The notes under the pieces are model-generated. The model searched no databases, had not been told where the DNA came from, and worked only from the letters and a program-made list of their open reading frames with translations. A stretch of DNA of 64,000 nucleotides. Source: Chiloscyllium plagiosum (Eukaryota). Each line of letters opens with the position of its first letter. The first letter of the stretch is position 1. The position numbers and the translations under genes were made by a program. This document shows positions 1 through 64,000 of the stretch, piece by piece. The stretch spans positions 48,729,859-48,793,858 of the forward strand of contig NC_057718.1 of NCBI RefSeq assembly GCF_004010195.1. The letters are read 5' to 3'.

Positions 1-59
1 AGATGGTTTGCCAGGTCTGTGACATTCTTCCTGGTGTCATTAGTCCCATCCAGTCCTCT

Positions 60-430
60 TGCTTCCTCGAGTGCTGAGAGTGTTTTGATTCTATGCAATT
101 CCATTGCAATGTCTAGTGAGTGAACCTCCAGTATCAGAAGCTGCACATGTGTCAATGTTTCCTATTATGTTCCTTCTCAAGGCAAGGTGAGAGTGACCTG
201 TCAAGTGTGATATACCAACCTCAATACTGAGTGCCTCATCTGGCTATAGCAATCCTAATCATGGAAAAGACCTTTAGCCCCCACACCCCTGCAAATGCTG
301 ATCAATTGCCTGCTTGACTTCCATGCATTGCCTCTGTGGGGCCCTTTATATGGCTGTCCCAGGCCTAATGTTCTCCTGTTGAACTGATTGGACAAAGTGT
401 GTGCTTCTAAACAGTACCTCTGCAGTTTCG
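60..430 (-). mobile_element. Possible highly decayed Gypsy gag fragment
   Basis: Minus-strand reads LRRNIIGNID and, after a frameshift, QLLILEVHSLDIAMELHR. These resemble the gag motifs LRDRIVxGIxD and RLLxExxLTLDKAIEIAR. Weak. Confidence 0.3.
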
Positions 431-569
431 AACACTTTGTCCAACTGCTAGATCCCTGATTCACTAGCTACAAGAGAGTACAGGCTGATGCACTGTGGAT
501 GTGGTGAGACATTGAAAGGTGTTCTGAGGGAAGAGCAACAACTTGTAATGGGAGAGGAGGCTGCACCAG

Positions 570-830
570 CGGCTGACCCGACCTCCCAGTCACTGCCCAT
601 TTCAATTCCCCCAACCACTCCCTTTCCAACATGACCATCCTTGGCCTCCTCCATTGCCAAAATGAACCACAGCACAAATTGGATGAATAGCATGTCATCT
701 TCTGCCTGGACAGCCTACAGCCCGAGGACTCAACATCGAGTTCTCCAATTTCAAATAACCTCCTTTACCATCCCCAATTCCCTTCCCAGCCCTTCCACCT
801 CCCTTCCACTGCTCCCTGCGACCAACCGGA
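570..830 (+). mobile_element. Penelope-like element 3' fragment (end of GIY-YIG domain plus pyrimidine-rich tail)
   Basis: Translates as PDLPVTAHFNSPNHSLSNMTILGLLHCQNEPQHKLDE*HVIFCLDSLQP/GLNIEFSNFK*, homologous to the C-terminus of the ORF at 56798-57304. Confidence 0.85.
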
Positions 831-1801
831 TTCAAGGTATTGTTGGTGGTTGGTGCTTCTACCAAGAAAATCCACTGTTTAAGCCATCATCAGACTTGCC
901 TGCATAAGAACTAAACTGAAAATAGGATGATTGCTCCAGAAAACTTCCCGTGGGCCATGGTGGAAGTGACACTGATTAAGATGCTCAGTGCCATAGTTCA
1001 ACTCAAAAATGGAAAGTTCCAGCCATTGTCTTTTCTCAGTTAGAGAGAATCACATCCCAAATCTGTTGCTGATCAATTGTGTGCCATCTATCCCAAGGCC
1101 TCTTGACCACACCATGGTTACTGTTAGTTTGGAAGATGCTACTTGTTGTTTAAATGTTACCTGCATGAGAGTAACCAGGAACAACTGCAGCATCACCAAC
1201 TATATGTATGTGATGCCGACTACATAAAATATTTGTATCATTATTGAATAAATAATGCCTTCTTTATTGGTTCATAAGATTTACAATCCTGCATGTTTCA
1301 GTTTTTTTATTAAAATGCAAAATTTCTATCTCTTAATCATTAAAGTCAAAGCTCCTATGTCTTGTTATGATATTGAATCAAAAGACATGTGACAGCAATA
1401 TAATACCACACAACTATTTGGAAATGTAGCAGTAGCATTAGCAAGATTCACTTTCTAGTAGATTTCAAAATATATCAGTTTTTATTAAGTTCTCAGTTTT
1501 TAAAGAGAAAAGTACCTTATAAGGTTATTGTGTCCTATGAAGAAGTAATTTCTTAAGAAGCAGATGACATTGAGTGAAACTGAAACTGTGCTGTCAGTAA
1601 TTTAGGTTCGATGTCAAAATGTCAACTGATGCATTCATCAACATAGCACAGCATAATTAATTGCAACGTAAAGCAGTCCAAAAATCTTTTAAAAATTACA
1701 TAAGTTGATCTTTTAAGTGGTGCATTCCTTATATGGCTCACGAACGTAAACAGAATACAAGCCTATAGTTCTGATGTCTAAATCAAAGTTTAGAATCTAA
1801 C

Positions 1802-1843
1802 ATTGAGAAATGTGAAAATCTGTACATTTTCACATTTCTCAAT
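1802..1843. repeat. Perfect 18-bp inverted repeat with 6-nt loop
   Basis: attgagaaatgtgaaaat-ctgtac-attttcacatttctcaat. Confidence 0.95.
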
Positions 1844-2179
1844 CTGACTCTCGAATGCGATACCTAGCAAGTCAGTCTGTTGTATTCAAGAAAGTGATTT
1901 ACCACCACCTTCTCAAGCGTTTGGGTAATATATGCGGGCGAGCTACCAATGTCAGAATCTTTAAAATGAATCATGAAAGAACTGCACTTGAAGAGAATAT
2001 TGATTGGTAATGGGAATATGAATCTGTTTGCTTTATTCATGGAAGTTCACTGAGAATGCAGGATGAATTGGGTTTTTCATGACATAATTATAATATTTTA
2101 TTATTTGTTTTAATACTCCTTCCCATGAGGGATAATTGTCCAAGGCTCTGTTGTTGGAGCACTTCAACCCCATGCTTAC

Positions 2180-2355
2180 TACTACAGGTTGTTCTAGTAT
2201 GACACACGTTTCATCAACAACACGATTGATGAATTGTGGACAGTTTGGATAATGCAAACTTTCTACTGAATGGGCATGGCGATTTTCTATAGCAGTTTTC
2301 CATCGCACAATTTCTGTAATGTGAGGTTGCAGAGATCGTGTTATACCATAGTGTC
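2180..2355 (-). CDS. Candidate internal coding exon of an unidentified gene (176 nt, phase 1 to 0)
   Basis: tactacAG|GACAC acceptor and GTA|GTAAGC donor. Open frame (G)HYGITRSLQPHITEIVRWKTAIENRHAHSVESLHYPNCPQFINRVVDETCVILEQPVV in non-repeat sequence; the other two frames have stops. Protein not recognised. Confidence 0.3.
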
Positions 2356-2374
2356 CTGTAGTAAGGCCACTAGA

Positions 2375-3110
2375 CCATAACAGTCTAAGATGTAAGAGCA
2401 GAAACAGATCATTCAGCCCATTGAGTTTACTCTGATATTCAATGAGATAATGGCTGATCTGTTAATCCTCAACTCCACTTTTCATAACCTTTGACCCTTT
2501 ACTGATTAAAAACAATCTCAATCTTGAGTATACTTAACAACTCAGCCTCTGTAGCCATCTGTGGCAAAGAATTCCACAGATTCACTATCTTCAGAGAAAA
2601 CAAAACTTCTCCATATCGCTCTCTTAACTGGTACTCTTTGGTCCTAAACTCGCCCACGAGGGGTAAAAAGCACTCCACATCTGTCAAGATCCTTAGGAAT
2701 TTCATATATTTCAAGAAGGTTATCTCTAAGTCTTCTAACCTCAATGAATACAGTTCCATCCTGTTCAAACTCGCCTCATAAGATAATCCTTCATACCCAT
2801 GATCAACCTAATGAACCTTCTCTGGGCTCTCACAGTTGTCAATACATCTTTCTGTAGATAAGGGGACCAAAACCATTAACATTATTCCAGCTGACTGATG
2901 TGTCATAGGCTTTAGCAATATCTTCCTATTTTTATAATTCATTCTCTTTGAAATAAAAGGCAGCAGTCTATTTGCCTTCTCTATTATTATCTGAACTTGT
3001 ATGCTAGCTTTTTATGATTCATGTGAGAACCCCCACTAACTCCCTCTGTGTTGCAACTTTCTGTAGCCGTTCTACATTTAAATAATATTCAGCCCATTAT
3101 ATAATACTCA
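2375..3110 (-). mobile_element. CR1 LINE 3' fragment, degenerate
   Basis: ORF 2499-2768 (...LYSL...LITFLKYMK...KIVNLWNSLPQMATEA...) matches the CR1 ORF2 C-terminus; CR1-type 3' tail near 2375-2420. Confidence 0.85.
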
Positions 3111-4030
3111 GTCATGCAATATAAACCTACTGTTGGATAAATACCTTTCTGAATAGGATCAGCAGACATAGCCTTTTCCGGGAAATACTTGAGGTATTGT
3201 AGTTATATTAAAGTTAGAGTCAAGCCTATATTTTCTTCAATGTAAAGTAATTCAAGGGATGATGTCAATTTGGTTTCAAACAAAAGATCTTGCTTTAGTG
3301 AAATAAAGCTGCTTTTTTTGTATAAAATATCCAGCCCCATGATACCAATCACAACTTAGGCTGAACAGAATAGGAGAGAATTTGAGTGAAGAACTGGTGT
3401 TCAGGAATTGCCATATTTGAGATTTAAGAATCTCTGACTTGTAGATTATTAAATGTGGGCAAAGTATAAGCTGTTAGGTTCCATTTTGAATTTACTTTCA
3501 AATGATGATTTTGAACATTTCCAATTGAACATTACTGCTGTTGATGGGTATATTAGTGTAAGTATGTTGAAGTGATAATAGGGGGGCTGAATCTCTGAAT
3601 GTGGTCAATGTTTCCAATGATCTAACAATATCCCAAAGCAACAGTTCTAAGTATGTTGCATCATCTGTGTAGATAGAGGTTTCCAGTTCTGACACAAGTT
3701 TCAGCTGTTGGAAACGATTATGTGAAGCTGTCATGACTATTGCAATTAACCTCATTAAGTGGTGACAGATTGACCTGAATTAGCTAAACTTTGGCTTTAA
3801 ATCAATGACTAAGCTTGGGAAGATGCCCACTTTATGGTAAGCACAGAGTTGCCATGAATGGAATGAGATACTTGCCAAACTTACCAAGAAGACAATCTTA
3901 TGGTAAACTGCTCTGTTCTTACTTCTGTCATTCCTGATGATAAATAGGGTGAATAGGAGGTTCTGAAAAATCTAATTGTCACACATTACAACCAAGGAAA
4001 TTCCTGTACAATGTCAAAAGTACATCTTAC

Positions 4031-4109
4031 ACTGTTGTGGCAGCACTTGCTTTTACATTGAGAAAACATGCTACAGGGACACAGTCTGGAATGCAGGTGA
4101 TAACCACAG
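4031..4109 (-). other. Candidate exon (79 nt), coding status unknown
   Basis: Long polypyrimidine acceptor ending cttcttttctttttgcAG and AGT|GTAAGA donor; two of three frames open. Confidence 0.25.
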
Positions 4110-4454
4110 CTGCAAAAAGAAAAGAAGAAAAAAGTTTTATAAGCCTTAGCAAAATTATTCAAGAAGGGAATTTGGGAATCGTGATTTTGAAATCTTGATA
4201 AAGTAGCTTCATGTTGCTTAGGAAAAGAAAGACAATGGTGGATGGTACAATTGACATTTAAAAGCTTGCCTGCTGTAATTTCTGTGCTATCTCCTCATCT
4301 GCAAATTTCTAGTGGACAGCTGAACATCTGCAGTGGTGCTGGCAGATTTGTTGTACAGTGGGTTTGGAGGGTCTAATAGAGTGTAGGCCTAGCATGTGAT
4401 GCTGCTCATCTCTTAAAGGCAACTTAAGCTTCTTTAAATGGAGGTTGCACCACA

Positions 4455-5478
4455 AAACAAAGGGTGGTGGTGGAGGATTGTTTTTCAGACTGGAGGCCTA
4501 TGACCAGTTGAGTGCCACTAGGATCGGTGCTTGGTCCTCTACTTTTTGTCATTTACATAAATGATTTGGATGCGAGCATAAGAGGTAAGGTTAGTAAGTT
4601 TGCAGATGACACCAAAATTTGTGTACAGCAAAGAGGGTTACCTCACATTACAACAGGATCTGGACCAGATGGGCCAATGGGCTGAGAAGTGGCAGATGGA
4701 GTTTAATTCAGATAAATGCGAGGTGCTGCATTTTGGGAAAGCAAATCTTAGCAGGATTTATATACTTAATGGTAAGGTCCTAGGGAGTGTTGCTGAACAA
4801 AGAGACCTTGGAGTGCAGGTTCATAGCTCCTTGAAAGTGGAGTCGCAGGATAGGATAGTGAAGAAGGCGTTTGGTATGCTTTCCTTTATTGGTCAGAGTA
4901 TTGGGAGGTCATGTTACGGCTGTACAGGACATTGGGTTGGCCACTTTTGGAATATTGCGTGCAATTCTGGTCTCCTTCCTATCGGAAAGATGTTGTGAAA
5001 CCTGAAAGGGTTCAGAAAGGATTTACAAGGATGTTGCCAGGGTTGGAGGATTTGAGCTATAGGGAGAGGCTGAACAGGCTGGGGCTGTTTTCCCTGGAGC
5101 GTCGGAGGCTGAGGGGTGAACTTATAGAGGTTTCCAAAATTATGAGGGGCATGGATAGGATAAATAGACAAAGTCTTTTCCCTGAGGTTGGGGCATCCAG
5201 AACTAGAGGGCATGTGTTTAGGGTGAGAGGGGAAAGATATAAAAGAGACCTAAGGGGTCACATTTTCACGCAGAGGGTGCTACGTGTATAGAATGAGCTG
5301 CCAGAGGATGTGGTGGAGGCTGGTACAATTGCAACTTCTAAGAGGCATTTGGATGGTATATGAATAAGAATGGTTTGGAGGGATATGAGCCAGGTGCTGG
5401 CAGTTGGGTCTAGATTGGGTTGGCATATCTAGTCGGCATGGACAGATTGGACTGAAGGGTCTGTATCCATGCTGTATT
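4455..5478 (+). mobile_element. CR1 (HER1-like) LINE, 5'-truncated ~1 kb
   Basis: [10 protein letters not shown] motif region, [39 protein letters not shown]; frameshifted; near-identical to 35222-36290. Confidence 0.97.
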
Positions 5479-5509
5479 TATTTTGGGAGAGTAAGAACTG
5501 CAGAAATAT

Positions 5510-5760
5510 CGTAACATGCAATGGAGAGAATTTTCTGATGGCACCACTGTGGAATTTGGGGTGGGAGACTTTGTTTCTTTATGGCAGTGTGAGTGGAGGC
5601 TGTAAGTGGTACAAGTTGCCCTCAAACATCAGTTGCCAAATAAATGAGAGAATGTAACAAGGGAGTTGCACCACTATGGCCTGGCCCCAAGGACACGTCA
5701 TCAGTGCCTCAGGAAGGTTTATAACCTCACGCACATGGTTGAAGTCAAAGATTGCATCTT
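5510..5760 (+). mobile_element. Decayed Myb/SANT-like DNA-binding ORF of a Harbinger-type DNA transposon
   Basis: ELHHYGLAPRTRHQCLRKVYNLTHMVEV resembles the RTxxQCRKKFNDL helix of Harbinger Myb/SANT proteins; followed by a C/A-rich intron-like tract as at 25755-25998. Confidence 0.5.
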
Positions 5761-7214
5761 CAAATCACATCTCACATTAACCAACCACCACTCTGTTCAA
5801 AGCACTACTCGCCCAATCCTTCATCTACTCTCTAGCACTCAGGGTTCATGTCTAATATCCACATACTCCACCTCACCCACTCACCCCATTCAATCATACT
5901 AACCCTCTTTCTACCTCTCCTACTTGCACATACCTATTTAATGATAGCATGACTTAACTGGAAATGTGGGAATAAAATCTTCCATCTGACCCACTTCCAT
6001 CACCACAATCCTTTCCTGCTGGGTTCCAGATTCCCAAGGATGGTCACCTTAATATCCACAATGCAACTAGGACAAAGAGGAAGAACAACTCAATGATAAT
6101 AATGATTAGACACTAGCGCATGATCTGGCCCACACAGCCATCTGATCAGATACTGGAACTGCAATATCTTCAGAGGCTGGTATGGGGTAAGGATCAGCAT
6201 ATTGTGAGTCATTGTGCAGGAATTGGCCACAGCCAGAGCAAGGGAAATGAGTAATTTGTGTGCCAAATTACCCGAATTCAAATTCATAGATGAATTTCTT
6301 GCAGCGGGCTCTGATATTGACTGCAATGGTGTAGCAAACAGGAGGAAGCTGAAGACAAAGCAGAGAAAATGCCTGGGGTAGTGGCTGGCCTGCCATCAAA
6401 CAGGCTCTGTTTAATATCATGCAGCAGTCAGGTTGCAATGTGGCCTTTTGGTTGCAACTTGAAGACCATCCTTTCTGTTGTGGAAAAGACTCATTGATGT
6501 CTGTTCTCTCAGCTTTGACTGCAGCACACATAGAAGACATCCAATACCCCAGTGGTGCAGTGGAGGCCCATGAGATCATGAGATCCATGCTGGGGTTGAG
6601 CAAGCCCAGCTTGGTGCCATGCATATTCAGACAGCTGCCATTGTGGTTGTAGGTTTCAGTGTTCAGAGTAGCACACAAGCTCTCGTTGGATAATGGTATC
6701 CATGTCACCGGCACTCAGTCAGCCAGTGCCCTTATCGGTGTCTCCTGATGACCATCCCTGACTTTTGCTTCACTTACTTGAGAGGCTGTAGCTTGAAACC
6801 GGGCCTGCAAGGTTCAGAGCTATTTGAGGATGTCCTGCATGGCTATCATGGTCTCCCAATGGAAATGTTCAACTTTTACTGGCTGCAGCTGGTGGGCCAG
6901 CAATGTGTAGGAACAAGGCAAAGGAAGCTGCTGGTTCATACTGGTTCCTGAAACAGGAGGGGCAAAGTATCAAAACAAAGCTCTGAGTACAATCGGTGCA
7001 GAGTGCAAACTTCAAAATGTGTAATGTACATGTTTGGTACAAATGGGAGTTTGGGGGAGGGAGATATTGCCATATCTTGTTTTCCAAAATACTTCCACAA
7101 TCAGTTGGGGCCTGAAAGCTGGACAATAAGCATTAGCAGTCTTACAATATCTAGTGAACACAACAGTGTGTCATTTCAGGTAAGTGATAGGTGGCTGAGT
7201 ATTTCTCTTTTTCT

Positions 7215-7350
7215 CATGAAGGTCCCTCCTTTGTAATCTCTCCCTTTGACTGAGGTTTAGTGACCCTTGGTTGAACACCACCAATTATCTCTCTGTAATG
7301 ACGGAACGGGTCTATGATCCTCTGTGACTACGGCAAATTTAGTTTTACTT
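7215..7350 (+). mobile_element. SINE 3' fragment related to 47938-48165
   Basis: Shares the ...accaccaNttNtctctc...taatga...gactaNggcNaNttt segment with the tRNA-headed SINE at 47938. Confidence 0.5.
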
Positions 7351-9410
7351 TTAGTTCTCTCTTATACATATGGAAGCTTGTTTTCAGGTTAAAGGTTAAA
7401 TACGATAAATATTTATGATTGAAAACCAAAGATATGCAGTAAAGTAAAGAAGTTCAAAATCTAATTAAATTTAAAATAAACATGCAGGGCCAGGCGATGT
7501 GTTACGGCTGTAACATGTGGGAGCTTGTGGACCCCCAGCGGGTTCATAGTGTCCAATACTTCAGTAAGTAGTGATTGCTCAAGGAGCTCCGGCTCAGAGT
7601 TGGTGAGCTGGACTCTGAGCTTTGAACACTATGACACAGTGGTGATGGTGATGTGTTGGGGGTGGGGTGGGGGGGAGGAGCAGTGGGATGTGTGGTGGAG
7701 CTGGGGAGGAGATGGGGATAATTACCTGGAATCTGTGTTTCAGGAGGCAGGCACACCCCTTAGATTAACTGTCTTGAGCTTGGTTAGCAGTCACAGACAG
7801 GAGGACGTAACTGTGAGTGAGACAGATAGCGGGATCTAGGAGATAGTGCTGAAGGACCATCAGCCCTTGTCCTTGTCCAACAGATTTGCAATTCTTGTTC
7901 CCTGTATGGACAAGAGCTAGGAACTGTAGAAAGGATGAGCAAACTGGCCACGGCACTATGGTACAGGGAGACATTCAAGTGGGAGAAATGTTGTCATAAT
8001 CAGGGATAGAACATAGACGGTACAGCACTGTCGGCCTTTGATGTTGTGGCGACTTTTTATCTTACTCTAAGATTTATGGTTAAGTCCAAAGACACTGTTT
8101 GCTGAAGCAAGGATCTAGAGTCCCCAGGGCTGTACTGCTTATCTGGTGCCAGGGTCAGGATGTCTCATTTGAGCTGCAGAGGAACTGGGTGTAGGAGGAG
8201 CAAGGTCCAGTTGCCGTGATCCAAATAGTTACCAATGATCTTGATAGAATAAGGAAAGAAGTTCTGCTGAAGGAATATGAGCAACTTGGGGCTAAATTAA
8301 AAAGCAGAACCTTGAAGTAATAATCTCCAGGTTACTACATGAACCGCTATCTAATTGTCACAGGGTCAATAACATTAAAGAAATAAATGAATGGCTGAAA
8401 GATTGGTGCAGGAGAAATGGGTTCAAATTCATGGGACATTAGCATCAGTGCTGGGAAAAGAGGGAGCTGTTCTGTTGGGATGGGCTCCACATTAAGCATG
8501 CTGTGTCTAGAATCCTGGTGAGCTGTGTATCAAAGGTTGTAGATAATAGCTTTGAATTAAACTGTTGTGGACAAAGGCACTATTACAGAAACATGGCTGA
8601 GGGAAGGGCAGGACTGGCAGCTCAATGTTCCTGTATCTAGATGCTATAGGAGGAAAGAAAGGGAGGTAAGAGAGAAGTGGGAGTGGTGTTTTTGATTCGG
8701 GAAAGCATTGCTGCTCTATGCAAGTAGATGTTCCTGAGGGATTAGACAATGAAGCTATATGGGTGGACCAGAGAAATAAGAAGAGGATGATCACTTTGAA
8801 GAGATTATACTATAGGCCTCCAATAATCAGCAGGAAACTAAGGATCAAACATGTAGAGAGGTCTCAGGTAAGCATAATAGGGTTGTAGTAGTAGATGATT
8901 TTAACCTTCCAAACATAGACTGGGACTGCCATGGTGCTACGGGCTTGAAAGGGGAAGAATTTGTTAGATGTATTCAAGAAAATTTTCTTAATCAATATTT
9001 CAATGTACCTGTCAAAAAAGGAGCAAAACTTCATCTTCTCTTCGGAAATAAGTCAGGGCAAGTGACTGATGTATTATTGGGGGAGCATTTGGGACCAGCG
9101 ATTAGTTCTATTCGTTTTAAAATAGTTATGGAAAAGAATAGACCTTGTAAACAAGTTAAAATTCTAAATTGGAGTAAGACCAATTTTGACGGTATGTGAC
9201 AGGAACTTTCAAAAGTTGATTAGGGTAGATTGTTCACAGGTAAGGGGATGACTGGCAAGTGGGAGGCTTTCAAAAGTGAGATAATAAGAGATCAGAGGCA
9301 ATGTGTTCCTGTTAGAATGAAAGGTAAGGCTGGTAGAAGTAGGGAACAATGAATTAATAGAGATATTGAGGCCCTGGTCAAAACTAGGAAGAAGGCTTAT
9401 GTTAAGCATA

Positions 9411-9710
9411 GTTGAAAATGTGTTGCTGGAAAAGCGCAGCAGGTCGGGCAGCATCCAAGGAACAGGAGAATCGACGTTTCGGGCATGAGCCCTTCTTCAG
9501 GAATGAGGAAAGTGTGTCCAGCAGGCTAAGATAAAAGGTAGGGAAGAGGGACTTGGGGGAGGGGCGTTGGAAATGTGATAGGTGGAAGGAGGTCAAGGTG
9601 AGGGTGATAGGCTGGAGTGGGGATGGGGGCGGAGAGGTCAGGAAGAAGATTGCAGGTTAGGAAAGCGGTGCTGAGTTCGAGCAATTTGACTGAGACAAGG
9701 TGGGGGGATA
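9411..9710 (-). mobile_element. Penelope-like element 3' terminal fragment nested in CR1 ORF2
   Basis: Same terminal motif (tgctggaaaagc.cagcagg.c.ggcagcatcc) as the PLE end at 56515-56650; CR1 sequence resumes after 9710. Confidence 0.85.
9468..9504 (-). ncRNA. Minimal type-I hammerhead ribozyme motif, core intact
   Basis: Minus strand: attc CTGAAGA a gggc-tcat-gccc GAAA c GTC gattc; palindromic ACGT replaces stem III; stem I is very short. Confidence 0.7.
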
Positions 9711-12294
9711 GACAAATGGAATCAAGTGAATCTCTTGAAGACTATAAGGGGTGTAGGGATATTCTTAGCAGGGAGATCAGAAGGGTCAAAAGGGGATAGG
9801 AGATGGCCTTGGCAGATATGATTAAGGATAATCCAGAGAGATTCTATAAGTACATTAAGAACAACTAGGGAGAGAATAGGGTCCTGTAAAGATCAATGAG
9901 GTCATCTATGTGTGGAAAGACAGGAGATGGGAGAGATACCAAATGAATAATTTGTGTCAGTGTTTATGTGGAGAAAGACATGAAGACGAATGAACCCAGG
10001 GAAATAAATATTGATGTCTTGAAAACAGTCCACTTTACAGAAAAGGAGGTGCTGGAGGTCTTCAAATCAAAAAGGTGGATAAATCTCTCGGACCTGGTTA
10101 AGTGTATCTTAGAACGTTGCGGGAAGTTAGGAAAAAATGTGTGGAGCCCCTAGCAGAATATTTGTGTCACTACAGCCACGGGTGAGGTGTCAAAGAACTG
10201 GAGGGTGGCTAATGTTGTGCCTTTACTGATGAAAGGCTGTAAGGAAAATCCTGGGAACAATAGACCAATCAATCCTACATGAGTGGTGGATACGTTCTCG
10301 GAGGGGATTTGAAGCGATAGAATTTATATACATTTGGATAGGCAAAGACTGATTAGTGATAGTCAGCATAGCTTTGTACTTGGGAAAACATATGTCACAA
10401 ACTTGATTGAGTTTCTTGAGGACATGGCCAAAAACATAGATAAGGGCAGAACTGTAGATATTATCTGCATGGACTTTAGTAAGATCTTTGACAAGGTTCC
10501 ACATTGTAGACTGACTAGTAAATTTAGGTCACACGAGATTCAAGGAGAACTTGGTAATTGGATACAAAATTGGCTTGATGGTAGGAGACAGAGGGTGGTG
10601 ATGGTAGAGGGTTGTTTTTCAGACAGAAGGCCTGTGACCAGTGATCAGGGCTGGGTGCACTGTCATTTGTCATTTATATAAACGATTTGGGTGAGAACTT
10701 TGGAAGCATGGTCAGTAAGTTTGCAGATGACACCAAATTTGGTGGTATAGTCAACAGTGAAGAACATTATCTAAGATTACAAAGGGTTTTTGATCAATTG
10801 TGCCAATGGGCTGAGGAGTGGCAGTTGGAATTTAATTTGGATAAATGTGGGTTGTTATATTTTGGTAAGATGAACAAGGGTTGGAATTATACAGTTAATG
10901 GTAGGGATATGAGTAGTGTTGTCAAACAGATGGACCTAGGGGGTTCAGGACATGGTTGTTTGAAAGTTGCATCATAGGTAGACAGTGTGGTTAAGAAGGC
11001 ATTTAGCATGTTTGCCTTCATTGATCAGACCTTTGAATTGGGACATCATGTTGCAGTTGTACAAGACATTGGTGAGGCCACTTCTGGAGTACTGTCTACA
11101 GTTCTGGTCACCAGCAGTAGGAAGTTGGAGAGAGTTCAGAAAAGGTTTACATGAATTTTGCCTGGACTGGAAAGTTTGAGTTATAAAGACAGCCTGAATA
11201 GGCTGGGACTTCTTCCAGTGGAGCTCAGGAGGTTGAGGGGTGACCTTATAGAGGTTTATAAAATCATGAGGGGCAGAGATAAGGTGAATAGCAAAGGTCT
11301 TTTACCGAGGGTAGGGTAGTTCAAAACTAGAGGGAATATTTTTAAGCTGAAAGGAGAAAAATTTAAAAGGGACCTGTGTGGCAATTTTCACACAGCGAGT
11401 GGTTCATATGTGGAATTAACTGCCCAAGGAAGTAATAGATGCAGGTACAGTTACAGCATTTCAAAGACTTCTGGACAGGTACATGAATAGGAAAAGTTTA
11501 GAGGGATATGGGCCAAATGTAGGCAAATGAGACTAATTTAGTTTAGGAAACTTGGTCAACATGGATGAGTTGGACTGAAGGGTCTGTTTCTGTGCTGTAT
11601 GACTCTATGGTTCAGTTGCCTGGAACATTAAAAAAAAATCAATGTGTATGCAGAAGGTAGGAGTGCAGGTTAACCATGAGGTGATGGTTACCAGAAAATG
11701 TAAGGAAATGATAGGGGATGTGTGTGTCATGTTGCACAAAGGAATTGTACTTTGCCAGAGTGGCTTCACTCTGGTGTTAAGCTTGAGGTCCAGTTGCAGG
11801 AGATGGCACAATTTATTGCCCAGTCCTTGGTATGAATTCTAAATCACCTCAGATGCTGCTCATCCAGCAAGTAAACCGAGGTTAATTGCTGTCTGAAAGC
11901 CTATAGATGTGAGAACCTTCAGTAGAAAGGCCACAACTTCCTTTCCTCTTGTAGAACCTACTTTCCCACCTCCTCATCTCCAATTCCCAGAAATATTGCA
12001 GATCAAGAACTCACAAACATTGTTCCCAGAGCTGAACCACATAGAATTCTGTTCTCCCTTATTTTAACCACCAAGTGCCAAAAAGCAGTTTCGAAAACCC
12101 AATGGTATTTTTATAAGCTAAATCAAAAACATCTCATCTATAAGTTTTTGACTGGCTGTTAGAATAGTTCTGGCTCAGAGCCATCTTGAAGCAGAATACT
12201 TGATTATACAGTAATGAAATAAAAAGAGAAAATACTGAAGAAACTCAACAGATCTGGAAGAATATTATATATTCTTCAATATTATATAAAGATT

Positions 12295-12980
12295 GCAGAA
12301 AGTGCACCACAGAGGGATTGAAGAGTCCTTGTGTATGAATCCTCAAAGCCAGTATGCATGTTCAGGAAAGGCAAATGGACTCTTGGTCTCTATACCAAAG
12401 GGAGTTGAGTAAAAAAAAAACAGAGGTTTTACTCATATAAGGCAGTAGTCAGACCACAACTGGAATATTGTGAACAGTTTTGGAGACAGTTCAGGAAAGG
12501 TTCAGTTCGGGTTAATCCTGAGTATGGATGAATTTCCTTATGATGCAAAATCAATTAATTTGGCTTGTATTCATTGGAGTTTAGAAGAATGAGAGGCAAC
12601 CTTATTGAAAAATATAAGATTATTAGAGACTTGACAGAGTAGATGCAGAGAGATGTGTTTTCCCTTGAGGAAGAGCCTCGGACCAGAGGGCCTAATCTCA
12701 GTGAAAGCAGACACCCATTGAAAAGTGATGGAAAGGAAGGCTTTCTCTTAGAAGATAATAGATCTGCAGAATTCTTTACTGCAGTGGGCTGTTGAGGTTC
12801 TGTCATTAAGTATGATCAAGACTGTGGTGGGCAGGTTTCTCACCAGTAAGAAAATCAAGCATGATGGCAATAAGGCAAGAGAGTGGAGTTGAGGATTATA
12901 AGGTCAATCATGATCTCATTGAATGGTGAAGTAAACTTGATGGGCTGAATGAAATCTTCTATTCCTACAGCTTATGTTGC
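12295..12980 (+). mobile_element. Old CR1 3' fragment
   Basis: gtagtcagaccacaactggaatattgtgaacagttttgg (VRPQLEYCEQFW), LYSLEFRRMRGNLIE.YKI, CR1-type 3' tail. Confidence 0.85.
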
Positions 12981-12989
12981 TGCTTCTCA

Positions 12990-13270
12990 TCTCACTGCCA
13001 ATTTAGAGGGCATATAAGAATCAACCAATTTGCTTTGGGCTTAGAGTAAAGATGGCAGATTTCCTTGCCTAAATGATACTTGTGAACAAGATGAGTTTTT
13101 AACAGTAATTAATAATAGCTTCATGGTCGTCATTATTAGGACTAATAATATATTTCAGACATATTAATTAATTTTCCCTGCGCTGTGATGGGATTTGAGT
13201 CCATGCCTCACAGACATCAGGCAGAGATTTCAGGGATTAGTAGTTCAGTGGTAATACCACTATGTCATCG
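12990..13270 (-). mobile_element. tRNA-derived SINE (same family as 55258 and 55765)
   Basis: Minus strand has A-box-like catagtggtattaccactgaactactaat and B-box-like ggactcaaatccc; body aaaactcatcttgttcac...aggaaatctgcc shared with the 55 kb copies. Confidence 0.7.
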
Positions 13271-14845
13271 GCTCCCTTTTAATTTAAAGAGCTCAACTGT
13301 TGGGATCTAAAATGAACATAGGACCTTTAAATTCAGGAAGGCAATTAACCTCCTTGCTCAATGTACACAATTACTTTACTGTTGAGTCACTGATGGAAAC
13401 TAATAATAGTAATGATTTCCTTTTCTTTTTGCTCATGTTGACTTTGCAAAGTCCAGTCTTTTTACTGATTCTAGTTTTTTGTCAAGGAAATGTGCATTTC
13501 ATTTATTATTGCTCAATTAGTTTTGCTGTCAAGATGATCTCTCATGACCATAACTCATTTGTTTGGTTACAAACAAACTTTTTTTCTCCATAGTATTTTC
13601 CATTTAGCTACACAAAGCATGACTTGTTAATTGATGTCATAACATAAGCTTTTAAAGGACCATCTTTCAACATTTCCAGAATACGTTCAAGTTGTTTTTA
13701 ATAAAAAAATGTGGTAAAGAATTACACAATATTGTAATATAGCTCGCTGATTAATGAAAATTTATCGAGTGCTCTACATGAAAACATTGTCAAAGCTGTG
13801 TGCGTGAAGAGTGTTTGTAAATGAAATACAATGTTCAGTCCTGTAATGTAAATGCACTTCTAGGAACAATTTGTCATGCTATCTAATGCTTGAGGCTTTA
13901 TAAATACATTGACCTAAATTTTCCACTGGCCTGACAGACATTATTCCAGTGTAAATACAAGTTGGACACTGGGGCCCTGCAGAATGCCCATCACAACAAA
14001 CTCCAAAGGAATTTCTTGGGAAATTAAATTTCCCAAGATTTGATGCCCTCCAGGGACTAGGCATCCTGGACCCTACCTTCCCTTCTGGCTGGACCGGTCT
14101 CAAATTGACTTGATATTTCCTGTTATACTGACCCAAACATCCTTCCCCCCTAGCCAGACCTGACTCAACTCCCAGATCTCCACTGGACAGCATCAAACTT
14201 AGCCCACTGCCACCATCTCCGATCTGAGCCAATCCCATTTGGTATCCACCCTACACCAGACCCAATTCCTCCCTCCCATCCTAATCTTTCCTAACCACTG
14301 CATCACTTATCCTTCCACTTTGTGTCCTGGCACCCTCCCCTACATACATGCATCCAGGCGTTCAACCCCTATGGAATCCAAGCCCAAACCCATCTCGCAT
14401 GCTAACCCAGTCATCGTAAACCCTTTCCAACTGGCACGTGAACCAACCTACCTGGTACCTACTCATCTGACAACCTACCTCTGCCACCTCTCCATAGTTG
14501 TCATCATGCTTTCCAGCACCTTACCACCATATTGACCTTATATACTTACTGTTTGACAGGAGCTGTCAGGATGGCTGTCAGCAGCTTGACATTTCAGTTT
14601 CCAGCATCTGACAGGAAAAGAGAATGTGGTTTATCTTCCACACTGTGAAAGAAGTGTCAGAATAGAGGGATGTCTCCACACTTCTGAGAGAGCAATACAT
14701 GGAATCTCCTCCAAGAAATGCTGAATTCCCTTCTTCAGTGAAAAAGAAAAGCTGGGGCAGCAATCTGTGTGAGACTGTCACTCCCCTGAACAACCGGCCT
14801 TATTGTGTATTTCTGGAACAAGAAATTGGTGCCACTGGTGACATT

Positions 14846-15016
14846 GGGAGAAAGAGAGGACTGCAGATGCTGAAGATCAGAGCCAAAAAGTGTGGTGCTG
14901 AGAAAGCACATCAGGTAAGGCAGCATCCGAATAGCAGGAGAGTCGACATTTCAAGCATAAGCCCTTTATCATTCCTGATGAAAAACTTATGCATGAAACG
15001 TCGACTCTTCTGCTCC
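14846..15016. mobile_element. Fold-back PLE-terminal mini-element with degenerate hammerhead motifs
   Basis: Left arm gcaggagagtcgacatttcaagcataag is inverted relative to right arm cttatgcatgaaacgtcgactcttctgc; CTGATGA at 14975-14981. Confidence 0.8.
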
Positions 15017-15598
15017 ACTGAGGACATTGTTGAATGTCCTGAACATCATAACTGCATCATTCTGCCCCTGAGCTCATGTGGCATTGCTGCTCAATGTATT
15101 GTGTTAATGGTGTATGCTCACACCCAGTTCTGCTCTTCACCTCCTTCTCCATCCAGCAAGGTACCTCACAGGCCACTCTACTTGCTGACTGCCTCATTCG
15201 TACTCTAGCTGTCCATTTCTCTCTGAACCACTCACTTTCTCCCTCCCACTTGCTGCCGTAATTTCACTTTCACGGGAAGTAGTGAGGGGGAAGTGGCCAA
15301 GGATTGGGAATAGCCAAAATATTGTGATGTTTTGGAATTCAATGTTTTATGGAAACTGCAAATCTTTCATTCAAAGTATTAGGCTGGCAGAATTCCATCA
15401 TATAACTTTAATAATCTGCAAAAAGGAAACAGCATGAAACGTCGACTCTTCTGCTCCACTGAGGACATTGTTGAATGTCCTGAACATATTGTGATGTTTT
15501 GGAATTCAATGTTTTATGGAAATTGCAAATCTTTCATTCAAAGTATTAGGCTGGCAGAATTCCATCATATAACTTTAATAATCTGCAAAAAGGAAACA
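14991..15598 (+). repeat. Complex local duplication A-X-B-A'-B'
   Basis: A 14991-15046 is identical to A' 15432-15487; B 15319-15431 matches B' 15486-15598 with one mismatch. Confidence 0.95.
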
Positions 15599-15826
15599 TT
15601 TGAAAAAGGATATTATTTTTAGGCTGCCCATTTCGAATATCTTTGACTTGCTCAACATTACAGATGGTCCTATTCCTTGATACAGACTTCTATGTTGCTG
15701 GCAATAACCCCACAGACATTGCAACTTTATTTGAGTGAGTTTCCTCCTTGCAGTTATGATAGTAGCAGAAACACGAATAAAACATACAATCAAATGGAAA
15801 GTTAGAATTAACAGGCCTAAAAGCTT

Positions 15827-16028
15827 AGGCAAAAGTGAGGACTGCAGTTGCTGGAAACCAGAGCCTAGATTAGAATGATGCTGGAAAAGCACAGCACGTC
15901 AGGCAGCATCCGAGGAGCAGGAAAATCGATGTTTCGTGCCTGATGAAGGGCTTTTGCCTGAAACGCCGATTTTCCTGCTCCTGGGATGCTGCCTGACGTG
16001 CTGTGCTTTTCCAGCACCACTCTAATCT
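15827..16028. mobile_element. Fold-back PLE-terminal mini-element with hammerhead motif and 14-bp flanking direct repeat
   Basis: ~70-bp inverted arms; central CTGATGA a gggc-tttt-gcct GAAA c GCC; aggcctaaaagctt at 15813-15826 and 16029-16042. Confidence 0.88.
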
Positions 16029-17336
16029 AGGCCTAAAAGCTTGAAGATATCCACACATAATTGAAACATTTAGGGACAAACTTTTGAAGTTTGGATGTGA
16101 ATTCAGTCTGATCAATTATATATTTAGAGAAGGATAGAAATTATGTAATAGCTTATTTAACTGCCTAGCAGCAGGATGACGATATATTTGTTTTACTGAA
16201 TAAATACTGAATAAAACTGTTTTATCCATGAAGATACGATTTTATTTGCAATATGCTAATTTACAGAGATTATTTCCTATGCAATTTTGTGTTGTAAACC
16301 AATGTAGTTTTCAATGATTTTCCTGATGCAGTTGCCATCAATTGAACGGCTTTTATGTTTGAACATCTGTTATCATATTTAGTGGATTATACCACTAATA
16401 TTAATGGCTTCTAAAGCAGAGGGCTGAATATTAACTTGCAATTGTATGAGATGGGGGTAATACTGAAGGTCAATATTCAAGAAATGTACAACAAAAGTGC
16501 GTTGAATCCATTCATTTCTGGTTTATATGGACGTGAGGATTGGTCTTTTAAATATTATAGTAAGATTGCATTTCTACATTTTTATTGTTATTGCAATTTA
16601 AACCCAGCTTTGCCAGGCTTTTCAAAACCCAACAGCCACAAGGGCAAGAAGAGTTAGGTAAGTGTTTTTACAATATTTCTTGTGGCCCTGAAGATAGCCA
16701 GGTGTTTATATCAGGTCCAACAAATGTAATAGCATCTGTTCCCCTGCTAACCACCATTAGAACCCCCATAACTTAAGAAGCTATCTGCCACTCGCTAGCG
16801 ACAGTCAAAAAACCTCCACAATCATTGACTGTCCATCAGGACCTCACAGTCCTGGGGTCACTCCACCACTTATGAGACAGAAGGAATTCTGCCTGACTGA
16901 CTTTTATCCTGTCAATAAGGCTGCCTGTAGTTAGGAACCTGACAAATACTTACAACAGCTAAAAACTGAAGGACATTCAGGAAACTCCTTTTTTCAGGTT
17001 TATCAACCTCACAACAATGCTCTCACGTAGAACTCTGAAGGTACGCCTACTTTACCACAAAGGAGTCCACTGGCATTATGCACTGTAATGAATTGAAAGA
17101 AGCCATTGGTATTGGCTGATGTTTAAAATATGTTGCTATTGCCTCAGCAGTCCATTTTACATTTCTTCCACTTTTCATTTACTTCAAAGTCAAAAGCTAA
17201 TCCATTCCGCAGAGATGTTAATTGTGTTTCTCTTTTGTTATCACTTGTTTAACGTTATCTGATGAATTCAAAACAAACCCAATTGTACTAAGAGAAACAA
17301 ATGAAGTATGGTATTATAGCACTGAATGGACAGAGG

Positions 17337-17367
17337 CTAAAATAATACCTAAAATAATACCTAAAAT
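17337..17367 (+). repeat. Short tandem repeat, 12-bp unit x ~2.5
   Basis: ctaaaataatac-ctaaaataatac-ctaaaat. Confidence 0.85.
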
Positions 17368-20300
17368 TGACAAACTTGTTCTTCCCACATCATTTGCGTA
17401 TTTATAATAGAATACTAATTAGGTTAATTTAGATTGAGTCTACCAAAGGTGGGAATAATTTGTTCAATTCTATATACTTTAAACAGCATTCAGGCTTTGG
17501 GATGTTGATATTCTGTAAGCATTCATCTGCCAGAATGATGGACACATTTCTGCACAGCACCATGCTACATCAATCTCAAATCCACTCCATGTGTCAGTTG
17601 TTTCTGGTCCATTCACCAAAGTCCATTCACCTCAGATAGACAGGGTTGGTGGGGAAGTTCGATGCCTGTGAGATTGACGGGGCAGGGCTACCAAGAAGGG
17701 AATGTGTCTTTTTGGGTATTTAACAATAATAAGGTTCTCAGCCTGACAAGCAGTTTCTTTCCAACGTACTGTAAATAACAAGTGTGCAATGAAGCTGAAA
17801 CTGGCTGTGACTGTGCTTAGATTGGGCGGGGCAAGTGTTTTGTTCAATGTGGGAGGGACCTTCACTTCTGAGTTCCACGAGAAGTTTAAAATGAAAACAT
17901 AGACGCTAAAGCTAAAGCATACCTGTGAACACTACATTCAATGTGAACCATAAGTGTCTGTGTGAAGTCCAAATCCTTGCCCTAGGCATTCGTGACCATT
18001 TCATGCAACATCAGGGATCACTCCCTGGTTATGATGCACCATCAATGTTTTGGGGCCTGGAGTGATTCACCTCGATGCGAAAACAGCAATCACCTTCTCA
18101 TCACCTGCAGACGCTGCAGGAGCTGTTCATTCTCACCTTGAACCATATAACATTCTGTAGTGCCAAAGGTGGCTAGATTCTATTGTCTCACCACCTTCAA
18201 TGTTGTACCTGACTTTCACTCACAATGTTGATAAAAGAAAGTGAACATATATTTCCCAACATGAGGATGTATTTATAATGAATTATCACCCCGTGCCACC
18301 TATGTATCCTCAGGATAACTTCTTGTTTCTTTCCCTCCCACTAGGTCTCAGTGCAGCCCTGGGAGCCTGCCTAATGATGCGTTCAGTTGACCTGGGAGGG
18401 TTGGTTGGGTGATGCCACTAGGACCCAGAAATCCTGACTGTGTCCTGCCTAGAGGCAGGTGCACCCTTTGTGGCTTGACCTCCCATGCAAATGAATGTGA
18501 CAGGCAAGATGGAAGCGGGGGTTTCCTGAAGGGGGACTTCTGGAGGGAATGTCCATGGTTCCTTCTCTGGCTGGGTGGTCACTGGTACTGCGCGAGCTCC
18601 TTGTGAGAGAGGACAAGGTCCATCATCCTCCTGTCACCTTGCGGTTAATATAGAGCACCAATAAATGGAACATAGGCAGAGACTATGATTGCTGGGCCTG
18701 GCTTTTTCTGGTAGCTGTCCAAGATGGCAGCCAGACAACTGTATACTTGAGACAAAAAGTCCCTAACAGCATTGCTGTGGTCATGCAGACCTTTCTGTCA
18801 GGTTGTCCAATGCCTTCAACAAACCTGCCTGCTGCTCCTGAGTCCATTGGTGAGAAAGGGCGCTATAGGGATGTGGTATACAATGAGTGAGGCAAGTTTG
18901 GCTTGATAGTGCAGGAAAACTTGTTAGCCTTCTCAAAGAGAAACTCTCCATAAAACCTGATGAAAATGACACAGCTGATTTCTGGCAAGATTTGGCCCAC
19001 AGTATCCAATATTAGATGTGAGTCCACAATTAGACAAGCTTTTCTAGATAATCCTGAATGGGTAAAGAATTATGCTGTCAACCAGCTTGTCAGTCAGACT
19101 TGCAGTGTCATGCAATATGTGTACTGAAATATTCTTGCACAGAGGCCTTTCCTTCGTGGCCAGAAAGATCACGTCACACACTATGCCTGTTTAAACCCAA
19201 CAAAATAGGTGACAGCTATGTGTTAATTTATTTCTTAGGGCAATGCTGTAATCAATCAGAGTGAACCTGCCTGATTTAAAATTCAAACTTAGTCTGACAG
19301 TTAACTGTCAATTGGCATTAACTGATGTATTCTCCTTGGCAATGCCTTTGCCAATCAGAGTTCACTTGTCAATGAATAAGCATTCTCCCATGCAGGAGAA
19401 AGACTGTATTTGCCTTGGAATTGGTATTCTTGTGAATTGTCCTGATGAGTGCAAGATGAAAAACTCAACAAAATGTGTCTTTTTTTCAGTGCTATTTTAA
19501 TTCATGGACATTAGGGACACATGGCATGGACTTCTTCAAAGCAAATGATAAATGCAAGAGCATTTCTTGACTAAATGAACGAATGTATAGATAAAGGAAA
19601 TTCAGTGGATATCATGCTTTTTACTTCATATGTTATGGAAAAACACAAAGGGAAAACATTTAAACCCAGTACAAATTGATATCCACTGATTATTGAGACT
19701 TTCATCAGACTTCTCAAGAGTCATGGTGGAATACTGGCAGAATCCTGCAGAGCTTTGATTCCTGTGTCAAAGTTGCCATTACTGTCATGCTTAAGAGCAA
19801 AACGAATACACAACAGAAAATGTGATGAATCAATACACATAAACAGAACTTGTATTGTCATTTACCATAATTTCTGTTGCAAGCTCTATGCCTTCTAGAT
19901 TTTCTGTCCTCTCAGAGTAAAGCCTAGAAAGTCACTGGTAATGCTGTCTTTGCTCAACTTTGATGTTACCGTTATAATTGCATCAGTTGGAAAATTTAAC
20001 TCAGCCTCTTAACTGAAAGGAAAATTCTTGCACAGTGTTGCTCCTCATTGAAATCGAGATGAGATGATTTTCTCTAATGATCCTCAATGTGGATAGCTCG
20101 CCTCCCAGTTGTAGAAGCTTGTTATGATTTGTATGGCCTCTCCTGATTCTCCCAGTCATGCACAATTGCTGGAAGAAGGCCTATCATGCTACTTGTCCCT
20201 GGAGGCAACTTCTTTCAGCATAAAAATGATAAAAATGTACTTTAGCGCCAGACAGACAATTGCCTGTAGGGTATCCAAATATAGGAGAACTCCAAAAACA

Positions 20301-21949
20301 TTTTAAATTCCATTTGTAATCATGAGATATAATCCAGCAAATAGCCTCAATGTAGCTCACCATCCATTTAAAATGTGGAATGGATCCTTCATTTACTATA
20401 GTATCAAAGGCGATTCATATTGTACAACAGGGTCGCAAGACTGAGATTGATGTGATCTTGTCTGTGGTCAGCTAGATGCTAGCTCTCGCTTCATTTCATA
20501 ATCGATTCAACACGTCCACTAAAAATTCCTAGAAAGTTTGAGAGAGATATTGTGGCAGTGGAAAAAAAGTTACTCAGAAGAAATTCTCAGTACTTGTTAC
20601 TCATGTGTCATCATCTTGAAAACATAGAATAAGAGTTCAATTTACAGTTATCCTGGATTATTCAATAGTTTCTTGTGATCTCTTTATTCAATACACAGAT
20701 AGTTAGATTTTAATCACCAAGAATCACTTTCTAAGTGTAAAATACTCAGATTAAGGCTTCCATGCATTGTTGACTAAAACAATAATTCTGAAATTCATTT
20801 TAAGTGCACATATTAATTCATTTACTTCAAATAGAATTAATTTTATTGCAAACAAACATGATTAGACTTCTTCAACATACTGTCATTTCTGTTTTTCAAC
20901 TGTAAAAGACTGTGCTGTTGCATATTTAATAGAAGCAAGTTTCTCATTTGAAATAGGATTTTTATGAAAAAGTTTTGTTTAGATTAAGATTCCTTATGAC
21001 AGTAATAATTTGGGAATGGATTTATCGTATGCACTTTAATGCCTAATTTAAAATTTACTCAGGGAATTGTAATATTAATCTTTGATAAAAGTTGAAATGT
21101 TCCTATATAATATAGTGGGTTTTTTTTTGTTAACGTAATTGATGTACCAAATCAATAAAATGTCAAACTCAAGCAAAGCGGATTTATGGATATATGGAGT
21201 ATAAAATGTTTTAAAACAAACTGCAGAATGGATATTTTGATTCAAATAAAATAGATTTGAGATATTCAGATATTCTTACCTGTCAATACACATGGAACTA
21301 ATTTTCAAATGCAGATGAACTCCTAGGATATATCTTTGAGAGTCATTACAACAGACCTTTATGATGGTTAATAGCTGTCCTTCTCAGAATAATTACAGAA
21401 ACATTTTCCATGCTTACAGACTATTCAGTTTCTGAGTTGAAATTCAGAGGGTGGATGTTAAAAAAATTTGAATCAACTGCAGTGGCACATGCAGCTTGTA
21501 CCAGATTGATTGACAATGGCCTTATTGTTATTGACCATTTGTGAATGCAATGAACAAAATTGAATTGAATCATTTACTGTCAAATTTATTCAATACAAAA
21601 CACTTTGAAAAGTGTGTACCATCATCATGCATAGGTGGCATTCTCATTAACTTAAAAATAAAATTAAAAATAAAGAAAGACAACTTAAAGAGAGTCCACT
21701 GCGACAGTCCCGCTCTGGGCTTCACCAGCATGCGCCATACTGTTGCTAGAAACACTCTAGTCACACAACAGAAATTAAGTTTCAGAAAAGGACATGGAAT
21801 AAAGCAGGTTTTTGGAGAAGCAAAGAAAGAAAGAAGGAACAAGATTCTACCTAAGAACCATAAGCTTTATGAACAAATTGAATTGGACTTCACCTTTGTC
21901 TTATTTTATGAATTTTAGGTTTTTATGACAGGGGTCTGACTCACACTTG

Positions 21950-22272
21950 ATTAGATTAGATTAGATTAGATTACTTATAGTGTGGAAACAGGCCCTTCGG
22001 CCCAACAAGTCCACACCGACACGCCGAAGCGTAACCCACCCTACCCCCACATTTACCCCTTACCTAACACTATGGGCAATTTAACACGGCCAATTCACCT
22101 GACCTGCACATCTTTTGGACTGTGGGAGGAAACCGGAGCACCCGGAGGAAACCCACGCAGACACGGGGAGAACGTGCAAACTCCACACAGTCAGTCGCCT
22201 GAGGCAGGAATTGAACCCAGGTCTCTGGCGCTGTGAGGCAGCAGCGCTAACCACTGTGCCACCATGCCGCCC
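21950..22272 (-). mobile_element. HE1-type V-SINE, full length, young, (AATCT)n tail
   Basis: tRNA head gggcggcatggtggcacagtggttagc, V-domain gtgtggagtttgcacgttctccccgtgtctgcgtgggtttcctccgggtgctccggtttcctcccacagtcc, CR1-like tail; tgattag on both flanks (probable TSD). Confidence 0.95.
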
Positions 22273-23139
22273 ATGATTAGCTTGAAGCAAAACAAACCAG
22301 CATGCCATAATCCACAGCAAATTGATCATTCTGAGCCCCCAGCTTCAGTGAGACAGAAAAGAAACACAATGTTTTAGGACTTCATCTTGGGAAGATCATG
22401 TGTGACAACAAGCTTTCAAACTTTAAAACCTAAATGCCGGTGATTATTTTGTGCACAATCTTTTCCTGACTGTATGTGTGGCTCTGTATGACATTGTGAG
22501 TGGATGTGGTTGGGCCTATGTTTGGGTATTGAATAATGAACAGTTTTGTTTCTTTTTTAAATGTACTAAAATGCATGTCAATTCTTGATGGTTGCATGAC
22601 ACTAGCCTTTTATACTTAAAGCACATATGTATTTGGTCAGTTGAAGGGTGGGTAAAGAAGAACCAGCCTTATCATCTCTCTACTGTCTGTAACATGAGGT
22701 CCATAAAATAGGACCCAATCACCATCTAGACTGCAAGATCCTCACACAATGTATTGAGGTGTTGATTGAATGGGCGTTAGAGTGGTGATGGTGGGGTGGC
22801 AAGATCAATGACTTGAAATGACACAAATGCACCTTTAAATGCACAGAAAGATAGCATGTGTAAACCAGGGTTTGTGATCAGAAAACTAGGGGACCTCAAT
22901 TCCTTTCACTGGACCATGCTTATGATCTACATTATATCATATCAGATTCAGGTAAACTGACTCCGAAGTTTTACAATCTCCTCGGCATTGTCTCCCATTT
23001 GATTTGTTGATTAAAATTCCATTGTTGTGCGGATTGTCGAGCTTGGGGTTAAGCATCTCATTTTGCACATAACAGATCACCAATTCCATGAATTAGCAGA
23101 GGCAGTCTGCAGTGGCAGTGCACATGCTTGTGACTCAGT

Positions 23140-23280
23140 CGGGCGACGTGTCGGTTAGGTGCATTAATTGGGGGTAAATATAGGGTGGGGGTAATGGATC
23201 TGGGTGGGTTGCTCTTTGGAGGATCGGTGTGGATTTGTTGGGCCAAAGGGCCTATTTCCATACAGTAGGGATTCTATGAA
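23140..23280 (+). mobile_element. HE1-type SINE, internally deleted / 3' part
   Basis: ggtgtggatttgttgggccaaagggcctatttccatacagtagggattctatga tail. Confidence 0.85.
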
Positions 23281-24231
23281 ACAATGGTGTATAGGCACCT
23301 GATTTGTTCACTCAGCTTTCCTTGTCAGTTTCTTGGGAGACCTGGTTGCCCACTGTTAGATCTTTTAAACCAGTAAACAAATCTCAGCATTGGAAGCCTC
23401 CTGAATCGATTAGTTGTCCACCCTGATATGCCACCATGATGTAATTTCTTGGGTGAAATACTGCTGCTAATATGTTATGATCTGAGTACTGCTCTGTGCG
23501 TTGACCCATGTAGCACACATTCTAGGGATTCAGCTTTTGATGAGACAGATGTCTGAACGTTTATTTACAGCACTAAATATTTACATTTCTGTAATACACA
23601 GACATAAACATCTTCAGAGTTCTGTGCTTGCTGACTATTGTTGTACATTATATGCACGTAACTGACTGATTGAACAAAGAGCGAGTGCTGAAGATGAGGT
23701 AGGTACCTTTATACAGAATGTTTCATGCTACAATGTCAGTTGACTGGTTTAAAGATATACTATCAATGGGATTTGGAATCTGTGAAAAAACATTACAGCC
23801 ATTCCCCCACCATACCTTTTCAACACTGTTAGCCTGGAAATAGGTAGTTTGGAGGCCTGTTAACACATATTTGGAGCTTTGTATAATTTAACACCCACTT
23901 CTAGCCATTCATCTGCTGACTCATATTTAAATTGCCCTCTTTGATTCTGTCATGGTCATGGGTAGTTTTGAAACCAAGCTGAATAATTTTGACTTGTGGG
24001 TTGCTTTGAAATCATTATCAGGGAATTAACTGGATTATGCAAGGTTATTGATAGATTGTTAAGGATCAATGGCCCCCAGTAGATGAACAGTGAACTTTAA
24101 TTTGAATAAATGGCCTTGAGGACATTATCTCCCTTTCGATAAACTGGAGGCCATCTTTAAATTTACAGTGGCTTTGAACAGTGGAAATCTTTCAAACATC
24201 TTTCAAATTAATAGCAAGGTAATATGCTTGT

Positions 24232-24505
24232 AGTTCCCGCCTCAGGCGACTGTGTGTAGTTTGCACATTCTCCCCATGTCTGTATGGGTTTCCTCCGGGT
24301 GCTTCTGTTTCCTCCCTCAGTCCAAAGATGTGCAGGTTAGGTGAATTGGCCATGCTAAATTGTCCGCAGTGTTAGGCGAAGGGGTGAGTGTAGGGGAATG
24401 GGTCTGGGTGGGTTGCGCTTCGGCGGGTCGGTGTGGACTTGTTGGGCCGAAAGACCTGTTTCCACACTGTAAGTAATCTAATCTAATCTAATCTAATCTA
24501 ATCTA
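24232..24505 (+). mobile_element. HE1-type V-SINE, 5'-truncated, (AATCT)n tail
   Basis: V-domain and tail near-identical to the 21950-22272 copy. Confidence 0.95.
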
Positions 24506-25203
24506 AATAACATCTAATATTAAGCTTTCTGGGCAAAACTACAAATCATTACACAGTTATTTTAATGTAAATAAATTACTGGCTATATTGGTGTATTAGG
24601 CATTGAATTGGGGCATGACTAATATTTCTGAAATGCATGGATATACAGCAAAGTCTTGTTGCTAGGTATGATCAAGTGCAAAAATGAATGCCCAAAACAG
24701 CTGGGAAAGATAAAAATGGGAAACTTGAAAAACAGTCAACACCAAAAATGGATGAGTAGGAGGTATAAGAGCAGATGCATAAAGCAGGGATAGGTTATTA
24801 GATCAGCAAGATTCATGTGGTTAGTATGAACTACTGGAGTATTAGTCAAAGGATATGACGATGTGTTCCTGCTTCTGTTATTAGCATTTATAAAGGAGAA
24901 GACAGTCATGAAGCATGATGACATAATGTTCATTTTTTTAATTTTATAGAGCACTTGGGAAAACCTGGTCTTACTTTTCCGCAGATCTATGTTGGAGAAT
25001 TAATAGGTTTATGTATCTTAGTCTGGAATCGTTGAATAGCTTAAACTTCTGTCTGATGGGTTTACATTTTTTGTTGCAGTTATACAATGAGAACTTAAAA
25101 ATATACAATTTAATAAAAATGAATGAACACCGGAGTAAAACTCTCAGTAGTGATAAATTATTTTGATTTGTTTCCTACTTCTATTTGACTTTGTTGAACA
25201 CAT

Positions 25204-27056
25204 TGGGCTGAATGTTATTTTATTTGGCTAAGTCCGAGATGCATCAGTTTTTTTGGAGGGTTTGTTATGGCAAGGCCTAGTCATCTCTTGTAGTATCTCA
25301 ATAAACTCACCTCATGAATTCGCTACAATGCCCTGATGATGACTCTCACATCCGATTTCCATCCCAACTTATTACTCACCATTCTCAGAACAACTCAGAA
25401 CTCAGTGGATATTATAGAATTCACCAGTTTCCATTGTGTCCCTGTCCTCTTTAAAAGCTGTTGTGCACCCTGGCAAGCGATGTCAGTTTGGAGCTGCTCT
25501 GCACATTTTCTGACATTTGCCTTGGACATTGCAGATAGGGAGAAATGATCCCCCACTTTCCAGGCAGTGACCTGGAGGTCCTTCTAGATGGATGGTGCCA
25601 ACGTGGGCCATCCCCCTTTGCCAGAACCATCACTGCAGGCCATAACACTAGACCATGCCAGCTTGATCTGAGGTTGCTACCTGGATTGAAGCTCCCTCAG
25701 CTGACTGCCCAGCACTGTACAAAAAAAGGCTAAAGTCCTTCTGTACTGGCCAAAGTCAGTTCTTCCATCTTCTTTCCTGTACCTCACACTCACTCTGTCT
25801 CTGCTACTGCAACAAATGCCACCTACTCTCATACTCTACCACTCTCACTATTACCTGCAGCATCTTCCCTCACTCACTGTTGTCCACCCCAATGCCTGAC
25901 TGCATCAACTCTGCCTGCTTACCCATCTGCATCAAAAGTAATAAATATGCCCCCCACGTTCACCTCCCATAATGCCTGCATCCTCTCATTTCATGAAGGA
26001 AACAGCCCATAGTAGGGCTAAAAGAGTCAAGATTGGTGGTGTGTGGTCTGTCCTTTTTGCTCCTCACCTGGTAGGCAGTGACAACCCTGAGTCTGTACAT
26101 CCTGAGCAGGGCCTGGACTGATATCGGAGGCTGCACATGGCTTAATGTGCTGCAAACCCCTGAGCAAAGGTTAATATCCTTGAAAACAACAAATGCTGGA
26201 GATCACAGCAAGTCATATAGCATCCATGGAGAGAGAGCAAGCTAACGTTTCGAAGCTAGATGACTCTTTATCAGAGCTCCATCATTACTTCAGCTCCGAT
26301 GAAGAGTCATCTAGACTTGAAACGTTAGCTTGCTGTCTCTCCATGGATGCTGTCTGAGTTGCTGTGATCTCCAGCATTTGTTTTTTCAGTACAGATCCCA
26401 GCATCTGCAATAATTTGTTACTACATTTTGTTTAACATTCTTGACTGAGGAATGCAGTAATATGATCCTGGTATCTCTGGCTGAGGGGCAAACACAAAAA
26501 GGCAAGACAATTCATTGCAAGACAGGGCTACTGTGAACATCCAGGTAGGCTCTGAGTGAGACTGTGATATGAGAGAAACTGAACAGCCCAGAGATGGAAT
26601 CTGGTCTACTTCTTGAGATGGGACCATGGTCTTTAGTGCTCAGTGTCCACGCTGCTGCATTGCAATGATGGTGGAGCAATAAAATGCAGAAGCATCCTGT
26701 AAATGGATCAGAGATGTGCCATCATGGTTCCTGGAGACCATTGGCTGCATGTGGAGGGTACTTGTGATGTCAGTACCCAATGTCCAATATGGAGAGCGTT
26801 TGGAGGAAGCAGTGAGTTGAATCCACCAGGTTGCCCTGGTTTTTATGACAGTATTATGTAAGCTATATTGTTAACAAGGAATGTAACAAACAACAATCAC
26901 CATCAATTAGCATCTCGCTGCTGCCTAGTGAGAATCTTGCCATATGAGTGGTAAACTCCTAAATAATAGTGTGTTGCTCCCCATGTTGAAATGCCTCGCT
27001 GCTTTGTAGCCTGATTTTGCCACACATCACACTATAGCTCACGTTATTCAGACCCT
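25204..27056 (+). mobile_element. Non-autonomous Harbinger-like DNA transposon carrying a decayed two-exon Myb/SANT ORF
   Basis: Termini gggctgaat ... attcagacc. Exon 1 PHFPGSDLEVLLDG...AQHCTKK, donor gtcagt at 25755, exon 2 from ~25999 ETAHSRAKRVKIGG (cf. KxAHNxxERxxTGGG). The left end recurs at 30147 (+) and 39950-40073 (-). Confidence 0.55.
26181..26420. mobile_element. Fold-back PLE-terminal mini-element with two opposed hammerhead motifs
   Basis: ~97-bp inverted arms at 26182-26278 and 26292-26388; consensus of the arms gct CTGATGA a gagtc-atcta-gactc GAAA c GTT agc. Confidence 0.88.
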
Positions 27057-27969
27057 TATAGAATTCCCTTCAATACCTGTTTATAAATAGAATTAATGAA
27101 TTTTGAGCCATGGCTGCAGCAATAAATATATACTTCCTCATTGTTAAGTCAGACATTTTGAGTTAGAATTGCTTGCAATTGGACTTTTTCTTAGGTCAGT
27201 TCAACACTTCTGCCTAATACTTTTAATTGCAAATAAGTGCATTTGATGATCTTGGCACATTTGTTGTCAAAATAACAGGAAGGCTGACAGCACTTGTCAG
27301 TATTTATGTACAGAGATCAGAAAATGATCAGAAACATGCAGATGCATGATGGAAGGTTGATTTTGAAACATTACCAGGGAAGATGTGCTACACTGCTGTT
27401 ATCTGCACAAAAACAGGATCTGTTATTGTTGGTCCTCAATGGTATACAATTCCTGCACCTGTATAGTAGATTTAAGAGTCCTTTGATCACTTCATTGTTT
27501 TGTGTGGTTGACTTTGAAAATCTGAAGATTAAAAGCTAATGCTGCATTCATAATCTTGCTGAGAGATTTCCTTTGGCAAAAGACCATGAAGATACCACAT
27601 GTCTAGTTACATAGATCACTGTTGTGATTAGTTATCAGGTTTGTTGAAGAGAACAAGAACAACATCACTGAGGCGCAGAAAGTTAAAAATCCATTTTACT
27701 GTATCACAACACAAAATGTAGTTTTAATTATTGTAACATGTTAGTGTTGACTTATTATGCCCATTATTGCCTTCGGTTCTTTAACAACATACCATAGAAA
27801 AGTGAGACCTACACTCTTGTTTATAAACAGCAATTGACTTTATTGGACATAACTATGCACAGTGGATGGTAAGGGAGCTTTGAGCCCGATAGAACCAGGC
27901 TCCAGTTCCATACGATCTAACACCACAATGATGTAGCTCCATTTGCACATATTCTGTAGAGTAAAGGAC

Positions 27970-28680
27970 ATCTCTGTCAGTGATCTAAATGAAAGGGTGA
28001 ACGCTTTCATTGATGGTACAAAGTTAGATGGGAAGGTAAGTTGTGGGCAGAATGCAGAGGCTGCACCAAGATATATACCAAGTTAATTGAATGAGCAAGA
28101 ACACAGTGGATGGAATATATTGTGGGAAAATGTGAAGTTAGCCACTTTGGAAGGAAACATATAGAAAAGCAACATGTTTGAAATCCTCAGATACTGGGAT
28201 ATTTGAAATTTAGAAGGTTCTGCATATCCTTGTGTAAGTGTTAACCTGAAATTTCTTGGGGTCAGTCTACATGAAATGAAAATAAAAATGAAGTTCCACA
28301 GAAAATGTCAATTGATTGGATGATGAACTAATAAGAAGGTCTTAATATTGAGGAGACCAGCCCTATGGCTGTCTGAGACTTTGGCAATTTTACTTTTAAT
28401 GGAATTGGAGTATCAGAATGGAGAAATGTTATTACATGTATATTGGACCTTGGTAATATCACAGTTGGCCCACAATTTCGTTCTCATTACCTATGGAAGG
28501 ATATACAAACTTTTGAGGTAGCTGTTGAAGTGTAGTTGTTGGTGTCCTTACCTCTGAGCCAAGAGCCTGCAGTTCAGGTTTGACCTGCCCTTAGATGTAA
28601 TAGCACCTCCCTGAACAGGTTGATTAGAAAATCTCTATAAGCCTTGGCAAGAATGCAATGAGTGTTCATAATGTGGATCC
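27970..28680 (+). mobile_element. Old CR1 ORF2 3' fragment with a small SINE-like insert (~28525-28640)
   Basis: FIDGTKLDGKVSC (FADDTKLGG), tggatggaatatattgtgggaaaatgtgaagttagccactttgg (WMEYxVGKCEVxHFG). Confidence 0.75.
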
Positions 28681-29200
28681 TGTCATGGCAGCACTTTGGC
28701 TGTGTTGCTTAGACATGCATGAAGCATCTTCTGGAGGCTGGACACTGACTGAATATAGATGAAGTGAATTCCCTTTCCATTGATGGGTGAGCTGGGAGTA
28801 CCTTGATTTTCATATCTGCACAATTGATGACTCCAGGGAAATCTGGACACCTAGCCAGAGCAGCAGATCTGCTCTTTCTGACTAGCACCATCAGTTGTGA
28901 AGCGCATGTAACCCTTGACTCTGGTAAACATGGCATCCGTCACCTACGAGATGCACTGTGGGCAGCAGACAGTGAGATGGTACAAATGCCGCCAGAAGAA
29001 TATTTTAAGGAAGACTAGGCAAATAAACATATGAACATGGTGGCTCTGTCTGTCACTGGCAACTTGTGCCCACCTGTACAGTTGTTATCAAGTCATATTC
29101 CAGGAAGCTGCAAGCGCACAAATACATTTCAAGAAACTTTGAGGCACCAGTGCCTTAGGATACTCAATGGAGTTGACACCAGTTATCCTCTGGCTGTGTT
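28680..29200 (-). pseudogene. Harbinger/PIF (HARBI1-like) DDE transposase fossil
   Basis: LPVTDRATMFICLFA*SSLKYSSGGICTISLSAAH..VTDAMF, FPGVINCADMKIK, NGKGIHFIYIQSV and a downstream CHD match LxFFASGSFQ...GISQS, GxIDCTHVxI, NRKGFHSINVQ and PGSxHD. Confidence 0.8.
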
Positions 29201-30249
29201 GTGTAAGTTGGAGCTCCATTCCTGGCCCAGTTGTCCTGCAGAGTGGAAGGCTGGTAAGGAGAAACTATCTGCAGGTTCTAGAGGTACCTCTCCTGCTGCG
29301 GTTGGTGCTGCTACTGTTCCCCATGACCCTCATCTGAAATCTGAGATACTCCAGATCAAGTTCAGGTTAGGTGTGGAACTGACTGGTTCTTGGAGGCTAC
29401 TAACCTGTCCTTGCTCAGAAAGTTAGCCAACGCAAGTTAAAATCCTGCCTTCCCACCAGTGACCATTTCTTAAAGGCAAATGCGAAAACACCTCCTTCCT
29501 TTTCACTAAATTACTGGAATAGAATAAGGTTGACCCATTTTTGGTCCTGAATTCAGTTTTCATTTTGAATTTTGGACTGCTTCCTTGCCTCTCATGATCC
29601 CTCCTGGCTTCACATTAAAATTAGAAACTGATGTCTTTTGTTTAATTGTTTGGTGGCAGCTGCATTTACTGCAGCAAACCTCTGGTCTTGCTGTTATAAG
29701 GCAGCCAGTTTCCTTGACTGGTCCTAAAACAGACATCATACCTCGTCTTAGCAAAGACAAAACACCTTATGCCTATTTTACAAGACAGCTGCAGCCAAAT
29801 GGTATCATCATGGGCAAAATGACCTTTCATTTTAACCCAAAAACCTTCAATTTTCTGCAGCTGTTAAATAAAAGTTCTGATATGGTTTGTGTCAGCAATT
29901 GAGAGCTTGGGAGAACAAATGCTGCTAGTTTCACAATGAGATAACAAGTTAAATAAAATTGTACAACAATCCCAGACTCAGCAATATTTGGATTAAAATA
30001 AAATTTGCATTTAAGCATTCCATTGTCAAAGAGGTTTACCCCGGGGTTTTGCCTACTTAGTAAAGAAAATGGCAATATAAAATACAAGCAAAAGGATTTG
30101 TGGCTTGCTGCATTGCTGTAATTCATATTTGTTGAGTAAAGACAGCAGGCTGAATCTTATGTTTCTTGGCCAATTGTGAGTTGCATCAAGTTTTTTGGAG
30201 GGATTTATGCCGTTTCACTGTATTTTACCAAACACACTTCATAAAGTGC

Positions 30250-32070
30250 TAACTCAGAATCAAGGAAGTGGCATACAAATTGGCCAAAAACTAGCAGCAG
30301 ACCTGAGGGTTGGAATCTGTCTGGATTTCAGCAAAGAAGGAGACAGGGATTGATTAGGAGGGGAAAACAGAGTACGAAAGTTAGCTTGCAGGGAATGTAC
30401 AAATGGACTGAAAAAGCTTGTAGAGGTATGTGAAGAGAAAAGATTAGAAACAAGGGAACTTATAATGGGAAACAAAGAAATGACTAACCAGTTAAATGCA
30501 TATTTTAGTTCAGTTTACACAAAGGAAGACATAAATAACATTCCAAAAATTTTGGGGAATACAGGGTTTAGCGAGAGAGAGGAACTGAGGAAAATCAGTA
30601 TTAGAATATGAGTGGTGTTAGTAACTTGATGGGATTAATGGCCAATAAGCCCTCAGTACTCTATAATCTATATCCCAGAGTACTGAAGGAAGTTGCCCCG
30701 GAAACAATGGATTCATTAATGGTCACCTCTCAATATTCTATAGACTCTGGAACAGTTTCTATGGATTGAAAATAACCAATTTAACCTCAATACTTTAAAA
30801 AAAGGAGGTAGACAGAAACATGGAGTTGTAGGTCTGTTAGCCGGATATTGATAGTGGAGAAAATCCCTGAGTACATTATAAAAGAACTAATAGCTGAGCA
30901 TTTGGAAAACACAGACAGGATTGGAAAGAGTCAGCATGAATTTATGAAAAGGGTATTATATTTGACAAATTTACTGGAATTTTCGGGATGTAACTAATAA
31001 AGTTGATTGGAGGAACCCGTTGATGTGGTTTACTTGGAGTTTCAGAAGGCGTTCAGAAGGCTTTCAGAAAGGTTCCACACAAGAGACTGCAAATAAAGAG
31101 CATGGGATTGAAGGTATTGTAATGATGTGGATAGACACCTGGTTGGCAGACAGAAAGAAAAGAGTAGGAATAAAGGGTCTTTTTCTTAGTCACAGGCAGT
31201 GACAATTTAGATACTGCGCAGAGGAGTCCAGTTATTCACACCGTATATTATTGATTTACTGAGGGAAATAAATGTAATATCTCCAAGATTGCTGACGAAA
31301 TAAAACTGGATACAGTGAAAAATGAAGCACATATAGAGATGCTTCAGTGTGATTGGGACAAGTTGAGTGAGTGGGCAAATGCATGGTAGATGAAGCATTA
31401 TGTGTTTAAGCAGAAAAAAAACAGGATGGCAGAGGATTATCTAAATGGTGACAGATTGAGGAAGTAGGAAGTGCAACGAGACCTGAGTGTCCACATGGAT
31501 CAGTTGCTGAAAAGTAAGTTTGCAGATACAGAGCAGGTTGTATGTTGGCCTTCATAGGGAGAGGATTTGACTATAGGAGCAAGAATGTCTTGTTAGATTA
31601 ATAGTGGGCTTTGTTGAGCCTATATTTGAAGTATTATGTGCAGTTTTGTTCTCCTTATCTGAGGAGGAACGTTCTAGCTATTTGAGGAAAGCAAAGAAGG
31701 TTTACTTGACTGATTTCTGTGCTGGTGGGACTTATGAATGAAAGAAGCCTAATCACTGAGGACTGTATTTATTGAAATTTAGAAGAATAAGGGGAAATCT
31801 CATTAAAACTTGCAAAATTCTAACAGGATTAGAAATGCAGGAAGAACATTTGCATCCAGATCAGGTGTCACAGTCTAAGGGTATAGGGTAGACCATTTAA
31901 CACTGGGATGAAGTGAAACTTCCTCACCCAGAGAGTGGTGAGTCTGTGGATAGCTGTTTAGGTCAAAATATTGCATGTGTTCAAGCAGGAGGTAGATCTT
32001 AGGGCTAAGGGGATCAAATGGCATAGAGAGAAAGTGGGAACATTTAGTGAGTTGATGATGAGCCATATTA
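30250..32070 (+). mobile_element. Old CR1 ORF2 (RT to 3' end), degenerate
   Basis: LNAYFSSVYTKED, YPRVLKEVA, SQHEFMK..LTNLLEF, KIADEIKL, LKYYVQFCSPYL, 3' tail. Confidence 0.9.
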
Positions 32071-32344
32071 GCCTGGTCTGAGGGGACCACCCCATGTGAA
32101 AGCACTCTCAGCTATCTAGAGAAATGTATGTGGAAGATCAATGGCATTCTCCACTCTGACAATGTAAGTGCCACCATCTTCTCTCCAAAACCTCACATTT
32201 ACTTTATCTCTGCTTCTGTACTCATCTCGCACAAAGGCTGGTGTTCTAACATTCTCTTTGTTTCCTGTAGCATTTCCCCTCTTTTGCTCTCATCCATCCC
32301 AGTCCCCAATATCACTAACCTTGTGTACCCTCTGCAAAAACAAA

Positions 32345-32870
32345 CAGAAAAAACTGCGGATTCCAGAAATCAGAAGCAAAAACAGAAATTGATGGAAAAA
32401 CCCTGGTAGCATCTGTGGTGAGAAATCAGAGCTAACGTTTCGAGTCCAGTGACCCTTCTTCAGAACTGGTGGTAGCTAGGAAAAGATTGATATTTATGCA
32501 GAAGGTGGGTGGGGGCAAGGGGAAGGGGTGAACAATAGGTGGAATTAGAGATAAAATATTTGGACAAAGGTCTGGATAAAGGTCAACCTGGGAGAGTGAA
32601 TAAGGGACCATTAGTGGCTGATAAAGGATTGTTTGTGTTAGCAGCTCATGTGTGGGGTTTGGGGTAAGGCTGTGGGAGAAGATGCTGAAGCCCTAAAAGT
32701 ATTGAGCTCGATATTGAGTCCTGAAGGCTGTACTGAAATGAGATGTTGTTCTTCCAGCTCGAGGTGAGTTTCACTGGAGCACTGCAGCAAGCCTGAGCCA
32801 GAAATGTTGGCCAGGGGGCATGGTGTTGTATTGAAATGGCAGGTAACTGGAAGCTTAGAATTGTTGTTGT
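32345..32870 (-). mobile_element. Penelope-like element 3' fragment (GIY-YIG end plus terminus)
   Basis: LPVTCHFNTTPCPLANISGSGLLQCSSETHLELEEQHLI..QPSGLNIELNTFR in ORF 32638-32916. Confidence 0.9.
32429..32467 (-). ncRNA. Minimal type-I hammerhead ribozyme motif, core intact (GUU site)
   Basis: Minus strand: agtt CTGAAGA a gggtc-actg-gactc GAAA c GTT agct; stem I agtt/agct, stem II 5 bp. Confidence 0.7.
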
Positions 32871-33502
32871 AGTTTGCCTGCTGTGCTGCCTGGACACTCA
32901 CTTGGAAGACCTGCACCAGAAGTAATAGCTAGACCACCCAATTTCTTTTCCCTCAAAACCTGCCCCACTCTCATTCCAGGAGGAAAACAGCCCACAAAAA
33001 GGCAGAATGAGTTGAGAGAGGTGGCGGTAGGCTGGCCAACATTTGGTTCTTCACCCCTTATGAAGAGTACATCCTAACTCTGACCAGTCCAAGTGGCTAA
33101 TTGACTGTGTCCAAGTCTCTGTACTGGTATTAGAGGCTGCCTTTGATTTTCAGTGCTGCAACCCCCTGAGTGCAGGCTATTTCCCTTGACTTGACTCAGG
33201 ACTGCTCACAATCCATGACAAGTTTCCATCCTATATGCCAGTGCTAAATAGGATGGTCAAACAGGAATAATATGAGCCTGATATCTCTGGTGAAGGGGGC
33301 AAAGAGCAAAAAGGCAAGGTAAGGCATGAATATTTTAAGCACCCAGGTAGGCTCAGAGAAAGTAAGCATTATGACAGCAACTGAAGAGAGTGGAGATGCA
33401 GCCCGGTCTAGGCAATGAGCTGGTGCATGTCTGGGAGAGCATAGTGATCTTGCAGCAGCATTGCAATGATAGTTGCCAGTGCAGTCTTGGGTACAGTAGT
33501 AA

Positions 33503-35065
33503 ACAGAACATAGAACAGTTCAGCACAGGAAAATGCCCCTTGGTCCACCATGTCTGTACTGCTCATAATGCCATTCTAAACTAATCCCATCTGCCTTCAC
33601 ATGGTCCATATCCCTCTATTTCCTACCTGTCCATGCATCTGTCGAAATGCCTTTTAAACAGTGTTATCGTATCCACTTCTGTCACCTCCTCTGGCAGTGC
33701 ATTTCAGGCATCGACCATCCTCTATGTAAAATACTTGCCACTTACATTTCCTTTAAACTTTCCCTGTCTCACCTTAAACCTATGCCCCTTCATGTTTGAT
33801 ATTTCTACCCTAGGAAAAAGTCTCTGACTGTCCGCCCTGCCCACCCCTCTTATAACTTCATGTATTTTTATCAGGTCACCCCTCAGCCTCCGATGCTCAG
33901 TGAAAACAATCCAAGTTTGTCCAACCTCTCCTTATAGCTAATACATTCATATCCAGACAAAATCCTGGCAACAGAAATGGAAATTGCTGGAAAAGCTCAG
34001 CAGATCAGGCAGCATCTGTGCAGAGAAATTGGAGTTAATGTTTTGAGCTGAGTGACACTTCCTCATAACTGTTGGTAGCTAGGACAATGTCAATTTATAT
34101 GCAGAAGGTAGAATTGGAGGAGGGGGTAAGGAGTAAACTTTAAGTGAGGATAGCGACCAAAGAGAGAGAAGAACAATTGGATAGACAAAGGAATGGATAA
34201 CAGTCAGGCTAGGAGGGTGAAGAGCTAATAATGGGAACTGTTAGTGGTTAACAACGGGATGTGTGTGTTAGCAGACTATGTGATAACAAGGCTTGGTGTA
34301 TGGGGGTTGCGGTAAGGACATGGGAGAACTCAAGACCGAGAGTTGTTAAATTTGATATTGAGTCCAGTAGGTTGTCGAGTTCCCAAGTGGAAAATGAGGT
34401 GCTGTCATTCCAGCTTGTGCTGAGCTTCTTGGTAAACATCCTGGTAAACCTTGTTTGTACCCTCTGCAAAGTCTCCATATCCTTTCTATGGAGAACTGTA
34501 CACAATGCTTCAAATGTGACCTAAGAAAGTTTTATACGCTGCAATATGACTTGCCAATTTTTATATTCAATGCCCTGACTGATAAAGGCATGCATAATGT
34601 ACGCCTTCTTTACTACCTTGTCCACTTATGTTACGACTTTCAAGGAGCAATGGCTTTGGACCCCAAGATCCCTTTGTATATAAATGCTCCTACGGGTCCT
34701 GTCATTTACTGCGTACATTTGTATTTGACCTCCCAAATTGCATCATCTCACACTTGTCTGGATTTAACTCCATCTGCCATCTCTCCACCCAACTTTCCAA
34801 CTAATCTATATCCTACTGTATCTTTTGAGAACCTTCCTCACCATCCATAACTCCACCAATTGTGGTGTCATTGCAAACTTACTAATCTGACTACCTACAT
34901 TTTCATCCAAATCATTTGTATATATTACTACAACAGAGATCCAGCACTGTACCTTGCAGAACATAACTGGTCACATACCTCCTGTTAGAAAAATACCTCT
35001 CCACAACTACCTTCTGTCTTCTATAACTAAGCCAATTTTGGATCCAACTTGCTAACTCACCATGG
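33503..35065 (-). mobile_element. CR1 3' ~1.1 kb, interrupted by a PLE fragment
   Basis: RKDMETLQRVQTRFTRM; reverse complement of the SKFA.DT region near 34860-34885; tail (agaacat)n at 33505. Confidence 0.9.
33970..34428 (-). mobile_element. PLE 3' fragment nested in CR1; hammerhead motif decayed
   Basis: Colinear with 32380-32780; the host CR1 motif atcctgg.aa appears on both sides. Confidence 0.85.
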
Positions 35066-35309
35066 GAGTGACATTGACAAGATCTTTCAGTTCATTGTCC
35101 AATCTGTATAAGGAGTCACCAAGGCCCTGTCAGCCAGGAAATGCAAGTTAGAAAGCGTTGCTCATGATGCGAAAATCTGGTGTGCATTGTGGGGCTGAAC
35201 CACAGCCTCTACTGGACCTGATTAGAGTCATAGAGTCATAGAGATGTACAGCATGGAAACTGACCCTTCAGTCCAACCTGTCCATGCCGACCAGATATCC
35301 CAACCCAAT

Positions 35310-37780
35310 CTAGTCCCACCTGCCAGCACCCGGCCCATATCCCTCCAAACACTTCTTATTCATATACCCATCCAAATGCCTTTTAAATGTTGTAATTGTA
35401 CCAGCCTCCACCACTTCCTCTGGCAGCTCATTCCTTACACGTACCACCCTCTGTGTGAAAAAGTTGCCCCGTAGGTCTCGTTTATATCTTTCCCCTCTCA
35501 CCCTAAACCTATGCCCTCTAGTTCTGGACTCCCCAATCCCAGGGAAAAGACTTTGCCTATTTACCCTATACAGGCCCCTCATAAACCTCTATAAGATCAC
35601 CCCTCAGCCTCCGATGCTCCTGGAAAAACAGCCCCAGCCTGTTCAGCCTCTCCCTATAGCACAAATCCTCCAACCCTGGCAACATCCTTGTAAATCTTTT
35701 CTGAACCCTTTCAAGTTTCACATCATCTTTCCGATAGGAAGGAGACCAGAATTGCACGCAATGTTCCAACAGTGGCCGAATCAATGTCCTGTACAGCCGC
35801 AACATGACCTCCTAACTCCTGTACTCAATACTCTGACCAAAAAAAGAAAGCATACCAAACGCCTTCTTCACTATCCTATCTACCTGTGACTCCACTTTCA
35901 AGGAGCTATGAACCTGCACTCCAATGTCTCTTTGTTCCACAACCCTCCCTAGGACTCTACCATTAAGTGTATAAGTCCTGCTAAGATTTGCTTTCCCAAA
36001 ATGCACCACCTTACATTTATCTGAATTAAACTCCATCTGCCACTTCTTAGCACATTGGCACATATGGTCAAGATCCTGTTGTAATCTGAGGTAACCCTCT
36101 TCACTGTCCACTAAACCTCCAATTTTGGTGTCATCTGCAAACTTACTAACCTTACCTCTTATGCTCGCATCCAAATCATTTATGTAAATGACAAAAAGTA
36201 GAGGACCCAGCACCGATCCTTGCGGTACTCAACTAGTCACAGGCCTCCAGTCTGAAAAACAACCCTCCACCACCACCCTCTGACTTCTACCTTTGAGCCA
36301 GTTCTGTAGCCAAATGGCTAGTTCTTCCTGTATTCCGTGAGATCTAACCTTGCCGATCAGTCTCCCATGGGGAACCTTATCGAACACCTTACTGAAGTCC
36401 ATATAGATCACATCTAATGCTCTGCCCTCATCAATCCTCTTTGTTACTTCTTCAAAGAACTCAAACNNNNNNNNNNNNNNNNNNNNNNNNNNNNNNNNNN
36501 NNNNNNNNNNNNNNNNNNNNNNNNNNNNNNNNNNNNNNNNNNNNNNNNNNNNNNNNNNNNNNNNNNNNNNNNNNNNNNNNNNNNNNNNNNNNNNNNNNNN
36601 NNNNNNNNNNNNNNNNNNNNNNNNNNNNNNNNNNNNNNNNNNNNNNNNNNNNNNNNNNNNNNNNNNNNNNNNNNNNNNNNNNNNNNNNNNGTCCTTAATG
36701 TATTTGTAAAAACTCTTTGGATTCTCATTAATTCTATTTGCCAAAGCTATCTCATGGTCCCGTTTTGCCCTCCTGGTTTCCCTCTTAAGTATATTCCTAC
36801 TGCCTTTATACTCTTCTAAGGAATCACTCGATCTATCCTGTCTATACCTTACATATGCTTCCTTCTTTTTCTTAACCAAACCTTCAATTTCTTTCGTCAT
36901 CCAGCATTCCCTATACCTACCAGCCTTTCCTTTCACCCTAACAGGAATATACTTTCTCTGGATTCTCGTTATCTCATTTCTGAAGGCTTCCCATTTTCCA
37001 GCCGTCCCTTTACCTGCGAACATCTGCTCCCAATCAGCTTTTGAAAGTGCTTGCCTAATACTGTCAAAATTGGCCTTTCTCCAATTTAGAACTTTAAGTT
37101 TTAGATCTGATCTATCCTTCTCCATCTTTATTTTAAATCTAATAGAATTATGGTCGCTGGCCCCAATGTGCTCCCCCACTGACACCTCAGTCACCTGCCC
37201 TGTCTTATTTCCCAAGAGTAGGTCAGGGTTTGCACCTTCTCTCGTGGGTATATTCACATACTCAATCAGAAAATTGTCTTGTACACACTTAAGAAATTCC
37301 TCTCCATCTAAACCCTTAACACTATGGCAGTCCCAGTCTATATTTGGAAAGTTAAAATCCCCTACCAAAACCACCCTATTTTTCTTACAGATAGCTGAGA
37401 TCTCCTTACAAGTTTGTTTCTCAATTTCCCTCTGACTATTAGGGGGTCTATAATACAATCCCAGTAAAGTTATCATCCCTTTCTTATTTCTCAGTTCCAC
37501 CCAAATAGCTTCCCTGGATGTTTTTCCAGGAATATCCTCCTTCAGCACAGCTGTAATGTTATCCCTTATCAAAAATACCACTCCCCCTCCTCTTTTGTCT
37601 CCCTTTCTATCCTTCCTGTAGCATTTGTATCCTGGAACAATAAGCTGCCAGTCCTGCCCATCCCTGAGCCATGTTTCTGTAATTGCTATGATATCCCAGT
37701 CCCATGTTTCTAACCATGCCCTGAGTTCATCTGCCTTCCCTGTTAGGCCCCTTGCATTGAAATAAATGCAGTTTAATTTA
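35310..37780 (-). pseudogene. CR1 ORF2 (APE endonuclease plus reverse transcriptase), with stops/frameshifts, spanning N gap 36467-36690
   Basis: ORFs 36229-37581, 35812-36213, 35566-35805 and 35310-35582 are consecutive pieces of one CR1 ORF2. Confidence 0.95.
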
Positions 37781-37933
37781 TTAGTCCTACCTTGTCCCTG
37801 CCTGCCCTGACTGTTTGACTCACTTCTGTTCTCANNNNNNNNNNNNNNNNNNNNNNNNNNNNNNNNNNNNNNNNNNNNNNNNNNNNNNNNNNNNNNNNNN
37901 NNNNNNNNNNNNNNNNNNNNNNNNNNNNNNNNN

Positions 37934-38159
37934 TACCCCTACATTTACCCCTTACCTAACACTACGGGCAATTTAGTATGGCCAATTCACCTGACCCTGC
38001 ACATCTTTGGACTGTGGGAGGAAACCGGAGCACCCGGAGGAAACCCACGCAGACACGGGGAGAACGTGCAAACTCAGTCAGTCGCCTGAGGCGGGAATTG
38101 AACCCGGGTCTCTGGCGCTGTGAGGCAGCAGTGCTAACCACTGTGCCACCGTGCCGCCC
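37934..38159 (-). mobile_element. HE1-type V-SINE inserted at the end of CR1 ORF1; 3' part lies in N gap 37835-37933
   Basis: gggcggcacggtggcacagtggttagcactgctgcctcacagcgccagagacccgggttcaattccc head plus V-domain. Confidence 0.95.
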
Positions 38160-39049
38160 AGTATATTAGTCCCCTTCCAATTTAAGTGCAATCTGACCTT
38201 CTTGTACAGGTCACTTCTACCCCAAAAGAGATTCCAATGATCCAAAAATGTGAATCCTTCTCCCATACACCAGCTCCTCAGCCATGCATTCATCTGCTCT
38301 ATTCTCCTATTCCTGCTCTCACTAGCTCGTAGCACTGGGAGTAATCCAGTATTACTACACTCGAGGACCTCCTTTTTAAATTTCTGCCTAGCTCTCTGTA
38401 ATCTCCCTTCAGAATCTCAACTGTTTCCCTTCCTATGTCATTGGTTCTAATGTGGACAATGACCTCTTGCTGGGCCCTCTCCCCCATGAGAACATTTTAC
38501 ACCCTCTCTGAGACATTCTTGATCCGGGCACTAGGGAAGCAACACACCATTCTGCTTTTTCGCTGCTGGCCACAGAAACGTCTGTCTGTACCTCGAACTA
38601 GAGAATCCCCTAACACAATTGATCTCTTGGAACCCAACGTACCCCTTGTTGCATTCGAGCCAGCCTCCATACCAGAAACTTGGCTGTTTGTGCTACGTTC
38701 CCCTGAGAATCCATCAGCCCCTACATTTTCCAAAACAGCATACTTGTTTGAAATGGGTGTTTCCACAAAAGACTCCTGCACTGGCTGCCCACCTCTCTTA
38801 CCTTTCCTGGAGTTAACCCATCTATGTGACTGTATCTGAGACTTTCCCTCCTTCCTATAACTGCCATCCATCACATACTGTTGCTGTTGCAAATTCCTCA
38901 TCACTTCCAACTGTCTCTCCACCGATCCATTCGATTTGACAAGATTCGCAGCCAGTAGCATTTATGGCAGATATAATTTGCAGTAACCCTTAAACTCTCT
39001 TTCAACTCCCACATCTGACAAGATGTACATATCACTCTATTAAAGGCCA
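38160..39049 (-). pseudogene. CR1 ORF1: zinc finger/coiled coil plus SGNH-type esterase, frameshifted
   Basis: ICTSCQMWE...YICHKC; IVLGDSLVRG (block I), CFPSARI (II), VHIRTNDIG (III), LHLN (V). Confidence 0.9.
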
Positions 39050-39499
39050 TTTTTGCTCCTTCACAATCTACAGACCCAGAAAATAACATCGTCTTATTCC
39101 TCTATAAAAACTGCACCAGGTTAAATTAATAGTTATGGCTTATATTTTAAGTTTAATCAAGAGATATATCTCCAAAAATATATAATCAAGAAAGAACCTA
39201 CTCTACTCACTACTGCAGATTCTCTGCAGGCCACACTTAAAACAACGATTAACTTATCTGATTCTGTGCTGTGAACTTCACCCAACAGTTCCTCCAAGAT
39301 CAGTTGTGAACTTCACTGTTTGATCATTTTCCCAGACATACTCCGATGCCCAGCCATACACAAATTCAAACATCAAAGGCAGTACTGTTCAGGTTCTTTC
39401 TCTCTCTCTCCTGCAATGACCTCACCATGTGCTTCCTTTGTCTGTTCTTCTGCCTTTTAAAACTGCTGTTGTTGTTTGTTTCTGCTTGCGCTTTATAGA

Positions 39500-40073
39500 A
39501 ATGAAAGCTCAAGTTTGGATGTCTGATTGTTTCCACACATATAATGCCCCCTTTCTGTGCAGCTGCAGGTGGGTGTCAGGGATAGGGTAGTGCTGAAATA
39601 GAGGGCGTTCAGGTGGGATGTAACTATGGATAGGTAAAGTGTATGAACAGGCATGATGATTAAACTGCAGCTGAGATGAGAAATGGGGTTGCATGTATGG
39701 AAGTGTCAGCCATGCTGGCAATGTAATGTGGGTAGTGTGGTTTAATGGCTACGGTACCATTACGCTGCCAGTGAGGGACAATATCAGCTGCCAATGCTTG
39801 TCTGGGTGCACAGCAGCCTTTCGAAGATGGTGTGGGTGAAATGGTTACTGGCCTTTTGAGGGATATCCACTGAGTGGTGAGTTATTCTGGGAATGGACAA
39901 TTGGTAAGGTGATTCCAGAATTGGATGTAATGGACACTATAGAGGCAAGATACAGAGTAAATGAGGTGAGTTTAATCATAAATGGTGAGAAACCTTGCTA
40001 GGCTTCCTGGTGATAAACCCTCAATAACACTTTATGCAATTTGGACTTAGCCAAAACAATATAATTGAACACA
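39500..40073 (-). mobile_element. Left end of the same Harbinger-like family as 25204-27056
   Basis: Reverse complement ttggctaagtccaaattgcat...gagggttt...aaactcacctcat matches 25222-25315. Confidence 0.6.
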
Positions 40074-40902
40074 AGGGAGTTAGAGGCCACTGCTTATTTT
40101 TCCTGGATCAACTAAATGACGTCCTATGCTACCACCCCCTAAAAAAAATCATCAGGCAGTGACTAACTTCCCGAAGCGGTCACCATTTTCTGAAGTTAAA
40201 CAATGATTTGTGCTTACTGTCTGCCCTGTACCTTTTAGTAGAATTGACCAGTTGGTCCAGAGCTCTGGACTGGGTTGTCTCCTTTCCCATGCCTTCATTG
40301 TTGCTTCAAGGAGACCAGCTTGAATGTGATCACATTTTGGTAAACCATACTCTAAGTATTATTGACTATTGGAGATCCAGCAGTCTTCAGGATTCAGTAT
40401 TGCGTTCAATAATTTTAATAATAGTAAGTAGTTTAGAAAGAGTACCTTAATATGAAGTTATTGTGAAGAAACAATAAGATTCAGCAAGAAGCACCAAACA
40501 ATAACTTTATGTCTTATAACATGGATTCTTTATTCTCCTTCTCGACTCCATCTTCCCAGCCAAAAGTGGGCAGAATGCAAAAATGCCATTTTTATATACT
40601 ACATCCCTTCCCTTCTTAGTAAATGAGAGATATAGCTTGGATGAATGGTTTATTTCCAAAGGTATAACAATAAACATAAGCATAATTCGAATCTTAGAAG
40701 CAGCATTATTATAAATTTGAACTTTTGTACCAATTTAAAAGTGCATTCAGTCAGATACAATGTGATTAAAGATTTGTTCGCTGACTGAAAATATTTTACC
40801 TCAGAACACAATCACTTTAATACGGTGAAAATGTTCTCTTATGAGTAAAATATTGCCTGAATTTAACACATTTAATTCATGTTCTTGATCTGAGGTGTTG
40901 AC

Positions 40903-41228
40903 ATAGAGTCATGGAGTCATAGAGACATACAACATGGAAACAGACCCTTCGGTCCAACCCGTCCATGCCATCCAGATATCCCAACCCAATCTAGTCCCAC
41001 CTGCCAGCACCCGGCCCATATCCCTCCAAACCCTTCCTATTCATATATCCATCCAAATGCCTCTTAAATGTTGCAATTGTACCAGCCTCCACCACATCCT
41101 CTGGCAGCTCATTCCATACACGTATCACCCTCTGTGTGAAAAAGTTGCCCCTTAGGTCTCTTTTATATCTTTCCCCTCTGACCCTAAACCTATGCCCTCT
41201 AGTTCTGGACTCCCCAACCACAGGGAAA
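40903..41228 (-). mobile_element. CR1 3' end (~320 bp), young
   Basis: Near-identical to 35222-35548. Confidence 0.97.
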
Positions 41229-41510
41229 TCTAAATCAGATTCAATATTCAGGATGGTTCATTCAGTGTTTGAAGAATAATGTGTTTTGTATAATTTACAT
41301 AATGAACCTCAATTGGGAGATTGTCCTTCTCACACAAATAGTTGGATGTCGTAGTGAGTTGTTTACCTTCTAACAAGACTATGATACTTCATAAACATTT
41401 TATCTCCTGGTTTTAGCAATATTATTCTAAATTTCATTTTCTGCTTTTTACAGCCTATTTGTATGATGTAATCCACTCCCTTTTGTTTGGCCTCTTTTAG
41501 CAGATTGTGT

Positions 41511-41815
41511 TGGGGCACAGTGACTCAGCGGTTAGCACTGCTGCCACACAACACCAAGGACATGGGTTTGAGTCCAGTCTTGGGTAACTGCCAGTGTAGA
41601 ATTTGCACATTCTCCCTGGGTGCTCTGGTTTCCTGCCACAGTTCAAAGATGTGCAAATTAGGTGGATTGACCATGCTAAATTGCCCTGTAATGTCCAGGG
41701 ATGTGCAGACTAGATGGATTAGCCATGGGAAATGTGGAGTTACAGGGATAGAGTAGGAGGCTGGTGGAAGGGTTGGTGTGGACCCAGGGACCTCCCTATA
41801 GGGATTTTATGATGA
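41511..41815 (+). mobile_element. HE1-type V-SINE, older
   Basis: tRNA head and decayed V-domain; tail gggattttatga. Confidence 0.85.
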
Positions 41816-41829
41816 TTGTAGCAGGGCCA

Positions 41830-43700
41830 GGAATGAACAGACTGTAATCTGTGCTGAGTCCTAGCAGGACTTACATTTGTAGGCATGTCTCAAGTTCTCT
41901 TCCTGTGCAACCATGGGTGTGACTGTCAATATTGATGTTCAGTGTATCCTCACAGTGCAGACTGAATCTATATTTTAGCTACTGAATTTACTACAAAGTT
42001 GAGCTACATGTATCAAAACATCCAATGTGAGTAGAGAAGACTGTAAGACTCGATTCTTGTACTGCAAAATCGATTTGATGATGTCCTGCATTGAGGTCAG
42101 ATTTAACAAAGTGATTTTGCTTCCCCTGTGATATCACCAAATATCAGTGTTAATTGTCTTTCTTGTTGTATGATTTGATTTGGTGACTGTGCATCATCAC
42201 TGTAACCTGGTTCTTGCTCTTGGATTTCTTGATGCCTTGTATTGAGTGAGACCCAAAGGGTAAGCTTATTCCCAGATTTCGCAGTAATGTCAAGACCAAG
42301 TAAGTGCTGAGTTCGCTATTCGCTTCCTGACATGGAATGAGATTTGTCACTGTTGGTGCATAAGTGGGGCATATTTGAATCAGTTTACATGTAGCACCTT
42401 TGTTTGCCAATACCAGTGAAGTGAACAGCATACAATTCAAGATTGTTTTTGGTATGCATAGGGATTTTGTATGTGACTGCAATGATGTGCAGATCTGTTA
42501 TTGATTGTCAACTGATACATGTGCCATATTCTCCAGAGGTTGCATGGAAACAGTATTCATACAAGAATCTTTAGAAGGAGACTGGCATTTTAAAAGTTCT
42601 GGCAACTTTCAGTGGCTTATCATTGTAGTAAAGAACAATTCTGTCTTGCAGAGAATGAGTCAATCCTGAAAGCTGTTGAACATTTTGTCTCCCATTGGCA
42701 AATGCTTCAATATCTATCACAGCATCTATGTGGTTGGTTGCTGTGTCTGCAAGGTAGCACCAAATTATATTCTGGGTCATTTATATCTATAATGGGATTA
42801 TTTTCTCAATCTTTTGCTCTGGTACCTGTTGATGGCACACTTCTGTGATGTTGGGCTTAATAGTTGATTTTGCTGATGAGCAATAAATACGTGCAACGTG
42901 TTTTAGTTTTCCAAAGGTTTTGACTGTTTGCCATTGATATGACACTCTGTCCTCTGTGAATAAACATTGCTGTAGTGGACATATTGAATTAGTTGAATTC
43001 TGTTGTGAGATTGATTGTTGATTTGCAGTTGGTTTTCTAGCTTGTAAGTGATGAACAGTGTTTACAGCATCTAATTGGACTACATTAGTTACTGTTGGCA
43101 GCTTCCACTTCAGTTGCGTTGAGACTTTGAAAGTTTTTTTCTTTACTCGTGGGCACATCAGCATTGCTGGCCAGCCAGCATTCATTACCTGTACCTGTTT
43201 GCCCCTCAGAACGTAAGGACTGGCAATGATCTTGCTATCTCCAACAGTTCTGACAGGCTTCTGTCTTTCTCAAGTGCTTATCAGCCTTATTGATGCAAGA
43301 GACAATGTTTGATTATTTCTGTTTTGATTTCCCATTCAATATCACTAAAGTCACTGTTGGTTGCCAATTGCCTTAATCACATGCAGTATTGGTCAATCTT
43401 TTTGTTTGCTTCTTAATGCATTTAATGTCAATTCTTTCATTTATTGTATTTTTCTGAAATTGTTAGTACATTTTTTATTGAGTTATATTCATTTTATCTT
43501 ACCTAAGTATATGTGTCTCTAAAATATCTTCCAATTCCTCACTTTTGCAGTAAAGGCCATTTTTCTTTTGTCATCTGTGATTGTACCATCACAACATTGC
43601 AGGCACGTTTGTGAATTTGAGAATGCAGATAATGGCTCCAAAGACATATTTAAATGATGGTGGATTGAGCATTGACTAACAATACAGTGACAAGATGCGA
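41830..43700 (-). mobile_element. Fossil Ty3/Gypsy LTR retrotransposon internal region (gag-protease-RT)
   Basis: In transcription order: GTITDDKRKMA (gag N-terminus), decayed knuckle QTVKTFGKLKHVARIYCSS (CxxCGKxxHFARxC), protease ADTATNHID...KPLKVARTF, RT VKSDLNAGHHQIDF...VFSTHIGCF. A short SINE/LINE tail is inserted at ~43135-43215. No LTRs seen. Confidence 0.8.
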
Positions 43701-45737
43701 TCAAGGATCTTGAATCCTATTCCTTCCAAAAACAGAAACACCTCTGTAAAGATCCAAGATTTTTAAAAAACATCCTCACTACTTTTGCATGATCAACATG
43801 TGTATACAGGGTATGTACATGTGTATATACTGAGGAAACCTTTCTCTTATCATCCCCAGGTAAAGTGCCTAACTGTAGCTTCACTGTGTTCCCTACAGTT
43901 CCAATTTGAAATGCTATCTGAAGGAAATAGACAAAGACCTTCTAAAAGTTGCTTACTTGAAAACAATGTTTCTGATTTTTCACAGTTTCCATCACCATTG
44001 AACAATTCTTGGGAAGAAACTATAGGATTCAGCAAGAAGCATTCAGAATCAAAATTATACGTTCTTGTATTCCCTTTCGAGATTCCCTCTGCTATTACGT
44101 GTTTTGTGAAAATAATTGTAACCAAGGTCAATCAACTTTTGGCTTCTATTATCTGATGTTAATAATGAAACCCTTCATAGACTAACATTGTTTTTAAAGA
44201 AAGGCTAAGTACTAACATGAAATAGCAGCTGTGATTTCCTGATTACAGATGAAGACACCAGTGTGGAATAAATGAAACCGTCTGCACAAAATTACAAATT
44301 TATCTAAAAACATTGAAACTAGCTAACAGTGTCAAGAAATCCACATTTCCTGTTTCAGTTCAAATTTGTTTAGTAACTTGCACATATTGGACAAGAAAGG
44401 TTTCCTCCAATTTTTCAACTAAGAATGACGATGGAGCCAGACTTGGGAAAAGACAAATTGACCATGTTTCAGTAGCTGGCTCTGAGCAGTGGAACAGAGA
44501 GAAGGAAAAATGAATCTTGTAACAACAGCTGGAAGTCCTTCTCTCATTCTGTTTCTCTCAGCCTGTAGAAGGTCACACTCAGCAAAAATGCAAATTGGGG
44601 CAAACAACCATTCTCTGTGAACTTAAACATATCTACAACCTCTGCCAGTACTGAAGATATGAATTATCAATTAAGCAACTATGGTCTCAGGTTAAAAGTT
44701 GAACACATCAAGGATTCATTTCAAATGCTGTGGCTTTTATTTTTCCCATTTGTATCAGACACTCCTCTTTTTTTAAAAAAAAAGCAATTTTTTCTATAAA
44801 TAATGTTATGCTTTATTACTTTTCATGAGTCTTGGCATTCATAAGAAATCCTCTTCCTTTCACTCAAGTAGACCTCCCATTTTGTTCCTTTGTTTGACCA
44901 GCATTATGTTTAAATTGAAGTGTACTAAAAGGTCTACTAAAAGAATAAATGTACTTGTTGCAACCAACTGAGAGGGAATTAAAAATGGGAGCTGAATTAC
45001 CTCTTCTCACCTAGTTGTAACAATCTACAATATTCTCAAGTGGAGGAATGGCACAATGCAATTTTCAAAACATTGCACTGAAACAGTCAATGGGAGGTAG
45101 AGAGGTCAAAGAGTTGAGGAAGGAAACAACAGAACGAGGGGACTGAATGACTGAATCAGGTGCTACTTAAGGAAACATCAGAGTGTTTACATTTAATTCC
45201 TTCCTAGGGACTGTAGTTGATAGTACTGGATAAGAAAAATTAAAGGCTATTGCATGAAACAAAAAATTAACCCAATATTCAATCATACTTTAAACTATTT
45301 ACATTGAGCATCAACATGTTTTAGCTATCTTTCAAATTTTTAACCTTCTGTTGACTTTTTGTGAGGTCAATTGATATACACAGAAATAAGAGATACATGT
45401 AAATTTTGGACAGGACATAATGGGAAGCTTTGTCAAGACTTAGTGAAAATAATTGAATGCCGGAGGTGTATTCATACAAAGGCCTTTTCTAATCTAATAA
45501 ATAACGTATTTGTATCCAAAAACACATTACCCTTGTGATTTTTAATTAGGGTCAGAATATAGTAGGTCATCGGTTATTTGAAAACAGATTGAAATGTTCT
45601 TATGATCTTGGGGTTTTGTGTATAAAAATGGTTGGTGTTAACAGGTCCCTGACGTCATTTAATGCCATTCCTGTTAAACCTCTGAGTACGTCAATTGGGT
45701 ATTTGTTGCTGAGTAGGGTCTTATAAAAGCTACATCA

Positions 45738-46090
45738 CGGGGTGGCATAGTGGCTTAATGGTTAGCATTGCTGTCTCACAGCGCCAGGAACGTGGGTTTA
45801 ATTCCACCCTCGGGCGACTGTCTGTGTGGATTTTGTATATTCTCCCTGTGTCTGTGTGGGTTCCTCTGGCTGCTCTGGTTTCCTCCCACAGTCCAAACAT
45901 GTGCAGGTTAGGTGGATTAGCCATGCTAAATTGCCCATAGTGTTCAGGGATGTGTATGCTAGATGGATTAGGCATGGGAAATGTATACTCACAGGGATGG
46001 TGTGAATCTGATTGGAATGCTCTTCGGAGGGCCAGTGTGGACTTGATGGGCTAAATAGCCTGCTTCACACTGTAAGAATTCTATAATTCT
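45738..46090 (+). mobile_element. HE1-type V-SINE, full length, intermediate age
   Basis: Head ggggtggcatagtggcttaatggttagc, V-domain, tail cacactgtaagaattcta. Confidence 0.92.
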
Positions 46091-47829
46091 ACATCAGACT
46101 TTTGGGTATCTTTTAGATAATTAAAATGTTTCATTCCTCATTTTGAATCATGCTGACTGGAATATTTCTTAATGTTGGTCAGGAAGCCTTACTCTGGACA
46201 TGAGATTAAAGTCTGGATTCTTCTCTGTGCCCTTGTAATAGGGAATGAGGGAAAATTGGGCTAATGTAATCCATTTCTGCCTCTTTGCCTGAACTGGCTT
46301 TCTTGCCCTTTGTCTTGCTGGGACTCCTGTTGGGGCACACTATTTCCATTCACCTCAATGGGGAGTGAATTTCCCTCCGATTCATCCCATCTACCCTTGC
46401 TTCCTATGCCAGTTTTGTTAAAAGATACAGTGGCAAAGACCTCAGGGTTCCCAAACAAGTCAAAAGGATGAAGATGTGTCTTCACTCCAAATTGGGACTA
46501 ACAGTGTCTCCAAATAAAATGTTAGGAGTCTTCCTTCCGTACATCAAGGCTCTTTTGGAACTTTAAGATACTTTAATGTATCTTCTGCTTTTGAAATGAT
46601 TTCAAAACTATAGCATCATCAGGGTACTGCCCTTTGTACTGGTGAGCAGCAGTAATAATGAGATCCCAATGAGCTCTGGAAATCACACTTATTCAAGAAA
46701 ATGAATTGTAACTCCAGCCTTGCTAGAACACCAACTCAAAGTGGAGAAATCTAATCTTTCTTTCTGATGAAGGAGAAGGTTTCTATTGCCATATTAGAGG
46801 GATGGCACTGATACTAATATTGCTGTTTGCAGTAAGCTATTGGAAATATGTGGTGAAATACTCTTGATGTCAACTTGATCTCCAGGTAGAAGGATTAGCC
46901 CTTGTATTAACAATGAATAGTGGATGCCTGCTGTTTATTTTCTGTGTGGTCCAAAAATAGCATAAACATATTTGTTTTATGACCATTCTTGCTATTACAT
47001 TTATATCTAAGCAGGAATTCATTATCAGAAATATTTCTCAGAATTTTCTAATCAATTCCTATTTCAATCTATTTTACACAAAAGAATATACATGTAAGAT
47101 TGTACCAATGGCAGAATTGTAAGGATGGGTTAGTAAAATGAGACCTGAGTTTTCCTGCCAGTGTTGAGAGACAGGAGGCTGTGTCACCTTTTGGATCCAA
47201 AACCCTTCTCCTGTAGGAAATGCATCAAAATTTGTATTTTCATGCTGTAAGCTCCTAATTGATACAGATGTGTGTTTCCTGTTCAATTAGACCTGATGTG
47301 GTCAGAAAAAGAGGTGGATTAGGTTAAGCAAGAGAATGATTTATTATCACCTCAGTAACTATCACAGAGACTGCTGGGAGTTCTATGTGAGAAATCTGTT
47401 GATTATATCAAAGCCTTCCCCAGCACAAGAGAGATGTGAGATGTCAGATGAAAGAAACAGGCCTGATATCAGGGCAGGTCCATTCTTCACTTCATTAATG
47501 CCAACCTGGAACTCATGCTGAAGGTTATGATGGAGAGGGAGAATGCCCTTTTACCAGAGGGGGACCATTGTCAAACAACAGGAGCACCTCATGTTCAACA
47601 ACATCTCCAACCACCTCCAATCACTCCTCCTCTCTCACGTCCTGCTCCAGTTTATCATTGAGGAGCAGTCTCCTTCCAGAGCTTCACTGTCTTCAAATTT
47701 ACTGCAACCAGAGCCTGATGAAATCAATTAGAACTGGACAGAGCATTGGAAAAAGTCTTATCTCTTGCCAAACCCTTAGGCATGTAAGGCCTTGAACAAG
47801 CTTTGCAATCGATTAATTGATGCAGCCAC

Positions 47830-48450
47830 TTTAGCAGGTAAAAGACTGCTTCTGAATTCACTTATGTGACTGACAATGATTAGGTTAGTGTACTATTATA
47901 TGCAATCAGCAACAGTGATCAGCTATTCTGATTAATTTGGGGCTGGTTAGCTAAGGTGGCTGAACAGCTGGTTTGTCATTGGAAAACAATGCCAACAGTG
48001 TGGGTTCAATTGCCACATCAGCTGAGGTTATCATAAAGGACTTTCCTCAATTTCTCCCCTCATTTAAGGCTTGATAGCCTTCAGATCAAACCACTACCAG
48101 TTGTCTCTCACTAATGAGAGTAGCCCTGTGATCCAGCAGGTCGATGGCGACTCTATTCATTTTAATTGGGGATTGAAGAAGGAAACCGTTAAATATGAAG
48201 ACATCATCAAGCTCTTTGATTCCTATTTAAGTTTATGGTCCAATTCTATAATAGATCAGAGGGTAATAGATTCAATTAACACTGGGGAGACTATTGATTC
48301 CTTTATAAATGACCTGTACTGCTTCACTGATAAACGCCAACGTGGAACATAAGGGAATGAGCTTATTGGAATTTTAGCAATCCAAAAATGGCCATGTTTT
48401 GGCAATATCAGAGCAGATTGTTAGACAAGTAGAACTTCACAAGACATGAT
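47830..48450 (+). mobile_element. Gypsy gag fragment, interrupted by a SINE
   Basis: VSVLLYAI before the SINE; KYEDIIKLFDSYL...GETIDSFINDLYCFTDKRQRGT*GNELI after it (cf. GESVDxFIxDLYxLAExCxYGxLxxELIRD). Confidence 0.7.
47938..48165 (+). mobile_element. tRNA-derived SINE (third family)
   Basis: A-box-like ttagctaaggtgg and B-box-like gggttcaattgcc; the gag frame continues on both sides. Confidence 0.65.
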
Positions 48451-48675
48451 TTATATCTGAGGGGACTCAATGTTGCCTGGGCCCAGGCCATCACTACTGA
48501 CTCAGTTCAATTCATCAATCTTAGTGCTTTCAAAGCACCAAAAAAATCACTAAATATAGAGAGCCCATTTTAAGTTGAAGTAACTGGAGAAGTCTCTGAT
48601 TTGCAGGATAATAATTGAAATCAGATCACTTCAAATTGTAACCACTCAAGATATGTAATAACAAAATACAATCTT

Positions 48676-48950
48676 CATAGAATCATTGAATCATAGAATC
48701 CTGACAGTTCAGAAAGAGGCCATACAGCCCACTGAGTCTGATCCAACCTTCCAAAAGCATCCCACCCAGTCCCTTACCCTATCACCGTAACCCTGATGGC
48801 TAGCCTGCATGTTCCTGGACTACAGACAATTTAGCATGGCCAATCTATCCAAGTTGCACATCTTTGGATTGTGGGAGTAAACCAGAGCACCGTAGACATG
48901 GGAAGAACTTACATACTCCACACAGACAGTTACCCAAGGGTGGAATTGAG
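48676..48950 (-). mobile_element. HE1-type SINE, older, (ATTCTATG)n tail
   Basis: catagaatcattgaatcatagaatc tail; reverse complement of the V-domain. Confidence 0.88.
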
Positions 48951-50072
48951 CTTCTCAGAGAAGTGGGACCCACAAGATGACTTTTGGTCTTTATAAAATA
49001 TGGTTAACAGCAAGAGAATTAACTTTAATTTGTGTACAGAAGCTGGCATCTCAGTAGACATACTGAAATTGAAACCTGAATTTCTCCAAATTGTCTTTCA
49101 TTGAACATAAGCTATTTCAATAGGAGTGTTTAGGCAGGTGCATGCAAGCCATTGTAATTGTCACTGCCCAGGCACCCACCAATTGTGTGAAGCTGGACCC
49201 ACTCAGGCAAAGTGTATTTCAATTGGGAAGTACCAGCACATATATCCCTCAAAACAAACTGAGAATACTCTTGCAGATTGACGGCTTTGCAAGAGTCTTG
49301 TGGGAGGAGTGGGGAGTTGGGTAAAAATACAAATAGCTCATGATGTAAAGCTTCTTTGGAAACTATGAACCTGGAGGGAGCAGTAGTATATAGGCTTAAG
49401 AGCTATATGCTAATAGCTAGACCTCAGCATCAGTGATATCAGCTCATATGAACCTGGTTCTGGAGCAAAGAAGGTCTTCCCACCATATCCCTGGACCAAG
49501 TAGAAACAGTTCGTAAATACTAATCAGCTTGCAATATTATGGTTTGCAATCCTTGTCTGTCTAAAGCATCCAGAACTTACTTGTAAATTTAATACAGGGA
49601 AAACTAGCTGAAGCCAACATTTGGGAGATAAATTAGCCAACCGAAGAGTGTTTGTTGGACAGAAGTAATGATGATTAGGGCTGAGGAGACCAACGATTTC
49701 TTTGCAAAGCCGGGGAAAATCACTGATATTACTCATGACTCACCTCTTCCCCTCCTTTCACTGTTGTGTTTTCAGCTCATAAAACTGAAAAGGCTGTTGG
49801 CAGAAAAATTAAAGGAGGGCAGAGTGTTGAATCAGACGTTGGCTCACTCCCAGCATCTGAGGTGCAGTGAGGTCAATTTCAGCAGATAATTCAGCCCAAT
49901 GTTTCAGGACTTTGATTCTTCAATAGAACAGTGGAGTAGGAGTAACTCAATCCTGCAGAGAGCTGGCATTGACACAACAGGCTCCCTTCTTTGTATCAAT
50001 TTGTATTTCCACGATTCAATTTTGCAAAGACAAAGTGCTTCTAAAGACTGATTTAATTGCATGTAAGACTTA

Positions 50073-51786
50073 TCACAGAATTCCTACAGTGCGGAAGCAG
50101 GCCATTTGGCTCATCAAGTCTGCACCGATCCTCCAAAGAGCATCCCACCCAGACCGACATCCCTACCTGATCCCTGCATTTCCTATGGCCAATCCACCTA
50201 ATCTGTACATAGAGTCACTGAGTCATAGAGCTATACAGCATGGAAACAGACCCTTCAGTCCAACTTGTCTATGCCGACTAGGCATCATAAATTAATCTAG
50301 TCCCATTTACTGGCATTTGGTCAATATCCCACAAAAGTCTTCCTATTCATGTGCCCATCCAGATGCCATTTAAATGTTGTTATTGTACCAGCCTCCACCA
50401 CTTCCTGTGGAAGCTTATTCCAAACACGTATCACCCTCTGCATGAAAAATTTCCCCTAGGTCCTTTTTACATTTTTCCCCTCTCACCTTAAATTTCTGCT
50501 ATCTTGTTTTGGACTCCCCTACTCTGAGAAAAAGAGCTTGGATATTCACCCTATCTATGCCCCTCATAATTTTATAAACCTCTATAAGACCACCCCTCAG
50601 CCTTTGATGCCCAAGGGAAAATAGCCCCAGCCTATTCAGCTTCTCCCATCAGCTCAAAACCTCCAAACCTGATAATTTCCTTGTACATCCTTTCAGAACC
50701 CTTTCAAGTTTCACAACATCCTTCCTATAACAGGGAGACCAGAACTGAACACAGTATTCCAAAAGTGGCCTAACCAATGATCTGTACAGCCTCAACATGA
50801 CTTTCCACCTCCTATACTCAATGCACTGACCAATAAAGGCAAGCATACCAAATGCCCTCTTCATTATCCCATCTACCTGTAACTCTACTTTCATGGAACT
50901 ATGAACTTGCAGTCCAAAATCTCTTTTTTCAGCAATACTCCCCAGGACCTTACCATTAAGTATATAAGTCCTGCCCTGATTTGCCTTTCCAAAAAATATT
51001 ACCTCACATTTATCTAAATTAAAGTTCATCTGCCACTCCTTGGCCCATTAGCCTATCTGATGAAGGCTCCATTGTACTCTGAGTTAACCTTTTTTCACTG
51101 TCCACTATACCTTCAATTTTAGTTTCATCTGCAAAATTACTAACGATACATCCAATTATTTATATAAATGACAAAAAGCAGTGGACCCAGCACCGATCCT
51201 TGTGACACACTACTGGTCATAGGCCTCCAGTCTGAAAAGCAACCCTCCACCACCACTCTTTGTCTCCTCCCTTTGAGCCAGTTTTATCTCCAATTGGCTA
51301 GCTCTCCTTGCATTCCATGTGACCTAATCTTGTTAACCAGTCTACCACGAGGAACCTTATCGAATGTCTTACTGACGTCCATATAGATGACATCCACTGC
51401 TCAGCTGTCATCAATCCTCTTTGTTATTTCTTCAAAAAGAAAACTCAATCAAGTTAGTGAGACACGATTTCCTATGCATTAAGCCATGTTGGCTATTCCC
51501 AATGACTTTCCAAATACGTGTAAATCTCAGGATCCTCTCCAATAACTTGCCCACCACTGATGTTAGGCTCACCGAACTATAGTTCCCTTACTTTTCCCAA
51601 ACACCTTTCTTAAATAATGGCATATCTTTGGACTGTGGGAAGAACCAAAGCACCCAGAGAAAACTCAAATACAGATACTGGGAGAAAGCACAAGCACCAC
51701 ACAGTAAGTCACCCAAGGCTGGAATTGAACCTGGGTCCCTGGTGCTATAGGGCAGCAGTGCTGACCACTGAGCAACCATGCCACCC
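50073..51786 (-). mobile_element. HE1-type SINE split by a CR1 insertion (pieces 50073-50208 and ~51620-51786)
   Basis: The halves join at the consensus cctaacctgcacat|ctttggactgtggg. Confidence 0.88.
50209..51620 (-). mobile_element. CR1 3' ~1.4 kb nested in the HE1 SINE
   Basis: ORF 50649-51029 FNLDKCEVIFFGKANQGRTY...LEYCVQFWSP; (TGACTCTA)n tail. Confidence 0.95.
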
Positions 51787-51798
51787 TTCAACTTTACC

Positions 51799-51870
51799 TT
51801 CCCTGACCAGGAATTGAACCTAGGCTGCAGCGATGAAAGTGTTGAATCCTAACCACGAGACAACCAGGGC
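51799..51870 (-). pseudogene. tRNA-Glu(TTC) pseudogene
   Basis: GCCCTGGTTGTCTCGTGGTTAGGATTCAACACTTTCATCGCTGCAGCCTAGGTTCAATTCCTGGTCAGGGAA aligns without gaps to vertebrate tRNA-Glu-TTC; A14 is lost and the anticodon stem is broken by CpG-type transitions. Confidence 0.9.
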
Positions 51871-54083
51871 CAAGACTTGGAGAAGAAAAATAATTCAAGT
51901 AGTAAAAGTAATTAATTTCTAGAATACATTCAAAAATTTTCCTAATGAATGTGAACTAATGAGGAACAAGGCCTTGTTAGATGTAGTGATGAGTAGTAAA
52001 TCCAGATTATTTAGATAAATTCTGATGTCCAGTTTTAGATTGATCTCAGGTCTTCTTTTTTCAGACATAGGATTCATCCCATCACTGACTTGCCATGGAA
52101 AATTGATGTCCACAAATTTGCACACAATTCTCTGCATATCTGAATTCTTGAACTGTGTAGTCAACTGTCTTTTGACCTGAGTTTAACAGCCCACTTTATT
52201 ACATATTACAAACAAGTCAGTCTTTAAGTGCAGTCTGTGGTTGTGGGCAACATATTATGATATATTACTATTCACTTTGACACCTTCAGATTCATTTTAG
52301 TACTTGCTAATGTTATTGCAATCTGTGCCAAAATCCAAAATAATAGGTATTTTCCTATTTGATGATCTTAATTTTAAAATGGCAGCCTATTTCTCAATCA
52401 TTCTAGAAATGAACACATTTATGACAATTGAAATGAGCAGCCAATAATTTTAAGTGGTGTGTTTGCCTGGAATAATGTATACAGACTCTGCTTTTCCATC
52501 TCCTGGAACTGTTTCTTTTACTCAAAAATCTCACAAAATCTACAAATCAAATTTATGTGTCTAAGGGGAGACTGCTACTGCAGCTGCTTCCAGAAGAACA
52601 AGAAGGAACTGCAGCATGAGTATAATGGAGTTAACATAGTTAGCTTTCATTACTTTTTTTGGAACAGTGGGAAATAGTTTTCTTTTAATATGATATCAGC
52701 AGAGCGTTATGCACAAATGTGAAGTTCATAGTATTTCAATAACAGTGGATATTTAGGAAGTGGTGACAATGTGCAATCAGCAAAAAAAGGAAGGCAAAAA
52801 TGTCTTGTGGTATTAATGCAGTTACTTGAAACACATTTAAGTCACAAATATCACTGTGGTTGTTTTGCATTTGTACTCAGATCCCTACTCATTCTCAGAA
52901 ACTCTGCTGAGCTCAGGCTGCTTTTGAGATGCAGAGTTTCACAGGAAGGTACTTCTCTCCCAGCTAAAAACTAAGCGCTGGGATCACTGTCATTTTCACT
53001 TAAGCAAGCAGTTCACTTAAAGCGTTAAATGCCACTGATAGTGTGTAATTTCGAAATGAAGCTTTAACTGTAAGATCTTTTGGTAACTGCTTGAATGGCC
53101 AAAGAATTTGGCACTCAAAGCCAATAAAAATTGGGGAAGTAGTTATTATCTCAGTACAGATCAAGCTAGCCTGTCATCACATGTGCAAAAGATAAAGTGG
53201 TGTGTGGTATTGTAGGTTAATGCACACAAATCATAGAAACAGCTTTGGTGATGGCAACATTATAAACATATATTGCAAATCTTTAGCAAATGAGTATTCA
53301 GTAGCGGCAAGATTTAAAGTTTGCCTGATTAGTTTGGCTTAATAATGCATACTATTTGAGAGTAATAACAAGATTTTTCACAGTTCAGAATGGTCAGATT
53401 GATGCCAGGCAAGCACTGAAAAATGACTACAGACTTACATTTTTATAAGACATATAGTTCTTTCTCTAACATGATTAGACTTTCAGAATAGCAAACATTT
53501 ATTCTTTAATTTTCTGTTTTCCAACAACAAATGTCCTTATTCATCATTTAGTGGTCTAATAAATTGTGATATTTCAGTAATTAAAATAAATGCTGATTTA
53601 TAACAAAAAATGCACTCACCAAAGCAGTTTCAGCAAGACAATAGCAGGAACTTCCCAGTCAAAACATATTTATCCTAAGAATTAACATCATAATAGAATT
53701 CTGCTTCCTATTCAAATCAGTGAGAAGCAAAGGTCACATATTTCAAAAATGACTGATCACATTTGCTTATAGTAATGTAAACTTTGCTTATAGAGGCCAC
53801 AAGAAGTGATCACATGCAGGCTCAGATGTGAGTGCATTTTGTAAGTCTTTATTTTCTTTCTGTTTCAATGGTCTGGGCTATACTAGAAAGTTTTCCTTTA
53901 TTAACCCTCAGGTGACATCCTCCAGGATTATCCCAAATTGTTGCAGTGTTAAGCTCTCAGAGGCACTTCCTCAGTCTTAATGAAAACAAAGAATCAGTAT
54001 TGGTACAGGATCTGCAATAGCAGTTTCCATTTATAAAGCTATTTATGTTACCATTAGAAATTATGCTTGTAGTTGTCCTGTAT

Positions 54084-54236
54084 GAAAGCTGACGTTTTGG
54101 ACATATGCCCTTCATCAGGAGGGATAATGCCCAAAACATCGACTCTCCTTCTCGGATGCTGCCTGACCTGCTGTGCTTTTCTAGCACCACACATTTTGAC
54201 TCTAACTCTCTAGCATCTGCAGTCCTTACTTTCTCC
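54084..54236. mobile_element. Asymmetric fold-back PLE-terminal mini-element with hammerhead motif
   Basis: Minus strand CTGATGA a gggc-atat-gtcc AAAA c GTC abuts the plus-strand partial copy gggataatgcccaaaacatcgactc plus the full terminus. Confidence 0.82.
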
Positions 54237-55257
54237 GACAGCGTGAATACACAAAGCTATTCTGGCTGCCCACAGAGGTAACACTGTCTGTTACCATTAC
54301 TTTGGGGAATTCTTGGGCAGACTTAGTTCCTCAAAAAGCTACATACAAGGTTAAAGAAAAGAGTAGTTGTTGGGGATCATTTACAGAGACTTTGGCTTGG
54401 GATTCTTAATGTCAGTTTTATATAAAAACAATACAATTTGTGTTCAACACAACACTCAGATGTACGTTTACACAAGGTATAAAGTACTAATGCAAATTAT
54501 TATTGTCTTCAAGTTATCATGGATCACATTAGGCACTTCTTGACACTGGACTAGAAGGAAATGACAAGGCAATGAGATGAAAGATATTAAAAAATACCAA
54601 TGACACGAACAGAAATAAGAATGGGGACAAATTAAAATCAAATATTGTACAAAAGAAATACTCATCAAAGGTGTATTGTGCTAACTCAGACATGAACATT
54701 AAGAAAAGAAAATGAGAACTGTGTAACGGCTTTCAGTCTATGGGAACACAAGTACAAAATCTGTGCTGGAATATTGTTGCTATGGTTTCTAAATAAATAC
54801 ATATTCAGCATGACAAATCTGTATGAAATTTATGAATGTGTATATATAGTTCAAAATTTCCACATAATCTCTTATACTGCACTAAAACCAGCAAAAATAC
54901 ATTTTTCAAGAAAACTCCTCAGCGTGCCAGATCTATAAATAATGAACTTTATAAAGTGAAGCATTTTAAGTGTATGATCTGAATGTTTCTTGAACTTTCT
55001 GTTCAAATCTCAGGACCCTACCATTACATTTGCAAAGTTTCTTTAGAATATCCATCTATTTAATTTTTTTCAGTGCAACAGCATTGAGCAATTGAGGTGT
55101 GTGTATTGTACAAACATTGTCAAAATAAAGTACATTTAGACAACTGTCCAAGTAAAAACTGAAGAAGTTGCAAATTGTACATTGTTTTGAAAGTGTAATG
55201 TTTATGTTGTTTTCATAATAGGGCACTTACTCACCTTCCAAGCATTTCCAGTCCTGG

Positions 55258-55575
55258 GTTAATGGTGTTGTGGTAATCTCACCGAACTAATCAAACAAGT
55301 ACTCGGGGGACATGAGTTCAAACCCCACAATGACAGCTGGAGGAGTTTTGGTTAAATCCTTGAATCTGGAATGTAAAGCCAGTCTCAATATTTGTCACCG
55401 CACCTGATGACATTTGTTGTAAAAACCTATCTGACTCTTTAGGGAAGGAGTTTTGCCAGTCTTATCTAACATGTGACTCTAGGTACATAACAAACCACTT
55501 GTTATGTGGAAATTAGGGACAGACAACAAAAGTTAGCATTGTCAATGATATCCATATCCCAGGAAAGAATAAAAA
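55258..55575 (+). mobile_element. tRNA-derived SINE (family of 12990-13270)
   Basis: B-box-like gagttcaaacccc; body gtaaaaacctatctg...tttagggaagga; tail aattagggacagacaacaaa...gaataaaaa. Confidence 0.75.
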
Positions 55576-55764
55576 CATGGTTTTCCTTTCCAGATGTGGG
55601 AATGGATTTTCAATGTTACCGAGCTACAATAAAAATGTTCTGCTTCTGTTGGAATGGAGGGGTATGTGTGCAGATGGGGATAGTGATACTACACATGCAT
55701 TCCAACAGATGAAATATTCAGGTAGGCCTGTAAACAGGCAAGCTCCTGAAACAGGCAAGAGGCT

Positions 55765-56150
55765 ATTTATTTCTTTTCATTCTTTTCTGGGATATGGATG
55801 TCACCAGCAAAGCAAACATTGGTTGGTCATCTCTAATTGTCCTTGAATAGAATGGTTTGCTTGGTCAATTCACGGGGTAGTTAAGAGCTAACCATGTTGC
55901 TGTGGTTCCTGAGGCTGGATGACCTAGGAGAGACAGATTTTCTTCTACAAAGGGACATGAGTGAACCCTATGTATTTTTACAACAGTAAATGTGAGCTGT
56001 CATTGTCTTCATTATTGAGACTAGCATTATATTTTAGAGTTATCAATTGAATGCACATTCCAACATCTACCACAGTGACATTTGAAGCTACATCTCTAGA
56101 TTGTTAGGTTGCATTTTTGGATTACAAATCTTGTGATATAATCATTATGT
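55765..56150 (-). mobile_element. tRNA-derived SINE, same family, tail-to-tail with 55258-55575
   Basis: Reverse complement colinear with the preceding copy. Confidence 0.72.
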
Positions 56151-56337
56151 AAGTGTACAAATTGGGCTCCAATGCTGGTTGTAAGACTCAGATTTCAAAT
56201 CATCTGCTGCCCAGGCTTCTCTCATTAAGTGCTTCTTGATGGTAACTCCACAGCTGGGGCTCAAAGCGTTTGTTTCTTGTATTCATATGCTGCCAGGATG
56301 AGCAGGATGGGCACCATAAGGATACTGCAGCTTGCTG

Positions 56338-56465
56338 ACCTGCATTAGTCAGGGGTAAATATAGTAGGGTAGGAGAATGAGTCTGGGTGGGTTACTGATC
56401 AGAGGGTTAGTGTGGACTTGTTGGGTCAAAGGGCCTGTTTCCACACTGTAGGGATTCTATGATGC
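56338..56465 (+). mobile_element. HE1-type SINE 3' part
   Basis: gtggacttgttgggtcaaagggcctgtttccacactgtagggattctatga. Confidence 0.85.
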
Positions 56466-56514
56466 TGAGGGCCCTGACGTGTTCTACTTTCCAGAATTGA
56501 CTCTCCCTTCTGCT

Positions 56515-57738
56515 GGGTAAAAGCAATGACTTCAGATGCTGGAAACTAGAGTCTAGATTAGAGTGGTGCTGGAAAAGCACAGCAGTTCAGGCAGCATCCG
56601 AGGAGCAGTAAAATCAACGTTTCGGGCAAAAGGCCCTCATCCGGAATACAGTCAGAGAGCCTGAAGGGTGGAGAGATAAGTGAGAGGAGGGTGGGGGTGC
56701 GGAGAAAGTAGCATAGAGTAGCACAGAGTACAATAGGTGAATGGGGGAGGGAGGGTGGAGTGGATAGGTGGAAGAGAAGATAGGCAGGTAGGACACGTCA
56801 TGGGATCAGTGCTGAGCTGGAAGTTTGGAACTGGGGTGAGGTGGGGGAAGGGGAAATGAGGAAACTGCCGAAGTCCACATTGATGCCCTGGGGTTGAAGG
56901 GTTCTGAGGCGGAAGATGAGGCGTTCTTCCTCCAGGCGTCTGGTGGTGAGGGAGCGGCGGTGAAGGAGGTCCAGGACCTCCATGTTCTCTGCAGAGTGGG
57001 AGGGGGAGTTGAAATGTTGGGCCACAGGGTGGTGTGGTTGATTGGTGCAGGTGTCCCAGAGATGTTTCCTAAAGCGCTCTGCTAGGAGGCGTCCAATCTC
57101 CCCAATGTAGAGGAGATTGCATCGGGAGCAATGGATACAATAAATGATATTGGTGGATGTGCAGGTAAAACTTTGATGGATGTGGAAGGCTCCTTTAGGC
57201 CCTTGGATGGAGGTGAGGGAGGAGGTGTGGGCGCAGGTTTTGCAATTCCTGCGATGGCAGGGGAAGGTGCCAGGATGGGAGGGTGGACCTGACCAGGTAG
57301 TCACGGAGGGAACGGTCTTTGCGGAAGGCGAAAAGGGGTGGGGAGGGAAACATATTCCTGGTGATGTGGTCAGTTTGGAGATGGCAGAAATGTTGGCGGA
57401 TGATTTGGTTTATGCGAAGGTTGGTAGGGTGGAAGGTGAGCACCAGGGGCATTCTGTCCTTGTTACGGTTGGAGGGGTGGGGTCTGAGGGCGGCGGTGTG
57501 CGATGTGGATGAGATGTGTTTGAGGGCATCTTTAACCATGTGGGAAGGGAAATTGCGGTCTCTAAAGAAGGAGGCCATCTGGTGTGTTCTGTGGTGGAAC
57601 CGGTCCTCCTGGGAGCAGATACGGCGGAGGCGGAGGAATTGGGAATACAGGATGGCATTTTTGCAGGAGGTAGGGTGGGAAGAGGTGTACTCCAGGTAGC
57701 TGTGGGAGTCAGTGGGTTTGTAAAAAATGTAGGTGTCA
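56515..57738 (-). mobile_element. Penelope-like retroelement (Neptune-like), 5'-truncated: RT thumb, Cys linker, GIY-YIG endonuclease, 3' terminus with hammerhead motif
   Basis: IFYKPTDSHSYLEYTSSHPTSCKNAILYSQFLRLRRICS; linker CHRRNCKTC; NIIYCIHCSRCNLLYIGEIGRLLAERFRKH; frameshifted. Motif CGGATGA gggc-ctttt-gccc GAAAcGTT at ~56612-56646. Confidence 0.95.
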
Positions 57739-57949
57739 AGTCTCCCTTCTGCTGCCATAGCTTTAAGCAGCACAAACTTTGTTTTGTAAGTGTAAATGAG
57801 ATTTCTGTTAAACCTTCACCAAACTCACTTCTGTGCACAGAAGCTCTGAGATATTTTGTCACTCATGAGTAAGGATCTATGTTCTTTACAACAAATGGAA
57901 CAATTTGAAAAGATTGGACCAGTAATCAGCAATTTGAGTAAAGTACTGT

Positions 57950-58360
57950 CGGCCATGGCTCAGTTCATAGAGCTCTTGACTCAAAAAGTTGCAGATTCAC
58001 AATGAAATCCAGGCACCCACAACAATGCTGAGAGAACGCGGCTTTGTTGCAAATGCAATCTTTTGGATATAAGTTAAGCCTTGTCCACATGTGTTCTTTC
58101 AGGTGCACATAAAAGATTCTTGGCACTCATTCAAAGAAAATAACATAAGCTCTCTGTGGTGTCCTGGTCAATACTTATCTGTCAAATATCATCCATTTTG
58201 GTTCACGTTGTCATTTTTTAGGAAATTGCTTTGCACGTTTTGCTTGTTGCAACTCACATTAAAACAGTGACTGCACATCAAAACTATTTTATTGGCTGAC
58301 AAGTGTTTTGAGACAATTTGAAGTCATAAAAGACACTTCATAAACACAAGTCTTTTTTTA
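57950..58360 (+). mobile_element. Deu-domain SINE (SacSINE1/AmnSINE1-like), decayed
   Basis: tcttttggatataagttaagcc...caggtgcacataaaagattcttggcactcattcaaagaa...ggtgtcctggtcaatacttat matches the Deu core; L2-like tail. Confidence 0.75.
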
Positions 58361-58677
58361 CTATAAGTACCAATCAACTAAGACTCTCATGGTTAAAAAT
58401 ATACAGGATTTCAGTTTTTTTTAGGCCAGCAGGTGATGTATTTTATAGTATTGAATATGCCACCTTGAAATTTTCTCACCTATCATTTACTTTAGTAAAA
58501 CAGTTACTGATTTAATCCACAATTCAGCTTCCTGTATTTAAAAGCCTGAAATACAGCATACTCAAATGTTGGAAACTTGGTCATTTTAGTGAGTTTGTGA
58601 TATTTGTATCTGCTTATTTTCCTTACCTGATGATTGCAAATTCACAAATAGGGCAGAATTGGCCATGTTGAATTAAA

Positions 58678-59530
58678 GAGTCATAGAGTCATAGAGATGT
58701 ACAGCATGGAAACAGACCCTTCGGTCCAACTCATCCATGCTGACCAGATATCCTAAATTAATCTAGTCCCATTTTCCAGCACTTGGCCCATGTCCCTCTA
58801 AACCCCTCCTATTCATGTACTCACCCAGATACCTTTTAAATGCTGTAATTGGACTAGCCTCCACCACCTCCTCTGGCAGCTCATTCCAAACACGCACCAC
58901 CTTCTGCATGAAAAAGTTGCCCTTTAGGTCCCTTTTAAATCTTTCCCCTCTCATCCTAAACCTATGCACTCTAGTTTTGGACTCCCCAACCCCAGGGAAA
59001 AGACCTTGTGTATTTACCATAACTGTGCTCCTCATGATTTTATAAACTTCTATAAGGTCACCCCTCAGCCTCCGATGCTCCATGGAAACCTGCCCAGCCT
59101 ATTCAGTCTCTCCCTATAACTCAAACCCTCCAACCCTGGCAACATCCTTTTCTGAACCCTTTCAAGTTTCACAACATCCTTTGTGGGCGGCACGGTGGCC
59201 CAGTGGTTAGCACTGCTGCCTCACAGCGCCTGTAGACCCGGGTTCAATTCCCGACTCAGGCGACTGACTGTGTGGAGTTTGCACATTCTCCCCGTGTCTG
59301 CGTGGGTTTCCTCCGGGTGCTCCGGTTTCCTCCCACAGTCCAAAGATGTGCGGGTCAGGTGAATTGGCCATGGGTGTAGGGGCATGGGTGGGTTGCGCTT
59401 CGGCGGGTCGGTGTGGACTTGTTGGGCCGAAGGGCCTGTTTCCACACTGTAAGTAATCTAAATCTAAATCTAAAATCCTTCCTATCGGAGGGAGACCAGA
59501 ATTACGTATAATATTCCAAAAGTGTGTTCT
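58678..59530 (-). mobile_element. CR1 3' fragment interrupted by an HE1 SINE
   Basis: ORF 58763-59083 EHRRLRGDLIEVYKIM...; resumes after the SINE at atccttcctatcggagggagaccagaatt. Confidence 0.95.
59184..59473 (+). mobile_element. Young HE1-type V-SINE, CpGs intact, (AAATCT)n tail, internal deletion
   Basis: Full head and V-domain; atcctt flanks both sides (probable TSD). Confidence 0.96.
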
Positions 59531-59840
59531 GTCAATAGGATATACCTGGCGCCAGTGTTGCAGGTGTACTGGAACATCTTGGCTAGGGTTGCAACAAGTC
59601 CTGGAGCACAAATCTTCAGTACTATTGCTGAAATGTTGTCAGGGTCTTCTCAGTCTATTGAACACCTAGTGGCTTCAGACCTTTGTTGATGTAATGTTGA
59701 GTGAATCAAATTGGCTGAAGACTCTGTGATGCTGGGGATCTCAGGAGGAGGCTGAGGTGACTCATCCATTTAGCACTTCAGGCTGAAGATTGTTGCAAAT
59801 GCTTCAACCTTGTCTTTTGCACGCTATTGTCCACCTTGAT
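59530..59840 (-). mobile_element. ORF2 fragment of a second LINE family (CR1/L2 group), pre-RT region
   Basis: AKDKVEAFATIFSLKC...PPPEIPSITE...DNISAIVLKICAPGLVATLAKMFQYTCNTG. Confidence 0.75.
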
Positions 59841-59899
59841 GATGGGGTTACCAGAGCAGCCTCCTTCTCCAATGAGTCGTTTAATTGTTCATCACTTTT

Positions 59900-60110
59900 C
59901 ATGTCCTCTGTGCATTGGAGTGTGTCTGTGGGAAAGGTGATGAAGCCTGACACCCATTTGAACAGGGCATGAAGTGGGGACTACTGCTTATGAAGTGCAG
60001 CACTAGTCTCCTGGAATGAGGTGGATGCAAAACCTTTTAGGGCTGCTACAACATTGACTGCTAAAGGCACCCCACCAGTCATCTGGTGTGATGGCACATA
60101 TATGTCTGTA
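59900..60110 (-). pseudogene. Second Harbinger transposase fragment
   Basis: GGVPLAVNVVAALKGFASTSFQETSAAL (cf. LPVAVKVTAALxFFASGSFQ). Confidence 0.6.
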
Positions 60111-60549
60111 CATTCTTGGACTTCATCTACGCTGACACTCCAACATACCAAGATGACATGACACTCCATACTCAGGGTAATAGCATAACCTTCTTCTTGG
60201 TTTTACCTCTTCAGGCTGTGTCTCCTGATGATTGGAGACACTTGCTTTTGTCCATGTACCTACTATTATCTGCCTTAATGCCCTGGATGTGTGAGCGATC
60301 TACACTGACACATTTTATAATGGGAAGTCTCTTTCTGTGACGTCCTGGCAGAGTTCTGTGCTGACTACTTTGCTGCCAGGTATTGTTGCACCACTTGAGG
60401 AGGCTCAGCTCTATTCTGTCCTTCCCCACTCTCAAATGTAAGTTCAGCATTTTCGAAAGTAATCTCCCAGTGATCTTAACATACTAATGACAGATTGTGA
60501 TAACTTTTTACAAAGGTATCCCCACCTCTGTTGTCCTTCTAATACTAAT

Positions 60550-60705
60550 AAAAATTGGAAGAACTGCGGATGCTGTAAATCAGAAACTAAAGCAGAAATT
60601 GCAGGAACTGAGGAAGGGTCATTCGACCTGTACAGTTAACTCTGATTTCTCTGCATCGATGCTGCAGACCTGCTGAGCTTTTCCAGAAATTTCTGTTTTT
60701 ATTCC
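60550..60705. mobile_element. Fold-back PLE-terminal mini-element with decayed hammerhead motif
   Basis: Inverted ends aaagcagaaattgc / aatttctgtttt; CTGAGGA a gggtc-attc-gacct at 60608; same family as 32345; tctaata on both flanks. Confidence 0.75.
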
Positions 60706-61334
60706 ATCTAATATAGTCTAATGCTTGAGCGTAACGTGCTACTGAGGTCCTTCACTGCAACATTGGGAATAATGAAGATGGAGTCAGAAAACTTGTTCCA
60801 TGACAGGTACTGGCTTCTCTGATTTCTATCTGATCGCATACGCATGACACACTCCACCCCTTTCTAATCCACAAAACATAATGTAGAGCCAGAAGTAGGG
60901 TTGGTGTTTCCGGGTCAATACTGACACATTTTCGGCTTTCATTCTGACACTAATGGAGAAATGAAATTCCAGGCATTGGGCTATAGCCAGAGATTAGCAT
61001 CCTTTGTACTGGTGCCATCTTTAAACAGTATGGGTGTGTGTTTACTAGTGTTGCCCTTGGAAGGGGTCTAGATACCTTTAACTTGCAGGGCACTACTTAG
61101 GGATGGCAGCATTTAATTCGCCCACTCTGTGTATGGTTTTAGCCATTTCATATCCATTGCTTACTTGTCATTTACTGGATGATGGAAAGCAACAGCTTTA
61201 CTTCACAGAGCTAACTCTACCAAGACAAAGGCAACCCTCACAATTATTGGAAAGTTTAACTGTAAATGATGGAACTCTTCAATGAGCAGATTGCAATTTT
61301 GAGTTGGTGAACTGTGAAATCTGTTACAAAGCTC

Positions 61335-61650
61335 AATGGATACCACTGCTGCCGCACAGCACCAGAGACTCAGGTTTGATTCTGGCCTTGGGTGACTGTC
61401 TGTGTGGAGTTTGCTCATTCTCCCCATGGCTGTGTGGGTTTCTTCTGGGTGCTCCAGTTTTCGCCCACAATCCAAAGGTATGCAGGTTAGGTGGATTGGC
61501 AATGTTAAATTGTCCAGGGATGTGCAAGCTAGGTGGGTTATGGGAAACGCAGGGTTGTAAGGGTCTGGATGGGATTCTCTTTGGAGAGTCAGTATGGACT
61601 CAATGGGCTGAATGTCCTGCTTCTACACGGTAGGGTTTCTACAATTCAAC
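61335..61650 (+). mobile_element. HE1-type V-SINE, older
   Basis: Decayed head, V-domain and tail. Confidence 0.88.
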
Positions 61651-62604
61651 ATGGGATCATTTTGTGACAATTTGCGTAACTCCTTCGGAAGCTAATGAGA
61701 TCAGCTCTTATTCAAAGATGAACAAAAGAAGACCTTTTGCTCCTGTGTAATTAGGTGTTCAAAACTTAGTGCACTGAGGCCTATTTGCCCAAATCCTAGG
61801 GCCACACACATTCCTGGCAATGGAGCACCCATCAAGGAATGAACATTCATATCTAGCGTCATCAAAAATCTGTTCATGATGATTTCCTCTGTTTGCTACT
61901 TTATAAACCCATTAGAATGCATTTATTAGTGCACCAGAAAAAATGAACAGATTAAATCGTTATGAATGGATTTACAGAGGCATTCTTGTTCCTTGCCACA
62001 GACATTTAGAAAATTGTGATGTTTTCTTGGCTAAATTTGTAAAATGTTCTCCCAAATCTCCTCATTACAGTCCCTCTATAGCATACACGTATGTCTTTTG
62101 GGCTGCTAAAATCATTTAGAAAATATAATTCTTCCCACAGGAATGAAAAATGAGTGGAAAGAAATTATGAAGATTGGTCCCACCATTTCCTGCTGTGGAT
62201 ATATTTACAGCAAATTTTTTCATCTGTCAAAATGAAAGTTGCACAAACCCATTTATTTTTGCTCGTTGGATATTTGCCATTAAAGAGATTTTAAATGCAA
62301 CTGGATCAAATGATAACAAACTTGTTCTGATTACTGGATAAGTCCAATAAAAAGTTTTATGGCCATTGTTTTGACCTTATTTATTCTTGGTTTTGAAAGT
62401 TAGGGCATGTTAGTAACTCCCTCTCTCATCTCGCCAGATTGCCAGAAACTCTAATGGATCTCTGAGTTGCACTCAGACAGACACAAATAAACTACAAGAG
62501 AAACTAAATGTAAATCATGGATTTTGTCAGTGCACTGCATTAAAGCAAAATACATTTGGGAACTGTTCATTTTTAAGATATGAAGTTTCAATGAATGTGC
62601 ATAC

Positions 62605-64000
62605 TAATAATAATTTGTATTAATTTAGCACTTTAATGGAATAAGTTGCATCACATTACTTCACAGAACTACCATAGAACAAAATTTAATAATAAGCCAA
62701 ACAAGTCAGCATTGGGCCAGGTGACCAGAAGTAGGATCATTTATATAGATTTTAAGGACCATTTTAAATGAGGGAAAGAGTGGTAGAGTTGAGATAATTA
62801 GGGGAAATTTCCAGAGTTGAATCTTTTGACAATTTCAGGTATGGCCGCTGACAGTGATTTGATTAAAATTTTTATGAGAAAGTCTTTGATAAGAACTGTT
62901 AAGGTTCTGTGGCAGAGGTGAAAACCTGATTAGAGAGATTCAGACAAAGATTTCCAAGAGAGATTTGGGAGATGGCAAGAACCAGTAAGTTTGAAGAAGA
63001 GTGTCAACACCCAAGTACAGAGAATTGTTAAGGCCAGATTTGGATTGCACAGATATCTCAGAGGATTGCGAGACTGGAAGAGATTGGAAGGGGCAAGGCT
63101 TTGGAGGTGTTTGAAAACAAGGAAGAGAAGTTTAGAATTGAGGCATTGCTTAACTGGGTGTCAGTGCAGGTCTGCAAGTAAAAATGGAATAGTTGAATAA
63201 GACTTGCTGCAATTTCGGTCACAAACAATAGAGTTTTGGATGATGATGTTTACGGAAAGATCAGATTATGGGAGGCTAGTTAGGATTACATTGAAATTGT
63301 CAAATCCAGTGTAGAGAAAAATTCATGGCTAAGGGTTTCTGCAGCAGATGAACTGGTATGTGACAGGGCTGGGCGATGTAAAGTAGATAGAAATTGGCAC
63401 TTTGAGTGATCTTAGGGATTTAGACTTGGATTTTATGGTTAAGTGTGACACCGAGGTGTCTTTCAAACAGTTGATAGGGAGATGGACAGAGCTGATAGCT
63501 AGGGATGGTTGTTCTAGTGGGGACTAAAAGCAATGGTTTCAGTCTTCCAAATAATTATTTGGAAGGTAATTTTTTCTAGCCAGCATTGGACATCAGAGAA
63601 GTAGTTTGACAACTTAGAGACAATAGAGGGGCTAAATGAAGTGATAGTGAGGTAAAGTTGGATGTTGTCAGTGTATCTGGATTATGTCGCTGAGGCACAG
63701 AGTGTAGATAAGAAATAAGACAATATCAAAGATAGATCCTTATGTCTTTTGAAGTAGCAGTGCAGATTTGGGAAGGAAACACATTACAGGTGACTCACTG
63801 GCTTGACTATGTAGTGAGGTATAGAATATGTGAGAGCAGTCTCACCAGCTAGACAGCAATGGGAGAGGTGTTGGAAGAGAATGGTTTGCTCAACTGTATC
63901 AAAGGCGGTAGACAGATCAAATTAGATGGAGAAAGATATTTTGCCTTTTCACAATCTTTTAGAAAAATGACATTCTACTCTTTTTATGAGAAAGTCTTTG
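62605..64000 (-). mobile_element. Old L2 LINE 3' portion, runs off the window end
   Basis: Reverse complement encodes LH*HPVKQCLNSKLLFLVFKHLQSLAP (cf. LHWLPVxxRIxFKxLxLxFKxLxGLAP), RYTDNIQLYL (YADDTQLY), DLSTAFDTVE (DLSAAFDTVDH). Confidence 0.85.

Follow-up and report, generated by a model that had tools for sequence, protein, structure and literature searches.

Minimal type-I hammerhead motifs on probable truncated ends of Penelope-like elements in a carpet shark

A consensus for the minimal hammerhead ribozymes (min-HHRs) of metazoan Penelope-like elements (PLEs) was described by Cervera and De la Pena in 2014 (PMC4209133), together with their behaviour as dimers and counts of about 4,000 copies in the coelacanth genome and 9,000 in that of Xenopus. 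Endonuclease-positive PLE insertions are known to combine a pLTR, an adjacent inverted truncated copy, a target-site duplication and a tail of 30-40 bp on one end (PMC3846280, PMC8557442). The anole Poseidon element PAc was studied by Frangieh et al. in 2024 (PMC11167929), and non-LTR retrozymes of animals have been reported from genomes that include one chondrichthyan (bioRxiv 10.64898/2026.07.22.740005). The comparisons below are with the portions of these sources that were available to us.

The motifs considered here lie in a 64 kb stretch of Chiloscyllium plagiosum DNA (the window) and fall into three families, A, B and C. They share with the min-HHRs of PMC4209133 the core, the extra base between 9 and 10.1, the G10.1-C11.1 pair, a palindromic 15.2-16.2 segment without stem III and a short stem I (2-5 bp). 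The two sets are also alike in forming covarying consensus families of mostly solo truncated copies and opposite-strand pairs, with thousands per vertebrate genome, and in the pLTR position, downstream of the RT-endonuclease gene and in sense orientation to it. They differ in the third position of stem I, a U-Y mismatch in family A, and in an extrapolated density of intact motifs that is above the published counts. Every feature listed by an initial annotation of this DNA, including the covarying consensus families, is thus already found in PMC4209133, and the novelty it implied does not hold. Sharks were not seen among the vertebrate entries and text available from that paper. We found no report of shark PLE min-HHRs in the literature; Repbase/Dfam entries or Lunse et al. 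may already list some.

The head-to-head inverted arms, the single-arm tail and the target-site duplications recall the endonuclease-positive PLEs, although both arms are reduced to 30-130 nt in the window, unlike the forms in PMC3846280 and PMC8557442. A tail-less arm that starts at the front edge of the hammerhead was not found stated in the available parts of those two papers. The zinc-finger-like linker (CX2-5CxxC) between RT and GIY-YIG resembles that of Neptune and Nematis (PMC8557442). In PAc the hammerhead lies upstream of two reverse-transcription start sites which define the tail, both target strands are primed and uncut RNA is the main template (PMC11167929); the shark element appears similar in these respects, but PAc belongs to the Poseidon clade and was tested in vitro, whereas the shark element has a Neptune/Nematis linker and is known from sequence alone. 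The non-LTR retrozymes are likewise PLE-derived and hammerhead-bearing. They form head-to-tail arrays of complete units, whereas the window copies are solo or head to head, and no adjacent same-strand copies were observed among 15 profile matches in the window.

All nine loci of the initial annotation were recovered at their positions and on their strands. The features are as follows.

9412..9713, minus strand: solo 3' end of a family A PLE (ends approximate)
9473..9500, minus strand: intact min-HHR of family A, matching the descriptor with no core mismatch
14847..15016, both strands: family A palindrome, minus arm tailed
15435..15485 (about), plus strand: local duplicate of the right end and flank of the 14847-15016 palindrome
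15828..16029, both strands: family A palindrome, plus arm tail-less and minus arm tailed
26182..26431, both strands: family C palindrome, with a near-complete hammerhead on each arm
32337..32885, minus strand: solo 3' end of a family B PLE with decayed GIY-YIG C-terminus, 3' UTR, hammerhead and tail
32434..32463, minus strand: intact min-HHR of family B, matching the descriptor with no core mismatch
33968..34437, minus strand: tail-less solo 3' end of a family B PLE with a decayed hammerhead, inside a LINE remnant
54088..54238, both strands: family A palindrome, minus arm tail-less and plus arm tailed
56516..57826, minus strand: 5'-truncated family A PLE with RT thumb, linker, GIY-YIG, 3' UTR, hammerhead and tail
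60553..60703, both strands: family B palindrome, plus arm tail-less, minus arm formed by the distal tail only

We interpret these loci, with a probability of about 0.86, as truncated 3' ends from PLEs of at least three families, each with a minimal type-I hammerhead motif, the scattered copies being likely inert and decaying. The position on PLE termini, as first proposed, is borne out by the 56643 (-) copy, which lies behind remnants of the RT thumb, zinc linker and GIY-YIG domain. This copy and those at 32463 (-) and 34066 (-) are located about 200-280 nt downstream of same-strand GIY-YIG remnants. The best relatives of this remnant are proteins of carpet sharks. The GIY-YIG fragment of the window is 82%, 62% and 57% identical to proteins of Chiloscyllium, Rhincodon and Stegostoma respectively, and 52% identical to an 894-aa protein with RT and GIY-YIG. 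The relative proteins P0001, P0002 and P0005 match both GIY-YIG and RVT_1; the RT and endonuclease fragments of the window gave no Pfam match at E 0.01. A tblastn search with P0002 matched the family B ends at 32868-32668 (E 3e-7) and 34437-34342 (E 3e-4). A C-x4-C-x2-C linker was observed both in relative P0005 and in the window translation of the 56516..57826 element, in which the GIY-YIG endonuclease is frameshifted, and the clade is likely Neptune because this linker-bearing clade is reported in vertebrates. No coding remnant of family C was found within the window, and its assignment to the PLEs follows from the shared tail and palindrome form.

The window was searched with a minimal-hammerhead descriptor consisting of CUGANGA, an optional extra base, a stem II of at least 4 bp, GAAA-N-N-U-H and a stem I of at least 2 bp. 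Two matches were found with no core mismatch, 9473-9500 (-) and 32434-32463 (-), and four with one mismatch. In 826 local dinucleotide shuffles the mean was 0.0024 without mismatch and 0.073 with one, and the observed counts were reached in none. The two mismatch-free matches are exactly the copies at 9468 (GUC) and 32429 (GUU) for which a complete core had been proposed. The family A copy has a CUGAAGA core, the extra A, stem II GGGC/GCCC and GAAAC-GUC, with a predicted cut between 9473 and 9472; its stem I is only 2 bp long, with a U-U mismatch next and then an A-U pair. It belongs to an element end with about 210 nt of 3' UTR and a tail-less terminus, inserted within a LINE remnant, where 142 of 184 aligned UTR bases match the UTR of the 56643 element. 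The family B copy has stem I AGUU/AGCU (4 bp), a CUGAAGA core, the extra A, stem II GGGUC/GACUC and GAAAC-GUU, and its predicted cut lies between 32434 and 32433.

The remaining copies are decayed to different extents. Both the CUGANGA and GAAA-N-N-U-H boxes are whole in 9500 (-), 32463 (-) and 14975 (+), with one to four changes elsewhere, and at 14975 (+) only two of the four stem II positions pair. The opposite pattern is seen at 60608 (+), where stem II is kept and the GAAA box is destroyed. The hammerhead of 33968..34437 carries C3>A, G12>A and 16.2 G>A, and that of the 56643 copy (numbered by its C3) carries U4>G and a change of the extra A to G. Beyond the list of the initial annotation we observed three arms with a partial core, 14973 (-), 15935 (-) and 54122 (+), a tail-only arm at 60556-60608 (-) and the local duplicate at about 15435-15485. 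A covariance model built from 11 copies, which themselves scored 33.6-51.5 bits, found no extra whole motif in the window, the next match being 15.3 bits. The Rfam search of the window (E up to 10) gave 10 matches, none to a hammerhead family; matches to mir-1791, mir-2131 and mir-2007 were far under their gathering scores, lie on two palindromes and were read as hairpin artefacts. Exact-pattern scans of metagenome and viral contigs found no loci.

The presence of the motif in three families is borne out by sequence, where stem II covaries between families and stem I, in an observation absent from the first reading, does so as well. Compensatory pairs in stem II are C-G/U-A at the fourth pair and G-C/A-U at the second; in stem I they are C-G/U-A at two inner pairs. 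One of the proposed stem II pairings, gagtc/gactc, was found within none of the copies. It is a composite of two arms, 26296 (+) with GAGTC/GACTT and 26274 (-) with GAGTC/GCTTC. Over 11 copies, 82% of 89 cells are paired against 74.8% in shuffles (reached in 0/500) and 11-47% in slid registers. The number of pairs changed on both sides did not exceed that in shuffles (96/500), and the covariation draws on three related families with few independent events, a relatedness that inflates the other measures. In stem II, 87.8% of cells are paired and two-sided change occurs at three of the five pairs, and the closing pair 10.1-11.1 is G-C in six of the 11 copies, G-U in four and A-U in one. Stem I has 4-5 bp in families B and C and 2 bp plus a mismatch in family A, where the third position is a U-Y mismatch; half of the ten cells at that column are unpaired. 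The extra nucleotide between 9 and 10.1 is A in 10 of 11 aligned copies.

The stem III of canonical type I hammerheads is absent from the window's copies. Its replacement by the palindrome ACGT, as first suggested, agrees with our alignment, in which 8 of 13 arms have ACGT, four of the other five are one base off and 60608 (+) is destroyed there. Two motifs within the same tandem transcript may pair through ACGU and so build the missing stem III, and RNA of the active parent element would likely need dimerization or the help of the element's protein to be cut. The dimer folds of the two intact copies are predicted at -13.3 and -11.3 kcal/mol, against -27.3 and -26.0 for the best two-strand folds, and neither the hammerhead nor the dimer fold is the predicted minimum-energy fold in either copy. 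The folding z-scores are unremarkable. These modelled energies neither favour the ribozyme fold nor refute it.

Head-to-head palindromes of 150-250 bp with a tail on one arm were observed at five of the nine loci. In 14847..15016 the minus arm begins at U4. The plus arm runs from 3-6 nt ahead of C3 (14975) to about 14 nt past the cut site, and the target-site duplication is 13/15 (14832-14846 and 15015-15029). In 15828..16029 the plus arm starts 0-1 nt before C3 (15940) and the minus arm inside the 3' strand of stem II, and the duplication is a perfect 14 bp (15813-15826 and 16029-16042). In 26182..26431 the tail-less arm is the minus one, with C3 at 26274 and G8>A, and its start lies about 4 nt ahead of C3; the tailed plus arm has C3 at 26296 and U4>C and begins at least 17 nt upstream. 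The flanks here hold an 11/13 direct repeat. The minus arm of 54088..54238, with C3 at 54118 and G12>A, begins 1-2 nt ahead of C3 and extends to the cut site or a few bases past it; the plus arm begins at the extra A. The plus arm of 60553..60703 starts exactly at C3 (60608), and the flanks hold a 10/11 direct repeat. Duplications are thus clear in two palindromes, weak in two and absent in one, and only two of the nine flank repeats lie above the null's 99th percentile.

These boundaries suggest how the copies may have arisen. Two start sites for reverse transcription, lying past the cut site by about 60 and about 100 nt, would give the tail-less and tailed ends from a template of uncut or re-ligated RNA. 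Both target strands would be primed and the two short cDNAs joined head to head. Arms span the cut site in 13 of 14 cases and none starts there, in line with uncut RNA as the main template in PMC11167929. Selection would act on the parent elements, the dispersed copies being insertion by-products which decay unselected.

A more specific proposal, which we hold only tentatively, is that the short copies mark where PLE RNA has its 5' end, being cDNAs of a strong-stop-like kind. Both target strands would be primed by a dimeric RT-endonuclease from the two internal start sites; synthesis of the tail-less cDNA would run off the RNA at its 5' end, directly in front of the ribozyme, and this cDNA would then capture the other one through microhomology. 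In all five palindromes, across three families, the tail-less arm has its start 0-6 nt ahead of C3, these being five cases with boundaries judged by eye; tailed arm starts scatter (about +1, +7, +16 and +85, or 17 nt or more upstream). Among the 15 of 83 joints listed, four of five opposite-strand joints have one side at 56632-56640. Read depth drops at the hammerhead front edge in all runs, a comparison confounded by subfamily divergence, as the mutations of the 56643 copy and upstream subfamily differences give the same drop, and it is not counted as evidence. Against the proposal, the solo tail-less copies 9500 (-) and 34066 (-) extend 200-370 nt further upstream. If it were true, shark genomes would hold a very abundant fossil read-out of the PLE start site and second-strand priming.

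It is improbable that the motif serves the PLE as a conserved signal for protein binding, promoter function or priming and, while retaining the hammerhead letters, does not cut in vivo. The absence of arms starting at the cut site and the weak family A stem I would fit such a signal, as would the low in vitro activity of min-HHRs (PMC4209133) and, in PMC11167929, anole catalytic mutants that had no effect on insertion and a lack of anole RNA-seq reads ending at the cut site. Nevertheless, the catalytic positions and both stems are all kept across three diverged families, and the anole PLE hammerhead did cut once the element's protein was added (PMC11167929).

The dispersed copies were also proposed as a reservoir of latent self-cleaving RNAs, and it seems very unlikely that they are working motifs in host transcripts, as trans-dimers or kept by the host. 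The motif is whole at two of the nine loci, the family is very abundant and copies do occur within host transcripts: in a polyA RNA run, 2,476 reads fall on the element end, on both strands, and 97% continue into unrelated sequence, which indicates that copies are carried in host transcripts of the same or a related species. No position in the raw run has many molecule starts or ends, its library type being unsuited to showing cut ends. However, the core is changed in 11 of 13 arms, only two keep both core and stem II, and of the 22 core changes 12 are transitions of the CpG type, which fall on 4 of the 16 listed positions, one of them (N7) free; this is the pattern expected from neutral decay. 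Furthermore, the palindrome arms pair into one long hairpin (z -2.5 to -15.5) in which both motifs are buried, the two intact copies belong to different families and are separated by 23 kb, and lone min-HHRs gave no cleavage as monomers in PMC4209133. The suggested location in introns was not supported in the window. No host exon was found in the 148 scanned of 392 candidate non-repeat reading frames, the sole match being a LINE ORF1-like esterase, and a long intron could still span the region.

A separate retrozyme- or MITE-like family, non-autonomous and copied as a unit, would account for the palindromes at five of nine loci, two with clear 14-15 bp target-site duplications, but is hardly credible because no two of the five centres are the same, even within family A with its three palindromes, the arms correspond to the ends of longer PLE remnants and the window has no head-to-tail array of complete motifs.

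Returning to the reading as truncated PLE ends, the very high copy number first proposed is upheld by public DNA runs, in which 94,744 and 86,377 contigs fall on 56470-56970. The majority letters of these relatives (run X1, depth-weighted) restore the 56643 copy at its mutated positions, with U4 at 97%, the extra A at 98%, the stem II pair at 93% and GUC at 71%. Nine insertions with two intact motifs in 64 kb would correspond, by arithmetic on this one window and if it is typical, to roughly 30,000 intact motifs per gigabase, and shark copy number may exceed the published vertebrate counts. The known concept of PLE minimal hammerheads is here extended to carpet sharks, a lineage that we did not find covered for this motif. 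The shark copies offer a large natural data set on how PLE cDNA is primed and ended.

All nine minimal type-I hammerhead ribozyme (min-HHR) loci that the initial annotation placed on the termini of Penelope-like elements (PLEs) were found in the window. A min-HHR descriptor gave two matches with a perfect core, and four when up to one core mismatch was allowed; 0 of 826 shuffles preserving local dinucleotide content reached these counts (chance means 0.0024 and 0.073, respectively). The perfect-core matches, 9473-9500 (-) and 32434-32463 (-), are the two copies previously credited with a complete core, and no others were observed. A profile made from 14 window stretches, and circular for those 14 among its 15 matches, recovered four solo element ends, one local duplicate and ten arms, which pair up head to head into five palindromes. 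No additional whole motif was found in the window by a covariance model of 11 copies, and the Rfam hammerhead models did not match it. The stretch 12214-12271, next to a short AT-rich palindrome, weakly resembles the family B tail and is possibly a much older PLE stub.

The copies fall into three families, each copy being named here by its window position and strand.

Family A: 9500-, 14975+, 14973-, 15940+, 54118-, 56643- and two partial arms; stem II GGGC/GCCC
Family B: 32463-, 34066-, 60608+; stem II GGGUC with GACUC or GACCU
Family C: 26274-, 26296+; stem II GAGUC with GACUU or GCUUC

The gagtc/gactc pairing listed earlier is a composite of arms 26274- and 26296+ and occurs in neither alone. 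Covariation of stem II between families, also proposed there, was supported. In the alignment of 11 copies, 82% of 89 stem cells were paired, compared with 74.8% for shuffles (0/500) and 11-47% when the registers were slid, and 12 cells changed on both sides, a number equalled in 0/500 shuffles, whereas the pairs with two-sided change (5/9) were not above shuffles (96/500). Stem I also covaries, with two inner pairs alternating between C-G and U-A among families, and family A carries a U-Y mismatch at its third position. The stem covariation represents few independent events and lends support below R-scape grade. We noticed that families B and C have a pyrimidine-rich run ending in CAG, 2 nt before C3, which resembles a splice acceptor at stem I:

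32463-32490 (-), pyrimidine-rich run with CAG
34066-34090 (-), pyrimidine-rich run with CAG
26275-26295 (+), pyrimidine-rich run with CAG

The 56643- motif ends a 1.3-kb frameshifted remnant containing the RT thumb region, a C-x4-C-x2-C linker and a GIY-YIG endonuclease. Six homologues were found among 755 candidates. They include an 894-aa protein with RT and GIY-YIG (52%) and proteins labelled Chiloscyllium punctatum (82%), Rhincodon typus (62%) and Stegostoma tigrinum (57%), which indicates a carpet-shark host. The linker points to a Neptune- or Nematis-type element (PMC8557442). Remnants of the endonuclease likewise lie ahead of 32463- and 34066-, the 9500- copy and the 56643 element have a 3' UTR in common, and family C is without a coding remnant in the window. 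A further PLE endonuclease remnant at 577-800 (+) (tblastn E 1e-10) is truncated ahead of its hammerhead. The suggestion that hammerheads could lie in introns is unproven for the window because no host exon was found in the 148/392 candidate frames scanned. Several LINE copies (35224-38961 (-), 4457-5477, 8816-11616, 50211-51436, 58677-59149), which are probably CR1-like, include matches to AP endonuclease and GDSL-esterase ORF1, and two PLE ends sit within LINE remnants. A dispersed, presumably SINE-like family of short repeats of a few hundred bases (22114-22272, 23189-24481, 41523-41721, 45740-46066, 59234-59461, 61331-61642) and a tRNA-like match at 51799-51870 (-) were also observed.

The family of the 56643 element is clearly very large. 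Of the sampled words from 56400-58000, 58-73% were found in public DNA runs of three species, and 94,744 and 86,377 contigs, which do not equal copies, matched 56470-56970 in two such runs. The depth-weighted majority of run X1 restored the mutated sites of the 56643 copy (U4 97%, extra A 98%, stem II pair 93%, GUC 71%) in a comparison covering 40 of 184 difference rows. In a polyA RNA run, 2,476 reads on both strands matched the element end and 97% continued into unrelated sequence, as expected of short copies inside other transcripts.

Each of the five palindromic loci is an inverted pair, 150-250 bp long, whose 3' ends face outward, with a tail extending one arm by ~35-40 nt and the other arm ending sooner. 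An inverted truncated copy with a tail on one side is a PLE form known from PMC3846280 and PMC8557442, and min-HHR pairs on opposite strands are described in PMC4209133. Their target-site duplications are as follows.

15828 palindrome: 14/14, clear
14847 palindrome: 13/15, clear
26182 and 60553 palindromes: weak
54088 palindrome: not above null

Between the units of a local tandem duplication at 15316-15598 (116 nt at 98%) lies a duplicate of the 14847 palindrome's right end together with its flank. Four palindromes were folded and gave long hairpins (z -2.5 to -15.5) in which the hammerhead stems are buried. Weak Rfam matches to mir-1791, mir-2007 and mir-2131 on palindromes (15890-16005, 26213-26357) score below gathering and are most likely hairpin artefacts rather than microRNAs.

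An unchanged core was observed in only 2 of the 13 arms that carry core sequence. Twelve of the 22 core changes, in nine arms, are transitions at two CpG sites (C11.1-G12 and 15.2-16.2), a pattern that would be expected of methylation-driven neutral decay. The cut site is spanned by 13/14 arms and none of the 14 starts there; the templates would therefore have been uncut or re-ligated RNA, like those of the anole element (PMC11167929). At 54085-54091 (-), the 54088 palindrome's minus arm may stop precisely where cleavage is predicted: the six bases past GUC show three differences from the family tail and recur at 54253, a 6-mer not above null.

The tail-less arm begins 0-6 nt before C3 in 5/5 palindromes, and the tailed arm at about +1, +7, +16, +85 or at least 17 nt upstream, with boundaries judged by eye and 1-4 nt of microhomology. 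This clustering suggests run-off at an RNA 5' end. Two solo tail-less copies are exceptions, and a read-based test of the clustering was confounded. Transcription of Drosophila Penelope starts 46 nt before an intron (PMC2377424) whose end adjoins stem I (PMC4209133), which gives a precedent for transcription beginning immediately ahead of the hammerhead.

The motif, its covariation and position, the form of the insertions and their decay are shown by the sequence. Our preferred reading, with a probability of about 0.86, goes further: the hammerhead of the parent elements would have acted on tandem transcripts, processing them by way of an ACGU dimer helix, and the dispersed copies would be short cDNAs whose priming took place ~60 or ~100 nt downstream of the hammerhead. 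Monomers of min-HHRs are inactive and dimers weakly active (PMC4209133). The dimer fold was not favoured over alternative folds in energy calculations, so protein help is likely needed. The anole PLE hammerhead cleaves only with the element's protein, and two internal reverse-transcription start sites define its tail (PMC11167929).

The annotated observation is real and was correctly named, and every feature listed in it is already in PMC4209133, the consulted portion of which, with its consensus and alignment, includes no sharks. No paper on shark PLE hammerheads was found in literature joining hammerheads with shark or Chondrichthyes; a 2026 preprint describes tandem retrozymes in one chondrichthyan (bioRxiv 10.64898/2026.07.22.740005), and the whale shark genome paper lists Penelope elements (PMC8455134). 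If many copies end at the cut site, as the 54088 minus arm may, cut RNA would have served as template. The PLE palindromes represent raw material for hairpin RNAs.
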